Below are positions 1 to 64,000 of a DNA stretch of 64,000 nucleotides, one piece after another. The notes beneath the pieces were generated by a model that did not search any database, was not told the DNA's origin, and saw only the letters and a list, made by a program, of their open reading frames with translations. The stretch spans positions 372,001 to 436,000 of the forward strand of contig CDROCS010000376.1 in NCBI GenBank assembly GCA_977020255.1. The letters are read 5' to 3'. This DNA comes from Obrimoposthia wandeli. Lineage: Eukaryota. Each line of letters starts with the position of its first letter. Within the stretch, counting starts at the first letter, position 1. The translations under genes were made by a program, and so were the position numbers.

Positions 1-535
1 ACGTTGGCAGGCTGAGGGTTAAATGAACATCACAAAAATAATTTAATCTCAAAATAAACAACAACAAACAAACATTGGTTTTTTATTGTGCTTTAAACTG
101 AAAGGCTAAAATAAGTCAAATATATTTATCAAAGTATACGTCGATTTAACCTTTCGTTCTCCATCCATACCTTTCTCTAGGCAAACCCAACTGGTATCGT
201 TGAGAAAACCCAAACATTATAATTACAACAGGCCTGGCGGGGAATATACATTCATAAAATTCCAAAGGTGTAATATATATTGTATATTTTTGTAGTTTTT
301 ATGATAGAAGATTTTATTTAGTAAAGCTGCTTAACATAGCCTTATAAAATAAACAATTGTTAAAATGAATTTGGCCTTTTTTAATTTATGCTTGTATTTT
401 TTTCTTTGCAATCTTTTTCACGGCTACAAATGATTCTAAAATTGATTTCCATCATTATGTAAATTCAAATTTGAGATAGTTATGCAAACTATTTAACGAC
501 TACTGCTACTAAAAACCAACACCACATTATTCTAG

Positions 536-674
536 AGACTCTCTGTACAACGAGAAAGCGTGGTGTCCCAAAAACAAGGTACACTACAAACTGCAGGAGT
601 ACATCACCATTGACCTTGGCAGCATCTACGTGCTCAACATGATAATGACAAAAGGTCTCAGCAGACATGGATAT
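536..674 (+). CDS. DDR: DDR-like receptor, discoidin (F5/8 type C) domain exon
   Basis: tctag acceptor and GTGAGT donor. Translates (R)DSLYNEKAWCPKNKVHYKLQEYITIDLGSIYVLNMIMTKGLSRHGY, matching the AWCP..EYLxIDL..TxG pattern of DDR discoidin domains. GC-richer than its flanks. Confidence 0.85.
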
Positions 675-1346
675 GTGAGTTATTTATGTTCATTAAAATA
701 GCCTAGTTTTTAAAGTAAAATTTAAGTAGCCTTTTTTTTGTCTATTTTGTACATCTGATTCTTTGTTATCCTAAGATAAATATTAGACAAAATTGAATTA
801 CTTACTATAGTAAATGTATAATCAGCATTGAAAGAATTGTTAGGTTATTGAGATAAATTGAATGATAGAATGCGCGACTCGCAAGTAGTGAGACTCGTGA
901 TTCAATTCCCAGTCAGTGACTAATTTTCTCCCGAATCTAACAGTCGAATGAAACAAAATTGACAAGTATATAGGACTTATAAAAAGCTAATATTTAAGGT
1001 TCGATAACTGATCAAATAGTGTACAGTTGTTAGTGGGGTTTCATTTTAAAAATGATCTTAATAAAATATTACAAGGAAACTGGTTATTATAAATTGGAAG
1101 AAATCTTATCGTTGCACGAGTTATGCTGCAAGACACACAAAATTGCTCAGACGAGGAATAAAAAATACTGATCAAAATATAAGTTTAGGTCTTTAATATG
1201 ATGGTGAATACTTTGTTGATTGATTATGACTAAAAGTAATCCGTCGTCATCTTTACTTTCATCTACTTTTCTGTTTCACAAATAAATCTCATAAAAAATA
1301 AACCATGCAAAAACGTCACCAGTGACACAGCGTTTTATCCCTCTAG

Positions 1347-1430
1347 ATTTCTGCGTCACACTATTTTGTGAAATACAAGCGCGTAGCTAATGAAACGTGG
1401 AGACGTTACAAGAACTCCAGTGGAATCAAG
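1347..1430 (+). CDS. DDR: DDR-like receptor, discoidin domain exon
   Basis: ctctag acceptor, GTGAGT donor, 84 nt, phase 0/0. ISASHYFVKYKRVANETWRRYKNSSGIK matches the Y..Y.R....W..Y...G segment of discoidin domains and is in frame with both neighbouring exons. Confidence 0.85.
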
Positions 1431-2543
1431 GTGAGTCTTTTAGCGCTTTTAAAAATATTGATCAACATTGAACTTTTTATTCGCGTTCGTCAATGACATC
1501 TTCGTTTATCAAACTAATTATAACCATTTAATATTGCTAACTGACAACAACAGCAATTTCTTGAAAAACACCCTACTTTCAACACTTCTGCATATAAACC
1601 AATCTACACCACAACTTTGTCAAACAGTTTGGCTATTATATTCAGCATTTCTGAATCTTAAAGTACTATTAAACTTACAACAGACTTAGTCAGCCAACAA
1701 AAACAACCAACAATAAAACAATAAATGCCAAAATTACAAATTCATATAAAACCTCGAATAATCAATGAAAATTAAAGCTACAATAAAATACCTTAAAAAG
1801 AGATGATAAAAGAAAGTAGCAAAACACTGACCAAACGAAAAGAATAAAGAATAATTACTACAATAGAGCCAAATAAAAAAAATAAAAAACTTTTTTTGGT
1901 AGTCTACTAAGAGAAAAAACAAAAGAATCCTTTAATATGAAACCAGATAAAATGAGAAAACATGTAAGAGTTAATACAGATATAATTAAATTATTCTTTG
2001 CAACATGAGTAATATTCGTAGACCCTAAAGAACCAAAAATCAATAACATAAGACCTAATTTCCTCAAAGTAGAATAAGTTAAACTAAAAAACAGAATGAA
2101 AAAAAGAATCAACTGAAGAAGATACAGGGGTTGGAACCGTCATGGCTGAAGTGAAATATTGCAGTCTTAGTAAATCTTGCAAAAGCAAATGAAACAACTT
2201 TTTTGATGTTTTTGTTTTACTATAATAAGAATATATATTAAACTTCCAACATAAAGATTCATATTTTTAAAGAAAATAAAAAGAAAGTAAATTTAAGTTA
2301 TAAAAACTGTAAGATTCGTGGTCTTAATAAAGTTGTTTAGTATTTTATATAAAATTAGTAGATACTAAATTATGGTAACGATGCATCTATGATATTCTTT
2401 AGATCTGCTCAATATATTGGTAAGGAACCATTGACTAAATTATCAGAGGTATCACACCTCGACACACGACATGAATATCTGTTAAAATAATCCATTGTAT
2501 ATGTGCCTCTATATTTCGAAAGCTGCATAGTTGAATAACCGAT

Positions 2544-2757
2544 ATACGTAAGGGGATGTGTGTCTTTCAGAACAAGGCCCCCAATTATTCATGGTCTTTG
2601 TCCTAAAAAGCAGCCTTTGTTCTCGGATAACAAAGACCATAACTCGTCGATGACTCATGTTATTTGTTTTAACAAATAATGACCCATTGTCTTTGTTCTT
2701 GGAGAACATATTTGGATCGGAGAGTTTTCACTATAGGATAAACCTGACCTTCACACC
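2544..2757. repeat. Left arm of a ~210-bp inverted repeat pair (partner 9322-9539)
   Basis: The reverse complement of 2544-2660 and 2725-2757 matches 9424-9539 and 9322-9351 (e.g. aaggggatgtgtgtctttcag / ctgaaagacacatatcccctt; cactataggataaacctgaccttcac / gtgaaggtcagggctatcctatagtg). Contains internal ctttgt/acaaag mini-hairpins. Confidence 0.8.
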
Positions 2758-4457
2758 TTCAAGGGTCCAAAATGAACTAAGTTAATAACATTATATTTAA
2801 TTTTTATAAGTAGATAATATTATTTAAATTATTCTTCCACATAGGATGCAACTGTTTACTACAAAGACATTTTAATTAAATACATCCATTTTAAAATTAT
2901 CTTATTTAAACAAAAGTCATTAAAATTTTTCATTATATATTTAAATAGCTCAATCTATCTAGGTTATTATATATTGAGAATATTATTTAAAATTATTTTT
3001 TATTATATTATGCATTGTTAAATAGAAGAAAATTTGTTTTACTGCATCAACAAATGTAATTATCCTTTTGAGATGAGAAGAGAAAATATTTAATTTCATT
3101 TCATTATTTAAAAAAGGGAATTCTAGACGCTAACAGATGCGATGCTAGCCGATAAGAAGCTGACTCAGCACTAGAATAAATTTCATCTAACACTGCTGAA
3201 GGCTCCAAGAACCTCTTGAAGTTGAAAAGATCCTAGGCTTCATTTGTTATGGACTGATGGGATACTCATCATTCTGAGAAAAATATTTCTAGTCATAAGC
3301 CAGTACACACACATACATATGAGAACGCACCCAAAGTCTTCATTAGAACTATAAAAGAGAGGGAGGAGAGAGAAAAGGACAAAAACTCTGACTTCTAGAG
3401 TTTTGAAAAAATTATATAATTTAAACATTATATAGAAAATAATTTTTAAATACTTTAGCTACTTATTATTAGAAGTATGAATATCAAGAATGACTATATT
3501 GTTGAATATCATCTTAGTCATGATGAAATTAATGCTAAAATAGATATTCGTCAAGCGGTTTTGTTGAAACGTGATTATAGTCATGAAATAATCAAGACCG
3601 TTTCAGTTAATAGGTTTAGAATTAGTAATAAAAATTACGATTCAACATGAATTTCTAACAGATTTAAGGTTTTATAAATAAACAAGATAAAAATGAGTGA
3701 GATTTTGGAAAGTCAATTTTATATTGGAAATTATCGAAATGTATTTGATGAATTTAGTCTCTTCAACTAGCGAATAAGATATCTTATAAAAATTGAAGTA
3801 TACTACTATCTTTGTAAATGCAAAATTAGGAGAAACAATAATGAAATATTATTATGGTCATTATGATAGTTTACATGCTGTTTGTATTGTTATTTCATTT
3901 TTATCTGTTTCAATGAGCGTTAGTGCTGCTTTCAATATCGTTAAAAGTAAATGTAAACTACTGAAAATATGCTTACTCAAATTCGTATTTTTAATCGTTA
4001 TCGTGAATCTATCTAACATTTATTTCATTATTCATGAGTCAGTGTCTTTATTAGTTAGCATCTTTGTTAATTACTGACCATTTAGATTTTAGCTGTATAT
4101 TATATAAACATATTTCTTTTTATTCCTGTTTCATTATTATGCCAACTTCCAATCATTTCAAAGAATATATCGCAAACGGAACCAAGAGTTTCATCTCGAA
4201 AAATCTTATTGAAGAAAATGTTTGAGACTCATCTAAGCAACTGATCTACTTGTGGAGGAGCATTTAAGAAAAATAATGCACAACTAAGCTGTCGCGCGAC
4301 TAATCCATGACTACAATTACAGGAAGCAGGAGCACTTGGAGAAGAATATATTCTGCAGGACGAGTCTTTTATTATTTATTGGTGGTTGTATTTAAATAAA
4401 ATATTTTAAGTAACTGTTTTTTATTATAAATATTATCCCACGTAGTTATATTTTAAT

Positions 4458-5030
4458 ATGAACTTCAAAAATAATTCAATTTTTCAAATTGTAGGCCCTA
4501 GTGGTAGTAGGAAAACTCATTTCATTTGTAAATTACTTCAAAATAATAAATAGTTTAAATTCAAGTTTAATAAAATATATTGACATCAGGAAGCGCGTTT
4601 AACCACTAAGGAGTTTAAGAAAATCGAAAATATAAAAAGTCATTAATGGATTTGATGATAATTGGTCTGAACAAATAGGACGTCAGGATGTAATTTTTTT
4701 ATGACTTGTATCAAGAAGCCAATAAAGAGAGTGATTTCAATCATGTATTCAATAAAATAGCAAGACACCAAGAAGTAATTGTTATTTTCATCACACAAAA
4801 TATATTTCATCAGGGTGGTAATCATAGAACTCATAATTTAAATGTACATTACCTTGTTCTTTTCAAGAATCCACGTTATCAAACTGTTGTTGATTTCATT
4901 TCAAGATAAGCTAACCTGAATAAAAATTTAAAAAATCTACATTTTATCTAAGATTGCCCTTAATCACTTAAGAGTTAGAACTGATATATCCAATCCAGTT
5001 GTCATTTTTATTTATAACAATTCTAAGAAA
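4458..5030 (+). pseudogene. Polinton packaging ATPase remnant
   Basis: MNFKNNSIFQIVGPSGSRKTHF (Walker A), then LYQEANKESDFNHVFNKIARHQEVIVIFITQNIFHQGG..NVHYLVLFKNPR, colinear with 37724-38370. Confidence 0.9.
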
Positions 5031-5529
5031 TCAGTTTCTTGAAAATGAATTTTGAAAAATGAAATTATTAAGTCAGTTCTAAAAGAAAAAAAACATATTA
5101 AATCAATGGTTGTTCGAAAATCAAATAAGAAATCTAGGATTATTGCATATTTCAATTCTCTTATGCGTGCAATATTTATTCTACGCCCACTTATTCTTAA
5201 CTTAGTTTATAATTTTATAATATATGATTTACTTAATATGATCCAGTAAAGTAACTTTAAAAATTAAAATGGATTAACATAAGAAGGCTCTACTTGCTTT
5301 ATTTCATGCTAAAATACCAACCAGTAAGCGTAAGTTATTTTATAAGCAAAGATGGGGATTTCGGGGATTTCTAGTTCCAATAGTTAGATCCATAGTTGGT
5401 GCACTTGTTAGAAAAATAATAAATCGATGATTATAAACATAGATTTCCGTTCAAAAATATGAATTTTATATGGCTTCACTTCCATTTATGATCCTAAATT
5501 AAATATAAAAATTAAATCGTCTTTTTGTA

Positions 5530-6345
5530 ATGGAGAAAATATGGTTGGTTACACATGAGTTTCCAAATTGGCAAAGGTAGCAAAGAAAGGAAAAAGGGAA
5601 ACGTAGACGAGGTTGAGAAATAAATTAGCTTAAAAGTAAACAAACTGATTTCCGAATGATTGAATGTTTGATAGCAAGCAAATTTGATGGAAATGATACC
5701 TTATGCAAGTATTAACGATGGATACCGATATATTTTTACCTGTGTTGATGCCTTTAGTAGACTTTTTATAGCTATTTCCCTAAAGTCTAAGTCGGGTACA
5801 AATGTTTTAGAGGCAATGAAGCAATTGATTAAAGAAATAAAACCAACAAATTTCCAAATTTCTAAGTGGAAGGAGTTTTATAATAAACATGTCAGTACAT
5901 TACTGAAAAACATGACATTCATCATTATTCAGTGTTTCCTCAATATAAAGCTGCTTTAGTTGAACGTTTTAATCGAACATTTATAGATTAGTTGAAGGGA
6001 AATAAAGTCTGGTTGATGTTTTTCTTAAAATAATACATCCGTATAATCACTTTGATCATTCATCCTTTGATATATAGATATAGACGTTACAGATAAAAAT
6101 TTCATGGAAATTTGGCAACGTGGTAATCAGCATCAAGTTGTAAGGAAACCAAAATATAAGATTGATGATTATGTAAGTATTTATCAAATAAGTACTACTC
6201 CTTTTTTTAAAGAATTCTAAAACGAATTGGAGTGATGAGGTATTTTGTGTAACTAAAAACAATACTAAACATATCCTGGTGGATGAAACATTTAATGAGA
6301 TGGGTGTTACATTTTATCATGAGGAATTACAAGTGTTACCTGAAA
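5530..6345 (+). pseudogene. Polinton RVE integrase remnant
   Basis: Starts MEKIW like the integrase at 37128. Contains LMEMIPYASINDGYRYIFTCVDAFSR and KAALVERFNRT. Disrupted, and the chromodomain is missing. Confidence 0.9.
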
Positions 6346-6363
6346 AATTCATTTACTGATGCA

Positions 6364-9060
6364 ATCTACCGGTCGAGAAATCGTACGCAGAAACCGATAG
6401 ATTTACTTTTACTAGAGAGTGATGATCACTATAATTATGTCGCAGTTCCTAAATAAAATACGTTACTTAATTATAGAAACAGAGGGATGGCAACTCGTAT
6501 TCAATATACTTGTGTCCTAATTGTTTACGTGGGTTTCAACGGATGGATGCATGCGTTCGCTCCTCTGTAGATCAAATATAGAACACACAAATCTGTATCA
6601 GATGCTTGTAGATAAGAAATGCAACTTCACAAAGCAAATTTGAAGCAGTACTGTCACTGTATGGAATCTTCCATCAGAATCACTTACATATAGTGGATTG
6701 TATTTTGTTTTCTCCTATTTCAGCGGATATAAACGCCTACCAACATGGGTACTCCGTTTTCACTGGAGAGTTTTGTGATATCGAGTTTTTGAATAAGCTA
6801 GATTGGCTTGTTAAAGACATCGTATCTCCGTGGTATCGTAACCATGCCGTGGAAGTTATGTGCCCACGTACATTGGAGCAGATAGTGAGCTTTATCTCAG
6901 CTACTGTTTATTACTTGTGTAAGAAGCGAGTCCCAAACAAGGTTCACAATCATGAACACATGATCAGCGAGTATATCAGTGCTACACACTGGAAATGTAA
7001 GTTATATAGAAGGTTGAGTCATAGTATCTAGTGATTTTTTCATAACCTGAAACGCTATGATATGCATCACATCATGAAGTATGCATTGAGTCAGTTTTGG
7101 CATTGGGATTGCATTATGATTCCATAATTCAGTGAGAAAATGTATGGCTTTGATGAATCATATCAATTGGATCTCTCTTAGATTCATCGACTCACTGCAA
7201 TTTATCAACAGTAGCTTGGAGAAACTAATCGCAAGTATTTTGGAAACACTGATCACATCAAGCATCCATCCTCCTCAATTGAAGAAAGGTAAGGGGATCT
7301 TCCTCTACAATATGGTCACGTCTGAGACTGCTGTCCATGCCAGCACAAGTCTGCCACCGATATAGAACGAAACAACCAAGCCTGATATCTACATGCTCGC
7401 CGAACAAGCTTGGATAGAAACTGTGTATCAGTCTTTTTTAACAACATGCTTGTCTACTTCAAGCTCGACGTGTTTTTGTTAGCAGACATATTCACTGCTT
7501 TCCAGACAAGGGCTATCAGTGACAACGGGCTAGATTCGCTCAACCTCTTCAGTATTCCTGGTGTGAAATATTTGATTTTCAATATTTTCTTTAATAGTAA
7601 TTAATAATCTCTACAGTAATTATTTAAATTCATTATTGAAAGTAAGTAATATTTAATCTTTAGTTATATTTTCTCTAATTATTTCTCCCCTATAAAAAAC
7701 TTACTTTCACTTCGGACTTCAAGTTGTTGCTATGGTCCGAGGGAACTACCGTATCTGGCGCTACTCTCGTCAAGGTGGAGTTGGTATAGAATCTCAAAAT
7801 GTACCAGCTCTTTTGTGAGGGAATCCGCGATTAGATTTCGTTTTTGAATTCAGTAAACGGCCTTGAACTTTTGTATATAGACGATAACAATCTGTACGGA
7901 TGAATTATGTGCAAATATTTGCCAGTAGGAGGTTTTATGTGAGTAATAGACCGATTAGGATTAGAAACTATTATTTCTGAGCTCTCATATGTAGAATGTA
8001 TTTGTAGTAACTTTGCTTATTTGTTGGAATTGGATTTATTCATTTCAAATCACCTACATGATAAGTTGGATGGTCTGCCAATAGCTTCTAGAAAGGAATG
8101 CTCCATAGGTAGTAAAATAACTAAACTACTATTAACTCACTATCCAAAAATACGTAATGTTGTAAACGCTCGTTTGTAGCAAATGTCCCTAAGACGCAAG
8201 GTGCAAGGTTAAATTTTTTGTATCAAACCATTAAGTTTGCACTAAATAATTTTTTTCTGATTACATAGAGGCAAACAAAATTTAACGGGCACAGGCCACT
8301 AACGTTTTTATAAAGGATTACTATAAATTGAAAGTAAATTATCTTTTCGGTAAGTTAATTGAAAATTTAATGAAGAGAATGAACTTACGTATTTGTAACA
8401 CTTTTCAAAAGCAATTCTCAATCCAGACAGACTATAGAATTTGACAGACTTTATTGCTGTGTTATTAAATAAGAATACTGTCGTTTTGGATCGTCCAAGC
8501 TAGATTGGGCAAGCAGTTTTAGACTTAAGTAAATTACGAATGTATAAATTACAGTACATGTAGCTTGAGAAATATATGACACACTTTAACTGCAAAATGA
8601 AGGTTATTGCCTGTGACTCTGACAGCTTTTTCTTAATGTGTATAAGTGTAAATATTATCGGTAAAGATTAGTGATGAGGGTTTAGATACTTCTCAATTTC
8701 CCACATCTCATCTACATTTTACTATGGTTAACATTGCTATTGGGAAAGTAAAAGACGAAAAAAAGAAGGTTGTACGATATTATAGGGGATATTTTACGCC
8801 CAAAATATTATAGTTTAAAAGCTACTGCCGAAGAAGTGCAGATTAGAGCGAAGTGAATTAGTTTGAAAGCTTGTGACTTATCATATGCTTATTACTTAGT
8901 TATATAGTAGAATGGAGTAAGTAAAAAAATGTGCATTAAGAACGCGTTACTTCACTTAATCATAAATCTTCTATATTCAGTTAAGTAGAATAGCGTTGAG
9001 CAGTCATGATGATAAACGAAAATGGACTGAGGAAAATCAGTCTGGTGTCTTCGGTCATTT
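6364..9060 (+). pseudogene. Protein-primed DNA polymerase B remnant (5'-truncated)
   Basis: IYRSRNRTQKPIDLLLLESDDHYNYVAVP, LRFIDSLQF, YFKLDVFLLADIF, IDDNNLYG, LKVNYLFGK, CDSDSF and ALSSHDDKRKW are colinear with the pPolB at 29339-32888. Confidence 0.9.
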
Positions 9061-9216
9061 TCTCCATTCAAATGTTTATTTTATCGTATATGAGAGATTT
9101 TTAGAAATTTTATTTTATGGGACTCTTATGTTTTTTATTTTATCCTTTTTATGTTCCCTAACACTTGCACACACACACACACATATATTTTCATTTATAA
9201 TTAAATGTATTTAACT

Positions 9217-9351
9217 AGATGTGACATGGAGATAAAATTTATATTTCATTTAATGTGAATGTCAGGGCTATCCTATAGTGACAAAAAGATGTGACATGGA
9301 GATAAAATTTATATTTCATTTAATGTGAAGGTCAGGGCTATCCTATAGTGA
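9217..9351. repeat. 70-bp tandem duplication (2 copies)
   Basis: agatgtgacatggagataaaattt...gggctatcctatagtga starts at 9217 and again at 9287. Confidence 0.9.
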
Positions 9352-9539
9352 TGACTACATGTCAATAGAACACTCAGAGCAAAATATATGTACGTTTGAA
9401 AAGAGTTTAATAGAAGAAAGACAATGAGTCATCGATGATTCGTGGTCTTTGTTCTCCGATAACAAAGGCTGCTTTTCAGGACAAAGACCATGAGACATTG
9501 TGAACTTTGTCCTGAAAGACACATATCCCCTTACTTATA
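9322..9539. repeat. Right arm of a ~210-bp inverted repeat pair (partner 2544-2757)
   Basis: See the left arm. This copy has a ~28-nt deletion between two atg(g/a)gtcat motifs relative to the left arm. Confidence 0.8.
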
Positions 9540-10026
9540 GTTTCCTTGAATTTCAACAAATGGCCACATCATATTTTAGTTAATGTTTCTTATCAACTTT
9601 CATTCATTTCTAATAAAGAAACATTGTGACTAAAATAAATGCTTATAATGTTATAATGTCATAATATCTGATTAGATAGATTCGTTTGAGAGTTCAGGAG
9701 AACATGTGCTAAAATTGACAATTTTCTAGTTCTGGTTTCCAGTTACCGCGTATTCTATGAGATTAACATTATAAATTAGAGCAATTTTTTGACGAGGACT
9801 GGAATCCAACGAAAAGGTCACAACATTTACATAATTCTCACCAATTTTCTCTAAATTTCAGATCGTTCAAGTTCGAATAATTAACTTAGTCAGCGTATAG
9901 CTTAAGTTTTATCAGTATTATTTGTCATTAAATTAAATCAAATTATAATTATATTCCAAGTAAACCCCTTAAGCTTGAAACATTCGCTTTAGTAATATAA
10001 TTTATCGGAATGCACCTCTTACACAG

Positions 10027-10177
10027 AAGATCAGTGGCAATAAGGACCATCTAACGGAAAAGTTCAATCTATTCACGCCTACCGTTGTGGCCCGCTGGGT
10101 TCGCATTTATCCTGTGGTGCTCCATGACCCGGGCATGATCTGCCTCAACCTGCAGCTCTATGGCTGTAAATACACTA
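10027..10177 (+). CDS. DDR: DDR-like receptor, discoidin domain C-terminal exon
   Basis: acacag acceptor, GTGAGT donor, 151 nt, phase 0/1. KISGNKDHLTEKFNLFTPTVVARWVRIYPVVLHDPGMICLNLQLYGCKYT contains the diagnostic GN..ARxVRxYP..CL.xxLYGC end of the domain. Confidence 0.9.
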
Positions 10178-12041
10178 GTGAGTCACGCTAACACCTTCAT
10201 CATAATGATATTAGTACTGGCGAAAGCTTCAAAATCAGGAAAAAGAACAGAAGCATAAAACAGCTTGCAAAATTTTAAAAGTTTTTCTTGAGAAATGGTC
10301 TCACTGATTTAATAAATATATGGATTTAATAAATTATCAATAGAATTATTATAATTTAAAATTAAATAATAAAAATGAAAAGTGAAAAATGAAACAAAGT
10401 AAAATTACACGGTACTAATAGTATTTTTAATATATATTGTCTATATTATTGGATTCCTTGTCTTATTTTGTCACATTTTAGGGTTAGTGTTAGCGTTAGT
10501 AACTGAATGCAATTATAATTATACATTTAGTTTATTATGATATAAATTCAATTTTGTGTAACAGTGACTCGATTTCATTTGTTGGATAATTTCTAACTTT
10601 CACAAGCTAAGAAGAGTAAAATTTATATTAAATTAATTATTTTACAAATGAAATAGACATAAATTAGAAAACAATCGTTTGAAAAAAGGTATTATGCAGA
10701 AATATCCATCAAGTTTATGACTGTCAAAAATATGTTTTATTTAAAGAAAAAATAAACTTTTTAAACTAAATAAGGAATTATTTCCTATGCAAGTTTACTC
10801 TAATGAAATACAAAAAACATTCAAAGAACAATGACAAAATTTTAATATTATAATCATTCGTCAAGTTTCTAGACCTATTTTGCAATTTTAAGATTAATGT
10901 AAATTTCATCTCTATTTTCAATGTTTTAATCACGTGATAATTGGAGCCATGTTTCTGAAAACAATGGTGATTGACGTAATGGAGAACAACTTTTAAAGCT
11001 GACTGTTCAACGATCCTTTTTCGACTAATTTTCTTTTGTAAGATAGCTTTGATGATGAATAAAACTAAGGAAACGAAACAAGTTGAATTTTGTTGTTGTA
11101 TATTTTATTTTATGTGAAAATGTGTGTTAAATAATGTAAAACGCTTAGAAGATTCATCCTCATTTTAAAAAGATGAAAATTGGTACTCTTTCTGAGTTCT
11201 CCAATTTAAATAATAAAATATAATTATTTTGACTTTTGTAAGAACAAGTATATTTTTATTTTTATTAAATTAAAATATTTAAGTATAAAAATAGCAACCT
11301 TAAGAATACCATTCTTCTATTAAAAATGCTAAAATCGAAAAATTTTTTTTGATTCAATTAAGAAAACCATTAAACAAAAGTTTGAAAAAAGACGCGCTTT
11401 AAAAATTGTAATTTAACATGTTTCATATGATTAATATGGTATTTTATTTTTAATAAAAAGTGAAGAAAATTCTGATTAAGTGCAAAAAAAATTCTTAAAC
11501 TGGTCGTGAATTAATTTAATATTGAATAGAAGCACACGACGCTTATTGTTGAATTTGAGCCTTCTCTGTCAAATCTCAAATCAAATATTTTATAAAAAAA
11601 CATTTATATTATTAAAATTTACATTTACATTCTTTGTATTTATGCAATATATAATATTTTAACAGACTAAAAATGCTTCAGACAATGGACTGTTCGAACG
11701 AATTTCCAAAGCTCATCATTTATTTAAATAAAAGCACCAAAAAAATCTAAAAAAGCCATCTACAGAAGAATGGGAAAATGGAAAATACCGATTTTCGATT
11801 GAGTTACGTTTTAAAATAGCTCTGAACTGTCGAATTGTTGTGTATGGTTGGGCATTTAATTGAGCATTTGTTGGGTTGAAAATTTATTGAACCCGGTGAA
11901 ATGACAATTTTAATATTTTTCCATGTTTAATTAAATGTTCACTGTAATTTGTAAAATTTCTTATTCGGAGGTAGATACTGAAAAGATTATTATGAAAAAT
12001 AATATTTCAGAAATCTGATTAGGAAATACCGATGTGTATGG

Positions 12042-12640
12042 CAGTTATTCTCAACCGGGGGCGATTCAAATAGAATCCCAGTGGGTCAAACAATATTCAG
12101 AGTAAAAGTATTTATTCACTAGAAAGTATAATTCCATGTACTACATATATAATTAAAAAACAGGTTGTCGTAAAATTATCACCAAAAATGTAGACAATGT
12201 TTTTAAAAAATTACATATATATATATATATTTTTTTTTATGAAAGTAGCACACGTTAGATCTTCATTATTTTCTAACCCATGGGTTATTTTTCAAAAAAA
12301 TGTCTACAATATCTCAATCAATATTTTCAATTTGGTTTTATAAAAAATACGAAAGATCCTAAACAACCTTTCTGTCTTTTCTGCCACACCCCTTCTTCTG
12401 ATGAAGCAATGAAGCCCTCTCGACTTTCTGAACACATAAAAAGAAGACAACCAGAGAATTTCGGTAGACCTGTTGAAAACTTTAAACATTTGAAACATGA
12501 ATTTGAAAATAAAGCAAGAACTACAGAAGAATAAATGACGATGAACTGATTGCTGAAATAATTGCAAAACTGAAAGTGTAGATATGATGGTTGAACATGT
12601 TATTAAACCTATAACAGAAATTGTCATATCAAACTTTAAG
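12042..12640 (+). mobile_element. hAT (Charlie/Buster-type) transposon 5' fragment with BED-finger-like ORF
   Basis: hAT-like terminus CAGTTATTCTCAACCGGGGG at 12042. ORF 12280-12534 YFQFGFIKNTKDPKQPFCLFCHTPSSDEAMKPSRLSEHIKR matches the Buster/ZBED5 N-terminal Y.xGF..P.C.xC..NE.MKPSxL.xH pattern. Truncated. Confidence 0.8.
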
Positions 12641-12644
12641 AACC

Positions 12645-12750
12645 TTTAAGTCAGGTTAAATGACTTAGTAAGATAGTTGAATATTTCTAAACATCAAGCT
12701 GAAATACTTGGCTCACATGTGCAATGGAATCTATCAGAAACCATTACAGG
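12645..12750 (+). mobile_element. Short remnant of an insect-type DNA transposon ORF (LNDLVRDL..SK..AE.L.SR motif)
   Basis: With one indel it reads LNDLVR-LNISKHQAEILGSHVQWNL, a motif I recognise from a widespread repeat-encoded ORF. Family not assigned. Confidence 0.4.
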
Positions 12751-13154
12751 ATTTCATGTGTGCGTAACAAATTCTGCTTCAAAATGGATTGTTATAACTA
12801 ATTATTGTTTTTTTTAATATTCCAGATCGTTATTTTGTGTAAAAAAATGTTTTTTCTGACCATGTCAATTTCTCAAAATTTCGACGATTGAATTTTTTCA
12901 AAAGAATAATTTTTAATAGGCTGCCAAATTTCGGTATATAGAAAAAGTGTACAATTTCAGTTTTTATTTTAAATATTTTGTAGAGATAGAAAAGTTAGTC
13001 GCACAAAATGAAAGAATCTTTAAATAATTTATGAGATGGGAAGACCTCCTAGGTCGGTTCTAACTATGGTATATATTATATCTGCAGTGCATAACTAAAC
13101 AATATTACAAGGTTACACAGTTCAGTCGGGGGTGAGATGGTCATTGACATGATC

Positions 13155-13442
13155 NNNNNNNNNNNNNNNNNNNNNNNNNNNNNNNNNNNNNNNNNNNNNN
13201 NNNNNNNNNNNNNNNNNNNNNNNNNNNNNNNNNNNNNNNNNNNNNNNNNNNNNNNNNNNNNNNNNNNNNNNNNNNNNNNNNNNNNNNNNNNNNNNNNNNN
13301 NNNNNNNNNNNNNNNNNNNNNNNNNNNNNNNNNNNNNNNNNNNNNNNNNNNNNNNNNNNNNNNNNNNNNNNNNNNNNNNNNNNNNNNNNNNNNNNNNNNN
13401 NNNNNNNNNNNNNNNNNNNNNNNNNNNNNNNNNNNNNNNNNN
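13155..13442. other. Assembly gap (288 N)
   Basis: Run of n. Confidence 1.
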
Positions 13443-14929
13443 GGTGGTGCTGGAGCTAGAAGCCAGGCGGGCAATTATCGGAGTGCAGTCGTCCGTGAGA
13501 TGGGCAGCCCCAGAAGCGAGATTGTGCCTGCCTGGCTCTGCTCTCCAACATCACCACCACGCTCCACTGAATCCCGCAATTACGGTCGCTGTGGCGATCA
13601 GGTCTACCGACAATAATTACCGCTTCTGCTTCTGCTTTTGCTTCGTCTTCGTCTTCTCGGAGTCAATTATCCCGCGATGTTGGGGCGTGCAAATCGAATT
13701 AGTAGTTGCACCTTCCACGTCTATCTATACCACTCATTTTCTAATTATCGAGGGAGAGAGTGAGTGAGTTTGTATGTTTATGTGAGGCAATGTTTGGACA
13801 CTTTGAGAGGATGATACAGCGTGTGATTATAGGATTATATCTTTGCGGGTAAAATATATGTACTATACTATACAATGTCTGTAGTTAAACATTTTTATTG
13901 CAATTGGGGCTGCAAATGATTCTTCAAAATTAACAAAAAAGTTAAAGTATCAATTTGTGATTCAATCAACTAAAGATCGTCGTTGGCCACATGTTAAAGA
14001 AAGAATAAAAAATAAAAGCATTGTAAAGAAGTATTTAGTAAAGATAAAACCAGCATATAAGACTCAGACTGCAATAAATTTAAGAAATAACGGAACCAAA
14101 ATTTTTTGAACATGCGCTTCCAGCAGAGGGAGAAATAAGAATCCCAATCTAACGAATTGTACGAAGATGGCATATTTAAGTATTATTTGTGTGGAGCTGT
14201 TAGTTTTATGCGCCTAAAATATATGTTTCCTATATGTAATCGAAAAGAGCAAAATGAACATTCTGTAGCTAAGACATTTCACAGTATATTTAATTGTTTG
14301 CATATATTTATTTCAACCCTTTAAAACATTTTGAAATGTCCCGAAAAATCCTTGCTGAAAATTATAATGGTTGGGTATCTAAAATGACAATTAGTTTTTA
14401 TAATAGGAATACTCAGTTTTCTTTTTATAAACCTTAATGCCCAAATGATCAATTAATAATAAAAAAACAAATGTAATTCAAAAGTATCAAAAAGGAAAAC
14501 GAAATTCATACTCTAATTGAACTTGAAACATATTTCAAGGAATTGCAAATCAAATTTTTTTTAAAAATTAAATAAATTAATATAAGAAATTAAATATAGA
14601 AAATCATCATTGCTGAATGACGCTAAATGATAAAAATGAAAGGTATATATTGGATTTTTTACTATTAAAAGTTATTTGTTTAACACAAGAAATACTAAAC
14701 GATCAAAAATATTCAACGGAAAAAATTGAGAATTGTTCTTTATTTATTTTACTTCAAATTAAGAAAATTTCAAAATAATATACTTCATTCTTAAAGATAG
14801 ATTATTATTTACCTATAATTATCAAATCAGTCAAAAAGGACTGTTGTATTATTTTCACATTCTTATATTAAAAAATTAAATCATTTTGTTTATATATATT
14901 CAAAAATCACAATTATTTCAAAATGGTCG

Positions 14930-15830
14930 ACAATAACATTAAAATTATGTTATCAAGTCTCAGTGACGTACAGGAAGATTAGTCAATGGATGAAGATGTA
15001 TATGCTGAAAATGAACAAAATTGTGATATCATCGTAATTTCTAGCAACGATGAATATGAAAATAGTGATAATGCGGATATAATTCATCAAACTCCGGTGA
15101 GGTAGGTATCAAAATCTGGAGTTGAATGGACACAAAACAGGCGAAGTACAATCCGGTCAAGATTCCGAAATAAATGCTCTAAGGCTAAACCAGGTCCAAC
15201 AATATTTGCTAGTCATTGAACGAAAAGCACTCTTAGTGCTCTCTAATTTACTCGTTTAGAATTGTTTACTGGCCTCCAATTGGCAAGAGGTATTCTGATA
15301 GCTAAAACCACATTTTTATCTGCCAGGAATACAAATTTGGGTCATCCAATATTTGTAACTATGGCTATAAATAAATGTATTTCTATTATGAATCATATTA
15401 GATTTGACAGAAACTTGGAATTCCTTCGTTTACAATTGTCAGGTGTTATGTTCTCAATTTTAACATGAGAATTGAAAATAACCGTGGGATAATATAATCA
15501 AACCAATGCTGCAGTGAATATTTTCATTCAAAAGACTAGATATTACACGATTGAAACAGAATCTCGAAGAGTATTTTGATATCCTTGATAGGCTGTTATA
15601 AATGCATGGGCAATTTATTGAGAACTGGTGTCATAATCGATATCACACCGAGAATTGTGACATAATTATGTCCTTTTGAAGATACTGTTTATCCAGAAAC
15701 TACTTTATCTGAATAAAATTCAATTGAGACAGAAATAACTGTTCCAATAAATCAAAATTTAGATGTAGTTTGTGTGCTAAGCTTTGTTTTGCTCAATAAA
15801 TTGTATGTAAAAATTTGTTGTGAAATGTAA
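14930..15830 (+). mobile_element. piggyBac transposase remnant
   Basis: Acidic N-terminal fragment, then LGHPIFVTMAINKCISIMNHIRFD (cf. piggyBac IF..TMS..RF..I...LRFDD), then a C-terminal Cys-rich RCSLCAK..VC fragment. Many stops. Confidence 0.6.
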
Positions 15831-17719
15831 TATATATTAATGAAACATTTATACTCGTTTCTTTTTGTTTTAATTAACAAATTTATGTATTAATAGTTAT
15901 CAGTCAATTTTAACTGATGCGCTAATTAAAGTCATTTAAATTTCTTGGTATTTCTAGTGTTGATTAATTGATATTAGTTTCTCTGAAATTGTCGGTTAAA
16001 TGCCAACGCAATTTGTACTATTCCTACTTTTGAGTAAAAATCTGATTTATTTGGCAAATTTAAGAGGCTATAAACGTGAAGATACAGAATAGTGAGCTAA
16101 GATTCAACGATACAATGTTGGACAGCCTGTGATGTAAATTATTTCTTTATTGTCAAAATTTCATATTTGTTGGGCTTCTATTTTGTTAAATTTAGTAGCA
16201 TTTAATCTTATTCGTTTTAGTTTCTTTTATCAATACAAATATCCCACTATAGTGTATTCTAGAATAGAATATACAGAAATATTTATTCGAACTCCTTTTC
16301 AAAGCGAATATTAAAATACATTTTGATAAAAATTCTAAATTGTAACATCATTTTGTAACCAACTTCGAATCATTTGAGTCTGGCTTAAAACATTTTAATG
16401 TTAATTTACATTAAAAATAATTAATCAAATTTAAATGTTGTCTAAAATATTGAGTTATGATTTTACAGAAAAACGTATAGGGGGCCCTATATATTTAGAA
16501 ATAAAATGCATAACTTAATTGAGGATTACGGAGTTTATATATTCATTATCACCATTATCATCACCGTCATTTTATTCATCCTAATTCAATTATTGCGAAT
16601 TGAATGGAGATTAAAATTTTATCAGAAAAAGAGCCGCTTCCTCAACTTTCCCCACTACTTTCTAGCAGATTTTGACGATATTTCTCTCGAAATAAGTGAC
16701 AGTCGCCTCAGCATAGTCTAATCAATCTCCCAATTGCTTAACTGTCGCTCCCCATATGCTCAGTTGTTTAGGAGTTTGGTTTAGATATGGCTTTAAGCGT
16801 AAATATGTTTATTATGAAATAATCGACATGGAATAAAAGTACCTTGGATTTCAACAGCTACATAATAATATTCTCTAATTTCCAAATCCAATATCTAAAC
16901 AGACAGCAATATTGTCTAACAATGACCAAATTACGAATCAAATTCAAATATTCATATTTCACAATAAATCAATAAATGCCTCATTATCTAAGAATAGTAA
17001 TAATTAATTATCAAATTACTTCATCTGTCTACAATAGACATCATTAAATGATAGAATAATTATTTTATCGAAAATAGAGATGTTTTGCTATTTACGGGCA
17101 CGATTCCGATATAAAATTGCGAACAGAAAATGGAAATGAATGTTATACGTTCGTCTTTCAGACATTTTCGCGAAAATAATTTTAAGCTTGCGTTGCAGAA
17201 ATTTTCAACAATACTTGACATTTTGTTTGTCAGGTTTTATTTTTTAGAAGCCACTCCATAAAGTCCCGATTTAACACATTTGTTTTATCTTATTCCATGT
17301 ACAAAACAATCAAGAAATTGCATTTTTGTAAAATTTGAAGTATCAAAAGATTTGCAAAATAATTGTATACGCATTTGGGAATATCGAAACTGAACACGCT
17401 TACTTCCGGCTATTAATTTTATATTCATAACTTAACCGATGGGAGCTCATTTGAAAAACACATTATTTAATTGTGCATGGTCTAAACGTTTTAAATGGAA
17501 TTAAAATTATTTTTTCTTCTGTCGTTTTTATAAACCAAAATGTTTACAAATAATGTACGATTTTTTAAACGTGAATTGTTTTGTAAAAGTATAATTGCCT
17601 CAGCGTTCTCTAACTTTAAAGACATGTGCTTTTCCAATTATACGTGATTGAAGCCACTAAACAGACGGGGAGGGGATTTGTAAGTAACGGATGTTAATTA
17701 AAAATTTACACAAATTTTA

Positions 17720-18800
17720 AAAATGTAGAAGAGAACTCTTAAATTTTAGATTAAGTGTTTTAAACCCAATATAGCAATATTTAATATCTTCCAACAGAAT
17801 AAAACTAATATGATCAGGTTTTCTCCGAATGGCACTGCGAGACTGATGTAGAGCTGTGAAGTGTATGTGCTTTGGGCAGTATGATATACACCATTTCAAT
17901 TGGTTTACATTCAAAATTACTCAATTATTTGTATACACTTCCTGATCAAGCTGTTCAAAGAGATCTTCTATTGGGTGACATTGAGGAAGGTAGTTCTGAT
18001 TAAAGACTTAAGGTCTTTTCATATGTGAGTAATTAGACAGTTGAGTTAGCGTGATGCGATCTTTTCCTTGTTAGACCAAAAAAGATAAAATCCAGGCTGA
18101 GGATTAGAATGAAGAAATGACAAGAGATGTTTCTTAAGACATTTTTCAATTTAAAGTTTCTTCTTTATCACCAAACTACCGAGAACAATATAGGGTTTAG
18201 ATATACCTTTGTGCAATATAGCCATGCAGAGTTAAATTTTAGGTTGAACATTTTCCTTAGTTAGAAATTGCTCTGCTTTTGAATCATCTACATAGAGTTA
18301 GGTAATATCTATATATGATAACCGGATAAATATAAATACTTTTCACCAGAGTGTATGAAGTCCTCACCTTGAGATATTTTGTAATGCTTGAATCACGTAT
18401 GCTTGTCATTGTGTTGGGGATTCTATTTGAAGTGCATTGATTCAGATAGATCCTCTTATGGAGGCCTCAACGTGAGTTCTGTAGCAATAGGGCTTACAGA
18501 TGGACGCTGCCTATCTTGGGTTTGTCTTACTTAATTTCGTCTCAAATCTGAAGGTTTTTTACTATTGTGTTTCGAGGTGTGTAAAGAGTTGTGTTCACAA
18601 ATATAACTGGTGTGGTTCCCATTGATGTAGTGTGATGTGTAATGTGATTGATAGTGCTCTACAGCTATATGTGGGTACCGGAAATTGTTCTAGTCAACTG
18701 TAGGAAATAACTATATTATTACACCCACTAAAAATGTTTTAACAATTTGACAAGTAGGTCGTCTAACAACAATTATTTCAAACACACCGTAAAAAAGAGG
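17720..18800 (-). mobile_element. Possible Penelope-like retroelement remnant
   Basis: On the - strand, in the expected order: SVSPIATEL (cf. SPLSPIxAxL), LYVDD, then YCYIGFKTLNL (GIY-YIG-like). Very degraded. Confidence 0.35.
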
Positions 18801-19034
18801 TGACCTTCTAATAGTTTACGCTTCAACAATCTTCCTAGTAACTTAAAGATTATGTGGTTCGATCTCCGGTTTACAAGTCTTCACTAATATAATTCAAATT
18901 TACTTTATATAAACCTTATGGACTTCAATACAACAATTAAGATAAATTCAATTTCAATATAAACTTTTTAAATTTCAATACAATGATTAAGATAAATTCA
19001 ATTGCAATACAACTTGACAAACTTCAATATAACG

Positions 19035-19142
19035 ATTTAGATAATTTCACTTCACAATTTAAGATAATTCACTTCACAATTTAAGATAATTCACTTTACA
19101 ATTTAAGATAATTCACTTCACAATCTAAGATAATTCACTTCT
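19035..19142. repeat. 22-bp minisatellite (~4.5 copies, more degenerate copies upstream)
   Basis: aagataattcacttcacaattt at 19061, 19083, 19105 and 19127. Confidence 0.9.
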
Positions 19143-21379
19143 TACCAAAATCCGTTCGATCCGTTCCGATGTGATCTCTTCCGTCCAGTTTCGATGCGAT
19201 CCGATCCGAGCTGTCCCGAATTGTTCAATTCCTTTTGCTTGGAGTCCAATTAATTCTGCCTCTCCCTTTTAATCTTACTTTTCTCTATTTCAATTTTCTG
19301 GTCAAATCCGCCTGTGTATAAATTTCTGCCTCTTAAGTGGCTGCTTCGTCTTATATAGAAAATTTCCGGCTTCTTACTTCTCTGTTCTGCGAATGAAAAT
19401 TAGAGTTAGAAATCACTTAGCAAGTGCACTTACCTTTGTTGCTCCAAGTGTCGACGGCTGGAGTTTCTCTCGAGTCGATTAATTCCGTGTCTGATGATTC
19501 TCGACTAAGTAATAGCAGCTGGGTTTTTTCTCATTCGTTATTAATTGATTTCTTCAAAATTTTGATATTATCGTTTTCTTGGACTAGTTAATCAAAACCA
19601 TTCCCCTACATACTTGCACACTCCACATGACCTCTTCAAGGTCCTAAATTATTTCATATTTATTCCCTAATTTTAACAATTTCTAATTTTTTAATTATAT
19701 AATTTTTATTTCGACCTTTGATTTTAAGGTTAGAATTTTAGTATATGATTATCATTATTTAGTTTGTTTTTCAGTTTCATAATCTTAACAATTGTATCAA
19801 TGAGCATTAATTTTCTTCTTATATTATAACATTGCCTTTGCCTTAATTGTTTAACTAAATCTCTTGGCCACATTCCTCACACGTGGCTAATTTTCAGGCA
19901 TCATTGTTTTCTTCAACCATTTGACTTTCACTGATGTCATAATGAAAGCCTTACATTTTTCAATTGTTCCCTGAATTTGGTAAAGTGTCCTTCTTAATAC
20001 TCCTTAAATAATACTGTACAACTATGTTGCGAATTCGTATTTGTATCAGCCAATTTACAGAAATGAATGCAAAAAACTGATGTGATGTAAATAATGTGAT
20101 CTCTACTCTTATATTTAATTTTGTTTGAATGAAACCAAAATGGACCGAACGCATATTTCGCATGGTTTTTCCTCCTACCAAGATATATTTAACTCAGCGT
20201 CAGAATATATATTTCATGGGAGGAGCTTCAATTTATACTCTGAAGCAACGCCCCAAGCTTAGGTTTTCTTCTGTAAGCTCGATGTGTGTGACGTTGTCAT
20301 GAGCTCTCTTTTTCGATATGTTACCGTTTTCAAAACTCTGGCTCAAGAAAGAAAAATTACATCTAAATCTTAAAATATGTGGACACTCATAGAAGTATTC
20401 GACAAGATTTGGCACTAGTGACTTTTGAAAATGTATTCTGGATATATTTAATGCCAAAGTAGTTACGGAAGGTCTCATATCAAACCACCTTGGAAAAAGG
20501 TCAGATATAATTATGAAAACATTACAATGAATTGTCAAATCAATATCAAAATGATTTTACAAATAAGACAATACTGAGATAACTACAATGCTAACGCATG
20601 CAACTATGACGCCGGGACCTGATTTTCAAAATGCTTTATTGCTTAATATTTCACCTTAATCAGCTTAATTGACTTCAAAAATTTAAAGAAAGCCTTTGAA
20701 ATTATATCCAAATTAAAAAAGTGATAGTACAAGTGAATATTTAATGAAGCTCATTGCCTGACGATTGGTTAAGAAATTCCTAAATAAAAACCAGAGTGAT
20801 GTCATATATACAACAATTTACCGATGAATATAAGAAACCATAACAATTTTAAAGGCTTTACTATTCAGACATTATTACAAAGATTTATTAGATATTAGCG
20901 CTATATTAAATATTTTTGCTGTTATATAGTGCTGTTTTTTCCAATTACATATTACATATCCTTTAAGTCTGTGGATGCCTTTTCCTCAATAGAAAAATGT
21001 AAACACATGAATCAACATGTCTTATTATGACAGGTAGCATACTCGCCGTTAGAAATGCCAGATTGTTGTGACTTAATTTCAAATAGAATTGTTAATAAAA
21101 TCAAATTAAAATAAAGTTAATTATATAAAAATAAAATTGAATAAATAGTGGTAGAAAGGATGATGTGCTAATTGATGGTAATAGTAATTCCTAAAAAAAT
21201 GTAAAATAATGTAAATTAAAAAACTAATTTATGATAATGCTTAATATGCATTATGTTATCGATTAATATCGATGCAGGAATAAGGAGAAGCCCATTGCTA
21301 ATTTAATTGGCTGAAAATCAAATAAGAAGCCAGTTTAAATTTTCAATCGAACACATAATCGAAAACCTATTCAATACAA

Positions 21380-21535
21380 AAAATCCAATTCAACAATATT
21401 CCACAATACAACTAGATAATTCTCAATTAGATTTGCATTCTCCTGTCCTGATCAAAATCCAATTCAACAATATTCCACAATACAACCAGACAATTCTCAA
21501 TTAGATTTACATTCTCCTGTCCTGATAAAAACCAA
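21380..21535. repeat. 74-bp tandem duplication
   Basis: aaatccaattcaacaatattccacaatacaa...cattctcctgtcctgat at 21381 and 21455. Confidence 0.9.
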
Positions 21536-22419
21536 ATTATAATGTTAATTCTTATTATTCTCTACCAATATCCCACAATACAGATATAACATTTTAAATG
21601 ATTGTAACATCAAGAAGTCTGAGTTCCTTCTTATATTGACAGTTAGCTGCAACTAGCAATATTTACATTCAGCTATAAGCTGGCCACAGATTTTGTTAAA
21701 TTATCTTAGAAAGTGCTTCATACACATATAAAATATGTGTAACAAACAACCGTAATTTTGGTATGGAGTGCGGAGTAGTTAAATTTCTAACCTGAATTTG
21801 TAATGAAAGAATCTGTATTTAATAATTTGTTTTCCATAATTTTTATATTTGCAATTAAGAAACTCACAGTTAAAATATTAACTTTGCTGATTAAATCAAG
21901 ATGACCGAAGTGATACGAGAAGTAACTGTAATTCATATACTATACATTTATTACTACTGAAGTCGGATTCTGCGATTGCACAAACACAGATCCGTCTGCA
22001 GAAAAACTGCGCACTGGCTGTCCGGTCAGAGTAAACACATCCCACATTAATGATTATTCAACTAATGGATATAGAGTTTGCTTGAAAAAGCGTAATTGAA
22101 ACCAAATGGCGTTGTAGTCTGACTAAAATAAATGGGAAAGTGTTAATTGCATTTTTACACTTTCAAAGTGGTTTAATAATTGCTATAATTTCCAGAAGTA
22201 TCTTTAGAAGGAAATAAGTTTAAGGCTGATATAGGTACAGTGTGTTAGATTAAAAAAAGGAAGAAATCGTATTTCAATTTAAATAATGTAGCAAATGATC
22301 ATATTTATTAATAAAATTACCCTCTTCGCGTGTGTGTCTCACTAGGGAACCCTTATTTTCATGTATAAGACGTTTCATCGCCGTCTTCAAGTCCTACGAC
22401 TGATATAATTCTTGATGTG

Positions 22420-23030
22420 ATAGATTTTGGTACTGATCTGGGAAACATGTACCAGCGTCACCATCATTGGGTTCTTGAAGTACTCTTCTCTTTGAGGGTC
22501 TACATTTTCTTTTTATATTAAACTTGTCTTGAAATGTTTTTCAGCTTGTGACAGAACGATTCCAAGTATCAATTGGAGCAGTTTGTTATTTGACATCAGT
22601 ACATTCAACTTAGGACAGAGAAGTTTAAAATTAAAATCTCTTGAACCAATGACTATTCAACGTTAAAATGTTCCAACGGAATAAAGGTACACTGTCTCAA
22701 GATGATAGAGCAAATTTCCTCTGTCCGGAAAGCAGCAGTTATCGCCCTATTGACCAAACCCCTTGACTTTGGTAGACATGTAACAATTAACATATGTTTT
22801 TCTTCTTTATCTCTAGAGGATCATTTGAAAAGAAACAATACAGCAGTTGTTGGCTAGATTCTAAATAATAAGAACACAGACTACAGACGGAGAGGGGATA
22901 TCGTTGTATTCAAAGATGAGTGCAAATCAATCTGTGTCATTGTGGGATAATCCCCGTGCTGTTAATAAACATTCTATATTGAATAAAAATATTGTGTCGA
23001 CGCTGTGGGCAAAATAGTTAGGCTAGTCAT
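22420..23030 (+). mobile_element. Possible LTR-retrotransposon integrase C-terminal remnant
   Basis: Fragments GTDL, YRP..TP and GDIVVFKDE..VIVG are reminiscent of gypsy integrase/GPY-F regions. No intact frame. Confidence 0.3.
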
Positions 23031-23501
23031 TGTTTTCTGCCATTTGATAGGTTTTCCCTAAACGAAATGATCTGCAATCTGACATGTTTGTGCATCTTTG
23101 GGCAAAGTCAAGTTCCCAGTTGTCCCCAAATTAGACTTACCATGGATATGTTGGGGAAATCTAAAAGTGATGATGATTGATCACTTTGATCACCCCAAAA
23201 TCTGACAATCGAAAATGATACGTTGACTGAGGGATAAAAAGAATTGACCAACGACTACAACTTGTTGTCTTTGTAGAAGCCACAGTGGCAAAGAGTATAT
23301 CGTTACTACTTGCAATGAATGCTGTCATGAATTTTCATTATAGTTTATTTTATATATGTATAATTCTGCAGTTGGGTGCTATTTTACCACAAAAACTTTG
23401 TACGTTAATAATTAAATAGTGCAATTATAGATTACAGCACAAAAAAAACTTCAATATCAACCGATAGACATTGACTAAATGTGGATATGAATGTAAATTA
23501 T

Positions 23502-23595
23502 AGTAGGTGGATGTGTCCGGTCTAATCCACACCCCCTCCCCCTACTGTCCTTTAAAACCGTGCATGTGTGTGGAGTGAAATTTCGTGTAGGTGTG
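23502..23595 (+). repeat. Left terminal inverted repeat
   Basis: agtaggtggatgtgtccggtctaatccacaccccctccccc..gtcctttaaaaccgtgcatgtgtgtggagtgaaatttcgtgtaggtgtg. Its reverse complement is found at 40731-40807 and 54755-54848. Confidence 0.95.
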
Positions 23596-23879
23596 TAGAA
23601 AAATTTTCTACCCCCCCTCCCAAACACTCAAAAAAATAATTAACTCCATATAACACCCTGTAAATTTAAAAATCTCATAATGCTCCCAAAATTTTGATTA
23701 AGGTCCTGAGAGGCCAAAAAATTTTCCTTATAAAAATTTATATCCATACATATATACAAGGTCATAAAAAAAAATTTCTTTATAAGAATTTATAGGGTCG
23801 CAAAAATTTTTAAATAATCAACTACATAAATTCGAAATAATTTTCATTTTTATTTGATGAGTCATCAAATTAGTCATCA

Positions 23880-24075
23880 TGACCTCATGATGACCTAGAC
23901 AACTTTGTACCCTTGACCTCATGATGACCTTGACCTCATGATGACCTTGACCTCATGATGACCTCGAAAACTTTGTACCCTTGACCTAATGATGACCTTG
24001 ACCTCATAAGGTCATGACCTTAACTTGACCTCATGATGATGATGACCTCATAAGGTCATGACCTTAACTTGACCT
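23880..24075. repeat. Subterminal array of TGACCT/AGGTCA hexamers
   Basis: 16 TGACCT (23880, 23891, 23914, 23925, 23931, 23942, 23948, 23959, 23982, 23993, 23999, 24015, 24026, 24043, 24059, 24070) and 2 AGGTCA (24009, 24053), counted by eye. Confidence 0.9.
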
Positions 24076-24274
24076 GAAATGAGTTCATGAATTTTTTATA
24101 CCATCCAAACATGTACAGTCAAAAAATATTACTATTTTAAATCCAAAGACATACATGTATTCAAACATCAACAAAATTTAAGAAAATACCATAAATTCTT
24201 TGAATAATACGTTTTCATTGGACGTTAAACTTATACAACAAAATCTTAAGAAAATCTTAAGAAAATAGTTTTAT

Positions 24275-24564
24275 TTTCGAATAAAATATGTTTTATCCAA
24301 TGACATTCCAGCATTCAAACATAGTTAAAAAATTGAGAAAAGCCTACTGATTTTCAAATAAATTATTTGAATAACTCGCTCTCATTGGACGACAAAAGTT
24401 TAGTGATATACTTTCGAATAAAATATGTTTTATCCAATGACATTCCAACATTCAAACATAGTTAAAAAAATTGAGAAAAGCCTACTGATTTTCAAATAAA
24501 TTATTTGAATAACCCACTCTCATTGGACGATAAAAGAGGGTTAGTCTATTATTTTTGTATATAA
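24275..24564 (+). promoter_or_regulatory. 137-bp tandem duplication with CCAAT/ATTGG boxes and TATA upstream of gene A
   Basis: Units start at 24275 and 24412, with a third diverged unit upstream. CCAAT at 24297 and 24434, ATTGG at 24217, 24384 and 24522, TATATAA at 24558, ATG at 24621. Confidence 0.65.
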
Positions 24565-24620
24565 GGAAACCTCTTTTCAATATTTTTCATAAATCAAATA
24601 TCATCAATCAAGAAGCAAGA

Positions 24621-26732
24621 ATGTCAAATTTCAATAACGTCGATTTGGATGAAGAGACGGAGGTTCAGCTGTATGGGGATCTCTCTCCAGTACAGCAGCA
24701 AACGCCACCACCGGCGCAGTACATTGACTTACTTAGTCAAGACTCGTCGGTGGTGAGTGAAGGAGACGAAGGAGAAGCAGCAGCAAAAGCCCAACTGTTG
24801 CTAGAAGAAGAACCGCCATTGGCCAGCTCAACTCCAAGAGAACAACCAATGAGCGTGCGAGGTGGGGTACAGAGATCCCAATATATCGATCTGACTAGTC
24901 AGGATTCGATAGAGAATTGGGAAGACTGTACTCCCAGGCTGAACATAGAAGCCAATCGTCCGGCAACTTCAGCAGTAGCAGCAAGGAGATCCAATCTCTT
25001 CGACAATTTTGAGGCGGCAATCAAATGCCCCTGGAAATTGATCCCGCTGTCTCAACCGGAGATAATACTGGCACCAGACTCAGACGAGGAGTTGTTTACT
25101 GATGACGTTCCGTCGGATGGGGAGGAGGAGTGGATACAGCTAAGTATCGGAGCCCCGGGAGCCAACGAGTCCATGGTTGCAGAAATGGATGAAGAAGAGT
25201 GGGATCTGTTCACTGACGAATGGGATGGTCTCACTCCCTCTACAACTCCGACTCCGATACCCAACAATACAGTGCCTGATCCATTCAGAAGGCCACAATC
25301 TCCGATACGTCCTGTTAGGAGAATAAAGGCAACGAATGAGGTTAGAAATCATTTATTTAAAATGTTTTTTAATTTTATTTTCAGAAACTGCAACTTGATT
25401 TGGCACCGTCAGTGACCACGATTGAGAGGCTAATTGAACGTCAATACTTGGCGAGTCAATGTAGCCAGGATGATCCCAGGAGTGATCAGAGATACCTACC
25501 GACTCCGGCTAAAATTGAGGTATATTATTATAAATTAGTAAATTTATTTAATTATTCACTTAGGAAGCTGAGTTGGTGGAGGAAATTTGGGAGGAAGCAT
25601 CTCGGAGACTACCTGTCGATAGGAAGCAAGCGGCAGTTAAGAAACCTCGACGTCATCGAATCAAAACTAATACGGTCCATCGGAAGAAGGCCAAGTTGGT
25701 GAAACAGGCTAATCTGCCCGTCATCGAGGTAAATTATTTATATGTTTAAATTTTATGAATTTTTTTGTTGTTGCAGGGACCAATAATATTAACTGAGGAG
25801 ACATGGGCCAAAATTTCTCCTTTCCCGCAAAAGCGAACGAGGCAGTGTGCTGTACGGAAGACACGGCGTCTTAGAAAGGCAAAATCCTGTCTGCTCAATT
25901 CGAGTGAAGTAACGATTGAGCGGCAGGAAAATCTTCCGTATAAGATTATTGAGGTAATTTTTTGTTATTTTAAATATTTTTCTAATTAAATAAAATTTAT
26001 TTGAAAATTTATTTTTGTTTTCATTTGCAGGAACCTGTCCGGATAATTGAGGAGACTTGGGGAGAAGTTACTCCTTTCCCTAAGAAAAGGACAAAGCGGG
26101 CAGAGGTGAAGAAGACGAGGCGCGCGAGAAAAATTCGGACCTCAATTGGCCATTATTCTGAGGCGGTGATTGGCCAGCAGGAGATTCTCCCTCCTCCAAT
26201 GGACGACGGGCCTATCCTATATGAGAGGATCCCAGTCTCACCAATCGAGATAAGTCCGCACTCGAGTCAACAACGCCTGCAGGAGACTGCTTTTCCTCGT
26301 CCAACAACCAGCCAAAACTTGAAGAGGGCCTGGGATGACGCTGGTTTGGACGAATTCTTGGCGGAACTGGATACACCGGCAATGCTTCCAGATTCGCGTG
26401 GGCAACAGGATGCCGTCTCACGCCAGCTTCAGCGTGAGAAGGAGGAGAAACAGAAGAAAGCTCCGCGGAAGAGGAAGGCTACTGCTTCTATGTCGGGGCC
26501 ATCAACATCGGCTGCACCTCCTCCCAAAAAGTTGCGGCAACTATTGCCAAAACCCGAGGGAAGGACAATTGCTGTACAGCAACCGGTGAAGCCGAAAAAG
26601 AAACCGGGCCGACCAAAGAAGAAGGAACCAGTACCACTTTCTCCTATCAAAATAAGTCGGAGGGAATACGACCCGGATGATCCCAATGATGACTTCGTAA
26701 AAATGTTCAAAAATATAATTTATAAACATTAG
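24621..26732 (+). CDS. Polinton accessory gene A: ~632-aa, 5-exon low-complexity nuclear protein (SIM-like motifs, three exon-encoded repeats, NLS, AT-hook)
   Basis: Exons 24621-25340, 25385-25519, 25564-25728, 25777-25953 and 26031-26732, separated by AT-rich GT-AG phase-0 introns of 44, 44, 48 and 77 nt. Splicing joins three ORF-track fragments plus a frame-shifted exon (25564-25728) into one open frame. The 3' end could have one more intron near 26698. Confidence 0.8.
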
Positions 26733-27091
26733 TTTCTTGTGTTGTCTTTTTATTATTATTTATTTTAGAATTTAGTAATATTAAAATATACTACTTAAGT
26801 TTATTAAAATTACAAGATTAAAAGTAAAGTTTAGAATTTATTAATATTTAAATATCCTCCTTAAGTTTATTAAAATAACAAGATTAAAAATAAAGTTAAC
26901 TTATTCGAATGTGATTGGATTGTTAAGGAATAATTAAATTTTTTTAGGATTAAATATAAATGCAATGATTAGTTATATATTTATTAAACTTTCATTTGAT
27001 AAATATATTTTAATTACTTGTGATTGGATTAAAAATATCTTAAATTTATATATATAGGTTCAAATTTATTAACATCTTCATAATTAAAAAA

Positions 27092-27421
27092 ATGGAATTT
27101 ATTAAATTGCAAAGTTTGGTGACGAAGATCGAGACAAACATAAGAATAAATGAGAAGAAAGGAGACTTACGAAAGAGGATCCTCAACCAGAATTTATATA
27201 CTGCTGTCGCGACCGAGTGGAATCGTCGGGTGGAGATTCAGGACAGGCGGCTAGCAGAACGACGTCGGGTTGTGGAGTGGAACAAGAAAATCGAAATGGA
27301 AAAAAAGAAGGTGGAGGAAAAAAGAAGAGAAGAGACGGAGGATGTTCGGCGAGCAGAAAGAAAGCGAATCCTCCAGATTAAACCGGAAGAGGGTCCTTCC
27401 ACAAAAAAATTAATTTTATAG
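27092..27421 (+). CDS. Polinton accessory gene B: 109-aa charged coiled-coil protein with a SERTA/IER-like N-terminal motif
   Basis: Intact ORF with upstream GTGATTGGATT boxes (ATTGG at 26914 and 27023) and a TATATA. The LQSLVTKI..LRKRILNQNL resemblance is by eye only. Confidence 0.7.
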   Translation: MEFIKLQSLVTKIETNIRINEKKGDLRKRILNQNLYTAVATEWNRRVEIQDRRLAERRRVVEWNKKIEMEKKKVEEKRREETEDVRRAERKRILQIKPEEGPSTKKLIL

Positions 27422-27562
27422 ATTATTATTTTGTCTTTATTGATTATGTTATAAAATTGTCTAAATATTAAATTGTCTAAATACTACCTCGTCATTTTAA
27501 TAAATTTTTGATTAATAGTTTTTCGTTATAAACAACGGGATTTGCTACAAATTTGGGTAATT

Positions 27563-28051
27563 ATGCAGGAATATATCATAGATTTTGAGGCTTTCATTAA
27601 CAAAAATGGGGATTATATTATAAAAGAATTATGTATTATGGATGTATGCGACGTTTTTCATCCTTTGCATTTCATATTTCATATAGATATCCCATTTAAA
27701 AGTTTAGATTATAAGAAAAAATTTACTAATTTATATCTAACTAAATATTTCCATTTATTAAAATGGAAAGAAGGACATAAGGCTTTTTGTGAAATATGTA
27801 TTTTCGATACTATTAAATCTAATTTTGAAATTGAAAATGGAATTTTTTATGTTTTAGATGACATGGATGGCAAAAAATATAAGACTTTAAGAAAATATTT
27901 TCCTAAATTGAGGTTGAATACTTTAAATATTTCACGTGATCATCTATTAAAAATTCCACAAAATATTTCCTGTCCATATCGTAATCATGGTGACCATTGC
28001 GCATATAAAAAATGTTTAAGTCTTTCTTATTATTACTTGACATGTAGATAA
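27563..28051 (+). CDS. Polinton accessory gene C: DEDD/DnaQ-exonuclease-like protein with a C-terminal Cys/His cluster
   Basis: MQEYIIDFEAF..YIIKEL..HFIFH..LYLTKYFHLLKWKEG..CPYRNHGDHCAYKKC matches the D.E/Q.F..IKEL..H.L.W..G..C..H..CA pattern of a recurrent Maverick accessory family. Confidence 0.7.
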   Translation: MQEYIIDFEAFINKNGDYIIKELCIMDVCDVFHPLHFIFHIDIPFKSLDYKKKFTNLYLTKYFHLLKWKEGHKAFCEICIFDTIKSNFEIENGIFYVLDDMDGKKYKTLRKYFPKLRLNTLNISRDHLLKIPQNISCPYRNHGDHCAYKKCLSLSYYYLTCR

Positions 28052-28063
28052 ACAATTCTTCTA

Positions 28064-28405
28064 ATTGGAGGAATTCATTATTAAAATTTTACAATTATTT
28101 ACAAATAAGCCTTTTGATTGGAGGAATAAATTATTAAAATTTTACAATTATTTACAAATAAGCCTTTTGATTGGAGGAATAATTTTTTTTTCAACCTATA
28201 ATATATGAATAATCCTTCTCTTTAATTGGAGGAATAAAATTATTTTTTCAACTTATAATAGATAAACAATCCTTCTCTTTAATTGGAGGAATAAAATTAT
28301 TTTTTTCAACCAATAACAGATAAACAATCCTTCTCAGTGGAGGAATAAATTCAATTTTTTAATCCAATAGGAAAAGAACATGTGTGCATAAATTTTAGTA
28401 TATAA
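28064..28405 (+). promoter_or_regulatory. Tandem 53-57-bp repeats each carrying ATTGGAGGAA, plus TATA: putative pPolB promoter
   Basis: ATTGG at 28064, 28117, 28170, 28225 and 28282. CCAAT at 28310 and 28364. TATATAA at 28399, ATG at 28447. Confidence 0.65.
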
Positions 28406-28446
28406 GCAAACACTTTCTTCATTTAAATCCCCGACAATTTGAAATA

Positions 28447-31400
28447 ATGCCTATGGTAAGAATTTATTTTTCTTATTTCCTTATTAATATTTATTATTTC
28501 AGATTACGTGTAACCTATTCCCTGCGTATTGCGCTGCTTCGGCTCCGCATGGAGGAGAGTCCTGCATGGAGACAATGTCTGCATACTACCGGACAAAGTC
28601 TCAAGGTGTTCTGTTCTTCGTCTGCCCTTTCTGCAGAACAATGGAGGAGAAGGAGTTTCGAGAATTCTTCTGTGAACATCGAGCTCACCTATCGTGTTTC
28701 ACGGCCAACAACAAGAAGAGGGATATCGTCCAATTGGTGCGCGATTCGCAGGCCGCTCCAGCTCCACCTCCAATTCCAGTGGCAGTCAGTCTACCAGTTT
28801 ATGGTCCTGTCATTGGTCCTTCTCTCCCGGCTCCTGATTCTGCTGCTGCCCCATCCACTCAAATGTCTAACAATGAGTGGATGAACGACATCTCCGAGGA
28901 AGATTTTGAGGAGTTGGCACCAGCAACCCAATTCTCAAACAATGACTGGATGCGAAATATCACCCAGTCAGAATTCGAGATGGAGCAGCCTCAGTGGAGC
29001 GATAACTCATGGTTGGAGACCATCGATGAATCCAATTTCGTCGAGTCAACGGACGACAGCTGGATGGATTCCATCAATGAAGAGGACTTCATTCCAGCTC
29101 AACTTGGATTGTCATCATTAGGTATTTTTTTATTTTTTTTTGTAAATAGTAATTATATAATTTATTTTTTAATATATATATCTTATTTTTATTTTTTTAT
29201 TCAGGAAATACCGTTCTACAATCGTCATCTGCTACAACAGATATGCCTCCAATGTCGCGAGTGCCTACATTGATGTTAGGACGCCTTAGAGGTAATAATT
29301 TTTAAAAATATATTTATTTTTTAATATATTTATTTCAGCAGCACTAACCTCTAAAACAGCCGCTTCTTCATCGGCAAGGTCAGCGGTCCCTTCAACATCA
29401 GCTACAGTTGCCTCAACATCGGCAGCATCACCAATAGCAGCACCTTCAACCTCAGCTGAGTTTGTGTCAACTGCTAATATAAATAGTTGTCTTCCCGTTA
29501 AATTAGGGGGAGGTTTGTCAGCGACAAACGGAAGAAAGAGGCGAGGCCAATTTCTTAATAAGGTCCCACCCAAAAAACGTAGAGAAAACGGTGCTACTAT
29601 AGAGTATCACCTAAATAATAAATATGTTATAGTTAAGGTGCCATTAGGAAATGAAATTTTATTAAACGTAGGTGTAGATTCAAATATTGAAAATCTTTTA
29701 AAATCAGAAGTGACTAAATTAGGACAGGCTAAGGTTCAATTTTGCGCAACAGTGCAGTTTAAAAATGTCAATGAGGAAACTAAAACTTGGGTAATTTCAC
29801 ATAAAGCAACTGTTTTTTATGATAATTTTGTAACTGAAATTGGAAGAAACCTGGATGAAAAAATTGCTAATTATAGCGAGTTAAGTAGTGGATGGACTCT
29901 AGTTAGAATTCACGATGTTAGCTTTGTTCTAACAAAGTTCACTGACATGATATATCTTTCGGGGAGTTCATACATTCCTTCACCTAGATCTCTTCAACTT
30001 TCACGTTCCATTGTTAACGTACAAAACAGTGATAACCTTTGCTTTCTGTATAGCGTGTTGGCCATCCTCAAAAGGGATGTAATTACTGAGCATAGAGAGC
30101 GTGTCAGTAAATATACCCCTTTTTTAAATGAATTGCAGTATCATGGAATAGATTTTCCTGTTAAATTAACTGCGATATCAAGATTTGAACATCTTAATAA
30201 CTTGAGTATTAATGTATTCAAATATAATACTGATATCTCAGTTAATGTAACAGATGAAGAAAATTTTAAAAATCCTTTAGTAGATGTAATTTATAGGAGT
30301 AAAAATGAGGGGACTCAGGTCAACTTAATTTTTCTCGAACATAATAAAAAATTCCATTATGCTGCAATTCCCAATTTAGATCGTCTTCTAAATTTAGATA
30401 ATGGAGCCTTACCGGTTAGGATAAGGTGTAAGTGGTGTCATAGATGTTTGCATGGGTTCCGATCCGAGCTCTCTTACAGCAAACATCTGACATTATGTTC
30501 ACTGAATCCTGATGACAATACGCTATATAGCATGCCTAAGGATAAGGATTTAAAATTCAGGGATTGGGCAAAATGCATACCCGTGGAATTCAGGGTGTAT
30601 GCAGATTTTGAGTCAATTTTAGCATTGCACGACCAGTATGAGAGTATTCACCTACCGGCTTCGGCAGGACTACTATTCTTAGGCCCCAATATTACCCAGT
30701 ATCATAAATTTTCCGGTCCAAATTGTATTTTAGATTTTATGTTAAAATTAGAGGAATTAGGAACAACAATTGTCAAACCGTGGTATGATCTCAATGCTCA
30801 TCAAGCAATGATCATGACAGGCATAGACTGGGTTAATTTTAATTCTTGTAGATTATGTAATTTGTGTGGAACCCAGTCTAAGTTAGTCAGAGATTACGAT
30901 CATGTTATGGGGCGATACTTGGGAGCGGCGTGCAACCTTTGTAACCTTGGCCGTTGTCTCCCTAAAAAACCACGCATTCCCATCGTGTTTCATAACCTCA
31001 AAGGATATGATTTGCATCATATACTTAAATACGCGTTGGGTACATTAAGCTCTTGGGAAATTTCATGTATGCCTCAAACTTCAGAGAAATATTTATCTTT
31101 AACTGCATATACTGAATTCTGCAGTTTAAGATTCATAGATTCTCTGCAGTTTTTGAGCGGGTCTTTAAAAAATTTAACGGCATCTTTAAATGCATGGCCA
31201 ATTACACAGTCAGTGTTCCCAACTTCGGTTAACGATAAGGGGATTTTTCCGTATCAATTTGCGAAAATTTTCGCAGATTTAGAAAATACAACTGAAATCC
31301 CACCCATAACTGAATTTGAGGGTGTAAGTCTTCAAGACTATAATGAGGCCCGTACATTTTGGGTGAATAATTGTCGAAATCGTTTAGAATATATGCTTTA

Positions 31401-32888
31401 TTATATGAAGTTAGACATTTATCTTTTAGCTTATGTTTTTGAGTCCTTTCGTGTAAAGTCTTTAGCAGAAGATGGGCTAGATCCCATGCATTTCTTTAGT
31501 TTACCTGGTCTTTCATGGGCAACAGCAATAAAAACTCTTAAAATTAATATTGAGTTACTGCAAGATCCCGCGATGTATCAAATGTATGATTATGGTATAC
31601 GCGGTGGAATGACTTTTGTCAACAATCATCATGTTGTCAAAAGTCAATCCACGGAGATTCTGAACATCGACATTAATAATTTGTATGGGTGGGCGCTTAC
31701 TCAACTTCTTCCTCATGCCAACTTTAAGTGGGTTTATGATGAGGAAGAGTTGAATAAGTTGATGACAGATTTGGCTACTGTTGATACAGTTTCATCAGAT
31801 ATCGGCTATTTGGTTGAGGTTGACTTAACAATCCTTCCAATGTGCATGATAAATTAGATGATCTTCCAGTAGCGCCTGTTCATCAATACCCACCTAATTC
31901 AAAGGTTAAGAAATTATTGTTAACCCATGAAGACAAGTTGAATTATGTTGTGCATTGGCGGCTTCTTCAATTCTACTTAAAGTTGGGAGCGAAAGTTACT
32001 CGAATTCATCGTGCTAAAAGCTTCAGTCAAAACTTTGTGTTTAAAGACTATATTGAGAAGAATTCAAGAAAACGTAATTTGGCCACTAGCAAATTCGATC
32101 GAGATTTTTATAAGTTAAAAAGTAATAGTCTCTTTGGAAAAACTGTAGAGGACTTGCGGAAACGTATTTGTCTACGGTTTTGCAATGATGAGCGTAAACT
32201 AAAAACATATACTAGCAAGTACAACTTTAAGCGTAGTTTTACAATTGCAGATGACTTGGTAGCAGTGTTATTAGGAAAACAGAGTATTTGTCTCGATCGA
32301 CCGAGTTATATAGGTCAAACGGTTTTAGACATTTCTAAACTCAGAATGTATGAGCTTCAATACATAGAATTGGAGAAATACCGACAAGAATTTAATTGTG
32401 AGATTAAAATCGCAGCTGGGGACACTGACTCTTTCTTTTTAGAATGTAGGAATGTTAGTTTAAATAATCAATTATTACCAGCAATGTTTAGGGACAAATT
32501 ACTAGATACCCATAAATATCCCGCTAACCATCCTCTACACTCTATGAGTTTAAAGGACATTATCGGGAAATTTAAGGATGAAAGCGAGGGACAGGTTTCG
32601 TATGATGATTGTATTTTCCTACGCCCTAAATGCTACAGTTTACATGCATCTAATAATACATGGTCAATGAGAGCAAAGGGTGTGGGAAGAAACAATCTTA
32701 CACATGAGGCCTACCGGAAAGTTTATGATACTGGGTGTATTGAAAGCGTTGAGCAAACTAGATTTATTTCAAGAGCCCATCAACTGTATTCCCATAAATC
32801 AACCAAAATCGCTTTGAGTAGTAATGACGACAAGCGCTTTTGGGTAGAAAAGAACGCTAGCCTGGCTTATGGACACTTCAGAATTTAA
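28447..32888 (+). CDS. polB: Protein-primed DNA polymerase B with spliced N-terminal extension; one -1 frameshift near 31836
   Basis: Exonuclease motifs YADFES, FHNLKGYD, YMKLDIY. Polymerase motifs DINNLYG, KLKSNSLFGK, AGDTDS, LRPKCY, KG. Predicted exons 28447-28455, 28503-29121, 29205-29291, 29339-32888. The join of ORFs 29464-31857 and 31842-32888 is repaired by one extra C in atcc[c]ttcc (LTIPSNVHDKLDDLP). Confidence 0.95.
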
Positions 32889-33161
32889 ACGGTTTTCATT
32901 TTTTGATTTTTTAGTTTAGTTTTTTTAAATTTTAGATCCTTATGGCACTTAGACTCTAACTTATTTGTTATTTCAATACTTTTTAGGATGGACCTTATTT
33001 ATTATGCCTTATCTTTGCTGACATATCTCATTGTGATGTTGTGATTAATAAATGTATTAAAAAAAATTGTCTTATGTCTTTTATTATTTTACCCTTATAT
33101 TTTTAGAGATTTAAAAAATAATTCAAAATAAAACATTTAAAATTTTTATTTTTATAACACA

Positions 33162-33543
33162 CTAATCGTTTTGCAACGATAACCATAAAATACATAAATG
33201 TCCACAGTTTCTCGTCGCAGGATCCTGATATTGTATCTTGTTGTAAAATACTCTTCTTCGTCCTTTTTGAATAGTTGAAACAAGTTTGTGTGGATAATAC
33301 ATTGCAAGTGGATCAAATACATGTATTGTTCACTCTCTAACATAAATAGCTATCCAATGTTCTCCTGGTAAATTCGAAGTATGAGTATTGATAATGTAAC
33401 CTCCAGATTGAAAAAAATGGAATCATATCAATAGGATAAACTCCATTGAATTTATCACCCAGGACCTTCTCTGCTGATTCTTTTACTTGTTTTGAACTTA
33501 ATAAAAATTAATAAATATAAATTTAAAATATGTCTTACTCCAT
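33162..33543 (-). pseudogene. Adenain-type maturation cysteine protease (PRO), spliced, disrupted
   Basis: Not in the ORF track. ATG-GA micro-exon (33543-33539), 42-nt GT-AG intron (33538-33497), then MDSKQVKESAEKVLGDKFNGVYPID..GGYIINTHTSNLPGEHWIAIYVRE*TIHVFDPL..QYQDPATRNCGHLCILWL. Catalytic H, D, Q and C are present. One extra T in a T7 run (33411-33417) and an in-frame TGA (33330-33332). Confidence 0.9.
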
Positions 33544-33544
33544 T

Positions 33545-34776
33545 CTATAATATGACAGTTCTGTTTTTATTGATTTGTATTTCCGAATCAAATACTCCGT
33601 AAATAAGCACCGTAGTAGGATTTGTTAAAGCTGCATTGAACTTAATTTCTAGTCGTAAATTTCCATCCTTTGGTAGTTGGCATTGGTTTATATCAAAGTC
33701 TGGTGCCAAAACAAATGTGAAGAACGGGCAGCTGTTTTTAAATTCAGTGAAAGAAATACCATTGTTTATATTTTTATCTAGTTGACCCAAATTCCGAATA
33801 ATAGATTGGGTATAAGCCAAAGCATAAGCGTTACCTTCGAAATCTGTTTTATATGTTTCACGATAATCAGTATTTCTTGAAAGTGTCACTGAACCAACAT
33901 TGAAGATTGTCAAATTGAGTTGCATCTGTCGTATAATTTCCTAGAAACTTTGCAGTTTTTTGGAAAGAAATTAAAATGAATTTCGGTAATCTTACACCAC
34001 CAAAAATTTGATCCTTATTAAAAGCTTGTGTACCCGTACCTAAAAAATAAGATATAAGTTTAGTTTCTCTAATAGGATAACAAGCATTGTTTTTTTCCAT
34101 TCCTATATTATGTGCCATTAAAACTGATTGCTCGGTTTTAACTCTTCGAACATACAATTTTGCATCCAAAATATCAAGTCTAGGTTTTAGAATGTCCGTG
34201 CTTGTCAAAGAAAAATTCCATTTATTACGTTTCAAACGAAGATGTACATTAACACCGGGAATTAAATATTTCGGTTGTTCAAAGAAATTCAATCTCAAAG
34301 ACCCACACATTTCGTAAGCTTTAGAACCTGCAATCCATTCTTTGCGAGTTGCATCAGTTTTATCATAACCAATGGTTGCCAAATTAGTATTTTGAGTATC
34401 AGTACTATAATTCAAAAGACTTTCAATCAAAGCTTTATGAGCATAGGAAGAAATTTCCACCTTCAATTTTGACATTATTAAGAGTAACAATGGCATCATT
34501 AAATAAAGAATTAAATAGATAATTTACAGGTGTTACATCGGCATTTTCATCTAAATTAGTACCATCCCGATTTAATACTTTTATTTGAACATAAAGCAAA
34601 GTATCATTCAAATCTAAATACTCGCTATTGGAACCATTAATATTAAATTCTAAATCGGTTAAAATGGTTCCTTAAACTGAGTTAACTAGGAATATTTCTT
34701 CAAAGGAAGCATTATCTACAACTACTTGTGGAAGCGGTTTATCAAAAATACATAAATCAGTTTTGGCGCAACTCAT
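33545..34776 (-). pseudogene. Major capsid protein (double jelly-roll, hexon-like), disrupted
   Basis: MSCAKTDLCIFDKPLPQ..LEFNINGSNSEYLDLNDT..VTPVNYLFNSLF..YAHKALIESLLNY..FFEQPKYLIPGV..LAPD..GNLRLEIKF..VLIYGVFDSEIQINKNRTV is the typical Polinton MCP. One TAA (~34672) and frameshifts near 34455 and 33905. Confidence 0.9.
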
Positions 34777-35085
34777 TTTGCAAATATTGTTCCTTCAACT
34801 TTCTTACGTTTGTTTATATTAAGTTTTAGCTTCTTTTACTTTTAAATCCACTACCTCCTTGGCTTTTATTTGATTTACGTTTTCTAATCAAATTAGCAAC
34901 TTCAGGTAAAACATTATCAAGTTCATCAATTTTGATATAAATCGCCCGAGTCTCTTTAAAAGAGGAAAGGCAAATCTACCTAATGTTCTAAGCCAGCCAG
35001 ATCCGTATTGTTTACCAACAAAATATGGTAATTCTCCACCTTGTTGGCTTTGACTATAAGCTTCAATTATTGCTGGATTCGCCAT
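34775..35085 (-). pseudogene. Small Gly-rich amphipathic virion (core/membrane-lytic-like) protein, frameshifted
   Basis: YSQSQQGGELPYFVGKQYGSGWLRTLGRFAFPLLKRLG matches the conserved Polinton Y..Q.GG..F.G...G.G..L..L.R.A.P.LK peptide. The basic C-terminus KRKKVEGTIFAK* is in another frame. Confidence 0.7.
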
Positions 35086-36103
35086 TTTGTTTTCTTAAAT
35101 GTATTGTTAAACTTGTCTTGGCCCCGTACGTGAAATCTATTAGTTGTCCGGAATCATCTCTAATATTTACTTCAATATTGTTTATAGAAAAGAGAGAAAC
35201 TGGAAGATACATTGGTTGATCTATACACATACCGACAGTGTCTCCATCTCTAGTTTCATTTTTAGATATCCATATTGTTCTCAAAAGTGGAACTCGCTGT
35301 CCTCCTACAAGCGTTGGTTCTATTAAATTAGTATAAATATATAAATTATTAACAGCATTTAAATGTTTTGCCTTATTTTTAGCTTTTATGGTTTTTATTG
35401 TATGGATTTCAAAGGTATTTCTGTTTAAACCAAGGTTTTTAGCGAGTTTATCATCAAATGAAACTCGTTTTATATTGCTCTTTACTGTAAACGTTAATTT
35501 ACCATTTAATGTTTCACATTTATCCAAATATTCACTACATTCCTTCTGTATTAATTTACAGAAATTCACTTCACTATCTATTTTATAATCTTTTGAAAAC
35601 GTTTTCAGTTCCACTACAGTCTTTGGTCTCGTTTCAAGTAACAACACTTTTGCTACTCTACCAGGAACATTTCTAACTGAATTAGATGAGATAATATCCC
35701 GTTTATTACGAGCTACTGTTTGTTCACTATCAAAACTGAATTGAAGAGCTTCTTTTTTAGATTCAAAATTAATTTTAATAACTTGAAGAAATTTTAATCG
35801 ATTTTTAAATCTGACTTTGTTATTTTCAAATATTACTTTCACTTCTTTATCTATACAATTGTAATAGAATTGTCCTTTACTATCAAACCCGATAACAACT
35901 TCAGTTGTTTTTTCATGATCAACTTCTTTTGTAAACGAAATATGTGAGTTTTTTTGATAGTAATTGGAGAATAATAAAAAGAAAATTCTGTTAAAGCCGC
36001 TTCCCATAGAATTTTCCCAATCGATAATAAAGCTACTAGCGTCATTATCTGGTTGAGTCTTCGGACATCCGTTACTTGGTAAAACCATATACATAGAATT
36101 CAT
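35063..36103 (-). CDS. Minor capsid protein (penton-like)
   Basis: N-terminal YMVLPSN..P.N..SF and C-terminal LYIYTNLIEP..VG..VPLLR..MYLPV..IEVNIRDDSG..F..G..LTIHL. The conserved WEAALTEFSF lies in another frame, indicating a compensated double frameshift. Confidence 0.85.
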   Translation of the reverse strand: MNSMYMVLPSNGCPKTQPDNDASSFIIDWENSMGSGFNRIFFLLFSNYYQKNSHISFTKEVDHEKTTEVVIGFDSKGQFYYNCIDKEVKVIFENNKVRFKNRLKFLQVIKINFESKKEALQFSFDSEQTVARNKRDIISSNSVRNVPGRVAKVLLLETRPKTVVELKTFSKDYKIDSEVNFCKLIQKECSEYLDKCETLNGKLTFTVKSNIKRVSFDDKLAKNLGLNRNTFEIHTIKTIKAKNKAKHLNAVNNLYIYTNLIEPTLVGGQRVPLLRTIWISKNETRDGDTVGMCIDQPMYLPVSLFSINNIEVNIRDDSGQLIDFTYGAKTSLTIHLRKQNGESSNN

Positions 36104-37128
36104 ATTATATTAGATGCTGATATCCAAGTTGGGTCTGAATAACCATGCCATTTAACAAAGTATTGTTTATGTTTACCTGTACCCTTAGATTTTAATATTT
36201 TTTGAATACGGTAAACGCTAGGTTTATTTGATATTACTTGTAGTTCTTGCTCGTAAAATTTACCGTGAACGATATTATTGTCAGCATCTTTAATAGTATA
36301 CATTATTGGATTACTCTTTTGATCAATTTTACTTATACAAAATATTTCATCGCTCCAATTCTGATCAAAGTTTTTAATAAATGGAGTAGAGCTAATTTTC
36401 GAAATTCGAACATATTCGTTTTTCTTATATTTAGATTTTTTAATTTTAGATTTTTTATTCCTGTTCATCCAAATGTCCATAGAGTTTTTATTAGTAACAT
36501 CAACAGGTCTCATTCCCTTGAGACCTCTATGTTCAGAGTGATTATATGCATGTATTATTTTAGGTAAAACTTGGATCCATTTTTTATTTCCTTCTTTTGT
36601 GAAATACTTTTTTATTCGATCTCTTAGAGTACGATTAAATCTTTCTACTACTGCTGCTTTGTATTGGGAAAACACAGAGTAATGATTTATATTATTTTGT
36701 TTAAATAATGATTGAACTTGCTTATTATAAAATTCTTTTCCTAAATCAGTTTGCACATTTTGTGGAATGTCCTCTTTTAATATTTCTTTAATGGCTTCAA
36801 GCATAGCTATTGAAGACTTTGCTTTAACTGGAATTGCACGAGCAAACCTGCTAAATACATCAATACATGTTAAAATATATCGATATCCCTTATTAATGGA
36901 AGAATATGGGATCATCTCCATCAAATCCATTTGCCATAAATTATTAGGACCGCTGGTTTTGTAAGCTCTAGTTGGAAACCTTCTTCTCATCGGCTTGTTC
37001 AGGCTGTAGGCTAACTGGTCGCTCAGCCATTTCTGCGTTTTCTTGTAATTTTGTTTTGTTCTTTTTGCTAATTTTGAAACTCCTGTGTAGCCAATTGGAT
37101 CTTTTGGATTGAACCATATCTTCTCCAT
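36100..37128 (-). CDS. int: RVE-family integrase with C-terminal chromodomain, intact (342 aa)
   Basis: WQMDL, QTDLGKEF and AAVVERFNRTL (D-D-E). C-terminal YRIQKILKSK..QYFVKWHGY..TWI chromodomain. ATG at 37128 (MEKIWF) is supported by the homologue at 5530. Confidence 0.95.
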   Translation of the reverse strand: MEKIWFNPKDPIGYTGVSKLAKRTKQNYKKTQKWLSDQLAYSLNKPMRRRFPTRAYKTSGPNNLWQMDLMEMIPYSSINKGYRYILTCIDVFSRFARAIPVKAKSSIAMLEAIKEILKEDIPQNVQTDLGKEFYNKQVQSLFKQNNINHYSVFSQYKAAVVERFNRTLRDRIKKYFTKEGNKKWIQVLPKIIHAYNHSEHRGLKGMRPVDVTNKNSMDIWMNRNKKSKIKKSKYKKNEYVRISKISSTPFIKNFDQNWSDEIFCISKIDQKSNPIMYTIKDADNNIVHGKFYEQELQVISNKPSVYRIQKILKSKGTGKHKQYFVKWHGYSDPTWISASNII

Positions 37129-37214
37129 TACAACAATTTGAATAGAAAGAAAATTTAAGTTTAGGTAAAGAAGGGCTAGCACCCATATCTTTAGCTGGTT
37201 TTAGAAATAATTGT

Positions 37215-37544
37215 TTATGAACGTGTCGCAGCTATAATACTACTGATAATTGAAGCAACAACTGGAATAACAGCCCCTATGAAACCACCATTATGTTTAA
37301 GAATAATATTTCGTTTTCTTTTTTTACTTTTTACATTAGCAATATCTTGAAGAGGTTTTCTATATTTCTTTAATATATTTTTCCGATTTCCAACTTTAAC
37401 TCGACCCAAAACTATATTATACAAAACTTCCAATAAATCATCTACAACAAAGGATGGAAATGCTTTAAGAATAATCATTCTCTTATTAGAAGAGGCTTTG
37501 ACTAAAGCTTTAAAATAGGGTATGCTTCTTTGTATTTTCTTCAT
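37215..37544 (-). CDS. Small basic conserved Polinton protein with GG-F motif and hydrophobic C-terminus (putative virion core/cement)
   Basis: LLEVLYNIVLG..LKKYRKPL..KRKRNIILKHNGGFIGAVIPVVASII matches the recurrent Polinton E..N.L.G..L..YK..L..KR..L.Q.GGF family. Confidence 0.75.
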   Translation of the reverse strand: MKKIQRSIPYFKALVKASSNKRMIILKAFPSFVVDDLLEVLYNIVLGRVKVGNRKNILKKYRKPLQDIANVKSKKRKRNIILKHNGGFIGAVIPVVASIISSIIAATRS

Positions 37545-37723
37545 TTTAATAAAAAAGGTTTAATTTAAATATTGTTTATATTCGAAGCCATTTAAGTTTT
37601 TTTTTATTTTTAACTACAGATTTGATTAATTTTTTAACTTCTTTTTTCTTAATGATTCTTTTTTTTGATTTCTTAGATTTTACTTTACGTTTTACTATCA
37701 ACTTTGTAAAAGGCATTGCGAAT

Positions 37724-38370
37724 TTATTTTTTATAATTGTTCTCTATTTGTTTATAAACAGTTACTCCCTTAGATTTAAATATGTCTGTTAAAACACGTA
37801 AATCATCTGGGCAAGCTTCTGTAAAGTCAATAAATATATACCCATGTGCTTGTTTAGCAGCATCGTGGAATGAATCAACTAGAAAGTTCTTATTTTGAGG
37901 AAATGCCTGTCTGGCCACAAAATCAACAACTGTTTGATCTCTAGGATTTTTAAATAAAACTAAGTAATGTACATTAAGATTTCTTGTTCTATGATGACCT
38001 CCTGGTGAAACAGATTTTGAGTGATAAATATAACTGTTACTTCACGATGTCTTGCAATCTTTGTAAATAAATTATTAAAGTCCGATTCCTTGTTAGCCTC
38101 CTCATACAAATCATCAATTATTATTACATCTTCTTTTTTCAATCTTTCACACCAATTTGCATCAAATCCTTCAATAAATTTTATACCCTTCAACTTGCAA
38201 ACTTCTGTTTTGGTTAACCCGCTTTCCCCTCCTCCACCATGATGCCAATAAATATTTTTGAAACTAGATTTGAAAAGAGATTCATTTTGCAACAATTTAC
38301 AGACGAAATTTGTCTTTCCACTTCCACTTGGGCCAACTATTTGAAATACAGCATTATTATTTAGCTCCAT
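37724..38370 (-). CDS. FtsK/A32-like genome packaging ATPase; one frameshift near 37997
   Basis: GPSGSGKT (Walker A), IIIDDL (Walker B), ARH..IFITQNLF. Continues in another frame as GGHHRTRNLNVHYLVLFKNPRD..HGYIFIDF..LRVLTDIF. Confidence 0.92.
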
Positions 38371-38407
38371 TGCATATACTCTTTCATTTTTAATATTGTT
38401 TATATTA

Positions 38408-38680
38408 TCATAGAAGTTTCCTTATTGAAATGTACAATGTTAGAGCTATTGTAGATGAAATACAAAAATTAATTAATGAATATTTGACTATAATTTTATT
38501 TATTTGTGTACGAATTCTAAATTCTCGAATAACGTGTGATCTAACCAATATTTCAATGTTATCTCTTGTTATATCATTATTTTTTAATTCTGATAAAATT
38601 TCTTTACCCCTTATTTTTCCAGAAAATATTTCATCGGCAAGCCGATCCACTTCATTGTCTCTATTTATAGTATTATTCAT
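38408..38680 (-). CDS. Hypothetical 90-aa protein with C-terminal hydrophobic segment
   Basis: Intact ORF between the ATPase and TBP-like genes in the same orientation. Ends YSLINFCISSTIALTLYISIRKLL. Confidence 0.5.
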   Translation of the reverse strand: MNNTINRDNEVDRLADEIFSGKIRGKEILSELKNNDITRDNIEILVRSHVIREFRIRTQINKIIVKYSLINFCISSTIALTLYISIRKLL

Positions 38681-38708
38681 TCAAAACAATAAGTTTAAAC
38701 GGGTTTGT

Positions 38709-39208
38709 TTATAGAAAAGATAACAAGATGTAATAAGATATATTTTCTAAAATCAAATCAACAATGTCTGGATAATAAAAATTTTTCAATCCCAATATCA
38801 TAACTTTACCACTGGAAAATATATTTACACATAGCGGTTTAAACTTCAAATAACTGAGAGCAGGAAATATTTCTGGTTCAAACATGCATTCTTCTTTCAT
38901 TTTCTCTGCAGTTTTAAAAAGATTTATCTGTTTTCCGAGATTAGCCGAAATCGTGATTGATTGTATTGCAGTGATTTGAATTCCAAATGGTAAATTGAAC
39001 CCAAGCATTGGTATTTTGCATCCCATAACACGACAATTTCCTAAAGAATTCAATATGAAAATAAAATAAAAAACTAACCTGTAGGAAAAATAACAACTGT
39101 GAAATTGTCAAACCTTTCTACATATTGTCTCGGCTTCCATTCATTGAATGGTAAGTACGAAACATCATCTTCTGTTCTACCTTTATAATTTATATTTACG
39201 AGTTTCAT
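38709..39208 (-). CDS. TATA-binding-protein (TBP)-like protein, 153 aa, 2 exons
   Basis: Exons 39208-39079 and 39040-38709, 38-nt GT-AG phase-1 intron. Repeat 1: MKLVNINYKG..TVVIFPTGNCRVMGCK. Repeat 2: IQSITISANLGKQINL..FEPEIFPAL..PLCVNIFSSGKVMILGLK. Compare TBP QNIV..LIFxSGKxVxTGAK and YEPELFPGL..LIFVSGKVVLTGAK. Confidence 0.85.
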
Positions 39209-39487
39209 TAGACTAAAATTGTATTCTGTAAAATCTTCTTTATATATGTCTGAACCTGCTATTTTATTGCACGTTTCTTGTAATTATCTTGCAAACCTAT
39301 TATAATTGGATGATATATTTCTTCCAATCAATTTTGATTTTTAATATAGATTTAGTCCAATCAAATTCAATGCTTTAGTTATATTAACCAATGAGATTCA
39401 TGTCTTTGTTAGAAATTAGTATAAAAGAATGCGCCATTGGAGGACAAATCACAGTAAATGCATTCATATCAAAGACAATTATCAACG
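39209..39487. promoter_or_regulatory. Divergent promoter between the TBP-like gene and paralogue pair
   Basis: CCAAT at 39324, 39357 and 39388 (33/31-bp spacing), ATTGG at 39305 and 39436. TATA on - at 39239-39246 and TATAAAAG on + at 39420. Conserved in the inverted copy at 57090-57320. Confidence 0.65.
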
Positions 39488-39934
39488 ATGGACGATAGCC
39501 AACGGGTATTAAGCGATGACGAAGAAATGTTTGAAGAATCGGATAAGGATATGTATGAAGAAGTGAAACAATATTTCAAATACAAAGTCAGATTCTTGAA
39601 GAAGGCTCAACTGATTGCTTTAGTAAATCCTGTGACAATTGAAAGAAGAAAGTTCAGCTACTATATATCAGGTATTCAAAAACCTGATTTTCAAAATCTT
39701 AAACAGAAAATAGAAAAGGCAGTTCCAAATTTTACTTTCAATAAGAACGAATTTTATATCTGAGGAGCCGATGAAGCATTTCTAGATGACTATGGAAGAT
39801 ATGTTGATATTGATGCGTTTCCGAAAAAGAAGCAATGGACTCTAACAATTCGACTTTATGGTTACAAGAAAGATGAAATGGGGACAAAGTTGCCTATGTG
39901 GAAAATTGAACGTGCTCATATTTCTATGTTTTAA
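39488..39934 (+). pseudogene. Accessory gene D1 (paralogue of 40068-40472); one in-frame TGA at 39761
   Basis: The frame continues past the TGA: GADEAFLDDYG..WTLTIRLYGY..PMWKIERAHISMF*. Aligns along its length with the next ORF. Confidence 0.75.
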
Positions 39935-40067
39935 CTTTTGTGTGTAATAAATTGTAATCGGTTTTACTATGTTTCTTTCATTTAATAATCAGTTTTATTT
40001 GTATCTTATTTGTATCTTATGTGTATTTTTTATAAACATTGTTTTTAATCAGTTTCCTTATTTTAGA

Positions 40068-40472
40068 ATGGATAAGAGATGTGTAGCAAATTTTTATTAT
40101 CCAGAAAGAATTTCAAAAAGAAAACTATGTAATATATTAAAGAGGCATCAAATTATACGAATTATGAATCCTGTGAAAATATCAAAAGTGGAGAAAGAAT
40201 ATCTCATCGAAATTTTAACAACAACTGATTTTGATCAACTGAAAAATATTTTGGGATTTTACATTCCTGATTATGTATATGAAGGAAATTGTTTCGAGCT
40301 TGAAACTGATCCCAGTCTGGATTTTAAAGATGATCTAGGATATTTGATTGCCCCAATTCTAGATGAAGAACTATGGAATATCTCAATACGTCTCAATGGA
40401 TATTTTGCTGATGACGGGAAAATGCAGCCTCTCTGGACTTTGAGTGAAGCCAATATGTTGTTTTATGTTTAA
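40068..40472 (+). CDS. Accessory gene D2 (paralogue of 39488-39934), function unknown
   Basis: MDKRCVANF..ILKRHQIIRIMNPVKI..DFDQLKNIL..FKDDLG..WNISIRLNGY..PLWTLSEA. The ATG is preceded by ttttag, so an upstream exon is possible. Confidence 0.75.
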   Translation: MDKRCVANFYYPERISKRKLCNILKRHQIIRIMNPVKISKVEKEYLIEILTTTDFDQLKNILGFYIPDYVYEGNCFELETDPSLDFKDDLGYLIAPILDEELWNISIRLNGYFADDGKMQPLWTLSEANMLFYV

Positions 40473-40730
40473 TAAATATTTTGAAAAATAATTTTGTCTC
40501 GTATTTTGTTTTTGCTCCTCTAAATTATATAGATCTGACCGATTTCTCTCCTCTAAATTATAAAACTGACCTAGATATTTAACATGTAGTAATTTATTAA
40601 TCTAAAATCCGGGGTCAATATGGATTCTCGTGGTCTTCTCTAACCACTTTTGAGATTCATGGTAAAAGTTTAACAAATATGGTGGGGGGTTACCCCTTCC
40701 TTCCCCCTTTGGGTGGAATGGAGACATACA

Positions 40731-40807
40731 TACACGAAATTTCACTCCACACACCTACACGGTTTTAAAGGACAGGGGGGGGAGGGGGGTTGTGGATTAG
40801 ACCGGAT
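40731..40807 (-). repeat. Right terminal inverted repeat (13 nt missing just inside the terminus)
   Basis: tacacgaaatttcactccacacac..ggttttaaaggacag..gtggattagaccgga-t. Lacks cacatccacctac relative to the left TIR. Confidence 0.9.
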
Positions 40808-41779
40808 GATTATGAATATATTAAACATCAACAAATGTATTATTTAAATATCTATGAACATTTTTAAAGTACATGCTCATGTATTTATGATTTTAGTGAA
40901 AGTTTATTAGATCGCATTAGATTCCAGTGCATCTAAATGCTGAATATTATTCTTTTATTTAATTCTTAATAATTGCTGTTAATTTTGCAACATTTATTAA
41001 AAAGAAACCACCATGTGTTTGTTATGGTAGAAATTTGGCCCAAATTATTGATTAATTTTCAACATAAAAATTGTAGAATTTATAATTATATATACATTTG
41101 AAGGAAAATAGAGAAAAATCCGAAATCAAAGAAGTTACTTTTCAGAGATAAATTTACGTTTAATATTCGTTTCTTTTCAAATTTAAATCGTAATTCCAAA
41201 CCAATGAATATTTTTTCTATTTTCTTAGTTTATTTATCGATTTTTTCGATATTAATATTTTTATTTGTTCTTACCTCAGAAAACTAAAAAATTAGAAATA
41301 AAAAAAAATATATATATATTGATTAAATTTATTTATACAGTAGGTCCGAAAATTCTGACAAATATAAAGAGAAAGAAAATTTTAAAAATTATTTTCTGCG
41401 ATTAATCAATACTTGAATTTTAAAATTCCACATTTAATGAAGCTCCATTGGCAGCCGATCATTACCAGAATTGAATTCAAGATCCTACTTATTATCAAAA
41501 AGAAGTATTCTCCCACTAAATCCCAAATATTTATATGATCTTCTCGACTCTAGAAAATAACTGCAGATTGGCCTATAAATTCTCAAATAACAAACAGAGT
41601 GATGAAAGATTTGAAATCGATACTCAGAATCTTTACAAAAATTTACCGATGAATGCTTTATTATTCAGATATTAATATGAAGAATTATTGAAAATCGTAA
41701 GCACCTTTGAGTAATAAATCATAGCTTTGTAAGATATTAGCGCTGCATTAAATATATCATTGTTATTGTTTGAAATGTA

Positions 41780-41990
41780 GTCCGTCACATTCTTCATTCT
41801 TTAGATTTGACCACACTTTATTACTTTTGGGGCATGTTAAAAGAAGTTGTTCACGAACAACAATCGAGCTGAGAAAACCGTATTTTCAATGCCAAATTCT
41901 AACCAGCATTTTTAAATTATGGAAAAATATTACTTCTTGTCTATACATGAGTAGGGACCAATTTGAACACATTTTAAATATTCTTGAATG
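41780..41990 (+). mobile_element. Tc1/mariner transposase C-terminal remnant
   Basis: S-LDLTTLYYFWGMLKEVV..RIFNA..DQFEHIL (cf. SPDLTPLDxFLWGxLK..GGQFEHLL). Confidence 0.7.
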
Positions 41991-42939
41991 AAAAACAAAC
42001 TCAATCTGCAGAGAAGTGGAGTAAAAACCTTTTAGAATGACATAATGCTTATATTTCGTAATTAAATCTCAAGTAGTTTGAAGTATTAAAATCAATTTAC
42101 CTCCAGTAAAAATATTGTTTCTGAATAGAAATTATAAATCTAAACGATAAGTAACCAATTTTTTAAAACAGGAACCTTGTGTTGTGTTGCTTACAAGTTT
42201 TTAATGTGAATAGCAATTTTATTATTTCACTATACGACAATTTTACAGTCGATATGTAGATTTATTGGCTAACCCGAATGAGTGTGTTTAAGTTACTATA
42301 ATGCGCCACAATAGATAATTATCATCAGCATGATGCTCATTTATGAAATACAATGGACGTTTCTAGCGCACTCGCGTCTACAAATATCCTTGTTTGAAGG
42401 TACATGCGTAAAATCTTTTAAATTTTTTACCCTTCAAAAATATACGGTAAATTATGTTTCTTAAACATTGATTTATTTTCATCTAAAATCTTCTTTACAT
42501 ATTCAACTTGTTAATCCGGTATCTTTACAGTTGGTCTGCTTGATCCCATTTTCGCCTTATATAGTACCGGACAGTTGAAATTCAACAATGGTAAAAAATT
42601 ACAATATTTTATTTTTAATATTTATTAGGATTTAAATTATAAAAAATTTAGTATAAAACTAATTTAAATTTTTTTTAATTACTTGTTATATAATATTCAA
42701 TCGATTAATTTATTAATTATTATAGGAATTAACACCTATTATACAATAATAACAAGTAAATATTTTATTGAGTTATTATGTCATACGTCAATAGAAATTC
42801 AACGTGCGTTAAAAAATGATTTAATTACCAATAAAATTAAAATGATTAATTAATAAGCAAAAGGCAAGTAATTTTATATAAATATTATATTAACAATATC
42901 TTTATTGACATTTATTTATTAATACTTTTAATATTCTTC

Positions 42940-43435
42940 CAGACATGCAGCTTTCTAATTAAATCACCAGAGATCTCGTGAAAAACTTCATTTGCATCCG
43001 TTTTGAGATCTGAAATTGTTTTTGGGAATCTTTCTCGAACTTTAGCCTTGAAAATGGCCCAAATATTTTCTATCACATTGAGATCAGCAGATCAAGGAGG
43101 GTAATTAGCAACAGTTTGTATATTGTTGTTTACTAAAAATTGTAATGTTTGCCTAGATACATGTGGTCTAGCATTATCTTGAAGCAAGTAATGATGGGAA
43201 TAGGTATTTATATAATTTTGTTCCAAAATATTGCTGTTTATTCTATCTCCTTATATCCATATTTTACCATATTTTCGTATTGTAGTAGTAATGAAATAGA
43301 TCAGTACGCTGCCTTTCTTTAGGGCTGTGCATTATAAAAAATAATCTTATTATCGATAGATTTTCGGTATGATAATGTAACTGAACTAGTAGTAGCCGGG
43401 GAGGCTTGTTCCTTTGAGCTAGTACCAACACTATA
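42940..43435 (-). mobile_element. Tc1-like (DD34E) transposase remnant with terminal sequence at 43404-43435
   Basis: LQDNARPHVSRQT..NYPP*SADLNVIENIWAIFKAKVRERFPKTISDL. Terminus reads TATAGTGTTGGTAC on the - strand. Confidence 0.8.
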
Positions 43436-44111
43436 GGGCCTTAAAAAGTCTATATATAGTCATTTTTAGACAGAATGTCGTTAAAATGCCTTAAAATGTC
43501 TCAATATCGCGCATACTAACTCAAGGCAATAGGTCACCCCCGAGGGTACCTTTTACTGAAAAACCATTTTGGCGTTGTATGCGTGATTTCAAGACCATTT
43601 TCAAATAGGGCGCTATATATTTTACCGTTTAAAACAAAAGTAGATGAAGTAGATTTTAAGTGACCAAAGTCTCCATTGTGGAGCCTCCTAAGAGAGCCCT
43701 TCATCCGAAGGCCGGGCAGCACCTTTGGCAAAGATTATATTTATATTACTTTTGTTTATAATAAACCTTTAACCTTGAAAAAGACAAATAATAAAATCAA
43801 TTAATTATTTATTCATATGATAAATAACACTAAAATAAAATCAATAAATCATTTATTCATGTGATACTTTGATGGTAATGATATTGAAAAATTTATTCTT
43901 GGTGCAAAAAGCACATAACATAACTAAAGTACCTAGAGTCATCATGCTGAAATGATTTTAAAACTAAAGTGTTTCGATTATATAAAAACCTAACTTCAAT
44001 ATAATTGGTCAACTAATCAAAATATTCCTATATAATAAATAAAGCGATTAAACACAAAAGTTGTATTAATATTTACAAGTGAATGAGTGTGTGTACAAAT
44101 GATGACATGGG

Positions 44112-44143
44112 GCTTGTTCCTTTGAGTTAGTACCAACACTATA
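44112..44143. repeat. Second copy (direct, 708 bp apart) of the 32-bp Tc1-like terminus at 43404-43435
   Basis: gcttgttcctttgag(c/t)tagtaccaacactata occurs at both positions. Confidence 0.8.
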
Positions 44144-44399
44144 TACTACTTGAACTGTTTTGTAATTTATAATATGGTGCAAAAATATGTGTCAATTTAA
44201 TTTCTCTATATATATGTTAAAACATTTTAAATTTTTATACACACTGAATACATTTATTCATTAATATATTTGATTTAATTTTTTAGAGAAAATATCATTT
44301 TAAAGACAACGCCATTGTTGCAGAAAGGAGCGGAAAAGTCTATTCTATGGATGATATCTCATATACAACTTATTTCGTTCAAAAACAACCATGTTTATA

Positions 44400-45040
44400 T
44401 AAAACTTTACAAAGTCCTTCAGGAAATCTATTAAAAATTGTTAATCTCGCTTTGTTCAGTCTCCTTCCATTCATAAAAATGGATTTGGATAGTTCATCAT
44501 TGAGCTGTATCTTGCTATATTATAATATATTCGATGTGTTAGGATACCCCACATGTTCTCCACGATGTTTAGGTCTGGGGACCTGGCTGGTCAGTCAATT
44601 GTACGAACTCTAGAATCATTTCATCGCACATTATCTGGCTGGAAATAAGTTGATTCACGGGGAAAATTGTTCACCAAATTCTCCAAAGAATATCTATGTA
44701 TTTATTTGAATTGAGTAACCAGATACAACAGCTACATACTTTATAACTGATCGCCACATACCACATCATATCAAAATTCCTTTACAAATTGAATCTGCCT
44801 TTTGGCTTAGTTCTTGAGCTCTGGGATCATGCCAGTAATACTTATTGTAAATATTTCCCTTCATTGAAGATGGAACTGTTCTCAAATTCTGATCTTTTTA
44901 ATAGTTTTTCTTTTAAAACTGCTGCTTTGCATTCTCTAAAACGCTTAGTTTATGAATTAACCTTTACAAATAATTCTTTTATAGTGTTCTTTCTTACATA
45001 CTGTCTATCTTCTACAACAATTTTTAAGATCTTTACCGTA
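44400..45040 (-). mobile_element. Tc1/Tc3-like transposase remnant
   Basis: YFQPDN..PARSPDLNIVENMWGILTHRIY on the - strand, with several stops. Confidence 0.8.
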
Positions 45041-48000
45041 TGTTAGAAGTGATTCAAGAAATTAAATAAAATAAAAATACTCTTTTTGAAATTTATTCAA
45101 TATTGTCACTTTTTTTAGCAACAGACAATTATTAGTTTAAAATAAAATTATTTATATAGATTAAATCAAAATGAAGTAGAAATTTATGAAGTATTTATTA
45201 AAATCTAATATTATGTTATAATTAAAAAGTTATTGAGAATATCTGAGTTGTCACATATTTTTGTTTCGGGCATTATATTTTCAAAAGCTTTGTAGGGAGA
45301 ATATTTTCATTTTGAAAATATGTATAGAAAAAGTTTTAGAAACGTTTCTGATAATATCTTTCAAATGTATGTGTAGAAAATTAGTATGCAAAGAGATTTT
45401 ATAATGTTGAAAATATGACAAGTGTAGTGCTCTCGATAATGTTAAGCAAGGCTTCTCTAAGATAGCCTCAGATTGAACTCTTCTTCCTTCACTACTAATT
45501 AGAAGCAAATACTCAGACGAGTCTCATAATGTTTCTCGATGTCCTTCACAGTACATCACCTCAAGTGACACACGACCTTAACAAGCGTATCGACTATCGA
45601 ACTGGCTGGTCAGTGCTGTCCTGCATTGCACCTGGACACATTTTCCTCCCCATGATATTGTTTCCGATCAATTGTCACTTCTCTTTCTTCGTCTTCTTCG
45701 TCTACTCTGCTATTGACGTTGCTTGTGTGGTAAACTCTCTACTACGGCTTTTCTACAATGCGGCTTCTATGCTAGAAGCACGTCTATTGTTCCGCGATGC
45801 ACAATTTCTGCACTCCTGTGTCTGCTGTATCCAATGGCGTTGACACAGCAACTTCATCGCCACCCTAGAGAGCGATCTATGAACTATGTTGCGTATGACA
45901 TAGCTTGGATGAAATGTACACAAACAAAACGACTAATTGTACGCATTATATTTTCTAAACCAGAACGTTTTGATGTGTCTTCTGAATTCTTCAATATTGT
46001 TACACTTTCTCATCGCTAATGGTAAACTGTTGTGAAACTTGGAATTTCGATTTCTAAATGTTTATACAAATGTCGATTTGACTTTAAAACTAAACCATTT
46101 TGAATCAATAAAACCATTTTATATTCTTATTTGTATATTTTTGCATTACATGTTGTCAAATTTGATGTTTTTGTACGCAAGATTTGAAAGAAAAGATTCA
46201 GTATTTAATGCATCAACCTACTACAAAGGAACTGACACTGGTTTTATTTTAAACTTCATACAGCTTCAATGACAACTCGTAAAATATCATTTTAATAAAA
46301 GACTTTGTTTATAGAGTTTGAGGTTGATTACGAAAAATTACGATTGTTGATACAGACTTGATTAGACTTAAAAAGGGATATAAATAATCTTTTATCAAGA
46401 AACAAATACGTTTTGTTAAAAATAAGTTTTATTTATTCGGTAAAAACAAAACCTTGGGTGAAATTATTCATAATAATGATCGTCCCATATTCCCCAAGCT
46501 TTCAATAGTTTAAAACGATTATAAAGAAATCTTTCACAAATTCTTTTGACTTGAAGTTTTCTATCTTTTATAACTTGATGAGCTGCGAAAACAGTAGTGA
46601 GCCTTTTTCTATTGATGAGTTTGTGGTCATTCAAAAATAACAGAATTATTTTGATAGAACAGCGTGTGAGTCTTTGTGTATTTAAAAAGAAATTATTCCT
46701 TAAACATACATAAGGATTTCCTAAAACGGCTAAAAATATTTTTGTATGCTGTCAGCATCTATAATGACACACATTAAAGATTTAACAAAGTATAGATGAT
46801 GGGATTTCATAACTGAAACATTTTAATCGGAGTATTAAATTTTTTTTTTTTCAAATAAAAAAAAATTAAATTCTAAAAATTAAATTCTACAAGTTCATTT
46901 TTAACATTGTTTTACTATTTTATATACATGTTGAATCGTAATTTTGTGTATAAAAATAATTTCAAACCACATCAAGATCTCAAATTTCCGACAAGCTGGA
47001 TTTTTTAAAAAATCATAATAAGCTAACACATTTATACTAGAAATATGCTATTTCGTAAAGGAAAAAAGGAAAAAATCATTATTTGATACACAGTGATTTG
47101 TAGAATAAGAATAGTGCTAAAAGTTTATTAATATTTCAGAATATTAGTGTTTAATACCAGAGAGCGGATTTTCTGTATTTCAGAAAATTCAGTTTTTATA
47201 TAAGATTTTGAACTAAATTCTTCGTTTTAAAAACTATTCATTAAATTAACGAAATGCGTTCAAATTAAATCCAAACACACACAAAAATACAGTGTTGGCC
47301 AAATAAAATAAAACATCAAAACAACTTAGCAATATTTTCCTTTTAAATTTTGATTTATCTGCACAAAAAGATGTTACATCATAGGTTCTTTGGTGAGTCG
47401 ATGTCGACAAAAAGTAAATATTTCTCGATACGAGCTGAAACTTTGTTCTACATTCAACGATTTTCAAGTCGAAATTAAATTATTTGAATACGATGAATGT
47501 GTACCAATTTTTATGCAATTGTGACAAGGAATTTACAATTATACATTAATCTTTACCGTTCAAAAAAATCTACTTACGACTAGAAACTATTTTATAAAAT
47601 TATTCTGCGGCTAAGGTCATTTCGAGTTTTTTGAGTATGTCGATTCCGAATATAATATTCATAACTTTATTGTTTTATGTGATTATATCTTGCATGTATG
47701 TGATATAATTGTCGATGGTAGTTGGTAAATAGGAAAAAATATACTATGTACATACTTTGGTCAAAATATTTTCACTGTTTTCACTATTAATGTTATCGGC
47801 AAACTGTCCCTTAAGTACATTGAAGCTGAAACTTGGTGGGAATACCTCATTCTTTGATCATGTCATATTTTTATAACTATATTGTGGAAGCAGAAAATAT
47901 CGATTTTTTTAAACTTTTTATGTGTCTTATGAAATTATTTTTTGTGGTCCTCTTGTCATTTCATTAGTACTTCGCTTCATAGTTTTTTCTACGTCAAAAA

Positions 48001-51000
48001 TATTATTTTCATCGTATTAATATTACATTATTATTGTATCAGTAACTTATTATTTCGGTTTTGTTGTATTTTAAAATTAATCTCTACTAGTTTTAAAAAA
48101 AAATTATGTTCCTTATTTTTACCATGTTTCTTTACAAGATTACCCTAATAGAAATATAAATTCTTTCTAATCGTAAGGTAAAAAAATGCTAAAAGTTTCT
48201 ATATGTTAGGTAAACGGTTCTTGAAATGTACGAAAGAAAATCTTGATTGCATGTAATTAAGTCTCATGTTTCAAACATTCTCATTACTTTTACTCCCATT
48301 TTCTTTTCACCAATCTTGTTGAGACAATCAAATTAAGGTCTTATTTTCAAATAATTTTTTTCAGTATAATAAAAAATAATAAATTGTTAAAAGTATTCCA
48401 GTCCATTCTTTCTTGAAGTAATACAAGTTGATATGAAAATTAACTAAATAGGAAGAAATGAATAATATTTCAAACTGATTAATTAGATATATTTGTGGGG
48501 AATAGGAAAAATTAGGCATCTTCAATTTTTTAGGAATGAACAATAATAATAAAACATGCCATAAATTAAAAACATACTGTAAAAAAATATATTACATAAG
48601 TTATAATAGTAAATTAATGAAGAAAGTATTATATTAAAAAAGTAGTTTACATTTAAAAATTAATATTTTATGTTATAATTTATCCTCATACGTCTTTACA
48701 CACATTCAAGCGACGGTAAAAATTATTATTTCACTTGGTATTTATATTGGCATATATGATTCATATTTCTTCTTTATTTAATTACCATCAAACTACGTAC
48801 ATAACAAATTGCACTCATAACCATATTGACGATAATTGCATTAATCATTTCTTAATTCACATACACACATACAGCGATACACGCACACGTATGTGTGTAT
48901 AATAAGGCACATACAAGTGCTTTATATGATTTTCAGTGATAATTGGCCGATTCAAATTACTTCCTATTATATGATTTTTAAGCAAGCTTGTTTAGTCAGC
49001 AGTTAATTTTCAACAGTGCATAAATCAAGAAAAATAGTGTGCGATACAGCAGTAGGGAGATGTGATGACCTTCAAATAACCTTGGCCTTTAAATATCATG
49101 TGTACTCGGGATAAATTTGACCCACCAAATGACCTTGACCTACATTTGACATTGACCTTAAAATTTTTGTTAAATAATTTCGGTATAACTTTCTTTGAGA
49201 TCTTGGGTTAAGACTATTTATGAACACAAAGCATCTTCCAGAGATTTCTCTGTTATGTTCGAAGTTATTGATTGAATCAGATGATCCATGAATTTGAAAC
49301 GATGGACGAAATTGATAAGTAATGGATAGATATGTCTCTGTAACTATTTGATTCATTCTCCCTAATACTTTTAGAAATTTTCCTTTTGAAACATATATAA
49401 ATAGTAATTAATCATTTCTATTCTTGAATATCGCATACGTTTTAATTACTATCTCTTCTCATATATAACAATCCGGGTATAATTTCCTCATAAATCACAA
49501 GTCCAACTTTTAGAACATAATTATAAATTTTCCTATAATTCTCAATAACTTTCCTTCTCATAAACCTCTATTATCAACCCTAATTTTTTTTAATATCAAA
49601 CAAGAGGTTGATTATATATGTCAAACAAACCAGGTATAATTCATAATTTCCTCACATATATCAATTCTTTAACACTATTCTTCATTATTGCATCTAAATT
49701 TCAATAAAATACTTCAAACATTATCTTTAAAAAAATAGCACACCTAGCTTTGATTTTAATTGAAGGAATGTAGAAGGAATAGATGAAATATTGGAACGAT
49801 AATATTGATGACTTCGATAAAACTCTCTTTGAAAATAACTTATTTACTATGTATTAATGAAATTGTTAATTTTCATTCAATGTCTTAATATTAATTGATT
49901 TAAAGTATTTTTTAATGAAGATAGAATCCATTTATATGAACCAAAACTATTAATAGTAATCATAAAGATTTTACCTGATTTTTTATAAAAATATGATGAC
50001 TATATCAATATTTAGAAGTTGTTTCTTTAAGTTTTCCTTAATACCTATTGACTTATAAGCAGCTATTTTCAACTATAAAATCAATAATTGGGAATATGCC
50101 CACTAATCGTTATTACTCAATATCTAACCTCTAACTTCTAATACTCTAGTTCTAATATTCTAATTCTAACACTAACATCATTTTCCAAAATATATGCGAA
50201 AAAATTTATAAGAAGATGGTAAAAGTTTGAATAATATCTCTGCTTTTGTAAAAATTGTCTTCGTTATGACCGAAATATGAGTAAAATACTTATGATTAAT
50301 TTTTGGTATAACTCGCTTGAAGCACTATAAAGCTGAAATTCAATATGATCGCTTATATCATAATCTTAAATGAAATGACTGGAATTTTGATAAAATACGA
50401 TTTCACTACAGTTTTAGAACAGTAGTCTTATTTCCCTTCTAAACCACCTAAATATCTTCTAACTCACATTAAATTTCCTTTCAAAGTCAAATATATCATA
50501 TATTTTTTCTTCTGAATCCTACTAACCTTATATACATCGCTTTTATTTTCATTCAATCTAGCTATCTAGGCTATATTTACCAAAACCTCCTAAACATCCC
50601 TTCTAAACCCTTCAAAGCTTTAATCTAAACCATCTAAACATCATCGTTAAATTTCCCTCTAAATTCATCTAATTTCTTCTTCTGAAACCTCTTGAACTCC
50701 CTGTTAAATCTCCCTCTAAATTCCTTTAATTTCTTCTGAAACCTCCCCATAAAAATTCTCCTCTGAACCAATTTAAGTTATATTTTCTCTTCTGAAACCT
50801 CTTGAAATATCCGTTAAATCCTCCTTTTATCTCCTTTAAGGTTATATTTTCTCTTCTAAACTCCTCGGTTAAATTCTCCTTTGAACCCTTTAGGCTTTAA
50901 TTTCTTTTCTGAACCATCTAAATATCCATTTAAATCTCCCTCTAAATCCGTCTAATTTCCTCTTGAAATCCTCCTTTGAACCCTTTAATTTCCCGTATGA

Positions 51001-52775
51001 ACCAATTTTAATTTCTTTTTTCTGAAACTTCCTAAATACTCCTTTTAAATACTTCTCTAAACGCCTTTAAGGCTATATTTTCTGATACCTCCTAAACATT
51101 CCTGCTAAATCTTTTCTAAACCCTTCAAATCTATAATATATCTTCTGAAACCTCATGAACACTTTTTCAATTTGTCTTTTATAACCATTCTATGCATTAA
51201 TATTTCTTCTATAACCTTCTAAATACCTCGTAAATTTCCTCTTCTATGTAATAAACTTCCTAAATTCCATTCCTAAATCTCTTAAATAAATCACATCAAT
51301 TTCACTTCATAATCCAATCTAGGCTATATTTTTGAGACCTCCTAAAAGTATCGTTAATTTCTCCTCTGAACCGCTACTTATCTTTCTATGTATTAATTAC
51401 TCTTCTAGAGAACCTTTTGAACAAATCGTGAGTTTCTCTTCTAAAACTCTATCCATTATTTTCTATTCTTAAACCTTATAAACACCCATGTCATATCTCA
51501 TCTAAATGTAACAAATCTCATGCATCTTCTTTATTTCTCTTATAGAACCTTTTATCTATAATGTCTTTACTAGACCGATTTATTTGAAGTAATAAATCGA
51601 CTGGTTGTTGATGTTTGAAAATAAGTTTCCATAATATTGATAACATCAATGAATCAATAAGCTTGTAGAGTTTTGCAAGAATTTTCTTGTTTGATATATC
51701 GATCAATGAAAAATTATGTTTTGAGAATATAGTTATCAATAGACTCAAGTAATATGAATAAATTATGACTGAGATAAATACATACTCTAAACATTATTGA
51801 ATAAATTATATCAATAAATGATACTTGAAAATAATTTTAGGTTTAAATGAATCGAAAGAGAGAATATAATTTAATCCATTTCTAGTCCTGATGTAATAAT
51901 TTCTAAACAAAATGTTCCAATATAGTATTGATATCCGATGTTTACTAGGGATAATTTAATTAATTATTTATTACATAGATTAATTTCCTTAAATAAGCTA
52001 ATCTTCAAACAATATTCTTTGAAACTAATAATTTTTTATTAACAAAACTTTTACAGATTCTTTTACAAAAAAACTTTTTTTAAAGAAAGTAGAGAACATT
52101 TTAGATTTAATGAATCATTTTGAAATTTAATAAAATTCTTAGTTAAAGATGCAGATTAATAATATACTCTTGATCGTAAATTGACTAATTGATCAAAGTA
52201 ATCTCTAATTATCCGTATAATTGTCCGTAATAAACTCTCACTTATTGATCATTATATACTCTCTTCAAATTATATCTTTATTACACGGAGGAATCCTTTA
52301 AATATGTTGAAGAGAAATCCAATTAGTGCATCTACCATATAAGAAACCATGAAAACTTTATTGACGCGCTGGCACATAAGAATCGTCAGTAAATACAACT
52401 TATTTATTTTGAAAGTAATTTTGTCCTTAAACTAAAATCAAAGAAAATTTATAGAAATATGGGTAAATTCATTGAAAAATGATCAATTATTTGCATTATA
52501 ATTTGCATTATTCTAAAAATCCTTGGTAAATTTATCTTCTAATCAATAAATTGACTGAAAATCGAACTTTCTAATTCGAAATTTACATTATTCAGAAAAA
52601 TTACACAGTAAATTCATTTGTCAACTAAAATCCTTGATCTAAGATTCAACTTTGCATCTTAATTTACATTATTCTGAAATATACACGAAACATGTATTCT
52701 AAAATCCATAAACATAAAATGATTAAAAATCAAATTTTTTATATCCAAATTAGAATTTTTTTCTAAAGTGTCATA

Positions 52776-53222
52776 ATGTAGACGTGCAAGCTACACTGTT
52801 GTCTGCAATGATTTCAGATGGATTAATAGACATCAAAATTTTCTATAAACCATCCTTTAGCCAATACTGCGATAGGCAAGTTTAAGGATGAGAGTAAGCA
52901 ATGTAGATATAAGCAATGGGTATTTTTACGCTCCAAATCATATAGCTTAGAAACTATAGACGGAAAGTCCCAGATGAGAGCAAAGGGAATTAGCCTTAAG
53001 CAGACTGTGCTACGCCATGCGAATTATTTAGCTGCATATGATAGTGGGGTTAGTGAACGAGTGCAACAACAACGCATTAGTTCAATTAATCACCAGCTCT
53101 ATACCGTAAATATGAGTAAGATCGCATTGAGTAGCAATGACGATGAGAGAAAATGGGTAGAGAAAAACCGGTCAGTTGTCTACGGACATCATAGATATCC
53201 AGATGATTTTTCACTTGAATAA
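52776..53222 (+). pseudogene. pPolB C-terminal remnant
   Basis: AIGKFKDES..WVFLRSKSYSL..MRAKGI..QRISSINHQLYT..KIALSSNDDERKW..YGH is colinear with the end of the pPolB at 32888. Confidence 0.9.
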
Positions 53223-53777
53223 TTGTTTTTGTATGTTTGAATTTGTATGTCACAAATTTATTGTACCTAATTTTCTCTTTGGTTTAATAAATATTTGTAT
53301 CCAATTCGTCTTTTTTCTAAGTTTAAAATTTTAATTCTAAAGAATAAAAGTTCTGTGTAAAATTTTAATTCTAAAGTATAAAAGTTCTATGTAAAATTAT
53401 TTTTTTAAACTATAAAAATTGTTGTAAAAAATTATGTTGGAAATTTTATTTTTAAACTATAAAAATTTTGTAAACAATTTTATTTTAATTTTTTTTGTTT
53501 AAAAGCCATTTTTAAAATTTTTTAATTTTTTTGTTTAAAAGCCATTTTTGAAAATTTTAAATTTGTCGCAAAAAAAATTGCGTCTTATTCAAATAATTTA
53601 TTTTTTTGTAATGTTTTTCGTGCCTAAAGATCAAGAATGAAGCCCGCCCCAAAGGGGCGGGCGATGTGCGGTGTATGTTAGGGTCTTGGGTATGACACGG
53701 GTTGTCTACATGTGTAGTTGTGAGAGGTAAAGTGATACTGTAGCGCATGTTTTTGTAGTTATTTTCGCGAGAGTGTT

Positions 53778-53968
53778 NNNNNNNNNNNNNNNNNNNNNNN
53801 NNNNNNNNNNNNNNNNNNNNNNNNNNNNNNNNNNNNNNNNNNNNNNNNNNNNNNNNNNNNNNNNNNNNNNNNNNNNNNNNNNNNNNNNNNNNNNNNNNNN
53901 NNNNNNNNNNNNNNNNNNNNNNNNNNNNNNNNNNNNNNNNNNNNNNNNNNNNNNNNNNNNNNNNNNNN
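53778..53968. other. Assembly gap (191 N)
   Basis: Run of n. Confidence 1.
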
Positions 53969-54185
53969 TGTGGTGTGGTGGGGTGTAGTGTTGGTGGTGA
54001 ACCACCAGCAGCCTAACGCCCACCGACTTTTACCCATCACCCGTCGACTTTCACCCAACACCCATCGTAGTTATTTTCGTGAGAATAGAGCCCGCCCTGA
54101 AGGGGGAGGGTGGTGGTCGGTTGGGTGTTTCCATCCAACACCCGTCGACTTTCACCCATCACTCGAGGTAGTTAGTGATATACAC

Positions 54186-54640
54186 GAGAGCGAGACATTC
54201 ACCCATCACCCAAGCTAGTCTGTGACATATACGAGAGCGAGACATTCGTACATCGGCAAGCTAGTCTGTGACATATATGAGAGCGAGACATCCGTACATC
54301 GCCAAGCAAGTCTGTGACCTATATGAGAGCGAGACATCCGTACATCGCAGGGCTAGTCTGTGACCTATATGAGAGCGAGATATCCGTACATCGCAGGACT
54401 AGTCTGTGACCTATATGAGAGCGAGATATCCGTACATCGCAGGGCTAGTCTGTGACCTATATGAGAGCGAGATATCCGTACATCGCAGGGCTAGTCTGTG
54501 ACCTATATGAGAGCGAGATATCCGTACATCGCAGGACTAGTCTGTGACCTATATGAGAGCGAGATATCCGTACATCGCAGGGCTAGTCTGTGACCTATAT
54601 GAGAGCGAGATATCCGTACATCGCAGGACTAGTCTGTGAC
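54186..54640. repeat. 46-bp tandem array, 10 copies
   Basis: gagagcgagatatccgtacatcgcagg(g/a)ctagtctgtgacctatat at 54186, 54233, 54279, 54325, 54371, 54417, 54463, 54509, 54555 and 54601 (last copy partial). No unique spacers. Confidence 0.95.
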
Positions 54641-54690
54641 CAATGTCGGTCCCGAGCCCTTCGCGCCGAGAGGCGCGAAAAACATTTAGA

Positions 54691-54848
54691 GGGGGGTACC
54701 CCCCCCCCTTGTCCTTTAAAACCGTGCATGTGTGTGGAGTGAAATTTCACTCCACACACCTACACGAAATTTTACTCCACACACATGCACGGTTTTAAAG
54801 GACAAGGGGGGAGGGGGGTGTGGATTAGACCGGACACATCCACCTACT
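54691..54848 (-). repeat. Third copy of the Polinton TIR with an internal fold-back duplication
   Basis: 54755-54848 is the reverse complement of the left TIR including its terminus. 54703-54747 and 54767-54811 are 45-bp inverted arms with one mismatch. Confidence 0.92.
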
Positions 54849-56149
54849 GATGTCCTACTTTGAAATCAATCCATAAGCTGAGCTGAGTTGCCAACAACTA
54901 GATAAGTTGAAAAGCTCAATAATAGTGAAATGTCGTAGATCAGTAGGTAGAAGCAATTCAATGAATACTATATTTTATTTGCATGATAAGGTTCGAGTCC
55001 ACGACAGCTGCAACTTATCAAAAGTCAGGAGAGTTGGGGTTTATTCCCACGATTAGTCACCGATCTAATTATACCTCATTTTCCTAATGAAATCAGCCGT
55101 AAGAGGCAAGAATTTTTTGAATGCAATTTTTTGTCGAGGATGCAATGAAAATTGCAGTATAGGTTCCTTTCTAAATCTTCAAATCTCTTCCAAAATAAAA
55201 TTTTGAAAACTTTCTGAGCAATGGAGCAAGCACAAATAAGATTATTTTCGTCATTTATGTGATAATGAGGATTTATAGATTACATTTGTTTTTGGTTTTT
55301 GGTTCGTTTTAAGAAATATGAACAAAAACCTTTCAAACATGGCTATTTGTAGGATTCCAGAAAAACGTAAAATAATTTCTGATATTTATAAAATATGCCT
55401 GTGAATGAAAAGGTTTAGTACGGTAATTTATTTAAAGGGCTCATGTTATAGTCAGCACTGTGATTGCGTATCGGCGTTATTAGACGATAACAACGTTAGA
55501 AAATCTATTAAAAAAACTTAACAAATGTCTGAAAATGTGATAATAGGTTAGAAAAAATAATCCCATTTAATTTTCTAAATAAACAATTAATTCAAAAATT
55601 ACACAAGAAATGTGTAAGATAGTAAAATGATAGAACTGTCTCATTAAATAAGAAACATAATCAAAATATCGGAAAAATACACAAACGTTCATAAATTTGA
55701 AAAATATGTCAGACATCATTAGTAATTTGTCATTCTCAATAAAACAAAATTTAATATATAATGATCAGCAGAAATTCATCGTAAATACACTTCTAGTGCA
55801 TCTCATAAAATATTAATAAGAAAGCTTAAAATATTCTTAACAGTATATTTATAAATATGTAACATCAAATTTCAGTATGTTTTAATAAATTAAGAATATC
55901 AGTATTATTTACTATTCAGAAAATATCAAAAAGAATATTGGAAAATAAATTTATTAGATATTAGCGCCATATTAAATATGTTTATTTAAAACAATAACCA
56001 ACACGACACAGTACGAAGAATCATCAAGGGCAACCTTATGTTCTTTAAAACAGAGCATATGTGTGTCTTATCTTGAAAATTTTGTCTATTTTTCTTGATC
56101 ATATGTAAAATATCTTATCAAATGTATTTCAATCGATTTTTTACAAAGG

Positions 56150-58110
56150 TTACAGGTCAGACATATATTTTTGATGAAAAAATAACTAAACATAAGACAA
56201 AAATGAATTTCAATTAAATCAACACAAATACTGAGTATGAAAAAAACTATATTAGCTTCATTCAAATTCCAAAGAAGTTGTATTTTTTTAAAATCAGAAG
56301 TAACATTAAACCGTATTAAAATATTCTACAGTTCTCCTTATAAATTTATACCAATATCATTTATAAAAAAAAAACTAGAATCCATTTCAAACTTAAAAGA
56401 ATTTTCTTCATATACATAATCAGGTGTGAATAATTCTAAAATATTTTTGAGCCGATCAATATCAGATTTTGTTAAATTTTCATTGAATATTCATGTTCGA
56501 CTTTTGATTTTTATACAAAATTCATAACACGTATAATTTTATGTGATTTTAATATTTTCCAAAAGTTTCTGGGTAATAAAAATTTAATATATTTCAGAAG
56601 AGAATCTACATTAAAAAACTGATAAAATAGAAATCTTTATAAATGAATATTATTAAGCAAAATACAAATGTAAATATTATGAAATGTAAAGAAATAAAAC
56701 CTGCTTACAATTTAAAGTCAATATATGCAGAAATATACAATTAAAAGAAACAGTAAAATTAAATATAAAGTAACACAGAAGGAAAGAAAAGAAAGAAATA
56801 GTCAAAACATAAGCAAGTTCAATTTCATCCATCCTGTAACCAAAAAGTTGAATTTGCACAGTCCATTGCTTCTATATATAATATAAAAATAAAATTGATA
56901 TACACGCTTTCTTATATCAACTGTCATCAGATTTACCAAAGCAGTTAATTGAGCCTTCTTCAAGAACCTGACTTTGTATTGAAAATATTGTTTCATTTCT
57001 GAATACGTATTCTTATCCGAATCTTCAAACATTTCTAAATCTTCATCATCGCTCAGTATTGGCTATCTTCCATCATTGATAAATATATTTGGTATGAATG
57101 CAATTATACTGATTCGTTCTCCAATGACATCTTCTTTAAAACTAATTTGTAACAAATACACAAAACTATTTGATTAATATAACTAAATTATTGAGTTTGA
57201 TTGGACCAAAACGATTTGTATTTGACCATCCCATTATAAAAGGTTTGCAACATATTTACAAGAAATTAGCAATATAATGAGAAATTCATACTTATTTATT
57301 ACAGAAACAGTTTTATTCTGATAAAACTCATGAATATAAATCATGAAGAAATAATAGAAGAAAATATTTTATATTTCAGAAGATTATTTGTGAAACAGGT
57401 TGATGATTATACAGTTTCTTTTAACACATAGTGCCGCAATAGTTGGAGCAGTAGCAGTATGTGTTGGTTTGCATACATCCTATTCATCAGTGAACAACCG
57501 CCACTCGTCTTCATATAACTCGGTACAGACTGAGTCACTTCTGGCGGGTGGTTCTCAGCTTGTAGGTAGAGCAGGAGTAGATGGGAAGAAGTCAAATCAT
57601 CATCCTCTTGAGGGTCTTCATTTGTTGACGGCACAAACTTGATAGAATCGTCAGGTTGGTCAGCTTTGTGGTTGCTGCAGTTGAGACAGTGGAAGCATAT
57701 TCCATTGGCATTGACATTTTATCGAGGCCTCGTATAATTCTCTTCCTCGCTGGCAGTGCTGATGTTGATGCTCACTAATTCTGTTGAACTTGAAGGGTGG
57801 GAAACTTGAGAATAGTTCTGTTGGGAAGTACATCCTTCCCAATTTGTTATCGACTCCTGACTAATAAAGTCTCTGTACCCCTTCTTTTTCTGTTGCTGGT
57901 GATGATCGTGTTGCTGATGCTCCTGCTGCTGCTGCTGCTGCTACTTGAACCTCTACTGGTTTTGACATGACGATAGGTTCACAAAGTTTCATTGAGTTTT
58001 GAATAAGTAATTCGATGTACTGTGACGATGTTCAAGTCGGTTGCTACACAGTAGCATCTGATAAGACCGAATGAAAAGAAAATTAATAATTATTCTTCGT
58101 CCAATATAAA
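56150..58110 (-). mobile_element. Inverted, internally deleted Polinton remnant 4 (gene A 5' part joined to the TBP 5' end, promoter and D1/D2)
   Basis: 56237-57080 (-) is homologous to D2/D1 (MFEDSDKNTYSEMKQYFQYKVRFLKKAQL). 57090-57365 matches the divergent promoter and TBP start (ataaaactcatgaatataaat vs atgaaactcgtaaatataaat). 57560-58050 (-) encodes SQYIELLIQNS, ISQESITNWEGCT and EASIKC..LPLSQ, homologous to gene A. Confidence 0.85.
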
Positions 58111-61100
58111 CATTTTATTCAAATTAATTTTTTCGAAATTCAAAGTATTTTGTCAAAAACTTTGTCAATGACTTTGGGGTAGAAAAGATTTGTGCATCAT
58201 GATTTTTAAGACCACGATGGCCAGCACTTTAGAGCTATCCAGTCGGTCACCTGTTATATTCTGCTTTGCGATGGGAAAATTGACTACGAAGTAGGAGATA
58301 AAGCAGAAGGGATTTCTGACTCCGCGATTTTTGGTGTGAAAAATATTTATAAAACGAAAAAAAATAGTAAATGAATATAAAAAATCCCTCTCGATACATG
58401 CTATATGTTTGAGTCATTGTCGTCCAGATGTTCACAGTTCTGAACACCCTTAGGTCTCTCAAACGGGCTCACTTGACGCTAGGTGTAGAACAATAGTTTG
58501 TGTTTTTCAGTTTTTGTAAAAACACCTATACTTATTTTTACTTTAATTTAAAAAAAACTCGTATAGTACTAATTGATAGTGGTATGGTAAAAAAAATACT
58601 CATAAAGACTTATACAGTATCAAAAGGTTTAAGAGAAGACATTTTGGGAATTTCAGAAACTATCATAACCTAAATGGTAGATTAAAAATCATAGCAACCT
58701 GCTTCAACTCATTATTGATAGAATTCAAGTGTCATATTCGCTTAATCTTCGAATTCTAGTTTGACCCTTGTACTATCTGCCACTAGTAAAGTGCTCTTGA
58801 TCAGTTGAAATATGTGTGGATTAGAACGGAAAATTTTACTTACTGATGTCCTGATACCACTCTTCACTTCCCACTTAGTTGTATATGCCGTATTTAGTGA
58901 ACAACGTTTCTCTAGCCATGCAATCAAGAAAGAAAATGAAGAATATCAGCTGCATAAAACTTGTTACACATTATGGTTACAATACAAATGTTAATTTTGT
59001 TTGGCGCATTTTATTTGCTTTTCATTAACTTTTAATCTTAAATTCAAACGAATTGAATTGTTTAAGTAACTACCCTATTTGATTTAAGCTTTCTAATAAT
59101 TGATAATTAAATTATACACATCTAAAAATATATATTGTAATTATCAAAACCTTTTAAGCTTCATTAAGTGTTCACTTGTACAAGCGCTTTGATTTTATTT
59201 GAATATAATTCTGACGGCTTTGTTTAAAAAGTATTTGAACTGTTTATTTATTGTGTTTATTAGTATGCACTTTTAGTTGACTCTTTTGTAATAATATTTT
59301 AGTTTAGCAAAATAAATATATTCAAACTCATAAAATGTTAACAGCAATTTAGTTAAAGTTATTAAATATAAATTAAAGAAAAGCTGAAGACAATTTACAG
59401 TTTTAACTACTTTCTTCAAATGTTCATCTCCAGACAACATTGAGTCCATTTCAAAGGTGCTCGATTCTTGTGAGGATTGGAGAATACAAAGTTCGGGTCA
59501 GTGAGTTGCGAGCGGTTTGCTCTTGTGGTTGCGGGAATTTGAGCTCCGTGTCCAAATCGAGTTGGTCACAATTAGGATAATTACACAGCGGCCTTGACAA
59601 CAACGGTGTTGGCAATGAGCGTCGTTGCCAGGGATTTCGTGGCGATCAGGATTAGGAGTTGAGATTAGTGTGTATGATGGCCTACTTTCTCAGCTAGTGG
59701 GCGAGGCCACAGTGTTGGAGAATCAGTTGTTGTGAGCACTGACATATTTAGGAATATGTATACTTTCATTTAACATTATGTAAGTTGCATTCGATTAAAT
59801 AAAAAACAAACTGACTAAGCGAAGTCACCTTATAAAAATATCTAAAATTAGGTAAAAGGTTGTTTAGTCATTAAAACATAATTATTATTCAAATTCGCTC
59901 TAAAAATCAGTAAATTTGAGTAGTTAAATGCAGTATCTTCTAAACCGGAACATCTTAGTGTGTCTTTTGAATTCTTTAATACGATCACTCTTTAGTGCTA
60001 ATGTAAAAATATTGTAAAGTTTGTATGCATATATATCTGGAAACAAGTTCTTCATTATCCACTTTACTGTGCATGAATTTTATTTTGTAATCATTTTCGT
60101 CAATATAAAAAGGGACTCACAACAAGATCTAAGAATTTGTTTACTGATGAGGTCTATTTTTCAGTCAATATCATAGTTAAGAGGTAACATTGTGCGAGTA
60201 CTCGGTTTTGGGACAGAAAAAGACCTTCAATCCCGAAACAAATATATTTGGCCAAAAACTAATGGTATGAGTAGCGTTTACAAGGCGTTACCCTGTTGTT
60301 CGGGAAATAACTTTATAATATAGAAATTACATGGATATTATTGACGACACAAATAAGAAGCGCACTATATTGTAGATCAAGATCACCCCCTACAGATTAT
60401 ATCTTGCGCATGAGAAATTTGGGGCAAACTAATGGATTTAGGCCGATGAATAGCACTAATTTAAGTCTTCTGAATTTTTGTCCTATGGGAATTCATACAA
60501 ATTCTTGTTTATGAACGTTTACCCCAAGAACATTTTTTTCAAAAGCGTACATGGCCGCCTAGAGTGCTGCTTGCTCAAAGATAAAAAGCACTTCAAAAAT
60601 ATTTTCAACATCTTTTTCGATTATTAACTTGTTGGAGCATAATAATTTCTGTGAAGACGTTTCGAGCACACGGATAGATCTTACAATTGCCAATCTTATA
60701 TTATAGTAATTTTTCTTAAATCAATTGTACTTGTAATCACACTTTCTGAAGTTTATACAAATATGGAGGTAACTTTAAAACTAAACATATTTGAATCAAT
60801 AAAAGTATTTTATATTCTTTTTTAGCATCATTTTTGTGAACTTAGAAATATTTGCTGACAGTTATTTATTTATGTTCGTTGTTTATCTATTTTTCAACTG
60901 TTCTTTTATGTTTTAACCTATGATTAACATGTAAAAATCACTACATTTGTTTGAATTTATCTCACAGTAAAATTCAAATGTGAAACCCTATGGCCCAGAT
61001 CTTTAATCTTTGTGTCTCAAATTGTCAAATATTTTCCTCAACTTTCTAACCCTATTTCTAATAATATTCATTTCATTTGCGAGTTCTTGGTAACTTTTAA

Positions 61101-62351
61101 CTTCGACTTTAAATTTTAGAGAAAAAGGTTTTTTTCAGCTTCAGGTCGACCTTGTAATGATGGTCGCTAACATAAATTCTTTAAAAGTTATCCTGACTAG
61201 TAAATTGCAAAGTTCTCTGAAAATGAATCTTTAGAGCCCTGCTAAAGAGATCGGTGCTAAATTTCCATTGATAGATATTGATAGCAAGAAATGAAAATAT
61301 AATAATTAAATAAATTGTTAAACTAAAGACCTTTACTTAGATTTTGATTCCCTTAATATGTTACTTGCTGCAGTTACCGAAAAATGTTAAAGTAAAATAT
61401 CGGTGACGTTGATAAACTGCAGAAATTGAGATATTTTAAAAAAATGACTTCCGACAAATAAATTTCACATTCTTGGCTTAACAATATATCTAAACAAATT
61501 TAATATTAGCTTAATACGATTTAATACGAATATCTAGTATGAAATTTTCAGTCACCAGCTAGCGATGTGGGAGGAATTTGCTAAAAAATTAGTTCAAACC
61601 TCTGCATCAAACTAACTTTCTAAAAGTTTCATAAATCTAATGTAATGTTGACGTCGCCACCACCGCTTGTCAAGCTATCGGCGCAGAGTTCTGTGAACAT
61701 GGCCCAATTTTTATTTATAATAACACATATTACTCTATCTTCATGACCACTTAAATGGTTTTGGTGATATAAGTGGGTAACCTGATGCAGGGATGTGATC
61801 TAATCTGACATCAGATATGCCCTCCAATTTATAGCCAGCTAAGTATTTCAAATGGATACATAACTGAGATGAAATTATTCTTTATTCTCATTATGAAATG
61901 ACTTGGTAAAAACTATTTAAACATATTTTCTACTTTTATTTTTCTCCAAAATACTTTACAAAACTTTTTTTTGACTAAGAAATTTATTTCAAATTTGTAT
62001 GAGACTATATGGAAGAGCAGAAAAATTTTCTTTTCCATTTATTTAGGCCATCAACTTCATAATATAGAATAAAAATTTGAATTGAAAGAGAAAAAAAAGG
62101 TGTATTTCTAAATTAAACGTTTTTCAAATGGATACATAATTGAAATGAAATTATTCTATGAACCTTCTTAATATCAAATGACTTGGAATTCTATGAAAAG
62201 ATATAAAAATAATTTAGCTTACAATTATTTTTTCTAAAACGAAAGTCTCGAAAATTTCGATGACACATTTTTATTTTGACATTTCCTCGTATTTTTCAAA
62301 ATTTTTTAAATTAAAGATTTTATTAAAAATGAAGTTTGTGTTTATCAACAG

Positions 62352-62858
62352 GCCACGTGCGTGACTATCGAATGCCCGACGGTGACCGGGCAGCGGCGAG
62401 GGGAACCCTGGCGGACAACTCATATGACGGGGTGCTGCTGGCAAATGGCGGTCTGCAGAACGGGCTCGGCAAGCTCACAGACAGAGACGTGCTGCGCCAG
62501 GGTCCACCCTCATTCGTGGGCTGGAGTGCTGCATCCAGACTTCACCCCACGGCGGCAGTGGTCTCTATAGAACTCAGGCTGTCGAGCCCGCGACTAGTGC
62601 ACTCGGTGAGGGTGTGCTCGCGTGCGGGTTCAGTGCCGGGGTCAATAGAGGCAACTGTATTGTTCCAGGACAGCGGTGGGGGCGTTGGGCACACAGTCGT
62701 GTGGCGGGAAACAGGTGGTGGAGGCAGGCCGACAGGCGGAGATGAGTCCGTGTGGATCCGTATGGAAATAGGCAGAGGCGCTGTCGGGGATGTGGTAAAA
62801 CTTCAGCTGCGCTTCCGGTCTAGTTGGATCCTGTTGAGGGAGGTAGAGATTGACAGTG
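62352..62858 (+). CDS. DDR: DDR-like receptor, DS-like domain exon
   Basis: caacag acceptor, GTGAGT donor, phase 1/1, compatible with the exon ending at 10177. (S)HVRDYRMPDG..LADNSYDG..GLGKLTD..FVGW..VKLQLRFRSSWILLREVEIDS matches the DDR DS-like domain (YxMPxG, YDG, GLGxLxD, WILxSEV). Confidence 0.85.
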
Positions 62859-63706
62859 GTGAGTTGACTTCTCCGTGGGATTTCTTTCATTGCACCTTCT
62901 CAACAGATACTTACAGATTAATTCAAATTTAACTTTTAAAGATTTTGCCAGCATGCATGCTTCTTAAATTTTCGCATATATTGCTTAAATCGAGTAACAA
63001 ATTAACACAATAGGATATTTAATTCCACGTTTATACATATGGTATACAATTTTATTTAGATTTCGATTCAAATGACTATGAAATCCCATTTTCTGCAATC
63101 AAATAGTTATATGAATGAAATCAAGACAATTGAAGATGAATGAAAGTATAAGTGAATTTAAAAATAATATGAGTATTAAAAAATAGTGTCATACATGTCG
63201 GTGAAAGATCATTTTTTGTGTTCTGGATTAAAACATCACAATAAATTGTTTAATTAAGAGTCATAAAAATATACAATATCCATATCAAAAAGATTTATCA
63301 AAAAATAATATATTTTACTACTGAGATAACTGTTGGGAATATAAATATATAGTTTAAATTAATTTATTGAAGAGCCCACATTTGAACTGCGTTTATTTAA
63401 GACAGCGATGGCCAGTTTTTATCTTCTGCTTCACGGTGGAAAAATTGCCTGCGAAGTAGGAGACAAACACAGAAAGAACTATTGCATCCTCTATCGATTT
63501 TCTGCCTGCCTAATTTTAAGTGCACCACTTAAACACACCTGTTTTTTTACTTCCTCTATCTGTTTATTGGTGCCGATTTACATGTGTGTGTCTGCAAATT
63601 TATGTTATGTCACTTACGACAGAAATATTAATATAAAATTTTTAGCATAGAGAGATTTGATTTAATTTCTTATACCAATTATTAAATTGCTACAAAAAAA
63701 AGAATA

Positions 63707-63843
63707 ATTGCTGACGATATTTATTATTGTTATTACAGAAATCAGAAATTATTGCTGACGATATTTATTATTGTTATTACAGAAATCAGAAATTATTGCT
63801 GACGATATTTATTATTGTTATTACAGAAATCAGAAATTATTGC
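63707..63843. repeat. 44-bp tandem repeat (3 copies)
   Basis: attgctgacgatatttattattgttattacagaaatcagaaatt at 63707, 63751 and 63795. Confidence 0.95.
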
Positions 63844-64000
63844 ATTTACTGATTAAAACATAATTTTTACTGATCATTATTTTTATTGTTAATCATAAAA
63901 GTATAATTTTTGCTGATCATTATTGTTACTGTTATTAATGAAGACGGAAATTTTGGTTAATGAATTAGTTGGAAATAATAATTCATTAAAAATATAACAA

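Follow-up and report, generated by a model that had tools for sequence, protein, structure and literature searches.

A Polinton of Obrimoposthia wandeli with a remodelled TATA-binding protein and a YATAAACR box before its capsid and packaging genes

Results

The element and its core genes

The window, a stretch of 64,000 nucleotides from an Obrimoposthia wandeli contig, contains a Polinton of 17.3 kb, of which there are at least 118 copies at 98-99% identity. A 6-bp target site duplication (TSD) flanks nine of the ten sister copies that have both ends. The window copy is damaged, with several broken frames, and its right terminus is short of the last ~14 nt, so that it offers no TSD to check. 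Its terminal inverted repeats (TIRs; 23532-23596 and 40724-40788) are 91% alike. The termini and core genes are as follows ('box' denotes the YATAAACA motif described below).

23502..23599, left terminus and TIR, starting with AGTAG at 23502; 6-bp TSD from nine of ten two-ended sister copies
28447..32888, plus strand, pPolB gene, four predicted exons (PF03175, E 2e-15); CCAAT+TATA promoter
33162..33543, minus strand, adenain-type protease, broken here, assigned by similarity to relatives; candidate intron after the first codons
33545..34776, minus strand, putative major capsid protein (MCP), broken here, whereas sister copies have an open frame of 409 aa; box at -42
34776..35085, minus strand, ORF in the PW position, encoding 125 aa in sister copies; box at -101, which falls within the penton gene
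35063..36103, minus strand, putative minor capsid protein (penton); box at -68, which falls within the integrase gene
36100..37128, minus strand, RVE integrase with chromodomain, intact (rve, PF00665, E 3e-13; chromo, E 3e-5)
36968..37186, minus strand, 72-aa ORF that overlaps the integrase start; begins with MG and may be myristoylated; box at -33; homologue in L074
37215..37544, minus strand, ORF in the PZ position with a pX-like tail (Adeno_PX, E 0.014); box at -36
37576..37716, minus strand, Lys-rich peptide in the PM position; box at -40, which falls within the ATPase gene
37724..38370, minus strand, A32 packaging ATPase (Pox_A32, E 5e-7), broken here but 215 aa long in sister copies; box at -34
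38408..38680, minus strand, 90-aa ORF with a hydrophobic tail; box at -33; homologue in L065
40724..40808, right TIR, terminus missing

By its genes and ends the element belongs with the Polintons/Mavericks: pPolB, RVE integrase, A32 ATPase, protease, MCP and penton are all present, as are the TIRs and the 6-bp TSD. An earlier note on this DNA had placed a virion and integration core at 33162-38370. This holds, and the core lies on the minus strand, with Pfam matches for the integrase and ATPase and similarity for the protease, MCP and penton. The protease of one relative (L059) matches Peptidase_C5 (E 1e-5). Neither MCP nor penton has a Pfam match, and their probable identity comes from position, order and similarity to Polinton loci. 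The gene set and the order atp-pm-pz-int-mcp-pw-MCP-pro, facing pPolB, are common to Polintons, Mavericks and adintoviruses (Polintoviricetes), as are TIRs and a 6-bp TSD, according to the available text of PMC8097293. An IMG/VR scan with an integrase alignment returned three loci, one of them a Polinton; IMG/VR scans with TBP, two MCP, and single integrase or ATPase queries found no relative.

The pPolB protein begins with a Cys/His module (28503-28751) and also carries acidic Trp repeats; its frame is broken near 31850 in this copy. The module had been taken for a RING-H2-like extension. A RING-H2 domain has eight ligands, C-C-C-H-H-C-C-C, in RING spacing, and the module does not show them: the last CxxC pair is absent, the supposed ligand C57 is replaced by S or G in 13 of 31 copies, and the aligned positions differ in L140. 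Pfam gave E 0.13-0.22, and the Atlas matches for the module (at most 0.81) are leads only.

Accessory genes

The accessory genes lie on both sides of the core.

24621..26732, plus strand, disordered acidic/basic SIM protein, five predicted exons (24621-25340, 25385-25519, 25564-25728, 25777-25953, 26031-26732); CCAAT+TATA promoter; omega 0.22-0.39
27092..27421, plus strand, 109-aa helical charged ORF ('SERTA-like'); CCAAT+TATA promoter; omega 0.10-0.26
27527..27534, plus strand, YATAAACA box upstream (-36) of the MAEL-like ORF, in 33 of 34 copies
27563..28051, plus strand, MAEL-like ORF with a putative degenerate DEDD fold; invariant E, H, C, H, C
38709..39208, minus strand, remodelled TBP of compact form, encoded by two predicted exons (39079-39208, 38709-39040; PF00352, E 5e-12)
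39209..39457, bidirectional promoter region; five CCAAT/ATTGG, a canonical TATA on each strand
39458..39934, plus strand, SSB1, T7 gp2.5-like OB fold; interrupted by an internal stop here, 158 aa long in sister copies
40068..40472, plus strand, SSB2, a paralogue of SSB1 (26%); box at -37

The SIM protein carries two IDL[LT] motifs and one PGRP motif, which we take to be of the SIM and AT-hook types, respectively. Both were noticed earlier and both are mostly kept among copies. A relative at 41-44% is found in L142, and the GRP core is missing in the degraded relatives L142 and L144. The SERTA label of the neighbouring ORF found no support, with no Pfam match at E<=1 and none for PF06031 on the 109-aa ORF in a genome-wide search at E<=10. 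The left-end ORFs are nevertheless not drifting: the dN/dS check asked for earlier gave omega 0.10-0.39 among shared variants, indicating purifying selection and not the neutral evolution that would have told against the earlier reading, and their order is kept, with 41-68% identity, in another family. They are real, selected, lineage-specific genes, encoding putative host-interaction proteins.

The MAEL-like ORF (160 aa), which follows the protease gene in most relatives, had been described as DEDD-like. It may have such a fold in degenerate form, but the active-site acids are not kept. Among 13 sequences the first D-x-E alone is mostly kept and no later Asp is invariant, unlike an active DEDDh exonuclease with its four acidic residues plus His. 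The invariant E, H, C, H and C, together with the loss of the later DEDD acids, resemble the EHHCHC pattern of the Maelstrom (MAEL) domain, of the DnaQ-H fold, to which the ORF may be related. The best PF13017 match in the genome is a sister-family ORF, at E 0.38, under the cut-off; for the ORF itself, nothing matched in Pfam, in PDB or among phages.

The two right-most ORFs are SSB-like. Their OB fold is shared with T7 gp2.5, Enc34 and ASFV CP312R, which with a phage DUF2815 protein make up the top four matches, at a middling Z of 6.3-7.7 (below 8); unlike those proteins, there are two paralogues here, with differing promoter classes. Atlas matches for SSB1 (at most 0.86) are leads only.

The earlier note had combined five accessory genes into one regulatory module at both ends of the element, which would be of E1A type. 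The selection on the left-end ORFs, their kept order and identity in another family, and their SIM-type, AT-hook-type and acidic motifs are in keeping with a transcription/chromatin role. However, such a single module is very unlikely, with the RING-H2 and SERTA assignments gone, a late-type box on the MAEL-like ORF and SSB-like proteins at the right end. The left-end ORFs also contain no LxCxE, their GRP core is lost in the two degraded relatives, and none of 74 metagenome loci, most of them on short contigs, matches them.

Predicted introns

Nine short GT-AG introns are predicted from the DNA: four in the SIM gene, three in pPolB (28456-28502, 29122-29204, 29292-29338), one in the TBP gene (39041-39078, 38 nt) and one candidate in the protease gene. 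The earlier count of three spliced accessory genes out of five is therefore retained as a prediction. The seven plus-strand introns are of 44-83 nt and 83-94% AT, and the reading frames are open across the exons. The TBP intron is missing from 14 aligned homologues, and an intron lies at the same site in L074, L140, L142 and L146. GT-AG ends, frames open across exons and absence in homologues are all consistent with spliceosomal introns. In an indel test, exon classes were four in frame to seven off and intron classes two to eleven, where the classes of +/-1-2 pool unrelated sites. The TBP 'intron' was also considered as a frameshift, as some copies have a 233-aa open frame; this was discarded, as that frame enters the next ORF and intronless homologues span both exons. 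In contrast to the nine predicted here, the available text of PMC8097293 gives none for intact vertebrate Mavericks. Introns kept at one site across families would point to long-standing use of host splicing.

The element-encoded TBP

The TBP-like gene, already recognized in the earlier note, is borne out by its Pfam match. Both window exons align to a homologue, P0010, whose AlphaFold model (pLDDT 91) has the two-repeat saddle fold, with 145 residues aligned to TBP at Z 12.6 and rmsd 2.5. The window protein presumably has the same fold.

The protein belongs to a group, here called class II (39 non-redundant sequences), that forms one clade with support 100/99. Like cellular TBP (PF00352) and giant-virus TBP-like proteins, class II TBPs have the two-repeat saddle, the E-P-E stirrup for TFIIB and three of the four Phe; stirrup and three Phe are kept in 39/39. 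They differ in the loss of the N-lobe stirrup and of the first Phe (39/39, in a gapped alignment column where the register is unsure), and in having N, R, M, S and T at DNA-facing sites: V>N in 37, V>R in 39, T>M in 39, N>S in 36 and V>T in 37. Thus, in place of the four intercalating Phe and the N/V/T DNA contacts of a canonical TBP, six sites are changed in 36-39 of 39. The altered DNA-contacting residues sit in the N-terminal lobe, which we assume faces the 3' half of the box. A compact subgroup has further lost the second N-lobe helix and has a linker of 12-21 aa, against 27-30. Shared variants were too few for a selection test on the TBP.

Two promoter classes

The genes of the window fall into two promoter classes. 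A canonical TATA is found at all five CCAAT+TATA genes (SIM, SERTA-like, pPolB, TBP and SSB1) and at one of the eleven genes of the other class. The promoters noted earlier for the SIM, SERTA-like, pPolB and TBP genes are borne out: these four have 2-5 CCAAT/ATTGG per 250 nt, against 0.97 expected, and their TATA lies at -38 to -63. The second class is marked by YATAAACA, which precedes 10 of the 11 virion, packaging and neighbouring genes at -33 to -101 and none of the five CCAAT+TATA genes. Each of the ten boxes is YATAAACA in 15-33 copies, with at most two misses. The protease gene is an exception, with its box at -227, and SSB2 and the MAEL-like ORF bear the box yet are non-virion genes. 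The box does not appear in the earlier note.

The same box recurs in relatives, on the sense strand in 70 of 106 non-redundant windows and on the antisense strand in none, where shuffles give 2.2 expected. At loci with a class II TBP it precedes 68 of 82 virion/packaging-type genes (14 windows are without it), while it is found before none of 39 TBP genes, 21 of which have a canonical TATA. The MG-start and zinc-finger ORFs of relatives are exceptions, with no box before any of 13. Positions C7 and R8 are fixed. Where translated, the box reads as YKQ/HKQ or as SIN/NIN, and elsewhere it falls in non-coding DNA; ATPases ending in YK use TAT AAA C in 20/20 cases, and seven further loci have no YKQ. 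These features together indicate that the constraint acts on the DNA. Host TATA boxes have the consensus YWTAWADN, which disallows C at position 7, where (7/8) a Phe pair inserts, according to the available text of PMC1935006.

TATAAA and CATAAA are variants of AATAAA, and in many cases the box is close to where an upstream ORF of the same direction ends, so YATAAA could be a polyadenylation signal of the upstream gene. This is most improbable: at several sites the upstream stop codon comes 40-100 nt after the box, so that cleavage there would truncate the ORF, positions C7 and R8 do not vary, and in L075 the box stands at -36 of an ATPase gene that is head-to-head with the TBP gene, with no upstream gene detected on that strand.

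The box follows the class of TBP. In Polintons with a canonical-type TBP or none detected, it precedes 2 of 38 genes: 1 of 31 in L109, L113, L114 and L164 (canonical-type) together with L165 and L167-L169 (none detected, although these four contigs are partial and a TBP may lie beyond their ends), and 1 of 7 in L170. The TBP-less L170 and L168 have one box each, after the ATPase; in L170 the ATPase is itself preceded by TATAAACT. Conversely, L163, which was found through its ATPase and not its TBP, carries both a class II TBP and boxes. No motif stood out upstream of class I late genes (seven windows). Since class II is one clade, the link between TBP and box is in effect a single evolutionary contrast, which its Fisher p-value does not take into account.

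Discussion

The sequences show that the genes divide into two promoter classes, that one class has the box, that the protein has a TBP fold, and that its DNA-facing residues are altered and co-occur in this form with the box. These findings make it likely that the remodelled TBP of this Polinton is a late-gene switch that reads YATAAACR before the capsid and packaging genes. Early genes (the SIM protein, the 109-aa ORF, pPolB, SSB1 and TBP) would be transcribed by host factors and spliced. The TBP, made early from its host-type CCAAT+TATA promoter, is predicted to bind YATAAACR and then to recruit host TFIIB and Pol II to the late genes. Its intact C-lobe may read the 5' half of the box and hold TFIIB, the altered N-lobe reading the C at position 7, a base avoided there in host TATA boxes, while pPolB and the SSBs would copy the genome. 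The earlier suggestion of an early/late programme, in which an element factor acts on Pol II initiation, thus gains from the promoter sequences and the TBP, though without its five-gene module.

A host factor could read the box instead: a forkhead protein, a paralogue of TBP, or the host TBP itself, to which the box would be a weak TATA variant. The element TBP would then be a decoy, binding TFIIB or TATA DNA and so dampening transcription of the host or of the early genes. ATAAACA fits RYAAAYA, which we take to be the forkhead consensus, TFIIB genes are present in the host, and a class II TBP that keeps its TFIIB stirrup but has lost its DNA-facing residues might well act as a decoy. We consider this unlikely. 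The box is strict in orientation (70 to 0) and position and is rare in Polintons without a class II TBP; GTAAACA is found in 2 of 82 windows, and at 16 of 80 sites the C is followed by G. The near-invariance of the changed residues in 39 TBPs suggests new contacts and not decay.

Helper-matched promoters are reportedly known in mavirus, and TBP-like proteins exist in giant viruses. The box might be a promoter that a helper DNA virus uses for its late genes, as for virophages and some PLVs, and the TBP have another purpose. It is hard to reconcile this with the candidate spliceosomal intron in the box-class protease gene, with the host-type promoters of the early genes, or with a box that tracks the TBP class of the element over ATPases 30-78% alike, and we give it little credence.

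For the late-gene switch, the beta- and gamma-herpesvirus TBP-like protein with its TATT promoters is a better analogue than the adenovirus programme first proposed. BcRF1 acts at TATT late promoters, but in vitro does not tell TATA from TATT and needs five partners (PMC4893493, available text). On the same source, the BcRF1/ORF24/UL87 system and the one predicted here would have in common a viral TBP-like protein made early, a non-canonical TATA in minimal late promoters and the use of host Pol II; in both, the non-canonical box precedes late genes, and here it is absent from the TBP gene. The TBP here is predicted to bind the box and to be needed for late transcription. The differences are also considerable. 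Class II TBP is free-standing, of ~150 aa, and keeps the TFIIB stirrup, unlike the herpesvirus type, and its box departs at position 7 (and 1), not 4; a separate origin seems probable. Herpesviruses use a six-protein vPIC, the other five members of which Pfam does not suggest here. On balance we slightly favour the broader view that a widespread Polinton clade has a specificity-switched TBP bringing TFIIB and Pol II to YATAAACR without TFIID, a one-protein late switch that would be the smallest viral pre-initiation system, with an origin separate from that of herpesviruses.

The earlier note took the gene combination to be possibly undescribed. In part this stands: a remodelled TBP with a matching box was not found in the text of the papers searched, though this TBP may be annotated in figures or slide supplements, in GenBank files, in Repbase or in subscription papers. 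TBP and TATA terms are absent from 10.1101/2023.08.22.554363, PMC11131425, 10.64898/2026.10.13.758929, PMC11071296 and 10.64898/2026.06.19.733378, and TATA from the available text of PMC8097293; 'TBP' does appear in the legend to a figure on MELD viruses and related elements. However, adintovirus maps already bear MAEL, SSDBP and IAP labels, and motif-only 'Oncoid' genes upstream of PolB have been described in adintoviruses.

For animal Polintons, the accessible parts of the literature report no observed virions or infection cycle. A late box and its putative cognate TBP make the timing of Polinton capsid expression testable, and the box offers a way to recognize late genes by sequence where elements are unannotated. 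If a natural TBP reads position 7 differently, this would inform the evolution of TATA recognition. If the proposed switch is real, it would constitute an orthogonal TBP-promoter pair, and these Polintons would run an autonomous early/late cycle in the nucleus.

The element and its neighbourhood

The Polinton spans window positions 23502-40808, with TIR arms at 23532-23596 and 40724-40788 that are complementary at 91%, and has the gene order of vertebrate Mavericks as described in the available part of PMC8097293. An integrase search of the genome scored at least 118 copies at 98-99% identity, and searches with the TBP and the 109-aa ORF each listed at least 150; all three counts are lower bounds. 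Ten of 20 copies fetched as two stretches held both ends, and nine of these carry a 6-bp TSD. In the window copy the right terminus is missing, the frames of pPolB, protease, MCP, ATPase and the PW-position ORF are broken, and SSB1 is interrupted by an internal stop; sister copies have open frames of 409 aa for MCP, 215 aa for ATPase and 158 aa for SSB1.

The stretch that separates the left TIR from the first gene holds, at window 23878-24067, 17-nt TGACCT-rich tandem repeats with two AGGTCATGACCT palindromes; the repeats resemble nuclear-receptor half-sites. Fragments of other Polinton copies or families, including ATPase, integrase, pPolB, SSB and SIM sequences, occur at 4458-9061, 52754-53222 and 54699-57877, with another terminus near 54848. 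Host genes adjoining insertions, in the window and at two further loci, were labelled by eye as Nup98-like FG/GLEBS, DEAH helicase and discoidin-domain-like exon, at these sites:
L015:4947-9317
L150:3598-5880
window 62333-62932

Left-end genes

The selection analysis took 40 copies together with the window and counted as shared any variant present in at least three copies. Omega for shared variants was 0.22-0.39 in the SIM gene, 0.10-0.26 in the 109-aa ORF, 0.23 in the Cys/His module, 0.36 in the MAEL-like ORF (Fisher p 0.45; binomial p 0.018) and 0.10-0.21 in the pPolB core, and the synonymous excess vanishes in shifted frames. Private variants gave 0.56-1.13, their counts being biased by the choice of copies by similarity; in the right-half genes shared variants were too few for omega. 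Thus the left-end accessory ORFs (0.10-0.39), for which an earlier note had left neutrality to a dN/dS check, are not neutral.

The labels of that note fared unevenly. The SIM-type (21/28 and 22/27) and AT-hook-type (24/32) motifs are present as predicted and mostly conserved within the family, while ‘SERTA-like’ for the 109-aa ORF found no HMM support. The supposed RING-H2-like extension, a Cys/His module joined to pPolB by predicted splicing and with a 30% homologue in another Polinton family, keeps nine C/H sites; because C57 is variable and the final RING pair is missing, the module is read as a probable double zinc module rather than RING-H2. The ‘DEDD-like’ ORF conserves E, H, C, H, C and is called MAEL-like here; the best Maelstrom match in the genome is a sister ORF (a weak E of 0.38). 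The MAEL-like ORF was matched in 10 of 74 metagenome loci, following the protease in eight, and MAEL already labels published adintovirus maps in the supplement text available. At the right end, SSB1 has a predicted fold (pLDDT 87) that resembles T7 gp2.5 (Z 7.7), and SSB2 is its paralogue.

The pPolB linker (window 28890-29100) carries acidic Trp repeats of the form xxW-x-x-x-I-x-E, four or five in number, and this number differs in frame between subfamilies. In a degraded third family (L142:147-3323, minus strand) the left-end genes follow one another in the same way, SIM, 109-aa, MAEL-like and Cys/His, and are 41-68% identical. Further cargo in related elements, labelled by eye, comprises:
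L065:225-719, E2 ubiquitin-conjugating-like ORF
L085:7136-7993, KilA-N-like ORF
L074:1710-2168, RING-like ORF
L068:1918-3327, signal-peptide LRR-like ORF

Splicing in three of the five named accessory genes, as first proposed, is borne out at the level of prediction by eight GT-AG introns of 38-83 nt (SIM gene four, pPolB three, TBP one) with open exon frames; the protease gene has a ninth candidate. Donors are conserved in 25-32 of 26-34 copies and acceptors in nearly all (22/28 at worst). The TBP intron, conserved in 17/17 copies, is the best supported of these predictions, because 14 intronless homologues (144-181 aa) span both exons and in four other elements an intron of some 40 nt occupies this position. 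Intact vertebrate Mavericks, in contrast, are reported to lack introns (PMC8097293, in part), and introners in dinoflagellate Polinton-like elements were mostly inserted later, according to the portion available of PMC11957031.

Two promoter classes

The window Polinton has two promoter classes. Five genes have two to five CCAAT motifs and a canonical TATA without the box, in keeping with the CCAAT+TATA promoters earlier predicted for named accessory genes. Ten of the 11 others, with 0-1 CCAAT, are preceded by YATAAACA at -33 to -101. The TBP and SSB1 promoters lie in one common intergenic region, and tandem repeats account for some of the CCAAT motifs. Among relatives, 70 of 106 windows have the box on the sense strand and none has it on the antisense strand (expected 2.2), and TBP promoters lack it (0/39).

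The element-encoded TBP

A metagenome scan with the TBP gave 74 loci, which also matched ATPase (35), integrase (19), SSB (18) and MCP (9); its profile drew 56 clusters at E<=1e-30. The predicted model of P0010, an intronless homologue, matches TBP along its length, with no helix after the N-lobe sheet. Thirty-nine non-redundant proteins (class II) have common changes at DNA-facing sites with the E-P-E stirrup intact, and form a single clade (support 100/99) in a midpoint-rooted tree from which three truncated class I rows were excluded; five further proteins (class I) are canonical-like. The 3' end of the TBP gene (window 38709-38720) varies in length among copies, some reading through into a 90-aa ORF.

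Class II TBP and the box co-occur: boxes precede 68 of 82 genes at class II loci and none of seven at class I loci, in effect one evolutionary contrast with several exceptions. Pooled controls, class I loci included, have the box at 1/31, and the TBP-less L170 at 1/7; L166, L171 and L172, lacking a full core, were left out of this scoring. Among loci found independently through ATPase or integrase, L163 has a class II TBP and boxes, and L164 a canonical-type TBP with no box before its seven core genes.

In L109, L113, L114 and L164, Polintons with full-length canonical-type TBP and no box, core genes are packed stop-to-start, and a different late strategy is possible. The Polinton contigs L164, L165, L167 and L169, from prokaryotic MAG bins, are probably eukaryotic contamination. 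A second family (L140, G000:C749) also has class II TBP and boxes; its oriented 8499-9395 and 16259-18589 hold an ORF of BIR/IAP-like type and, ahead of the Cys/His module of pPolB, a ubiquitin-like stretch with LRGG at its end.

Literature searches found no description of class II TBP or its box; ‘TBP’ occurs in the legend of a figure on MELD viruses and elements related to them (PMC8502044, in part).

A probable late-gene switch

The earlier note had proposed an early/late programme in which element-encoded factors act on host Pol II initiation; two promoter classes, and a candidate factor co-occurring with one of them, are found. Early genes would be transcribed by host factors. The element TBP may then bind the box, its C-lobe on the 5' half with TFIIB and its altered N-lobe reading C7, a base that the host consensus YWTAWADN excludes at position 7 in the available part of PMC1935006; late genes would then be switched on. 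Such a switch would resemble herpesvirus BcRF1 acting at TATT boxes, yet is not the same system (PMC4893493, in part). On sequence grounds, it is rather likely that the altered TBP of this Polinton serves as a switch for its late genes through the YATAAACR box.

Follow-up and report, generated by a model that had tools for sequence, protein, structure and literature searches.

The stretch of 64 kb that we analysed (the window) carries an endogenous Maverick/Polinton of 17.3 kb, element A (23502-40807), and three further Maverick relics, B, C and end D (Table 1). Element A shares with Mavericks/Polintons (adintoviruses) the protein-primed polymerase B (pPolB), rve integrase, A32-type ATPase, jelly-roll capsid, terminal inverted repeats (TIRs) and a size of ~17 kb. 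It differs from them in being a decayed copy, with several genes in pieces and the right TIR clipped, in showing no clean target-site duplication (no exact 6-bp repeat was found in its flanks) and in carrying a TBP-like ORF. Its TIRs (23502-23599 and 40724-40807) and length compare with a range of 13-25 kb for Mavericks/Polintons in the available part of 10.1101/2023.08.22.554363, and with a mean of 16.9 kb and TIRs of 46-1447 bp for intact vertebrate Mavericks in that of PMC8097293, according to which particles of animal Mavericks have not been observed.

Table 1. Features of element A, its subterminal array and the other Maverick relics in the window
Feature	Position	Strand	Remarks
Left TIR, begins AGTAGG	23502..23599	+	93% to 54751-54848; also matched by 40724-40807
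Three older degenerate units, RRGGTC core, AT-rich spacers	23700..23800	+
19-bp palindrome centred on ATGAGTCAT	23852..23870	.
Second palindrome, around ATGACCTCAT, containing the first half-site	23873..23894	.
Tandem block, periods 17/34/68, 11 same-strand half-sites, spacers 5/0/17 nt	23880..24007	-
44-bp duplication with everted 4-nt pairs, both IR0 palindromes and TAACT-spaced pairs	23980..24075	.
AGTTCA, sole one-mismatch half-site of the array	24082..24087	+
138-bp tandem duplication separating array from promoter	24275..24536	.
TATA-like box TATATAAG, 63 bp before first ATG	24558..24565	+	Read from the sequence; putative function
First ORF, acidic, candidate array target	24621..25415	+	Homolog in relic B
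Protein-primed DNA polymerase B, two frames	29299..32888	+	PF03175 E 3e-15 and 2e-7
Major capsid protein, in pieces	33545..34830	-	Atlas double-jelly-roll 0.96
Integrase with chromodomain	36100..37200	-	rve E 4e-13, Chromo E 3.5e-5
A32-type packaging ATPase, first piece	37960..38421	-	Pox_A32 E 5e-7
TBP-like ORF, one TBP repeat	38709..39053	-	PF00352 E 8e-12; solved TBPs to E 6e-13
Right TIR, without ~14 outer bases	40724..40807	-	No array; one half-site at 40567
Relic C	~2549-9534		Integrase about 40% identical
End D	54699-54848		54751-54848 93% to left TIR of A
Relic B	56236-58844	-	Sequence at 58844 resembles an end

Full-length relatives of the polymerase are 44-49% identical and relatives of the integrase up to 69%, while the Atlas match of the capsid protein is a lead, its recognition value of 2138 lying below the 2300 mark. 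As to a protease and a minor capsid protein, protease-like pieces were recognised by eye at 33162-33507, where no Pfam match was found, and the stretch 35063-36109 matched only two of the related loci described below, L085 and L112. The sole homolog of the TBP-like ORF among these loci also lies in L112 (2035-2286, 45%); in the available part of PMC8502044, TBP appears just in a figure legend, in a section on non-animal viruses. The first ORF, which gave no Pfam or Atlas match, probably forms exon 1 of an early gene that is spliced. It contains two YIDL(L/T)SQDS motifs, which we take to resemble SUMO-interacting motifs such as those of viral early regulators. Elsewhere in the window, a GC-rich host exon at 62333-62932 encodes a DS-like domain of the discoidin-domain-receptor type, which points to an animal host.

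The feature of interest is an array of hexamers that element A carries at its left end only, 350-575 bp in from that end and ~480-700 bp upstream of the TATA-like box and the first ORF. A subterminal position had been claimed in a preliminary description and is borne out, here in a virus-like element; the array is also non-coding and upstream of the first gene. A coding repeat and a known RNA family were rejected as candidates: the longest stop-to-stop frame across the array is 44 aa, with no long ORF, and an Rfam search over it gave only a 10.6-bit chance match, outside the array.

Composition of the half-site array

The hexamer AGGTCA, or TGACCT on the other strand, is the word bound by hormone-type (nuclear) receptors. 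An exact motif count between 23852 and 24075 gave 16 TGACCT and two AGGTCA. The 17 gaps between neighbouring half-sites comprise seven of 5 nt (spacers CATGA four times, TAACT twice and AATGA once), three direct pairs with 0 nt (23925, 23942 and 23993), two IR0 pairs, two everted pairs with 4 nt, two 17-nt gaps and a single 11-nt gap. Both IR0 pairs read AGGTCATGACCT (24009-24020 and 24053-24064) and each is nested in a perfect palindrome of 16 bp (24007-24022 and 24051-24066). The counts of hexamers and of 5-nt, 0-nt and IR0 pairs given in the preliminary description are all exact, at the positions claimed; its tally lacked the two everted pairs (TGACCT-CATA-AGGTCA). The contexts of the half-sites include TCAAGGTCA (three times), TGAGGTCA (seven times) and TAAGGTCA (four times).

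A palindrome with TGAGTCA had also been claimed next to the half-sites, and one of 19 bp is present, ATTTGATGAGTCATCAAAT at 23852-23870. Its centre, ATGAGTCAT, is presumably an AP-1-type bZIP site, and we take ATGACCTCAT in the second palindrome to be a CRE-like variant and AGTTCA at 24082-24087 to be a known variant of the receptor half-site. The degenerate units further out are AAGGTCC (23700), AAGGTCA (23758) and AGGGTCG (23794), and a joint in this region in one public run (X1, see below) shows one more AGGTCATA.

In 5000 dinucleotide shuffles the mean was 1.1 hexamers and the maximum 6, compared with 18 in the array, and the 44.6 kb that belong to neither element A nor D contain it at background level (14 versus 13.2 expected). 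A comparison of this kind had been proposed earlier, and by both controls the array stands out, but the shuffle test overstates the surprise because the array is a set of tandem duplications. The array is real and non-random, and is subterminal in an ordinary kind of element; it is probably regulatory.

Tandem growth and conservation of the hexamer

The array consists of nested tandem duplications with periods of 17, 34, 68 and 44 bp. Because it grew in this way, its 18 half-sites are not independent, the three types of spacer represent about two independent ones and a point change, and the seven DR5-type pairs go back to about two independent origins. Such a history raises the possibility that a short unit expanded neutrally in subterminal DNA that tolerates it, with a likeness to receptor sites that arose by chance, and the array would then be an ordinary subterminal minisatellite. 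We consider this unlikely. The periods themselves are in its favour, and so is the abundance of unrelated tandem duplications in the element and the window (138, 66, 53, 57 and 46 bp).

We simulated neutral duplication with a crude model (54,000 runs, without indels, inversions or conversion, and with thresholds set after the array had been seen). At least 14 copies of some hexamer were reached in 11,786 of the 54,000 runs, so the hexamer count alone proves nothing. What the model seldom produced is the pattern around the hexamer. All 18 sites carry an identical hexamer, whereas the adjacent base varies on both sides; the half-sites stand in 11 distinct 12-mer contexts; and AGTTCA alone is a near-miss. 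These three features occurred jointly in 5 of the 11,786 high-count runs. Conservation that ends exactly at six bases, and a lack of decayed half-sites other than AGTTCA, thus stand against neutral expansion. Plain slippage, an alternative raised in the preliminary description, accounts for the number of half-sites but poorly for the sharp six-base conservation. Direct comparison of the duplicates is less telling: those of the 68-bp repeat differ at 0/30 hexamer versus 3/30 spacer positions, a weak comparison (p 0.12), and those of the 44-bp repeat, in which one half-site was lost, at 3/36 versus 1/16.

Other copies, other ends and distant relatives

Contigs from four public runs were aligned to 22900-26400; three of these runs (X1-X3) are from one sample, which may be that from which the window derives, and the fourth, X5, is a marine metagenome of a separate study with 12 records. 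In X1 (100,281 records) the summed depth, which is not a copy number, was 4-10 in the flank and reached 7e4-1e6 within the element, and mixed loose ends (agreement 0.4) were found at 23502 together with the depth step. The depth jump and the mixed loose ends fit a family that is large and diverse and has inserted at many sites, and the Maverick family seems very abundant in the host. In X1-X3 no other bin of the element is covered as thinly as 23953-24069, and the exact arrangement of the array in the window is therefore that of a minority. Both this low depth and the differences in arrangement among copies are in keeping with neutral expansion.

Three small gaps at 23932-23940, each at 67-77% of local depth, are among the 12 indels listed of 49. 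Since their depths are equal and 23931 has a loose end, we infer that they form one haplotype, in which a new 4-nt spacer (23931-23941) separates two intact half-sites. The listed indels also include a 3-nt gap at 24033 (58-65% of local depth) that creates an 8-nt spacer at 24032-24042, and the 40 substitutions listed of 295 include none inside the array. X5 contributed a single low-depth contig of 161 nt with a shorter array.

The variants listed from other copies therefore retain the hexamer and not the spacing. It had been claimed that both are kept while the spacer sequence changes. For the hexamer this holds within the window copy (18/18) and in these variants, whereas the 5-nt spacing is replaced at two places in X1-X3, where 4-nt (~70% of local depth) and 8-nt (~60%) spacers predominate. 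The same result bears on the reading of the array as a DR5 element of the RAR/RXR type. Seven direct 5-nt pairs are present, but the spacing is not kept and 10 of the 17 gaps in the window copy differ from it. Because 4- and 8-nt spacers dominate at two places, the DR5 code of RAR/RXR is not special, and we rejected it as a special code.

Within 700 bp of an end, the hexamer occurs at A-left, A-right (one), D (seven) and C (one per TIR), and is absent at relic B despite its homolog of the first ORF and its AP-1 heptamer. It is thus near three of the four other end regions, compared with 104 of 615 overlapping host windows (binomial 0.004 including A-left, which had been picked for the motif, and ~0.02 by hand calculation for the three of four without it). 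AP-1 heptamers lie near A-left, B and C. ATGA(C/G)TCAT occurs three times in the 64 kb, each time in a Maverick end (expectation 0.58; at least three in 4 of 100 shuffles), two of them being the paired TIRs of one element. At the ends of relic C, the alignment stops just past the AP-1 9-mer and resumes in a short island ending in TGACCT, with unalignable DNA around it. The recurrence of the same word and an AP-1 site at non-homologous ends argues against neutral expansion. In the array of end D, on the other hand, the hexamer varies like the other columns (TGACCT seven times, TGACAT twice, TGACCA once).

Several further observations concern these relics. Relic C is degenerate and has another gene order (ATPase, integrase and polB on one strand), with AP-1 and TGACCT at both ends. 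Relic B is internally deleted and holds homologs of the first and last ORFs of element A. On the + strand, GATGTCC follows end B as well as end D. The subterminal array of end D (54214-54641) comprises 9.3 units of 46 bp, seven of them with TGACCT; a polB fragment at 52754-53195 lies beyond a gap of N (~53778-53968). End D has a near-perfect fold-back inside its TIR (50-nt arms, 96%), and loose ends at 23544 and 23596 suggest that this type of end is common in the family. The first inward AGGTCA (at 23759, 40567 and 54591) lies 258, ~250 and 253 bp from three different ends, in the same orientation, which may be chance. Outside the Mavericks, four TGACCT at 49066-49158, including TGACCTTGACCT, look like positions 225-380 of the related locus L036 and are probably a host repeat; the four sites of L036 likewise look like host repeat DNA.

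We collected 120 related loci, mostly without termini, by PolB profiles (80 + 12 + 27) and an integrase profile (one distant locus); a single-protein polB scan of viral contigs gave no match. None of the 120 exceeds 4 sites per 224 bp. In the non-coding DNA of 119 loci (one duplicate dropped) AGGTCA occurs 37 times versus 32.8 expected and ranks 47th among 180 words of the same composition, and this lack of enrichment in distant loci favours neutral expansion. The 19 closest loci have six AGGTCA versus 1.7 expected. Four of these six lie within 160 non-coding bases of L029, with 5' flanks that are AT-rich or TCA and which we take to be monomer sites of ROR/Rev-erb and ERR/SF-1. The place in L029 that carries the four AGGTCA corresponds to 28064-28369 of the window, where element A has tandem arrays of 53 and 57 bp with TGGAGGAATAA upstream of the ORF leading into polB.

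A clear pair of TIRs is found in L104 alone, and its ends have no half-site nearby. In viral contigs the 17-mer unit of the array matched twice, in apparently one coding sequence, and a 15-mer of the TIR gave 13 matches; a DR5+DR0 pattern gave one isolated match, and in metagenomes the TIR pattern gave none. L112, a distant TBP-bearing relative, contains TGACCT/TGACCA repeats at 600-830, near a possible end, and the distant Polinton-like contig L098 has a family of palindromic 30-40-bp repeats with the core GCAACGTTGC (1553-1594, 4342-4383 and 11570-11909).

A candidate host-factor regulatory block

There is about an even chance that the array is a cis-regulatory block of the endogenous Maverick, either enhancer or silencer, that is read by host factors, namely nuclear receptors and bZIP proteins. 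In favour of this is its position between the left TIR and the first promoter, where adenoviruses have their E1A enhancer along with the packaging domain. In such a scheme the array grew through repeated short tandem duplications, during which the six-base word was kept while spacers and the order of units changed, as is seen within the window copy and partly across copies. Host nuclear receptors would read the AGGTCA half-sites with flexible spacing or as monomers, and a bZIP factor may bind the AP-1 and CRE-like sites. The bound factors would then control how the first ORF is transcribed from its TATA-like box and could thereby tie the first gene of the element to the state of the host cell. 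This scheme does not require a ligand response, nor a specific DR5 retinoid element. A generic nuclear-receptor/bZIP enhancer appears to fit better than a DR5/RAR-RXR element, and the mixture of spacings (0, 4, 5, 8, 11 and 17 nt, everted and inverted) would point to promiscuous or monomeric binders over RAR/RXR.

As a compact candidate enhancer with host-factor motifs, the array makes the switching of Mavericks testable on a fragment of 230 bp, and in so abundant a family host genes in the neighbourhood could be influenced too if the arrays are active. A broader idea, possible though rather unlikely, is that the ends of animal Mavericks repeatedly acquired clusters of receptor and AP-1 sites, each built from different sequence, that serve to sense the state of the host. 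If so, endogenous Mavericks would be switched by developmental or stress signals of the host, much like proviruses, and the genome of the host would be strewn with receptor-responsive enhancers by any family of high copy number.

The array could instead be a polar packaging or replication signal for a protein of the element, such as a partner of the ATPase, the integrase, the terminal-protein polymerase or a small basic ORF, with host receptor binding being incidental. We regard this as quite unlikely. Element A has genes for a capsid and an ATPase, and the array stands at one end only, between the TIR and the first gene. At the left end of adenoviruses, redundant short repeats are likewise found a few hundred bases in, between the ITR and the first promoter. 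The available part of PMC5033970 places the packaging domain of Ad5 at 220-400, with redundant repeats that overlap the E1A enhancer, and reports that this domain is bound by the nuclear receptor COUP-TF, which is dispensable for packaging; in our array the receptor sites are candidates by sequence. In location the array resembles this adenoviral region; in motif it does not. The adenoviral A-repeats are AT-rich, of the form TTTG-N8-CG, and have a spacer of fixed and essential length (PMC5033970, in the same part), whereas the array has perfect AGGTCA words with free spacing. By eye we found no TTTG-N8-CG in it, none of three TTTG being followed by CG after 8 bases. Moreover, no nuclear-receptor or bZIP DNA-binding domain was found among the 28 ORF pieces of the element that were scanned, and a signal specific to the element need not match a host motif exactly, nor adjoin AP-1 sites.

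A structural role of the palindromes, as single-strand hairpins in strand-displacement replication, is improbable: the array has four local palindromes and a predicted single-stranded fold of -34 kcal/mol (z -6.4, with 0 of 200 shuffles equally stable), and end D has a true fold-back (54699-54815), but 14 of the 18 half-sites lie outside the IR0 pairs, most of them on one strand, and repeats with palindromic protein sites yield such z-scores anyway.

Returning to regulation by host factors, the available parts of PMC8097293, PMC6431247, 10.1101/2023.08.22.554363 and PMC8502044 do not describe arrays of receptor motifs, and literature searches listed no paper on them. A counterpart is the major immediate-early enhancer of HCMV, which according to the part of PMC4665231 available has three RARE and five CRE that link viral expression to differentiation. 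Like the array, it joins several nuclear-receptor elements with bZIP sites; it differs in belonging to a herpesvirus, with unrelated sequence, and in having been shown by mutation, while the array is far denser, has mixed spacing and is a candidate by sequence. Mobile DNA is also a source of AGGTCA-type sites in host genomes. Among host repeats bearing receptor sites, Alu reportedly carries HNF4 sites, and such repeats spread their sites as the Maverick would; here, in contrast, the sites have been amplified locally into an array within a virus-like element.

Follow-up and report, generated by a model that had tools for sequence, protein, structure and literature searches.

Mavericks (Polintons) have been treated as elements with intronless core genes, and 'intact' copies have been screened for as intronless ORFs; the same paper describes the vertebrate elements as having eight intronless ORFs and reports that intact elements lack introns (Barreat and Katzourakis 2021, PMC8097293). 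The core genes of nematode Mavericks are likewise described as intronless, introns having come with host-derived cargo (bioRxiv 10.1101/2022.07.12.499685). For adintoviruses, a hexon-adenain fusion made by frameshifting has been suggested, and the passages found in those papers do not discuss splicing of these genes (PMC8502044; bioRxiv 10.1101/2024.03.25.586562). Among the papers searched, we found none that describes splicing at the start of a Maverick protease.

The stretch of DNA analyzed here (the window) comprises 64,000 nucleotides from Obrimoposthia wandeli (GCA_977020255.1 CDROCS010000376.1:372001-436000), and positions are counted from its first letter. It contains a decayed, high-copy Maverick/Polinton in which all of the introns discussed below are located. 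Pfam searches identified a protein-primed family B polymerase (pPolB; PF03175, E 3e-15 and 2e-7 on two pieces), an integrase with an rve domain (E 4e-13) and a chromodomain, encoded by an ORF without intron (36100..37200, minus strand), and a packaging ATPase of the Pox_A32 family (E 5e-7; 37724..38421, minus strand). The major capsid protein (33545..34776, minus strand) gave no match by sequence search; a fold search with its homolog from element family B, using a low-confidence predicted model (pLDDT 51), matched mavirus, iridovirus and other capsids in the PDB with E-values down to 2e-8, and on this predicted fold it is a double jelly-roll protein. The protease of the window had no Pfam match, and a profile of 13 homologs matched pS273R (2e-5) and adenain (5e-5) in the PDB. 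A putative minor capsid gene (35063..36109, minus strand) is labelled from position and synteny, and the two capsid genes flank a conserved short gene (34888..35094, minus strand) that, given its position, is presumably PZ. In IMG/VR, no close relatives of the TBP-like or capsid proteins were found. The left terminal inverted repeat region (23503..23596, plus strand) starts with AGTAG, and its right counterpart (40724..40788, minus strand) has lost its outermost bases. The matching arms are 65 nt long, 91% identical and ~17.3 kb apart, which fits the Maverick length of 15-20 kb with a clipped right end. With the right terminus incomplete, no 6-bp target-site duplication could be paired, and a distant arm at 54751-54848 lacks a matching flank.

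The nine AT-rich segments proposed as introns in the preliminary description all begin with GT and end with AG; they are 38-83 nt long and have a GC content of 6-17%, versus 25-55% in the 40-nt flanks. Four are located in an accessory gene (gene A), three in the pPolB leader, one in the protease gene and one in a TBP-like gene. Their removal leaves open frames of 632, 1077 and 153 aa for gene A, pPolB and the TBP-like gene, respectively; for the protease, frame continuity rests on sister copies, because the window copy is broken. The proposal that each intron restores a continuous frame was thus borne out. A frame-blind splice-site scan of 23500-40800 recovered all nine, each donor and acceptor being the best-scoring site within 25 nt, and its four additional candidates were two alternative ends of known introns and two antisense overlaps. 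The 12 distinct donors compare with 3.4 (maximum 10) in 100 local shuffles, a control that is indicative only because the thresholds were set after the data had been seen. The scan, which is not exhaustive and missed the protease intron of family B, found no introns in the integrase, ATPase, PZ-position, minor and major capsid genes or in the polymerase core.

GT..AG ends, a T-rich 3' tract and restoration of the frame are features of U2-type introns and are present throughout. Position and phase are kept, or presence and absence are exact, in homologs of the protease, the TBP-like gene and the pPolB leader, and for gene A conservation is known within its own family. Self-splicing group I or II introns, which have a structured ribozyme core of hundreds of bases, were rejected on the length of 38-83 nt and on the lack of any Rfam match in 23000-41500. 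Sixteen of 32 scored host junctions had lengths of 43-88 nt, which supports a resemblance of the element introns to host short introns, those of 37-42 nt being slightly shorter than the shortest scored host junction (43 nt). As first proposed, the inserts are very probably genuine spliceosomal introns. They are of host type, and the Maverick/Polinton carrying them would have been transcribed in the nucleus of its host, whose machinery would have spliced the transcripts. Splicing itself, and its role while the element replicated, are what we infer from these sequence features. Close copies of the element (93-99% identical) have retained the GT..AG ends in 222 of 231 instances, but this mostly reflects recent descent. 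Divergence of intron interiors between conserved ends, as had been predicted, was seen between families for the protease and in part only within the family, where interior identities of 0.91 (A1), 0.84 (P1) and 0.86 (P3) compare with 0.79-0.86 in exons.

Gene A consists of five exons on the plus strand (24621-25340, 25385-25519, 25564-25728, 25777-25953 and 26031-26732), with a TATA-like box (24558..24565) 63 nt before its ATG (24621). The 632-aa product has an acidic N-part and a basic C-part and no Pfam match. All four introns are in phase 0: A1 (25341..25384, 44 nt), A2 (25520..25563, 44 nt), A3 (25729..25776, 48 nt) and A4 (25954..26030, 77 nt). In subfamily b, A2 and A3 measure 38 and 41 nt, and A4 is missing together with exon 4. 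Exons 4 and 5 start with ~50% identical repeats, and A4 likely arose via duplication of an exon-plus-intron module. Substitutions shared within lineages favor third codon positions, as expected of selection in the spliced frame: in exons 1-3 they number 25/18/56 at codon positions 1/2/3 (private: 46/42/49). Shared indels are all triplets in exons and include -7, -2 and -1 in introns. ESM Atlas searches gave no lead above 0.77 for gene A exon 1 or for the Cys/His module of pPolB.

The spliced pPolB frame (plus strand) runs for 1077 aa from the ATG at 28447, 48 nt downstream of a TATA-like box (28399..28406), and is interrupted in phases 0, 1 and 1. Its first coding piece, ATG-NNN-ATG (28447..28455), has a middle codon that varies among older copies. 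Intron P1 (28456..28502, 47 nt) is followed by exon 2 (28503..29121), with a Cys/His module and an acidic Trp-containing stretch, intron P2 (29122..29204; 83 nt, 53-78 nt in older copies), the 87-nt exon 3 (29205..29291), intron P3 (29292..29338, 47 nt) and exon 4 (29339..32888), which encodes a Ser/Thr/Ala linker and the intron-free PF03175 core and has a frameshift near 31824-31857 in the window copy. In two relatives, L147 and L263, the Cys/His module begins 2-3 residues after a Met and continues into the polymerase as one ORF. In exons 2-4, shared substitutions at codon positions 1/2/3 number 47/34/80 and private ones 149/154/140. The frame is not kept by every shared exonic indel, since a one-base deletion in exon 2 recurs in ~15 of 30 older copies, and in exon 4 several of the indels held in common are non-triplet. 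The preliminary description spoke of micro-exons carrying only the start codon. Coding pieces of 9 nt (pPolB) and 5 nt (protease) do exist, but they are likely the tips of longer first exons: the position of the TATA-like box suggests that the nine coding bases of pPolB end a first exon of ~30 nt, and the protease ATG abuts the capsid stop.

The gene interrupted at 39041-39078, unnamed in the preliminary description, is TBP-like. It comprises two exons on the minus strand (39208-39079 and 39040-38709; 153 aa in 38709..39208) and is preceded by a TATA-like box at a distance of 38 nt. The 38-nt intron (39041..39078) is in phase 1 at an AG|G site and is absent from relatives; exons 1 and 2 abut exactly on five of six database homologs, and the intron splits a motif that is continuous there. 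The tree of TBP-like proteins has 11 intron-free and two intron-bearing rows, and the DNA alignment of copies supports the intron. Apparent intron losses in L149 and L151 were rejected, these being deletions across the donor and not exact losses.

On the minus strand, five protease coding bases (33539..33543), 1 nt after the capsid stop, precede a phase 2 intron of 42 nt (33497..33538) and an adenain/pS273R-like exon 2 (33162..33496), which carries one frameshift and one stop in the window copy. In sister copies exon 2 encodes 110 aa at 8 of 10 loci and is cut short by stops at 103 and 76 in the remaining two. The layout ATG-NN|GT..AG|T was found at all 10 loci in the same genome, representing three families, on all four metagenome contigs covering the site (two of six contigs end before it) and at all 30 loci retrieved by searching with a query that lacks the intron, five of them with a decayed ATG or splice end. 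The intron thus occupies the same site in six diverged lineages, three of them from metagenomes, with integrases 58-69% identical to that of the window. Between lineages it is 37-42 nt long, and its interior identity of 0.63-0.75 compares with 0.64 in shuffled sequences. The distance from capsid stop to protease ATG is -4 to +3 nt, and from stop to donor 1-8 nt, in seven of seven sequences. Among database homologs, 92 of 151 start about two residues before exon 2. In a contrast set of 48 distant protease loci, an in-frame Met is present well upstream in 46. A protease tree of 45 rows, from which homologs ranked below P0047 and those >200 aa were excluded, is unresolved at its base and places the intron-free P0008 among intron-bearing rows, and a single origin is therefore not settled by the tree. 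A conserved capsid-protease fusion frame was rejected because the offset differs between lineages, and an intronic poly(A) switch because the intron contains no AATAAA. Taken together, the introns appear to be of two ages: the protease intron is older and common to six lineages, and the eight others, which lie in genes that each have a TATA box, were likely gained within this single family.

It has been considered whether the inserts could be AT-rich spacers or products of decay after insertion, with the pieces forming separate ORFs or using other starts. The window copy is indeed decayed elsewhere, and the pPolB exon 2 frameshift is widespread among older copies. This explanation is nevertheless very improbable given the exact interruption of the TBP motif, the third-position bias in each exon and the conservation of GT, AG and phase in the six protease lineages despite randomized interiors. 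Moreover, homologs have a stretch of 25 residues at the protease N-terminus for which no other in-frame start could account. Insertion as introners, or acquisition by single copies after integration, has a precedent in dinoflagellate Polinton-like elements, which carry introners (PMC12166617); here it is extremely improbable, as introners form many introns of near-identical sequence and comparison of the nine interiors showed no similarity beyond that of shuffled sequences (2 of 36 pairs at p<0.05). Furthermore, the introns occur in all copies examined and in diverged lineages, and were thus present in replicating elements. Partial use of the acceptors in trans, by which a spliced leader ending in AUG would join pPolB exon 2 and provide its start, the local ATG serving as a cis back-up, is suggested by the leader of the flatworm Macrostomum, which ends in ATG (PMC8629364), and by the ATG that closes pPolB exon 1 at a phase 0 junction in all 19 close copies and in 25 of the 29 older ones. 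It is very improbable all the same: a TATA box and a good cis donor are present in pPolB, and at the phase 2 junction of the protease an AUG supplied by a leader would not be in frame.

Retention of the protease intron at one site across lineages this divergent implies nuclear transcription and host splicing in the active life of the elements. For its working we tentatively favor, at somewhat less than an even chance among the sub-options, a late transcript shared by capsid and protease. Ribosomes would reinitiate at the protease ATG after the capsid stop, as the short distance between the two suggests. Unspliced RNA would yield a two-residue peptide, so that protease synthesis would require spliced RNA and would stay low relative to capsid. 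Nonsense-mediated decay is not triggered when stop and junction lie within roughly 50 nt, and the junction, close behind the capsid stop, would fall inside this distance. Alternatively, and only somewhat less probably, the introns are real and the protease has its own short transcript, initiated within the 3' end of the capsid gene, with an ordinary 5'-proximal intron. No reinitiation motif was found (no TGGGA-type motif is conserved within 90 nt upstream in the seven sequences), other late genes are also packed within a few bases, so that the stop-start distance may reflect genome compaction alone, and pPolB, which has a TATA box of its own, likewise carries an intron close to its start. Against a separate transcript, the 80 nt before the protease ATG contain no TATA-like box, unlike the upstream regions of gene A, pPolB and the TBP-like gene, and the 3' end of the capsid gene differs at synonymous sites from family to family.

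The consequences for annotation are narrower than first proposed. ORF callers do misannotate these genes: protein P0009 corresponds to the L261 protease with its start placed at an internal Met, and in P0010-P0013 the N-terminus is intron-like read-through. A caller relying on ATG would lose the pPolB leader (the first ATG of the core ORF is at 29947), the protease start, the first TBP-like exon and the unity of gene A. However, the breaks in the core ORFs of the window copy, including those of the ATPase and major capsid genes, are frameshifts, and the fragmentation is mostly decay. The claim that much coding content escapes ORF annotation was not supported, as the integrase, ATPase, both capsids and the polymerase core are still found. 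Because these hallmark ORFs stay visible, the introns carry less weight for element discovery than had been thought. The practical cost is miscalled N-termini in the database proteases of the clade and loss of the pPolB leader; in return, the protease intron offers a simple handle on late-gene expression of these elements.

In the adenovirus L3 unit, the protease gene directly follows the hexon gene and its expression depends on splicing, a long late leader being joined to an alternative 3' splice site that precedes the protease ATG. The present element shares the order of the genes and differs in having a short cis intron after the protease ATG. A clade of TBP-encoding animal Mavericks with a conserved splice switch for the protease, combining splicing and reinitiation on the capsid mRNA in parallel to but distinct from L3, and with a late unit driven by the TBP-like protein of the element, is a possible but rather unlikely generalization.

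As in vertebrate Mavericks, the element combines pPolB, an rve integrase, an ATPase, two capsid genes and terminal inverted repeats, the protease directly follows the major capsid gene, and most copies are decayed; unlike those described, it has an interrupted pPolB and protease and a TBP-like gene (PMC8097293). Like the nematode elements, it has an intron-bearing accessory gene (gene A) close to its left repeat, but introns are present here also in two core genes, and gene A has no recognized host source (bioRxiv 10.1101/2022.07.12.499685). An integrase with a C-terminal chromodomain and an adenain-like protease after a hexon-like gene are found in adintoviruses as well (PMC8502044; bioRxiv 10.1101/2024.03.25.586562). 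The definition of Starrett and Buck includes an OTU-like domain at the pPolB N-terminus, and Pfam searches at E<=0.05 detected none in pPolB of the window or L263. The frameshift-made hexon-adenain fusion suggested for adintoviruses does not fit here, because the frames vary between lineages. Spliceosomal-type introns inside the element are also known from introner-bearing Polinton-like viruses of dinoflagellates, where the introners are described as transposon-derived and mostly no older than those of the host (PMC12166617); the introns of the window element are mutually unrelated and common across lineages.

The Maverick/Polinton element of the window extends from 23503 to about 40790 (~17.3 kb, with 65-nt inverted arms) and encodes pPolB, an rve-chromo integrase, an A32-type ATPase, an adenain-like protease and a capsid protein with a putative double jelly-roll, assigned through fold searches with a low-confidence model of the family B homolog. 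Decay of this copy has left frameshifts in its pPolB, capsid, ATPase and protease genes. The family is high-copy in the 1.35 Gb host genome, and each DNA search scored 40 copies from 979-6901 candidates. The host genome is animal-like, with myosin heads and, inside the window, an exon matching the DS-like domain of discoidin domain receptors (62333-62932 (+), E 9e-10). Mavericks of differing families and ages were nested or adjacent in most of the 10 fetched regions (L144, L148, L150, L156). The window also contains an extra Maverick end copy at 54699-54848 (with a hairpin of 50 nt and 93% complementarity to the left end), adjoined by a 46-nt tandem array (54168-54690). Two right-hand accessory ORFs recur as inverted copies (39346-40339 and 56351-57215, 76-85% identical), the likely fragment of a related element. 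Elsewhere in the host genome (L226-L249), ~20 intron-free Cpn60_TCP1-like chaperonin ORFs of roughly 550 aa were identified on separate contigs, an unusual expansion that is perhaps borne by mobile elements.

All nine segments that the preliminary description proposed as AT-rich introns are bounded by GT and AG and are 38-83 nt long with 6-17% GC, four in gene A, three in the pPolB leader and one each in the protease and TBP-like genes. A frame-blind splice-site scan, using thresholds picked with the data already seen, recovered all nine with every end top-ranked locally, and returned 12 donors vs 3.4 in local shuffles. The suggested comparison with host short introns was also borne out. Among 32 host junctions inferred from myosin and chaperonin genes, some with low-confidence boundaries, 16 span 43-88 nt, and the element's putative introns thus match the host short class, the shortest lying slightly below it.

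The strongest and newest result concerns the protease, where the ATG is followed by two bases, the intron and a T (ATG-NN-GT..AG-T). This layout was found at 10 of 10 loci of the host's own genome, belonging to three families, at all 30 loci retrieved with an intron-free homolog as query, and in the four metagenome contigs that reach the site (three lineages), with intron lengths of 37-42 nt across lineages. Integrase identity between these lineages and the window is 58-69%. Intron interiors show an identity of 0.63-0.75 between lineages vs 0.64 when shuffled; the metagenome contigs L262 and L263 differ by a two-base indel within the intron. In unspliced RNA, the protease ATG reaches a stop after two codons. 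In 92 of 151 database homologs the start is placed some two residues ahead of exon 2, 49 being longer and 10 shorter; among the top 20, four start with an intron-like read-through to the serine encoded by AG/T, and five are truncated. One of these top-ranked entries, P0009, is the protease of metagenome contig L261 with its start assigned to an internal Met. Of 48 distant viral proteases, 46 start in the ordinary way at an upstream Met. The best-scoring homolog, P0008, is intron-free, and the tree is compatible with gain as well as loss of the intron.

A TATA-like box precedes gene A by 63 nt, pPolB by 48 nt and the TBP-like gene by 38 nt. The protease and the other late genes that were inspected, in part from approximate start positions, showed no such box. 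The three genes with a box may be early genes transcribed by host Pol II, with introns gained in the window's family. In the late block, the protease intron is the only one found; its donor lies 1-8 nt past the capsid stop, and the protease ATG sits at -4 to +3 nt relative to this stop. We prefer a model in which capsid and protease would share one mRNA, with the protease translated by reinitiation and its output dependent on splicing. An exon junction close after a stop does not trigger nonsense-mediated decay, and a junction so near the capsid stop would protect the capsid mRNA. No reinitiation motif was found within 90 nt upstream in the seven sequences compared, which makes a transcript of the protease's own almost equally probable. 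Family B has intron-like segments opposite the late-gene strand, between a small basic gene and the integrase (L143 4319-4378, L145 4205-4393, L153 5620-5680), which are absent from the window copy. In L263 (5610-7684), a probable minor capsid gene is doubled in tandem.

With its three leader introns removed in silico, pPolB comprises 1077 aa, open up to the decay frameshift, with a Cys/His module in exon 2. In L147 (family B) and L263, this module begins 2-3 residues past a Met and forms one ORF with the polymerase (in L263 a frame of 1304 codons between stops); the short pPolB exon 1 thus supplies the Met at the relatives' position. The metagenome contig L260 has a different pPolB leader with intron-like segments of its own, and leader introns therefore seem to arise repeatedly, the pPolB core remaining intron-free. 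Across exons 2-4 of 30 older copies, substitutions at codon positions 1/2/3 number 47/34/80 when shared and 149/154/140 when private, and intron lengths vary freely. As counter-evidence, about 15 of these 30 copies have in common a one-base deletion in the exon 2 C-run, which could mark a non-autonomous branch or reflect recurrent slippage. An endonuclease VII-like (HNH-type) stretch lies within pPolB of both the window (29341-31854) and L263, below the Pfam cut-off (E 0.006 and 1e-4).

Gene A (24621..26732 (+)) has four introns, all in phase 0, and a predicted spliced product of 632 aa with an acidic part followed by a basic part; a role as transcription regulator is a guess. No homologs were seen outside the family, so support for these introns is internal to it. 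In subfamily b (30 copies, exons 77-86% identical), introns A1-A3 are kept with altered lengths, shared exonic indels are triplets only, and substitutions at codon positions 1/2/3 are 25/18/56 when shared vs 46/42/49 when private. Exon 4 and intron A4 are missing from this subfamily as one block, and the starts of exons 4 and 5 are ~50% identical repeats; the likely event is duplication or loss of a unit made up of one exon and its intron. The expectation that interiors diverge while ends are kept held for the protease intron between lineages but failed for A1, the interior of which is 91% identical between subfamilies, above exon identity; interiors are thus not uniformly free. The earlier interpretation as a whole is partly supported.

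The TBP-like gene (38709-39208 (-), 153 aa, Pfam TBP E 8e-12) has an intron splitting the glycine codon of the F-x-x-G motif in the first repeat. Five of six database homologs cross this site uninterrupted, gapless over both exons, and the sixth begins just ahead of it. Other Maverick families of the host genome and two metagenome contigs lack the intron, and the TBP tree places the two rows that have it together, apart from 11 intron-free rows. The simplest reading is that the intron would have been gained in the window's family, at an AG/G site. Minimal TBP-like genes (~150 aa) occur in several Maverick families of the host genome (27,173 first-look candidates) and in L260 and L263. In families B and C (L147 7900-8020, L143, L145, L153, L157), pPolB stands head to head with the TBP-like gene at a distance of ~100 nt, an order differing from that of the window family. 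Our literature search gave no account of a TBP-like gene in animal Mavericks; one is named in a figure legend of PMC8502044 on MELD viruses and related elements.

Our searches of papers, with Repbase outside their reach, found no description of a spliced Maverick protease start, and no spliced core genes were seen in the available portions of PMC8502044, PMC11296320, 10.1101/2023.08.22.554363 and 10.1101/2024.03.25.586562. Protist Polinton-like viruses are described, in excerpts of the respective papers, as containing introners (PMC12166617) and group I introns (PMC12220804); neither identity fits the nine segments. Nematode Mavericks, according to the accessible part of 10.1101/2022.07.12.499685, combine intronless core genes with intron-bearing cargo. 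Vertebrate Mavericks are intronless in the account excerpted from PMC8097293, whereas the Maverick of the window has nine intron-like segments.

Follow-up and report, generated by a model that had tools for sequence, protein, structure and literature searches.

A predicted two-zinc module precedes the terminal protein in a likely spliced Polinton polymerase of Obrimoposthia wandeli

The analysis of a 64,000-nucleotide stretch of the Obrimoposthia wandeli genome (contig CDROCS010000376.1, positions 372,001 to 436,000; hereafter the window) points to a Polinton/Maverick polymerase (pPolB) gene whose four exons are likely joined by splicing to encode a single polyprotein with a Cys/His leader. 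Our main reading, to which we assign a probability of roughly 0.6, is that this four-exon polyprotein carries a predicted two-zinc, likely nucleic-acid-binding module ahead of the terminal protein (TP), the vOTU-like protease, and the polymerase (Table 1). The module is apparently an undescribed CCHC plus C2H2 leader that a clade of Polinton polymerases carries. In published models, Polinton pPolB begins with the terminal protein. Here another conserved module, matched by no Pfam family, precedes it, and because the introns hide the true start, this module is missed when the long ORF alone is annotated.

Table 1. Predicted features of the Polinton/Maverick element and its pPolB gene (window coordinates)
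Feature	Position	Strand	Remarks
Polinton/Maverick element	23502..40806		terminal inverted repeats (TIRs); pPolB on +, rve integrase and A32-like ATPase on -
TATA-like motif (TATATAAGCAA)	28398..28410	+	~47 nt 5' of the ATG; same motif in the second family; putative promoter
Exon 1	28447..28455	+	9 nt, three codons, ATG last, then phase-0 GTAAG donor
Intron 1 (predicted)	28456..28502	+	47 nt, phase 0
Exon 2	28503..29121	+	619 nt
Predicted two-zinc module	28503..28739	+	site 1 C6/C13/H19/C24; site 2 C44/C47/H62/H65; Y31, P45, F58, K74 conserved
Remainder of exon 2	28740..29121	+	Pro/Ala-rich linker and four acidic repeats
Intron 2 (predicted)	29122..29204	+	83 nt, phase 1; absent from the second family
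Exon 3	29205..29291	+	87 nt, symmetric phase 1-1 linker exon
Intron 3 (predicted)	29292..29338	+	47 nt, phase 1; absent from the second family
Exon 4	from 29339	+	carries the pPolB frame
Exon 4 start	29339..29583	+	Ser/Ala/Thr low-complexity linker and putative basic NLS-like stretches
Terminal-protein-like region	29584..29910	+	invariant Ser at 29887 next to Gly/Asn-Trp
vOTU-like protease region	29950..30380	+	candidate catalytic Cys (30040) and His (30355)
Exonuclease and polymerase part	30381..32888	+	PF03175, E 3e-15 and 2e-7, in two frames (frameshift)

Exon structure and layout of the polymerase gene

The predicted exons join stop-free in phases 0, 1, and 1, as the preliminary description of this DNA had claimed, and positions 29341 and 29464 both lie in the pPolB frame, in agreement with its frame check. 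Since 6 of 24 nearby GT/AG combinations are also in frame, the frame by itself is weak evidence for splicing. All three introns run from GT to CAG and hold 6-15% GC against ~46-49% in the exons. The prediction was further strengthened by the frames and splice sites of 29 close copies (93-98% identical), in which the donors are GT in 29/29 at all three introns, the acceptors are AG in 28/29, 29/29, and 29/29 (introns 1, 2, and 3), the phase of exon 2 is kept in 27/29, and the length of exon 3 in 28/29. The like exon structure that had been proposed as a check also extends to two of four more divergent copies (L043 and L051; ~84-90% identity), whose exon 2 and 3 lengths differ by multiples of three (-102 nt; -96 and -12 nt) so that the phases are kept, and whose introns vary freely (51 and 66 nt; 44 and 48 nt); the remaining two, L050 with a 1-nt shift in exon 2 and L049, are decayed.

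The first Met of the long pPolB frame is at 29947, past the terminal-protein region, and an upstream start is therefore needed. This weighs against the alternative that the zinc exon of the window family forms a short gene of its own or is spliced to pPolB only some of the time. Such a reading could draw on the lack of introns 2 and 3 in a second Polinton family and on close-copy variation, in which frame-specific selection is not visible, but the phases kept by divergent copies and the intronless fusions found in homologs make it very improbable. A single polyprotein that runs from the zinc module through a flexible linker, TP, vOTU, and exonuclease to the polymerase is, as far as sequence can tell, highly probable.

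The leader ahead of the terminal protein comes to ~320 aa. Its four acidic repeats, W-[ML]-x-x-I-x-[EQ]-x-x-F, start at 28869, 28938, 29001, and 29052, and the homolog P0003 has like repeats in frame ahead of TP-vOTU. We take these acidic aromatic repeats (28869-29090) to resemble host-factor-binding or activation motifs. The exon 4 linker shows a 54-nt length variant, in frame, in 14/29 copies. The window copy of pPolB is itself frameshifted near 31.83-31.86 kb; copies from both families (L034, L041, L032, and L036) likewise change frame near the exonuclease-palm junction, about where the window copy does. Separately, one copy (L031, 2921-4786; G000:C563) has no stops in introns 2 and 3 and stays in frame across both, so that its genomic sequence has an open frame of 622 aa that starts at the zinc module and reaches the vOTU region.

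The second family and distant homologs

A second Polinton family of the host genome, ~42% identical over TP-vOTU, has a one-codon ATG exon and a phase-0 intron of 42-43 nt just 5' of the first Cys, and is intronless from there on. In three of its eight copies the frame that begins with the module is 744-814 aa long; the 814-aa frame continues into the polymerase domain, and the frame of copy L034 extends to PF03175. Among the best 150 TP-vOTU homologs, 11 carry the module N-terminally in the same ORF, 6 of them within the top 10, and of the 114 homolog rows classed, 71 are too short ahead of the match for a call. One of the module-bearing proteins, P0009, is a 1369-aa pPolB with tandem module copies, and profile searches added four further proteins with the module. 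These one-frame fusions in the second family and in distant homologs indicate that the fusion is independent of introns. In a quick tree covering 59 of 115 rows, a branch (support 92) parts the 11 module-bearing rows from rows with classical C2H2 arrays, and the module-bearing rows are intermixed with relatives that do not have the module.

Two sequential zinc sites

All ten Cys/His residues noted earlier within the first 68 aa are present at their positions. Their conservation was counted in 19 homologous rows outside the window family, which represent ~11 independent lineages: C44, C47, H62, Y31, and F58 are invariant in 19/19, H65 is kept in 18/19, and P45 in 17/19, while C60 and C68 are Cys in 0/19 (position 68 is His in 6). 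The upstream ligands, C-x4-6-C-x4-5-H-x2-5-C, recur in nine domain copies from eight proteins as well as in the window and the second family. The expectation that the Cys/His set is conserved therefore holds for C6/C13/H19/C24 and for C44/C47/H62/H65, and fails for C60 and C68. Moreover, P0010, P0027, and P0031 have no C6/C13/H19/C24 set yet keep site 2, with one His uncertain in P0031. This loss of site 1 as a block argues for two sequential sites rather than a cross-brace, and the module quite probably comprises two such zinc sites, a CCHC knuckle-like site 1 of the upstream pattern above and a site 2 that would be a non-canonical C2H2 finger, C-x2-C-x11-16-H-x2-H.

In an AlphaFold model of the module (pLDDT 74, with the N-terminal 20 residues low), one helix is followed by three strands and then by two more helices. 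Among fold matches, which are all weak, the non-canonical C2H2 fingers of SERRATE/ARS2 (3ax1, 6f7s; PMC3177193) rank best; the model resembles them in this predicted order of elements, in the CxxC, and in the two His. Features of the broad C2H2 type are found in the module, namely a CxxC hairpin, two His on a later helix (model residues 52-63), and the core residue F58. The classical C2H2 family (PF00096) was considered and set aside, as the H-x2-H spacing departs from the required H-x3-5-H and the best member reached E 0.06; the module matches no Pfam family at cut-off.

Weighing a RING origin

The preliminary description had matched the last six Cys/His (C44, C47, C60, H62, H65, and C68) to RING-H2 ligands 1-6 and suggested a ubiquitin ligase (E3) that replaces the OTU. 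The module does share with RING-H2 E3 domains (PF13639) a CPxC after a Cys-led helix, and the six-ligand pattern is present in the window and rare in shuffles (2/100,000), although this test takes no account of the real ligands at four of the six positions. The window is alone in fitting the pattern: ligands 3 and 6 (C60 and C68) are Cys in none of the 19 rows, C60 is Gly in the divergent family copies L043 and L051, and the retention of both residues in 29/30 close copies says little where identity is such that any residue would be kept. Pfam RING matches stay below threshold, at 11-13 bits against cut-offs of 21 and 27.3, and only 1 of 14 module members, the window itself, gives one at all; a true RING from L051, used as control, scored 37.5 bits against 11-12 for the window module. 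The distal CxxC is absent, as the preliminary description said, with none after C68 within exon 2. Together with the block loss of the four N-terminal ligands and the retained vOTU, these observations largely refute a canonical RING-H2 for the window module, which we regard as scarcely credible.

The module could conceivably also descend from a RING that was rearranged into another register, in which H19/C24, the helix, and CPxC would stand for ligands 5-8, C6/C13 for ligands 1-2, and H62/H65 would take the place of 3-4. Such a fold could retain E2 binding and put a ligase alongside the vOTU deubiquitinase. An hhalign comparison with true RING-H2s from L051 places C13-C47 on their second half (probability 1%, E 0.05), a weak RNF213 RING match lies in the same register (E 0.49, vanishing with a larger profile), RING-like Atlas neighbours reach 0.80-0.84, below 0.9, P45 is widely kept, and related elements may have true RING genes nearby, as around L051. 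Every one of these scores is at noise level, however, and the C-x-H pair is missing from the ligand order, the Arg past CPxC is not conserved, site 1 is gone as a block in three homologs, and the structure neighbours of the homolog P0006, which fall below the bar at TM 0.37-0.45, belong for the most part to the C2H2 type. We thus consider this descent improbable, and the same holds for a RING-derived two-zinc fold engaging E2 or ubiquitin, which would unite a ubiquitin writer or reader with an eraser in one polyprotein; if it were true, cleavage by the vOTU would leave the writer or reader covalently attached to both ends of the genome.

As an observation in its own right, two or three true RING-H2 ORFs lie 2.5-4 kb 5' of the divergent pPolB copy in L051 (1991-3551; G000:C2616), the first of them with PF13639 at E 3e-9.

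Retention of the terminal protein and vOTU

The Ser at 29887 and the D-x-x-C-F (Cys 30040) and H-Y (His 30355) motifs are invariant in 14/14 aligned TP-vOTU rows. The region has no sequence match in Pfam or among PDB sequences, and the TP and vOTU assignment rests on motif and domain order. Krupovic et al. (10.1101/2024.03.18.585575) describe TP and vOTU domains of pPolB, with which the window protein agrees in the Ser beside Gly and in the vOTU Cys/His; following these authors, the Ser (~aa 422 of the predicted product) is a candidate linking residue. As both the vOTU Cys/His and the terminal-protein region are kept, nothing takes the place of the OTU, and the idea of a ligase-like domain in its stead is not supported; the finding offers no evidence for swapping a deubiquitinase for a ligase. 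The accompanying proposal that the Cys/His domain forms the pPolB N-terminus, and would thus travel with the terminal protein, is upheld as a prediction by the in-frame exons and the one-frame homologs.

Proposed function of the module

Classical C2H2 motifs occupy the leader slot in 12 of the best 150 homologs, among pPolBs of greater distance, and a RING pattern in none of the 150. By this analogy, nucleic-acid binding is a reasonably likely function for the module. The classical arrays of the Polinton pPolBs P0069, P0117, and P0010 share its position 5' of TP-vOTU, and P0010 has both kinds; these arrays pass the PF00096 cut-off, in contrast to the window module.

A protein-interaction finger is an unlikely, though appreciable, alternative, in which the module and the acidic aromatic repeats would recruit host replication, ubiquitin, or chromatin factors, the integrase, or the capsid. 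It would suit the four acidic repeats 3' of the module, the tandem duplication of the module in P0009 and P0010, and the mainly aromatic or hydrophobic character of the conserved residues (Y31, F/W55, F58, L66, and F69, with K74 as the sole basic one), but these residues are possibly just core, no partner was found, and it is classical C2H2 arrays that fill the slot in other homologs.

Under the nucleic-acid-binding reading, the module, on a flexible linker of ~250 residues, may grip terminal-repeat DNA, or else chromatin or a host factor, and would position the terminal protein at the element's end for protein priming. According to the hypothesis of Krupovic et al. (10.1101/2024.03.18.585575), the vOTU cleaves the polyprotein at a point between itself and the terminal protein; the latter would then remain covalently on each 5' end together with the linker and the module. 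If the module, a domain of 80 residues, does stay on the genome ends, it becomes a candidate for origin recognition by the element or for a hold on host chromatin.

Relation to described Polinton polymerases

Compared with the Polinton/Maverick (alpha adintovirus) pPolB of TP-vOTU-EXO-PALM order, as far as the covered parts of 10.1101/2024.03.18.585575 and PMC8502044 describe it, the window element is alike in TIRs, rve integrase, A32-like ATPase, and PF03175, and it adds the leader with its two-zinc module and acidic repeats as well as three spliceosomal introns, all predicted. Introns are lacking in intact vertebrate Mavericks (PMC8097293). The add-ons to pPolB reported in the available portions of the literature are HNH, VSR, and helicase domains (10.1101/2024.03.18.585575, PMC8502044, 10.1101/2023.08.22.554363, PMC12721341; further 10.64898/2026.10.13.758929, PMC3671162, PMC8097293). 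A zinc module on a Polinton pPolB was not found described in the literature as far as its texts were accessible, and supplements, Repbase, or subscription journals may hold such a description. Specifically, "zinc" is absent from the covered parts of 10.1101/2024.03.18.585575 (as is "ring"), PMC12721341, and 10.64898/2026.10.13.758929, and a literature search for adenovirus polymerase zinc fingers gave no result.

The element and its surroundings

The element spans ~17.3 kb between its TIRs, the left beginning with AGTAG at 23502 and the right ending, slightly truncated, at ~40806. It encodes an rve integrase with a chromodomain (Pfam), an A32-like packaging ATPase, and a PF03175 pPolB, and this combination with TIRs places it among the Polintons/Mavericks. 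Family copy number in the 1.35-Gb host genome is very high: the 150 candidates that were scored, out of 21,471, all match the Cys/His exon at 99-100% identity, and the sequences indicate that the family is young and abundant.

Immediately 5' of pPolB, an ORF at 27512-28051 is kept in both families (~44% identity) and has no Pfam match; its start resembles a DEDD-type nuclease motif. A further multi-exon gene of the element lies at 24621-26732, with short AT-rich introns and a TATATAAG motif 5' of the gene; two of its ORFs were scanned against Pfam and gave no match. More divergent Polinton fragments occur elsewhere in the window (4467-4896, 54699-54848, and 56240-57369), comprising an ATPase piece, a terminal repeat with a hairpin, and a subterminal region.

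Follow-up and report, generated by a model that had tools for sequence, protein, structure and literature searches.

[quoted passage not shown] The gene (38709-39208) extends from an ATG at 39208 to a stop codon at 38709 and consists of two coding segments in different reading frames. Segment 1 (39079-39208, 130 nt, ending in ACAG) encodes a strand-only first half-repeat up to the Gly of the sequence IFPTG, and segment 2 (38709-39040, 332 nt including the stop codon) encodes the end of this half-repeat and the whole second TBP repeat. The segments are separated by a T-rich putative intron of 38 nt (39041-39078, GT..AG) that falls in phase 1 within the Gly codon. Joining the segments according to this splice model yields 153 codons and a product of 153 amino acids, here called mini-TBP.

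The mini-TBP gene lies inside an element of ~17 kb that is identified by its gene content and ends as a Polinton. Candidate terminal inverted repeats, found as inverted-repeat pairs, are located at 23502-23599 and 40724-40788, the latter being 91% complementary to 23532-23596 over 65 nt. They span ~17.3 kb, within the 15-20 kb used as the size criterion for Polintons, and the TBP gene sits 1.5 kb inside the right repeat. The element encodes a protein-primed family B DNA polymerase (pPolB; 29464-32888, forward strand; PF03175 with 56.5 and 30.7 bits on two ORFs), an integrase with an rve core and a chromodomain (36100-37182, reverse strand; PF00665, 50 bits) and a packaging ATPase of the Pox_A32 type (37748-38370, reverse strand; PF04665, 30 bits), so that the pPolB, rve integrase and A32/FtsK-type ATPase of Polintons are all present. 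Two further reverse-strand genes encode possible capsid components. A homologue of a 408-aa protein (33545-34776) is, judged solely by its size and position, a candidate major capsid protein, and a conserved 346-aa element protein (35063-36103) is a weak candidate for the penton, or minor capsid, protein. The model of the 346-aa protein has a pLDDT of 67 and its Foldseek matches to minor capsid proteins are weak (TM ~0.2); because its conserved termini are poorly modelled, it can be assigned to the penton only weakly. Neither the 346-aa nor the 408-aa protein gave a useful match when its profile was searched against PDB sequences. For the adenovirus-type protease, the only record is a faint Peptidase_C5 match on a neighbouring gene in one relative (L002).

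Compared with intact relatives, the element in the window carries four frameshifts distributed over three genes: two disrupt the gene of the 408-aa protein, and the ATPase and pPolB genes have one each. No interruption is seen in the integrase, the 346-aa protein or the genes designated g104 and o27542. These frameshifts reflect either decay of this copy or errors of assembly in AT-rich sequence, and they make the activity of this particular element doubtful. The mini-TBP gene itself looks intact at the level of its coding sequence. On the other side of the TBP gene, ORF 39458-39922 (forward strand) is a homologue of g116, the gene found just upstream of TBP in the related locus L012; it is inverted here and diverges from TBP, its g116 match runs beyond the ORF stop codon, and a canonical TATA box of its own lies at 39420-39427. 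A weak Endonuclease_7 (PF02945) signal in the N-terminal part of pPolB (29464-31857, residues 460-495) recurs, faint or weak, in the relatives L085, L086 and L087.

Partial copies of the same element family occur in the window at 2543-9539 and 54751-57400, and pieces resembling the ATPase and the integrase lie at ~4.8-6.1 kb. The inverted remnant at 54.75-57.4 kb has a terminal repeat too (23502-23599 versus 54751-54848, 93%). No other TBP-like coding sequence was found in the 64-kb window. An ORF at 62336-62932 (forward strand) matches the discoidin-domain-receptor DS-like domain (PF21114, E 9e-10) and is probably a host exon, which points to an animal as the host, and runs of N occupy 13155-13442 and 53778-53968.

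The association between the TBP gene and the element extends to related loci. Comparison of the ORFs of the window with 83 loci by tblastn reveals a conserved order of TBP, ATPase, integrase, a ~340-aa protein and a ~408-aa protein, with pPolB on the other strand, and this order is kept even where pPolB is only ~30% identical. A same-strand ATPase gene is found within 3 kb in 19 of the 21 TBP-selected loci with at least 2.5 kb of downstream sequence, with a median gap of 450 nt, and an integrase gene in all 11 TBP-selected loci with at least 5 kb. Conversely, each of four long integrase-selected contigs, all from one sample, has a PF00352 gene upstream of the ATPase. By this conservation of sequence and position, mini-TBP belongs to the core genes of a single lineage of adintovirus-like Polinton/Maverick elements. 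The sequence-only reading of the locus had described the gene as Polinton-encoded, which is borne out by the pPolB, integrase and ATPase genes around it and by the recurrence of the TBP-ATPase-integrase order in relatives. It had also regarded the gene as a stable part of the family because its 5' end and promoter persist in a remnant. Such a remnant does exist: an inverted copy at 57061-57369 (forward strand, 71% identity) holds the upstream intergenic region together with approximately the first 49 nt of the TBP coding sequence. The synteny across dozens of metagenomic contigs is much stronger evidence for the same conclusion.

The splice model is likewise corroborated by relatives. In the protein alignment A1, the two pieces of the window product meet at columns 74/75 with neither gap nor overlap, and the residues at the junction are identical to those of the relative P0003. 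A family HMM built without the window sequence scores the joined product as a single domain at 185.7 bits, versus 42.0 and 129.9 bits for the segments alone. Segment 1 aligns to the N-termini of the relatives, with 42 bits (E 1e-14) against an HMM of these N-termini (positions 1-45). The junction is continuous, with no interruption, in 36 related loci that were fetched, and ~60 metagenomic relatives are intronless single ORFs that read through it. One related locus, L032 (JGI contig Ga0209893_1000171), is interrupted at this Gly codon, likewise in phase 1, by a GT..AG stretch of 40 nt whose sequence is unrelated to that in the window; its joined product scores 182.7 bits with the family HMM, and the genes adjoining its TBP gene are intact ORFs. 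The two products are 49% identical, which indicates that the position of the intron has outlasted much sequence change. Because a diverged relative has an interruption at exactly the same position and phase, the 38-nt stretch behaves as an intron, and from this comparison of coding sequences it is a genuine short intron, present in at least two elements. The removal of 38 nt to give 153 amino acids, as originally proposed, is therefore retained.

The window and L032 elements are not mutual nearest relatives, as judged by the raw identity of integrase, ATPase and TBP, so the intron either has an ancient origin followed by many losses or arose independently in the two elements at one site. Within the window element, whose frameshifts elsewhere are not intron-like, no gene but TBP has an intron. 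Family proteins that start at a Met just past the junction were considered as further intron-bearing genes and rejected: P0007 is cut by the end of its contig, and P0015 reads through the junction and has no in-frame start codon.

The 38-nt stretch might instead be a disabling insertion, which would make the gene in the window a dead copy decaying together with its element. The frameshifts in the ATPase, 408-aa protein and pPolB genes are in keeping with such decay, as are the 36 relatives that have no interruption and the replacement of one family-conserved Arg by Ser in the window copy. This explanation is nevertheless improbable, since the stretch starts with GT and ends with AG, its removal restores the family junction exactly, L032 shares the codon and phase of the interruption with a different sequence amid intact neighbouring genes, and only one of the 26 columns conserved in the family is altered in the window copy.

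Several comparisons were used to assign the protein. Segment 2 alone matches the Pfam TBP family PF00352 (E 6e-12, 45.7 bits, cut-off 22.9), segment 1 alone has no Pfam match, and PF00352 is matched by 37 of 38 family members. When the profile of alignment A1 is searched against PDB sequences, TBPs are the only significant matches (best E 1e-22), by way of the C-terminal repeat only. Comparison of profiles with hhalign extends the similarity to both halves: mini-TBP positions 29-157 align to positions 46-182 of 24 canonical TBPs (alignment A3) with a probability of 99.5. For repeat 1, this alignment pairs the stirrup hairpin and the F-x-[ST]-G-K strand with their canonical counterparts, and helix 2 falls in a deletion. 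The PDB scores, which run from 83 to 60 bits across both domains, do not discriminate between an archaeal, eukaryotic or viral TBP as the origin of the family.

The structure was modelled with AlphaFold2 from alignment A1 for a natural relative, P0003, whose junction residues are those of the window copy. The model has a pLDDT of 96.9 and a pTM of 0.87. Residues 1-80 form four strands and no helix, and residues 66-154 form a complete TBP repeat of a strand, a helix, four strands and a long helix. A Foldseek search of the PDB with this model places TBPs in all of the top 44 matches, over ~175-183 columns and with query TM values of 0.60-0.73; the first match thereafter has an E value of 0.05. 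From the model, the Foldseek matches, the profile search and the hhalign alignment, mini-TBP is a TBP saddle with its first half stripped of helical cover. The absence of two complete strand-plus-helix repeats sets it apart from TBP proper, as its repeat 1 consists of strands only, although the sheet still aligns with the whole TBP core. As sequence and model describe it, mini-TBP is a minimal, asymmetric TBP derivative that keeps the DNA-facing beta-sheet saddle and a complete repeat 2. In cellular TBP, the two helices of each repeat form the upper surface to which regulators bind. The exposed upper face of the helix-less half-sheet in the model suggests that a partner or a dimer covers it.

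Conservation was evaluated in 59 full-length representatives of the family, among which 26 columns are at least 80% conserved. The one of these in which the window copy departs from the family is position 106, two residues past F-P-A-L, where it has Ser and 52 of the 59 have Arg. Cellular TBP kinks DNA by means of phenylalanines and touches TFIIB through its E-P-E stirrup. Three of the four kinking phenylalanines are conserved in mini-TBP, one in repeat 1 (58/59) and both in repeat 2 (59/59 each). At the first Phe position of repeat 1 there is no conserved aromatic residue, and Pro-x-Gln is found there. The E-P-E stirrup is preserved at the sequence level (E in 57, P in 55 and E in 57 of 59), with all three residues present in the window copy. 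Thus, F41, F102, F118 and E98-P99-E100 are conserved across the family. Repeat 1 also retains its Asn (58/59), whereas strand 1 of repeat 2 has Ser in 57 of 59 where the canonical TBPs of A3 have Asn. Strand 1 carries two conserved Asn and a conserved Tyr, and an R-x-M-G strand is conserved as well. Because one kinking Phe is absent and Ser replaces the minor-groove Asn of repeat 2, binding of the TATA type is not guaranteed.

These results largely uphold what had been read from the sequence. The claim of TBP homology is backed by Pfam, the PDB profile search, hhalign and AlphaFold2 with Foldseek, all of which give TBP and nothing else, and the proposed structural check against TBP came out in its favour, with the P0003 model forming a TBP saddle over its whole length. 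The residue assignments proved to be family-wide features, namely both Phe and the acidic stirrup of repeat 2, the Asn and single Phe of repeat 1, and the Ser that replaces Asn in repeat 2. The description of the product as having both TBP repeats needs revision for one half: repeat 2 is complete, and repeat 1 is a strand-only half without helices. Repeat 1 had been called shortened; it is indeed reduced, but the change goes beyond shortening, as both helices are missing in the P0003 model.

Relatives of the protein were collected with segment 2 as the query. A word-indexed search yielded six proteins of 119-190 aa, and an exhaustive search yielded 697 matches, including 71 at E <=1e-10 that are mostly ~145-175 aa long. 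The match region in the exhaustive search covers approximately residues 45-145 of the relatives, with canonical two-repeat TBPs lower in the list. The resulting family comprises ~59 full-length representative clusters and 146 loci in JGI metagenomes, and the sources of the ten clusters examined are metagenomes only, some of these clusters being already named TBP by the JGI pipeline. Pairwise identity within the family is ~32-55%, and identity to canonical TBPs does not exceed ~40%. A scan of IMG/VR with the family profile gave one distant match only, and the family is essentially absent from that collection. Among the related loci, L090 (854-6447) has two TRAF/MATH-domain genes beside mini-TBP, and L089 (1446-1868) has a RING-finger gene between TBP and the ATPase.

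The genes of the element fall into two promoter classes. In the window, a canonical TATA box (TATATAAAG, 39238-39246, reverse strand) lies 38 nt upstream of the TBP start codon, and the motif TATAAACA lies upstream of both downstream genes on the same strand: at 38706-38713, 33 nt before the next gene (ORF 38408-38680), and at 38397-38404, 34 nt before the ATPase start codon. The TBP stop codon is inside the first of these TATAAACA motifs, so the end of the TBP gene and the promoter of the next gene overlap. The window contains 20 matches to TATAAACA, versus ~8.4 expected, and 11 of them fall within the element, where almost all share the strand of the adjacent genes.

The same division is observed in the relatives. 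Upstream regions from 43 related loci contain ATAAAC in 162 of 329 cases (63 of 951 background windows) and TATAAACA in 85 of 329 (25 of 951). Per-gene counts were made on non-redundant upstream regions, on the sense strand and with ATAAAC 12-75 nt before the ATG. The motif precedes the ATPase in 26/29 regions, g104 in 13/13, g340 in 9/12, g408 in 13/14 and o27542 in 11/13, with antisense controls of 0-1 for each of these genes; for TBP the count is 3/67. When the position is restricted to approximately -65 to -25, 66 of the 81 regions of these five genes have the motif, whereas TBP genes have it in 3 of 67 (Fisher 4e-23). The distribution is reversed for the canonical TATA pattern, searched in its textbook form, with 30 of 67 TBP regions (antisense 5/67) versus 9 of 81 regions of the other five genes (Fisher 4e-06). 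The starts of ATAAAC peak at -45 to -35; the preceding base is T (71%) or C (26%), and the following base is A in 92%. At 17 of 23 loci the motif also precedes the integrase gene, at a greater distance, and the pPolB upstream regions, available for two loci only, have neither motif. The TBP gene therefore differs in promoter type from the rest of the element, an observation that is new here. ATAAACA resembles a forkhead-type site, and the motif could equally be a site for a host factor.

A second conserved motif of 14 nt, TCATGTCTTTGTTA, is located at 39398-39411 (forward strand), between the TBP gene and the divergent ORF 39458, and points away from TBP. The canonical TATA box that follows it (39420-39427) is 38 nt upstream of the ATG of this ORF. 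This motif (13-14 nt) is exactly conserved in 7 of 83 loci (L006, L007, L008, L010, L021, L028 and L032), with other sites in the window at 41011-41024 (forward strand) and 57150-57160 (reverse strand), and its core resembles an HMG/SOX-type site.

Polintons/Mavericks are thought to be wholly dependent on host transcription, and the arrangement described here suggests that the element steers its own. The reading that we prefer, at a probability of about 0.55, is that mini-TBP acts as an element-specific basal transcription factor encoded by a core gene of a Polinton lineage. The host machinery would transcribe the mini-TBP gene from its canonical TATA box, and mini-TBP would then bind the ATAAACA core-promoter motif of the element, ~35-45 nt before the start codons of the ATPase, the integrase and the candidate capsid genes. 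At this motif it would recruit TFIIB and Pol II, and it could escape host factors that act on the helical surface that its repeat 1 has lost. In this scheme, DNA binding, recruitment of TFIIB and the link between mini-TBP and ATAAACA are steps that we infer only. A more specific version is that the lineage runs a two-tier programme, in which host TBP fires the mini-TBP TATA box and mini-TBP retargets Pol II to a private ATAAACA motif beyond the reach of host regulators. This version is put forward tentatively, and the odds are against it in its full form.

The original reading had left the choice between redirection of Pol II to viral (late) promoters and a decoy, and the two promoter classes favour redirection. 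As a decoy or shut-off factor, mini-TBP would occupy host TATA boxes or titrate TFIIB without forming a productive complex, thereby damping host or rival transcription. A small, single-domain protein that conserves the TFIIB-contact stirrup and is missing the helical surface for other partners would suit that task. Such a role is unlikely, however, because it leaves unexplained the strictly positioned motif that the other genes of the element have in common and the TBP gene lacks, and because the conservation of nearly all DNA-face residues in a family of ~30-55% identity fits sequence-specific binding.

The location of the gene directly before the packaging ATPase gene, in the same orientation and at a median gap of 450 nt, would also be compatible with an architectural DNA-bender recruited from the TBP fold and acting outside transcription, in packaging, in the recognition of replication ends or as an integration cofactor. 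TBP-like folds do occur in proteins that are not transcription factors, and two family members have a faint Pfam match to DUF3378. Against this role, which we regard as quite unlikely, the similarity is specifically to true TBPs, including the E-P-E-[LI]-F-P stirrup, and goes beyond the fold alone, and the promoter class of the TBP gene differs from that of the adjoining morphogenesis genes. The idea of a recent host TBP fragment, captured or retro-copied by chance, has nothing beyond the shared domain to recommend it and can be set aside with near certainty, given the low identity within the family (~32-55%), the identity of at most ~40% to canonical TBPs, a helix-less architecture common to ~59 diverged clusters and a position in the element that is conserved even where pPolB is ~30% identical.

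The combination of a conserved element-encoded TBP derivative, a private, strictly positioned motif on the other genes and a canonical TATA box on the TBP gene makes the switching-on of Polinton genes directly testable by expression and structural data. A TBP gene in Polintons is not wholly unreported. Figure 5 of Starrett et al. 2021 (PMC8502044) has a 'TBP' label for an accessory gene in MELD viruses with adintovirus-like PolB, and TRAF is also among the accessory labels in the figure legends of that paper. The legend in the preprint of the same work lists TRAF beside TBP, and the relative L090 has its TRAF/MATH genes next to mini-TBP. The two cases are thus alike in having a TBP-like gene in Polinton-related elements, as compared by label only; in its figures and legends, PMC8502044 gives the label without an analysis of sequence, architecture, promoter or distribution. 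A full-text literature search returned no analysis of a Polinton TBP, and the figure label in PMC8502044 is the sole prior mention that it found. In the literature searched, no description was found of the architecture, of how widespread and syntenic the family is, of the intron common to two elements or of the promoter dichotomy.

Among viral proteins, mini-TBP can be compared with two groups. The TBP-like proteins of giant viruses (Nucleocytoviricota) are likewise TBP folds encoded by virus-type genomes, and the best BFVD matches are to Heterosigma akashiwo virus 01, Terrestrivirus and asfarvirus B263R-type proteins (E 2e-8 to 1e-4). They differ in being longer (190-500 aa) and only 12-20% identical to mini-TBP, and they serve virus-encoded RNA polymerases. 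To our knowledge, Polintons encode no RNA polymerase of the giant-virus kind, so mini-TBP would have to use host Pol II. The herpesvirus late-gene TBP mimics (BcRF1/U58/ORF75-type) are TBP-fold proteins that read a variant TATA element on the late promoters of a nuclear DNA virus, and their likeness to mini-TBP is an analogy of function only. They are large and multidomain, their structural match is weak (TM 0.37-0.49, ranks 30-36), and no sequence relationship to these mimics, including the BcRF1/UL87/ORF24 family, was detected. If the two-tier programme is true, it would parallel, in a small genome, the late-gene TBP mimic of herpesviruses, and mini-TBP would be the smallest known working TBP.

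The closest comparison is with cellular TBP of eukaryotes and archaea (PF00352). The predicted saddle of mini-TBP aligns with it over the whole length, repeat 2 is complete, and repeat 1 keeps the strand 1 Asn, the stirrup hairpin and the F-x-[ST]-G-K strand. It differs in its length of ~150 aa, compared with ~180 aa for the cellular core, in the loss of both helices of repeat 1, in the missing one of four phenylalanines, in the Ser that takes the place of Asn in repeat 2 and in being encoded by a mobile, virus-like element. Mini-TBP is also of interest for TBP biology, as a natural 'half-stripped' saddle that shows which parts of TBP are dispensable while the DNA face and the TFIIB stirrup stay strongly constrained.
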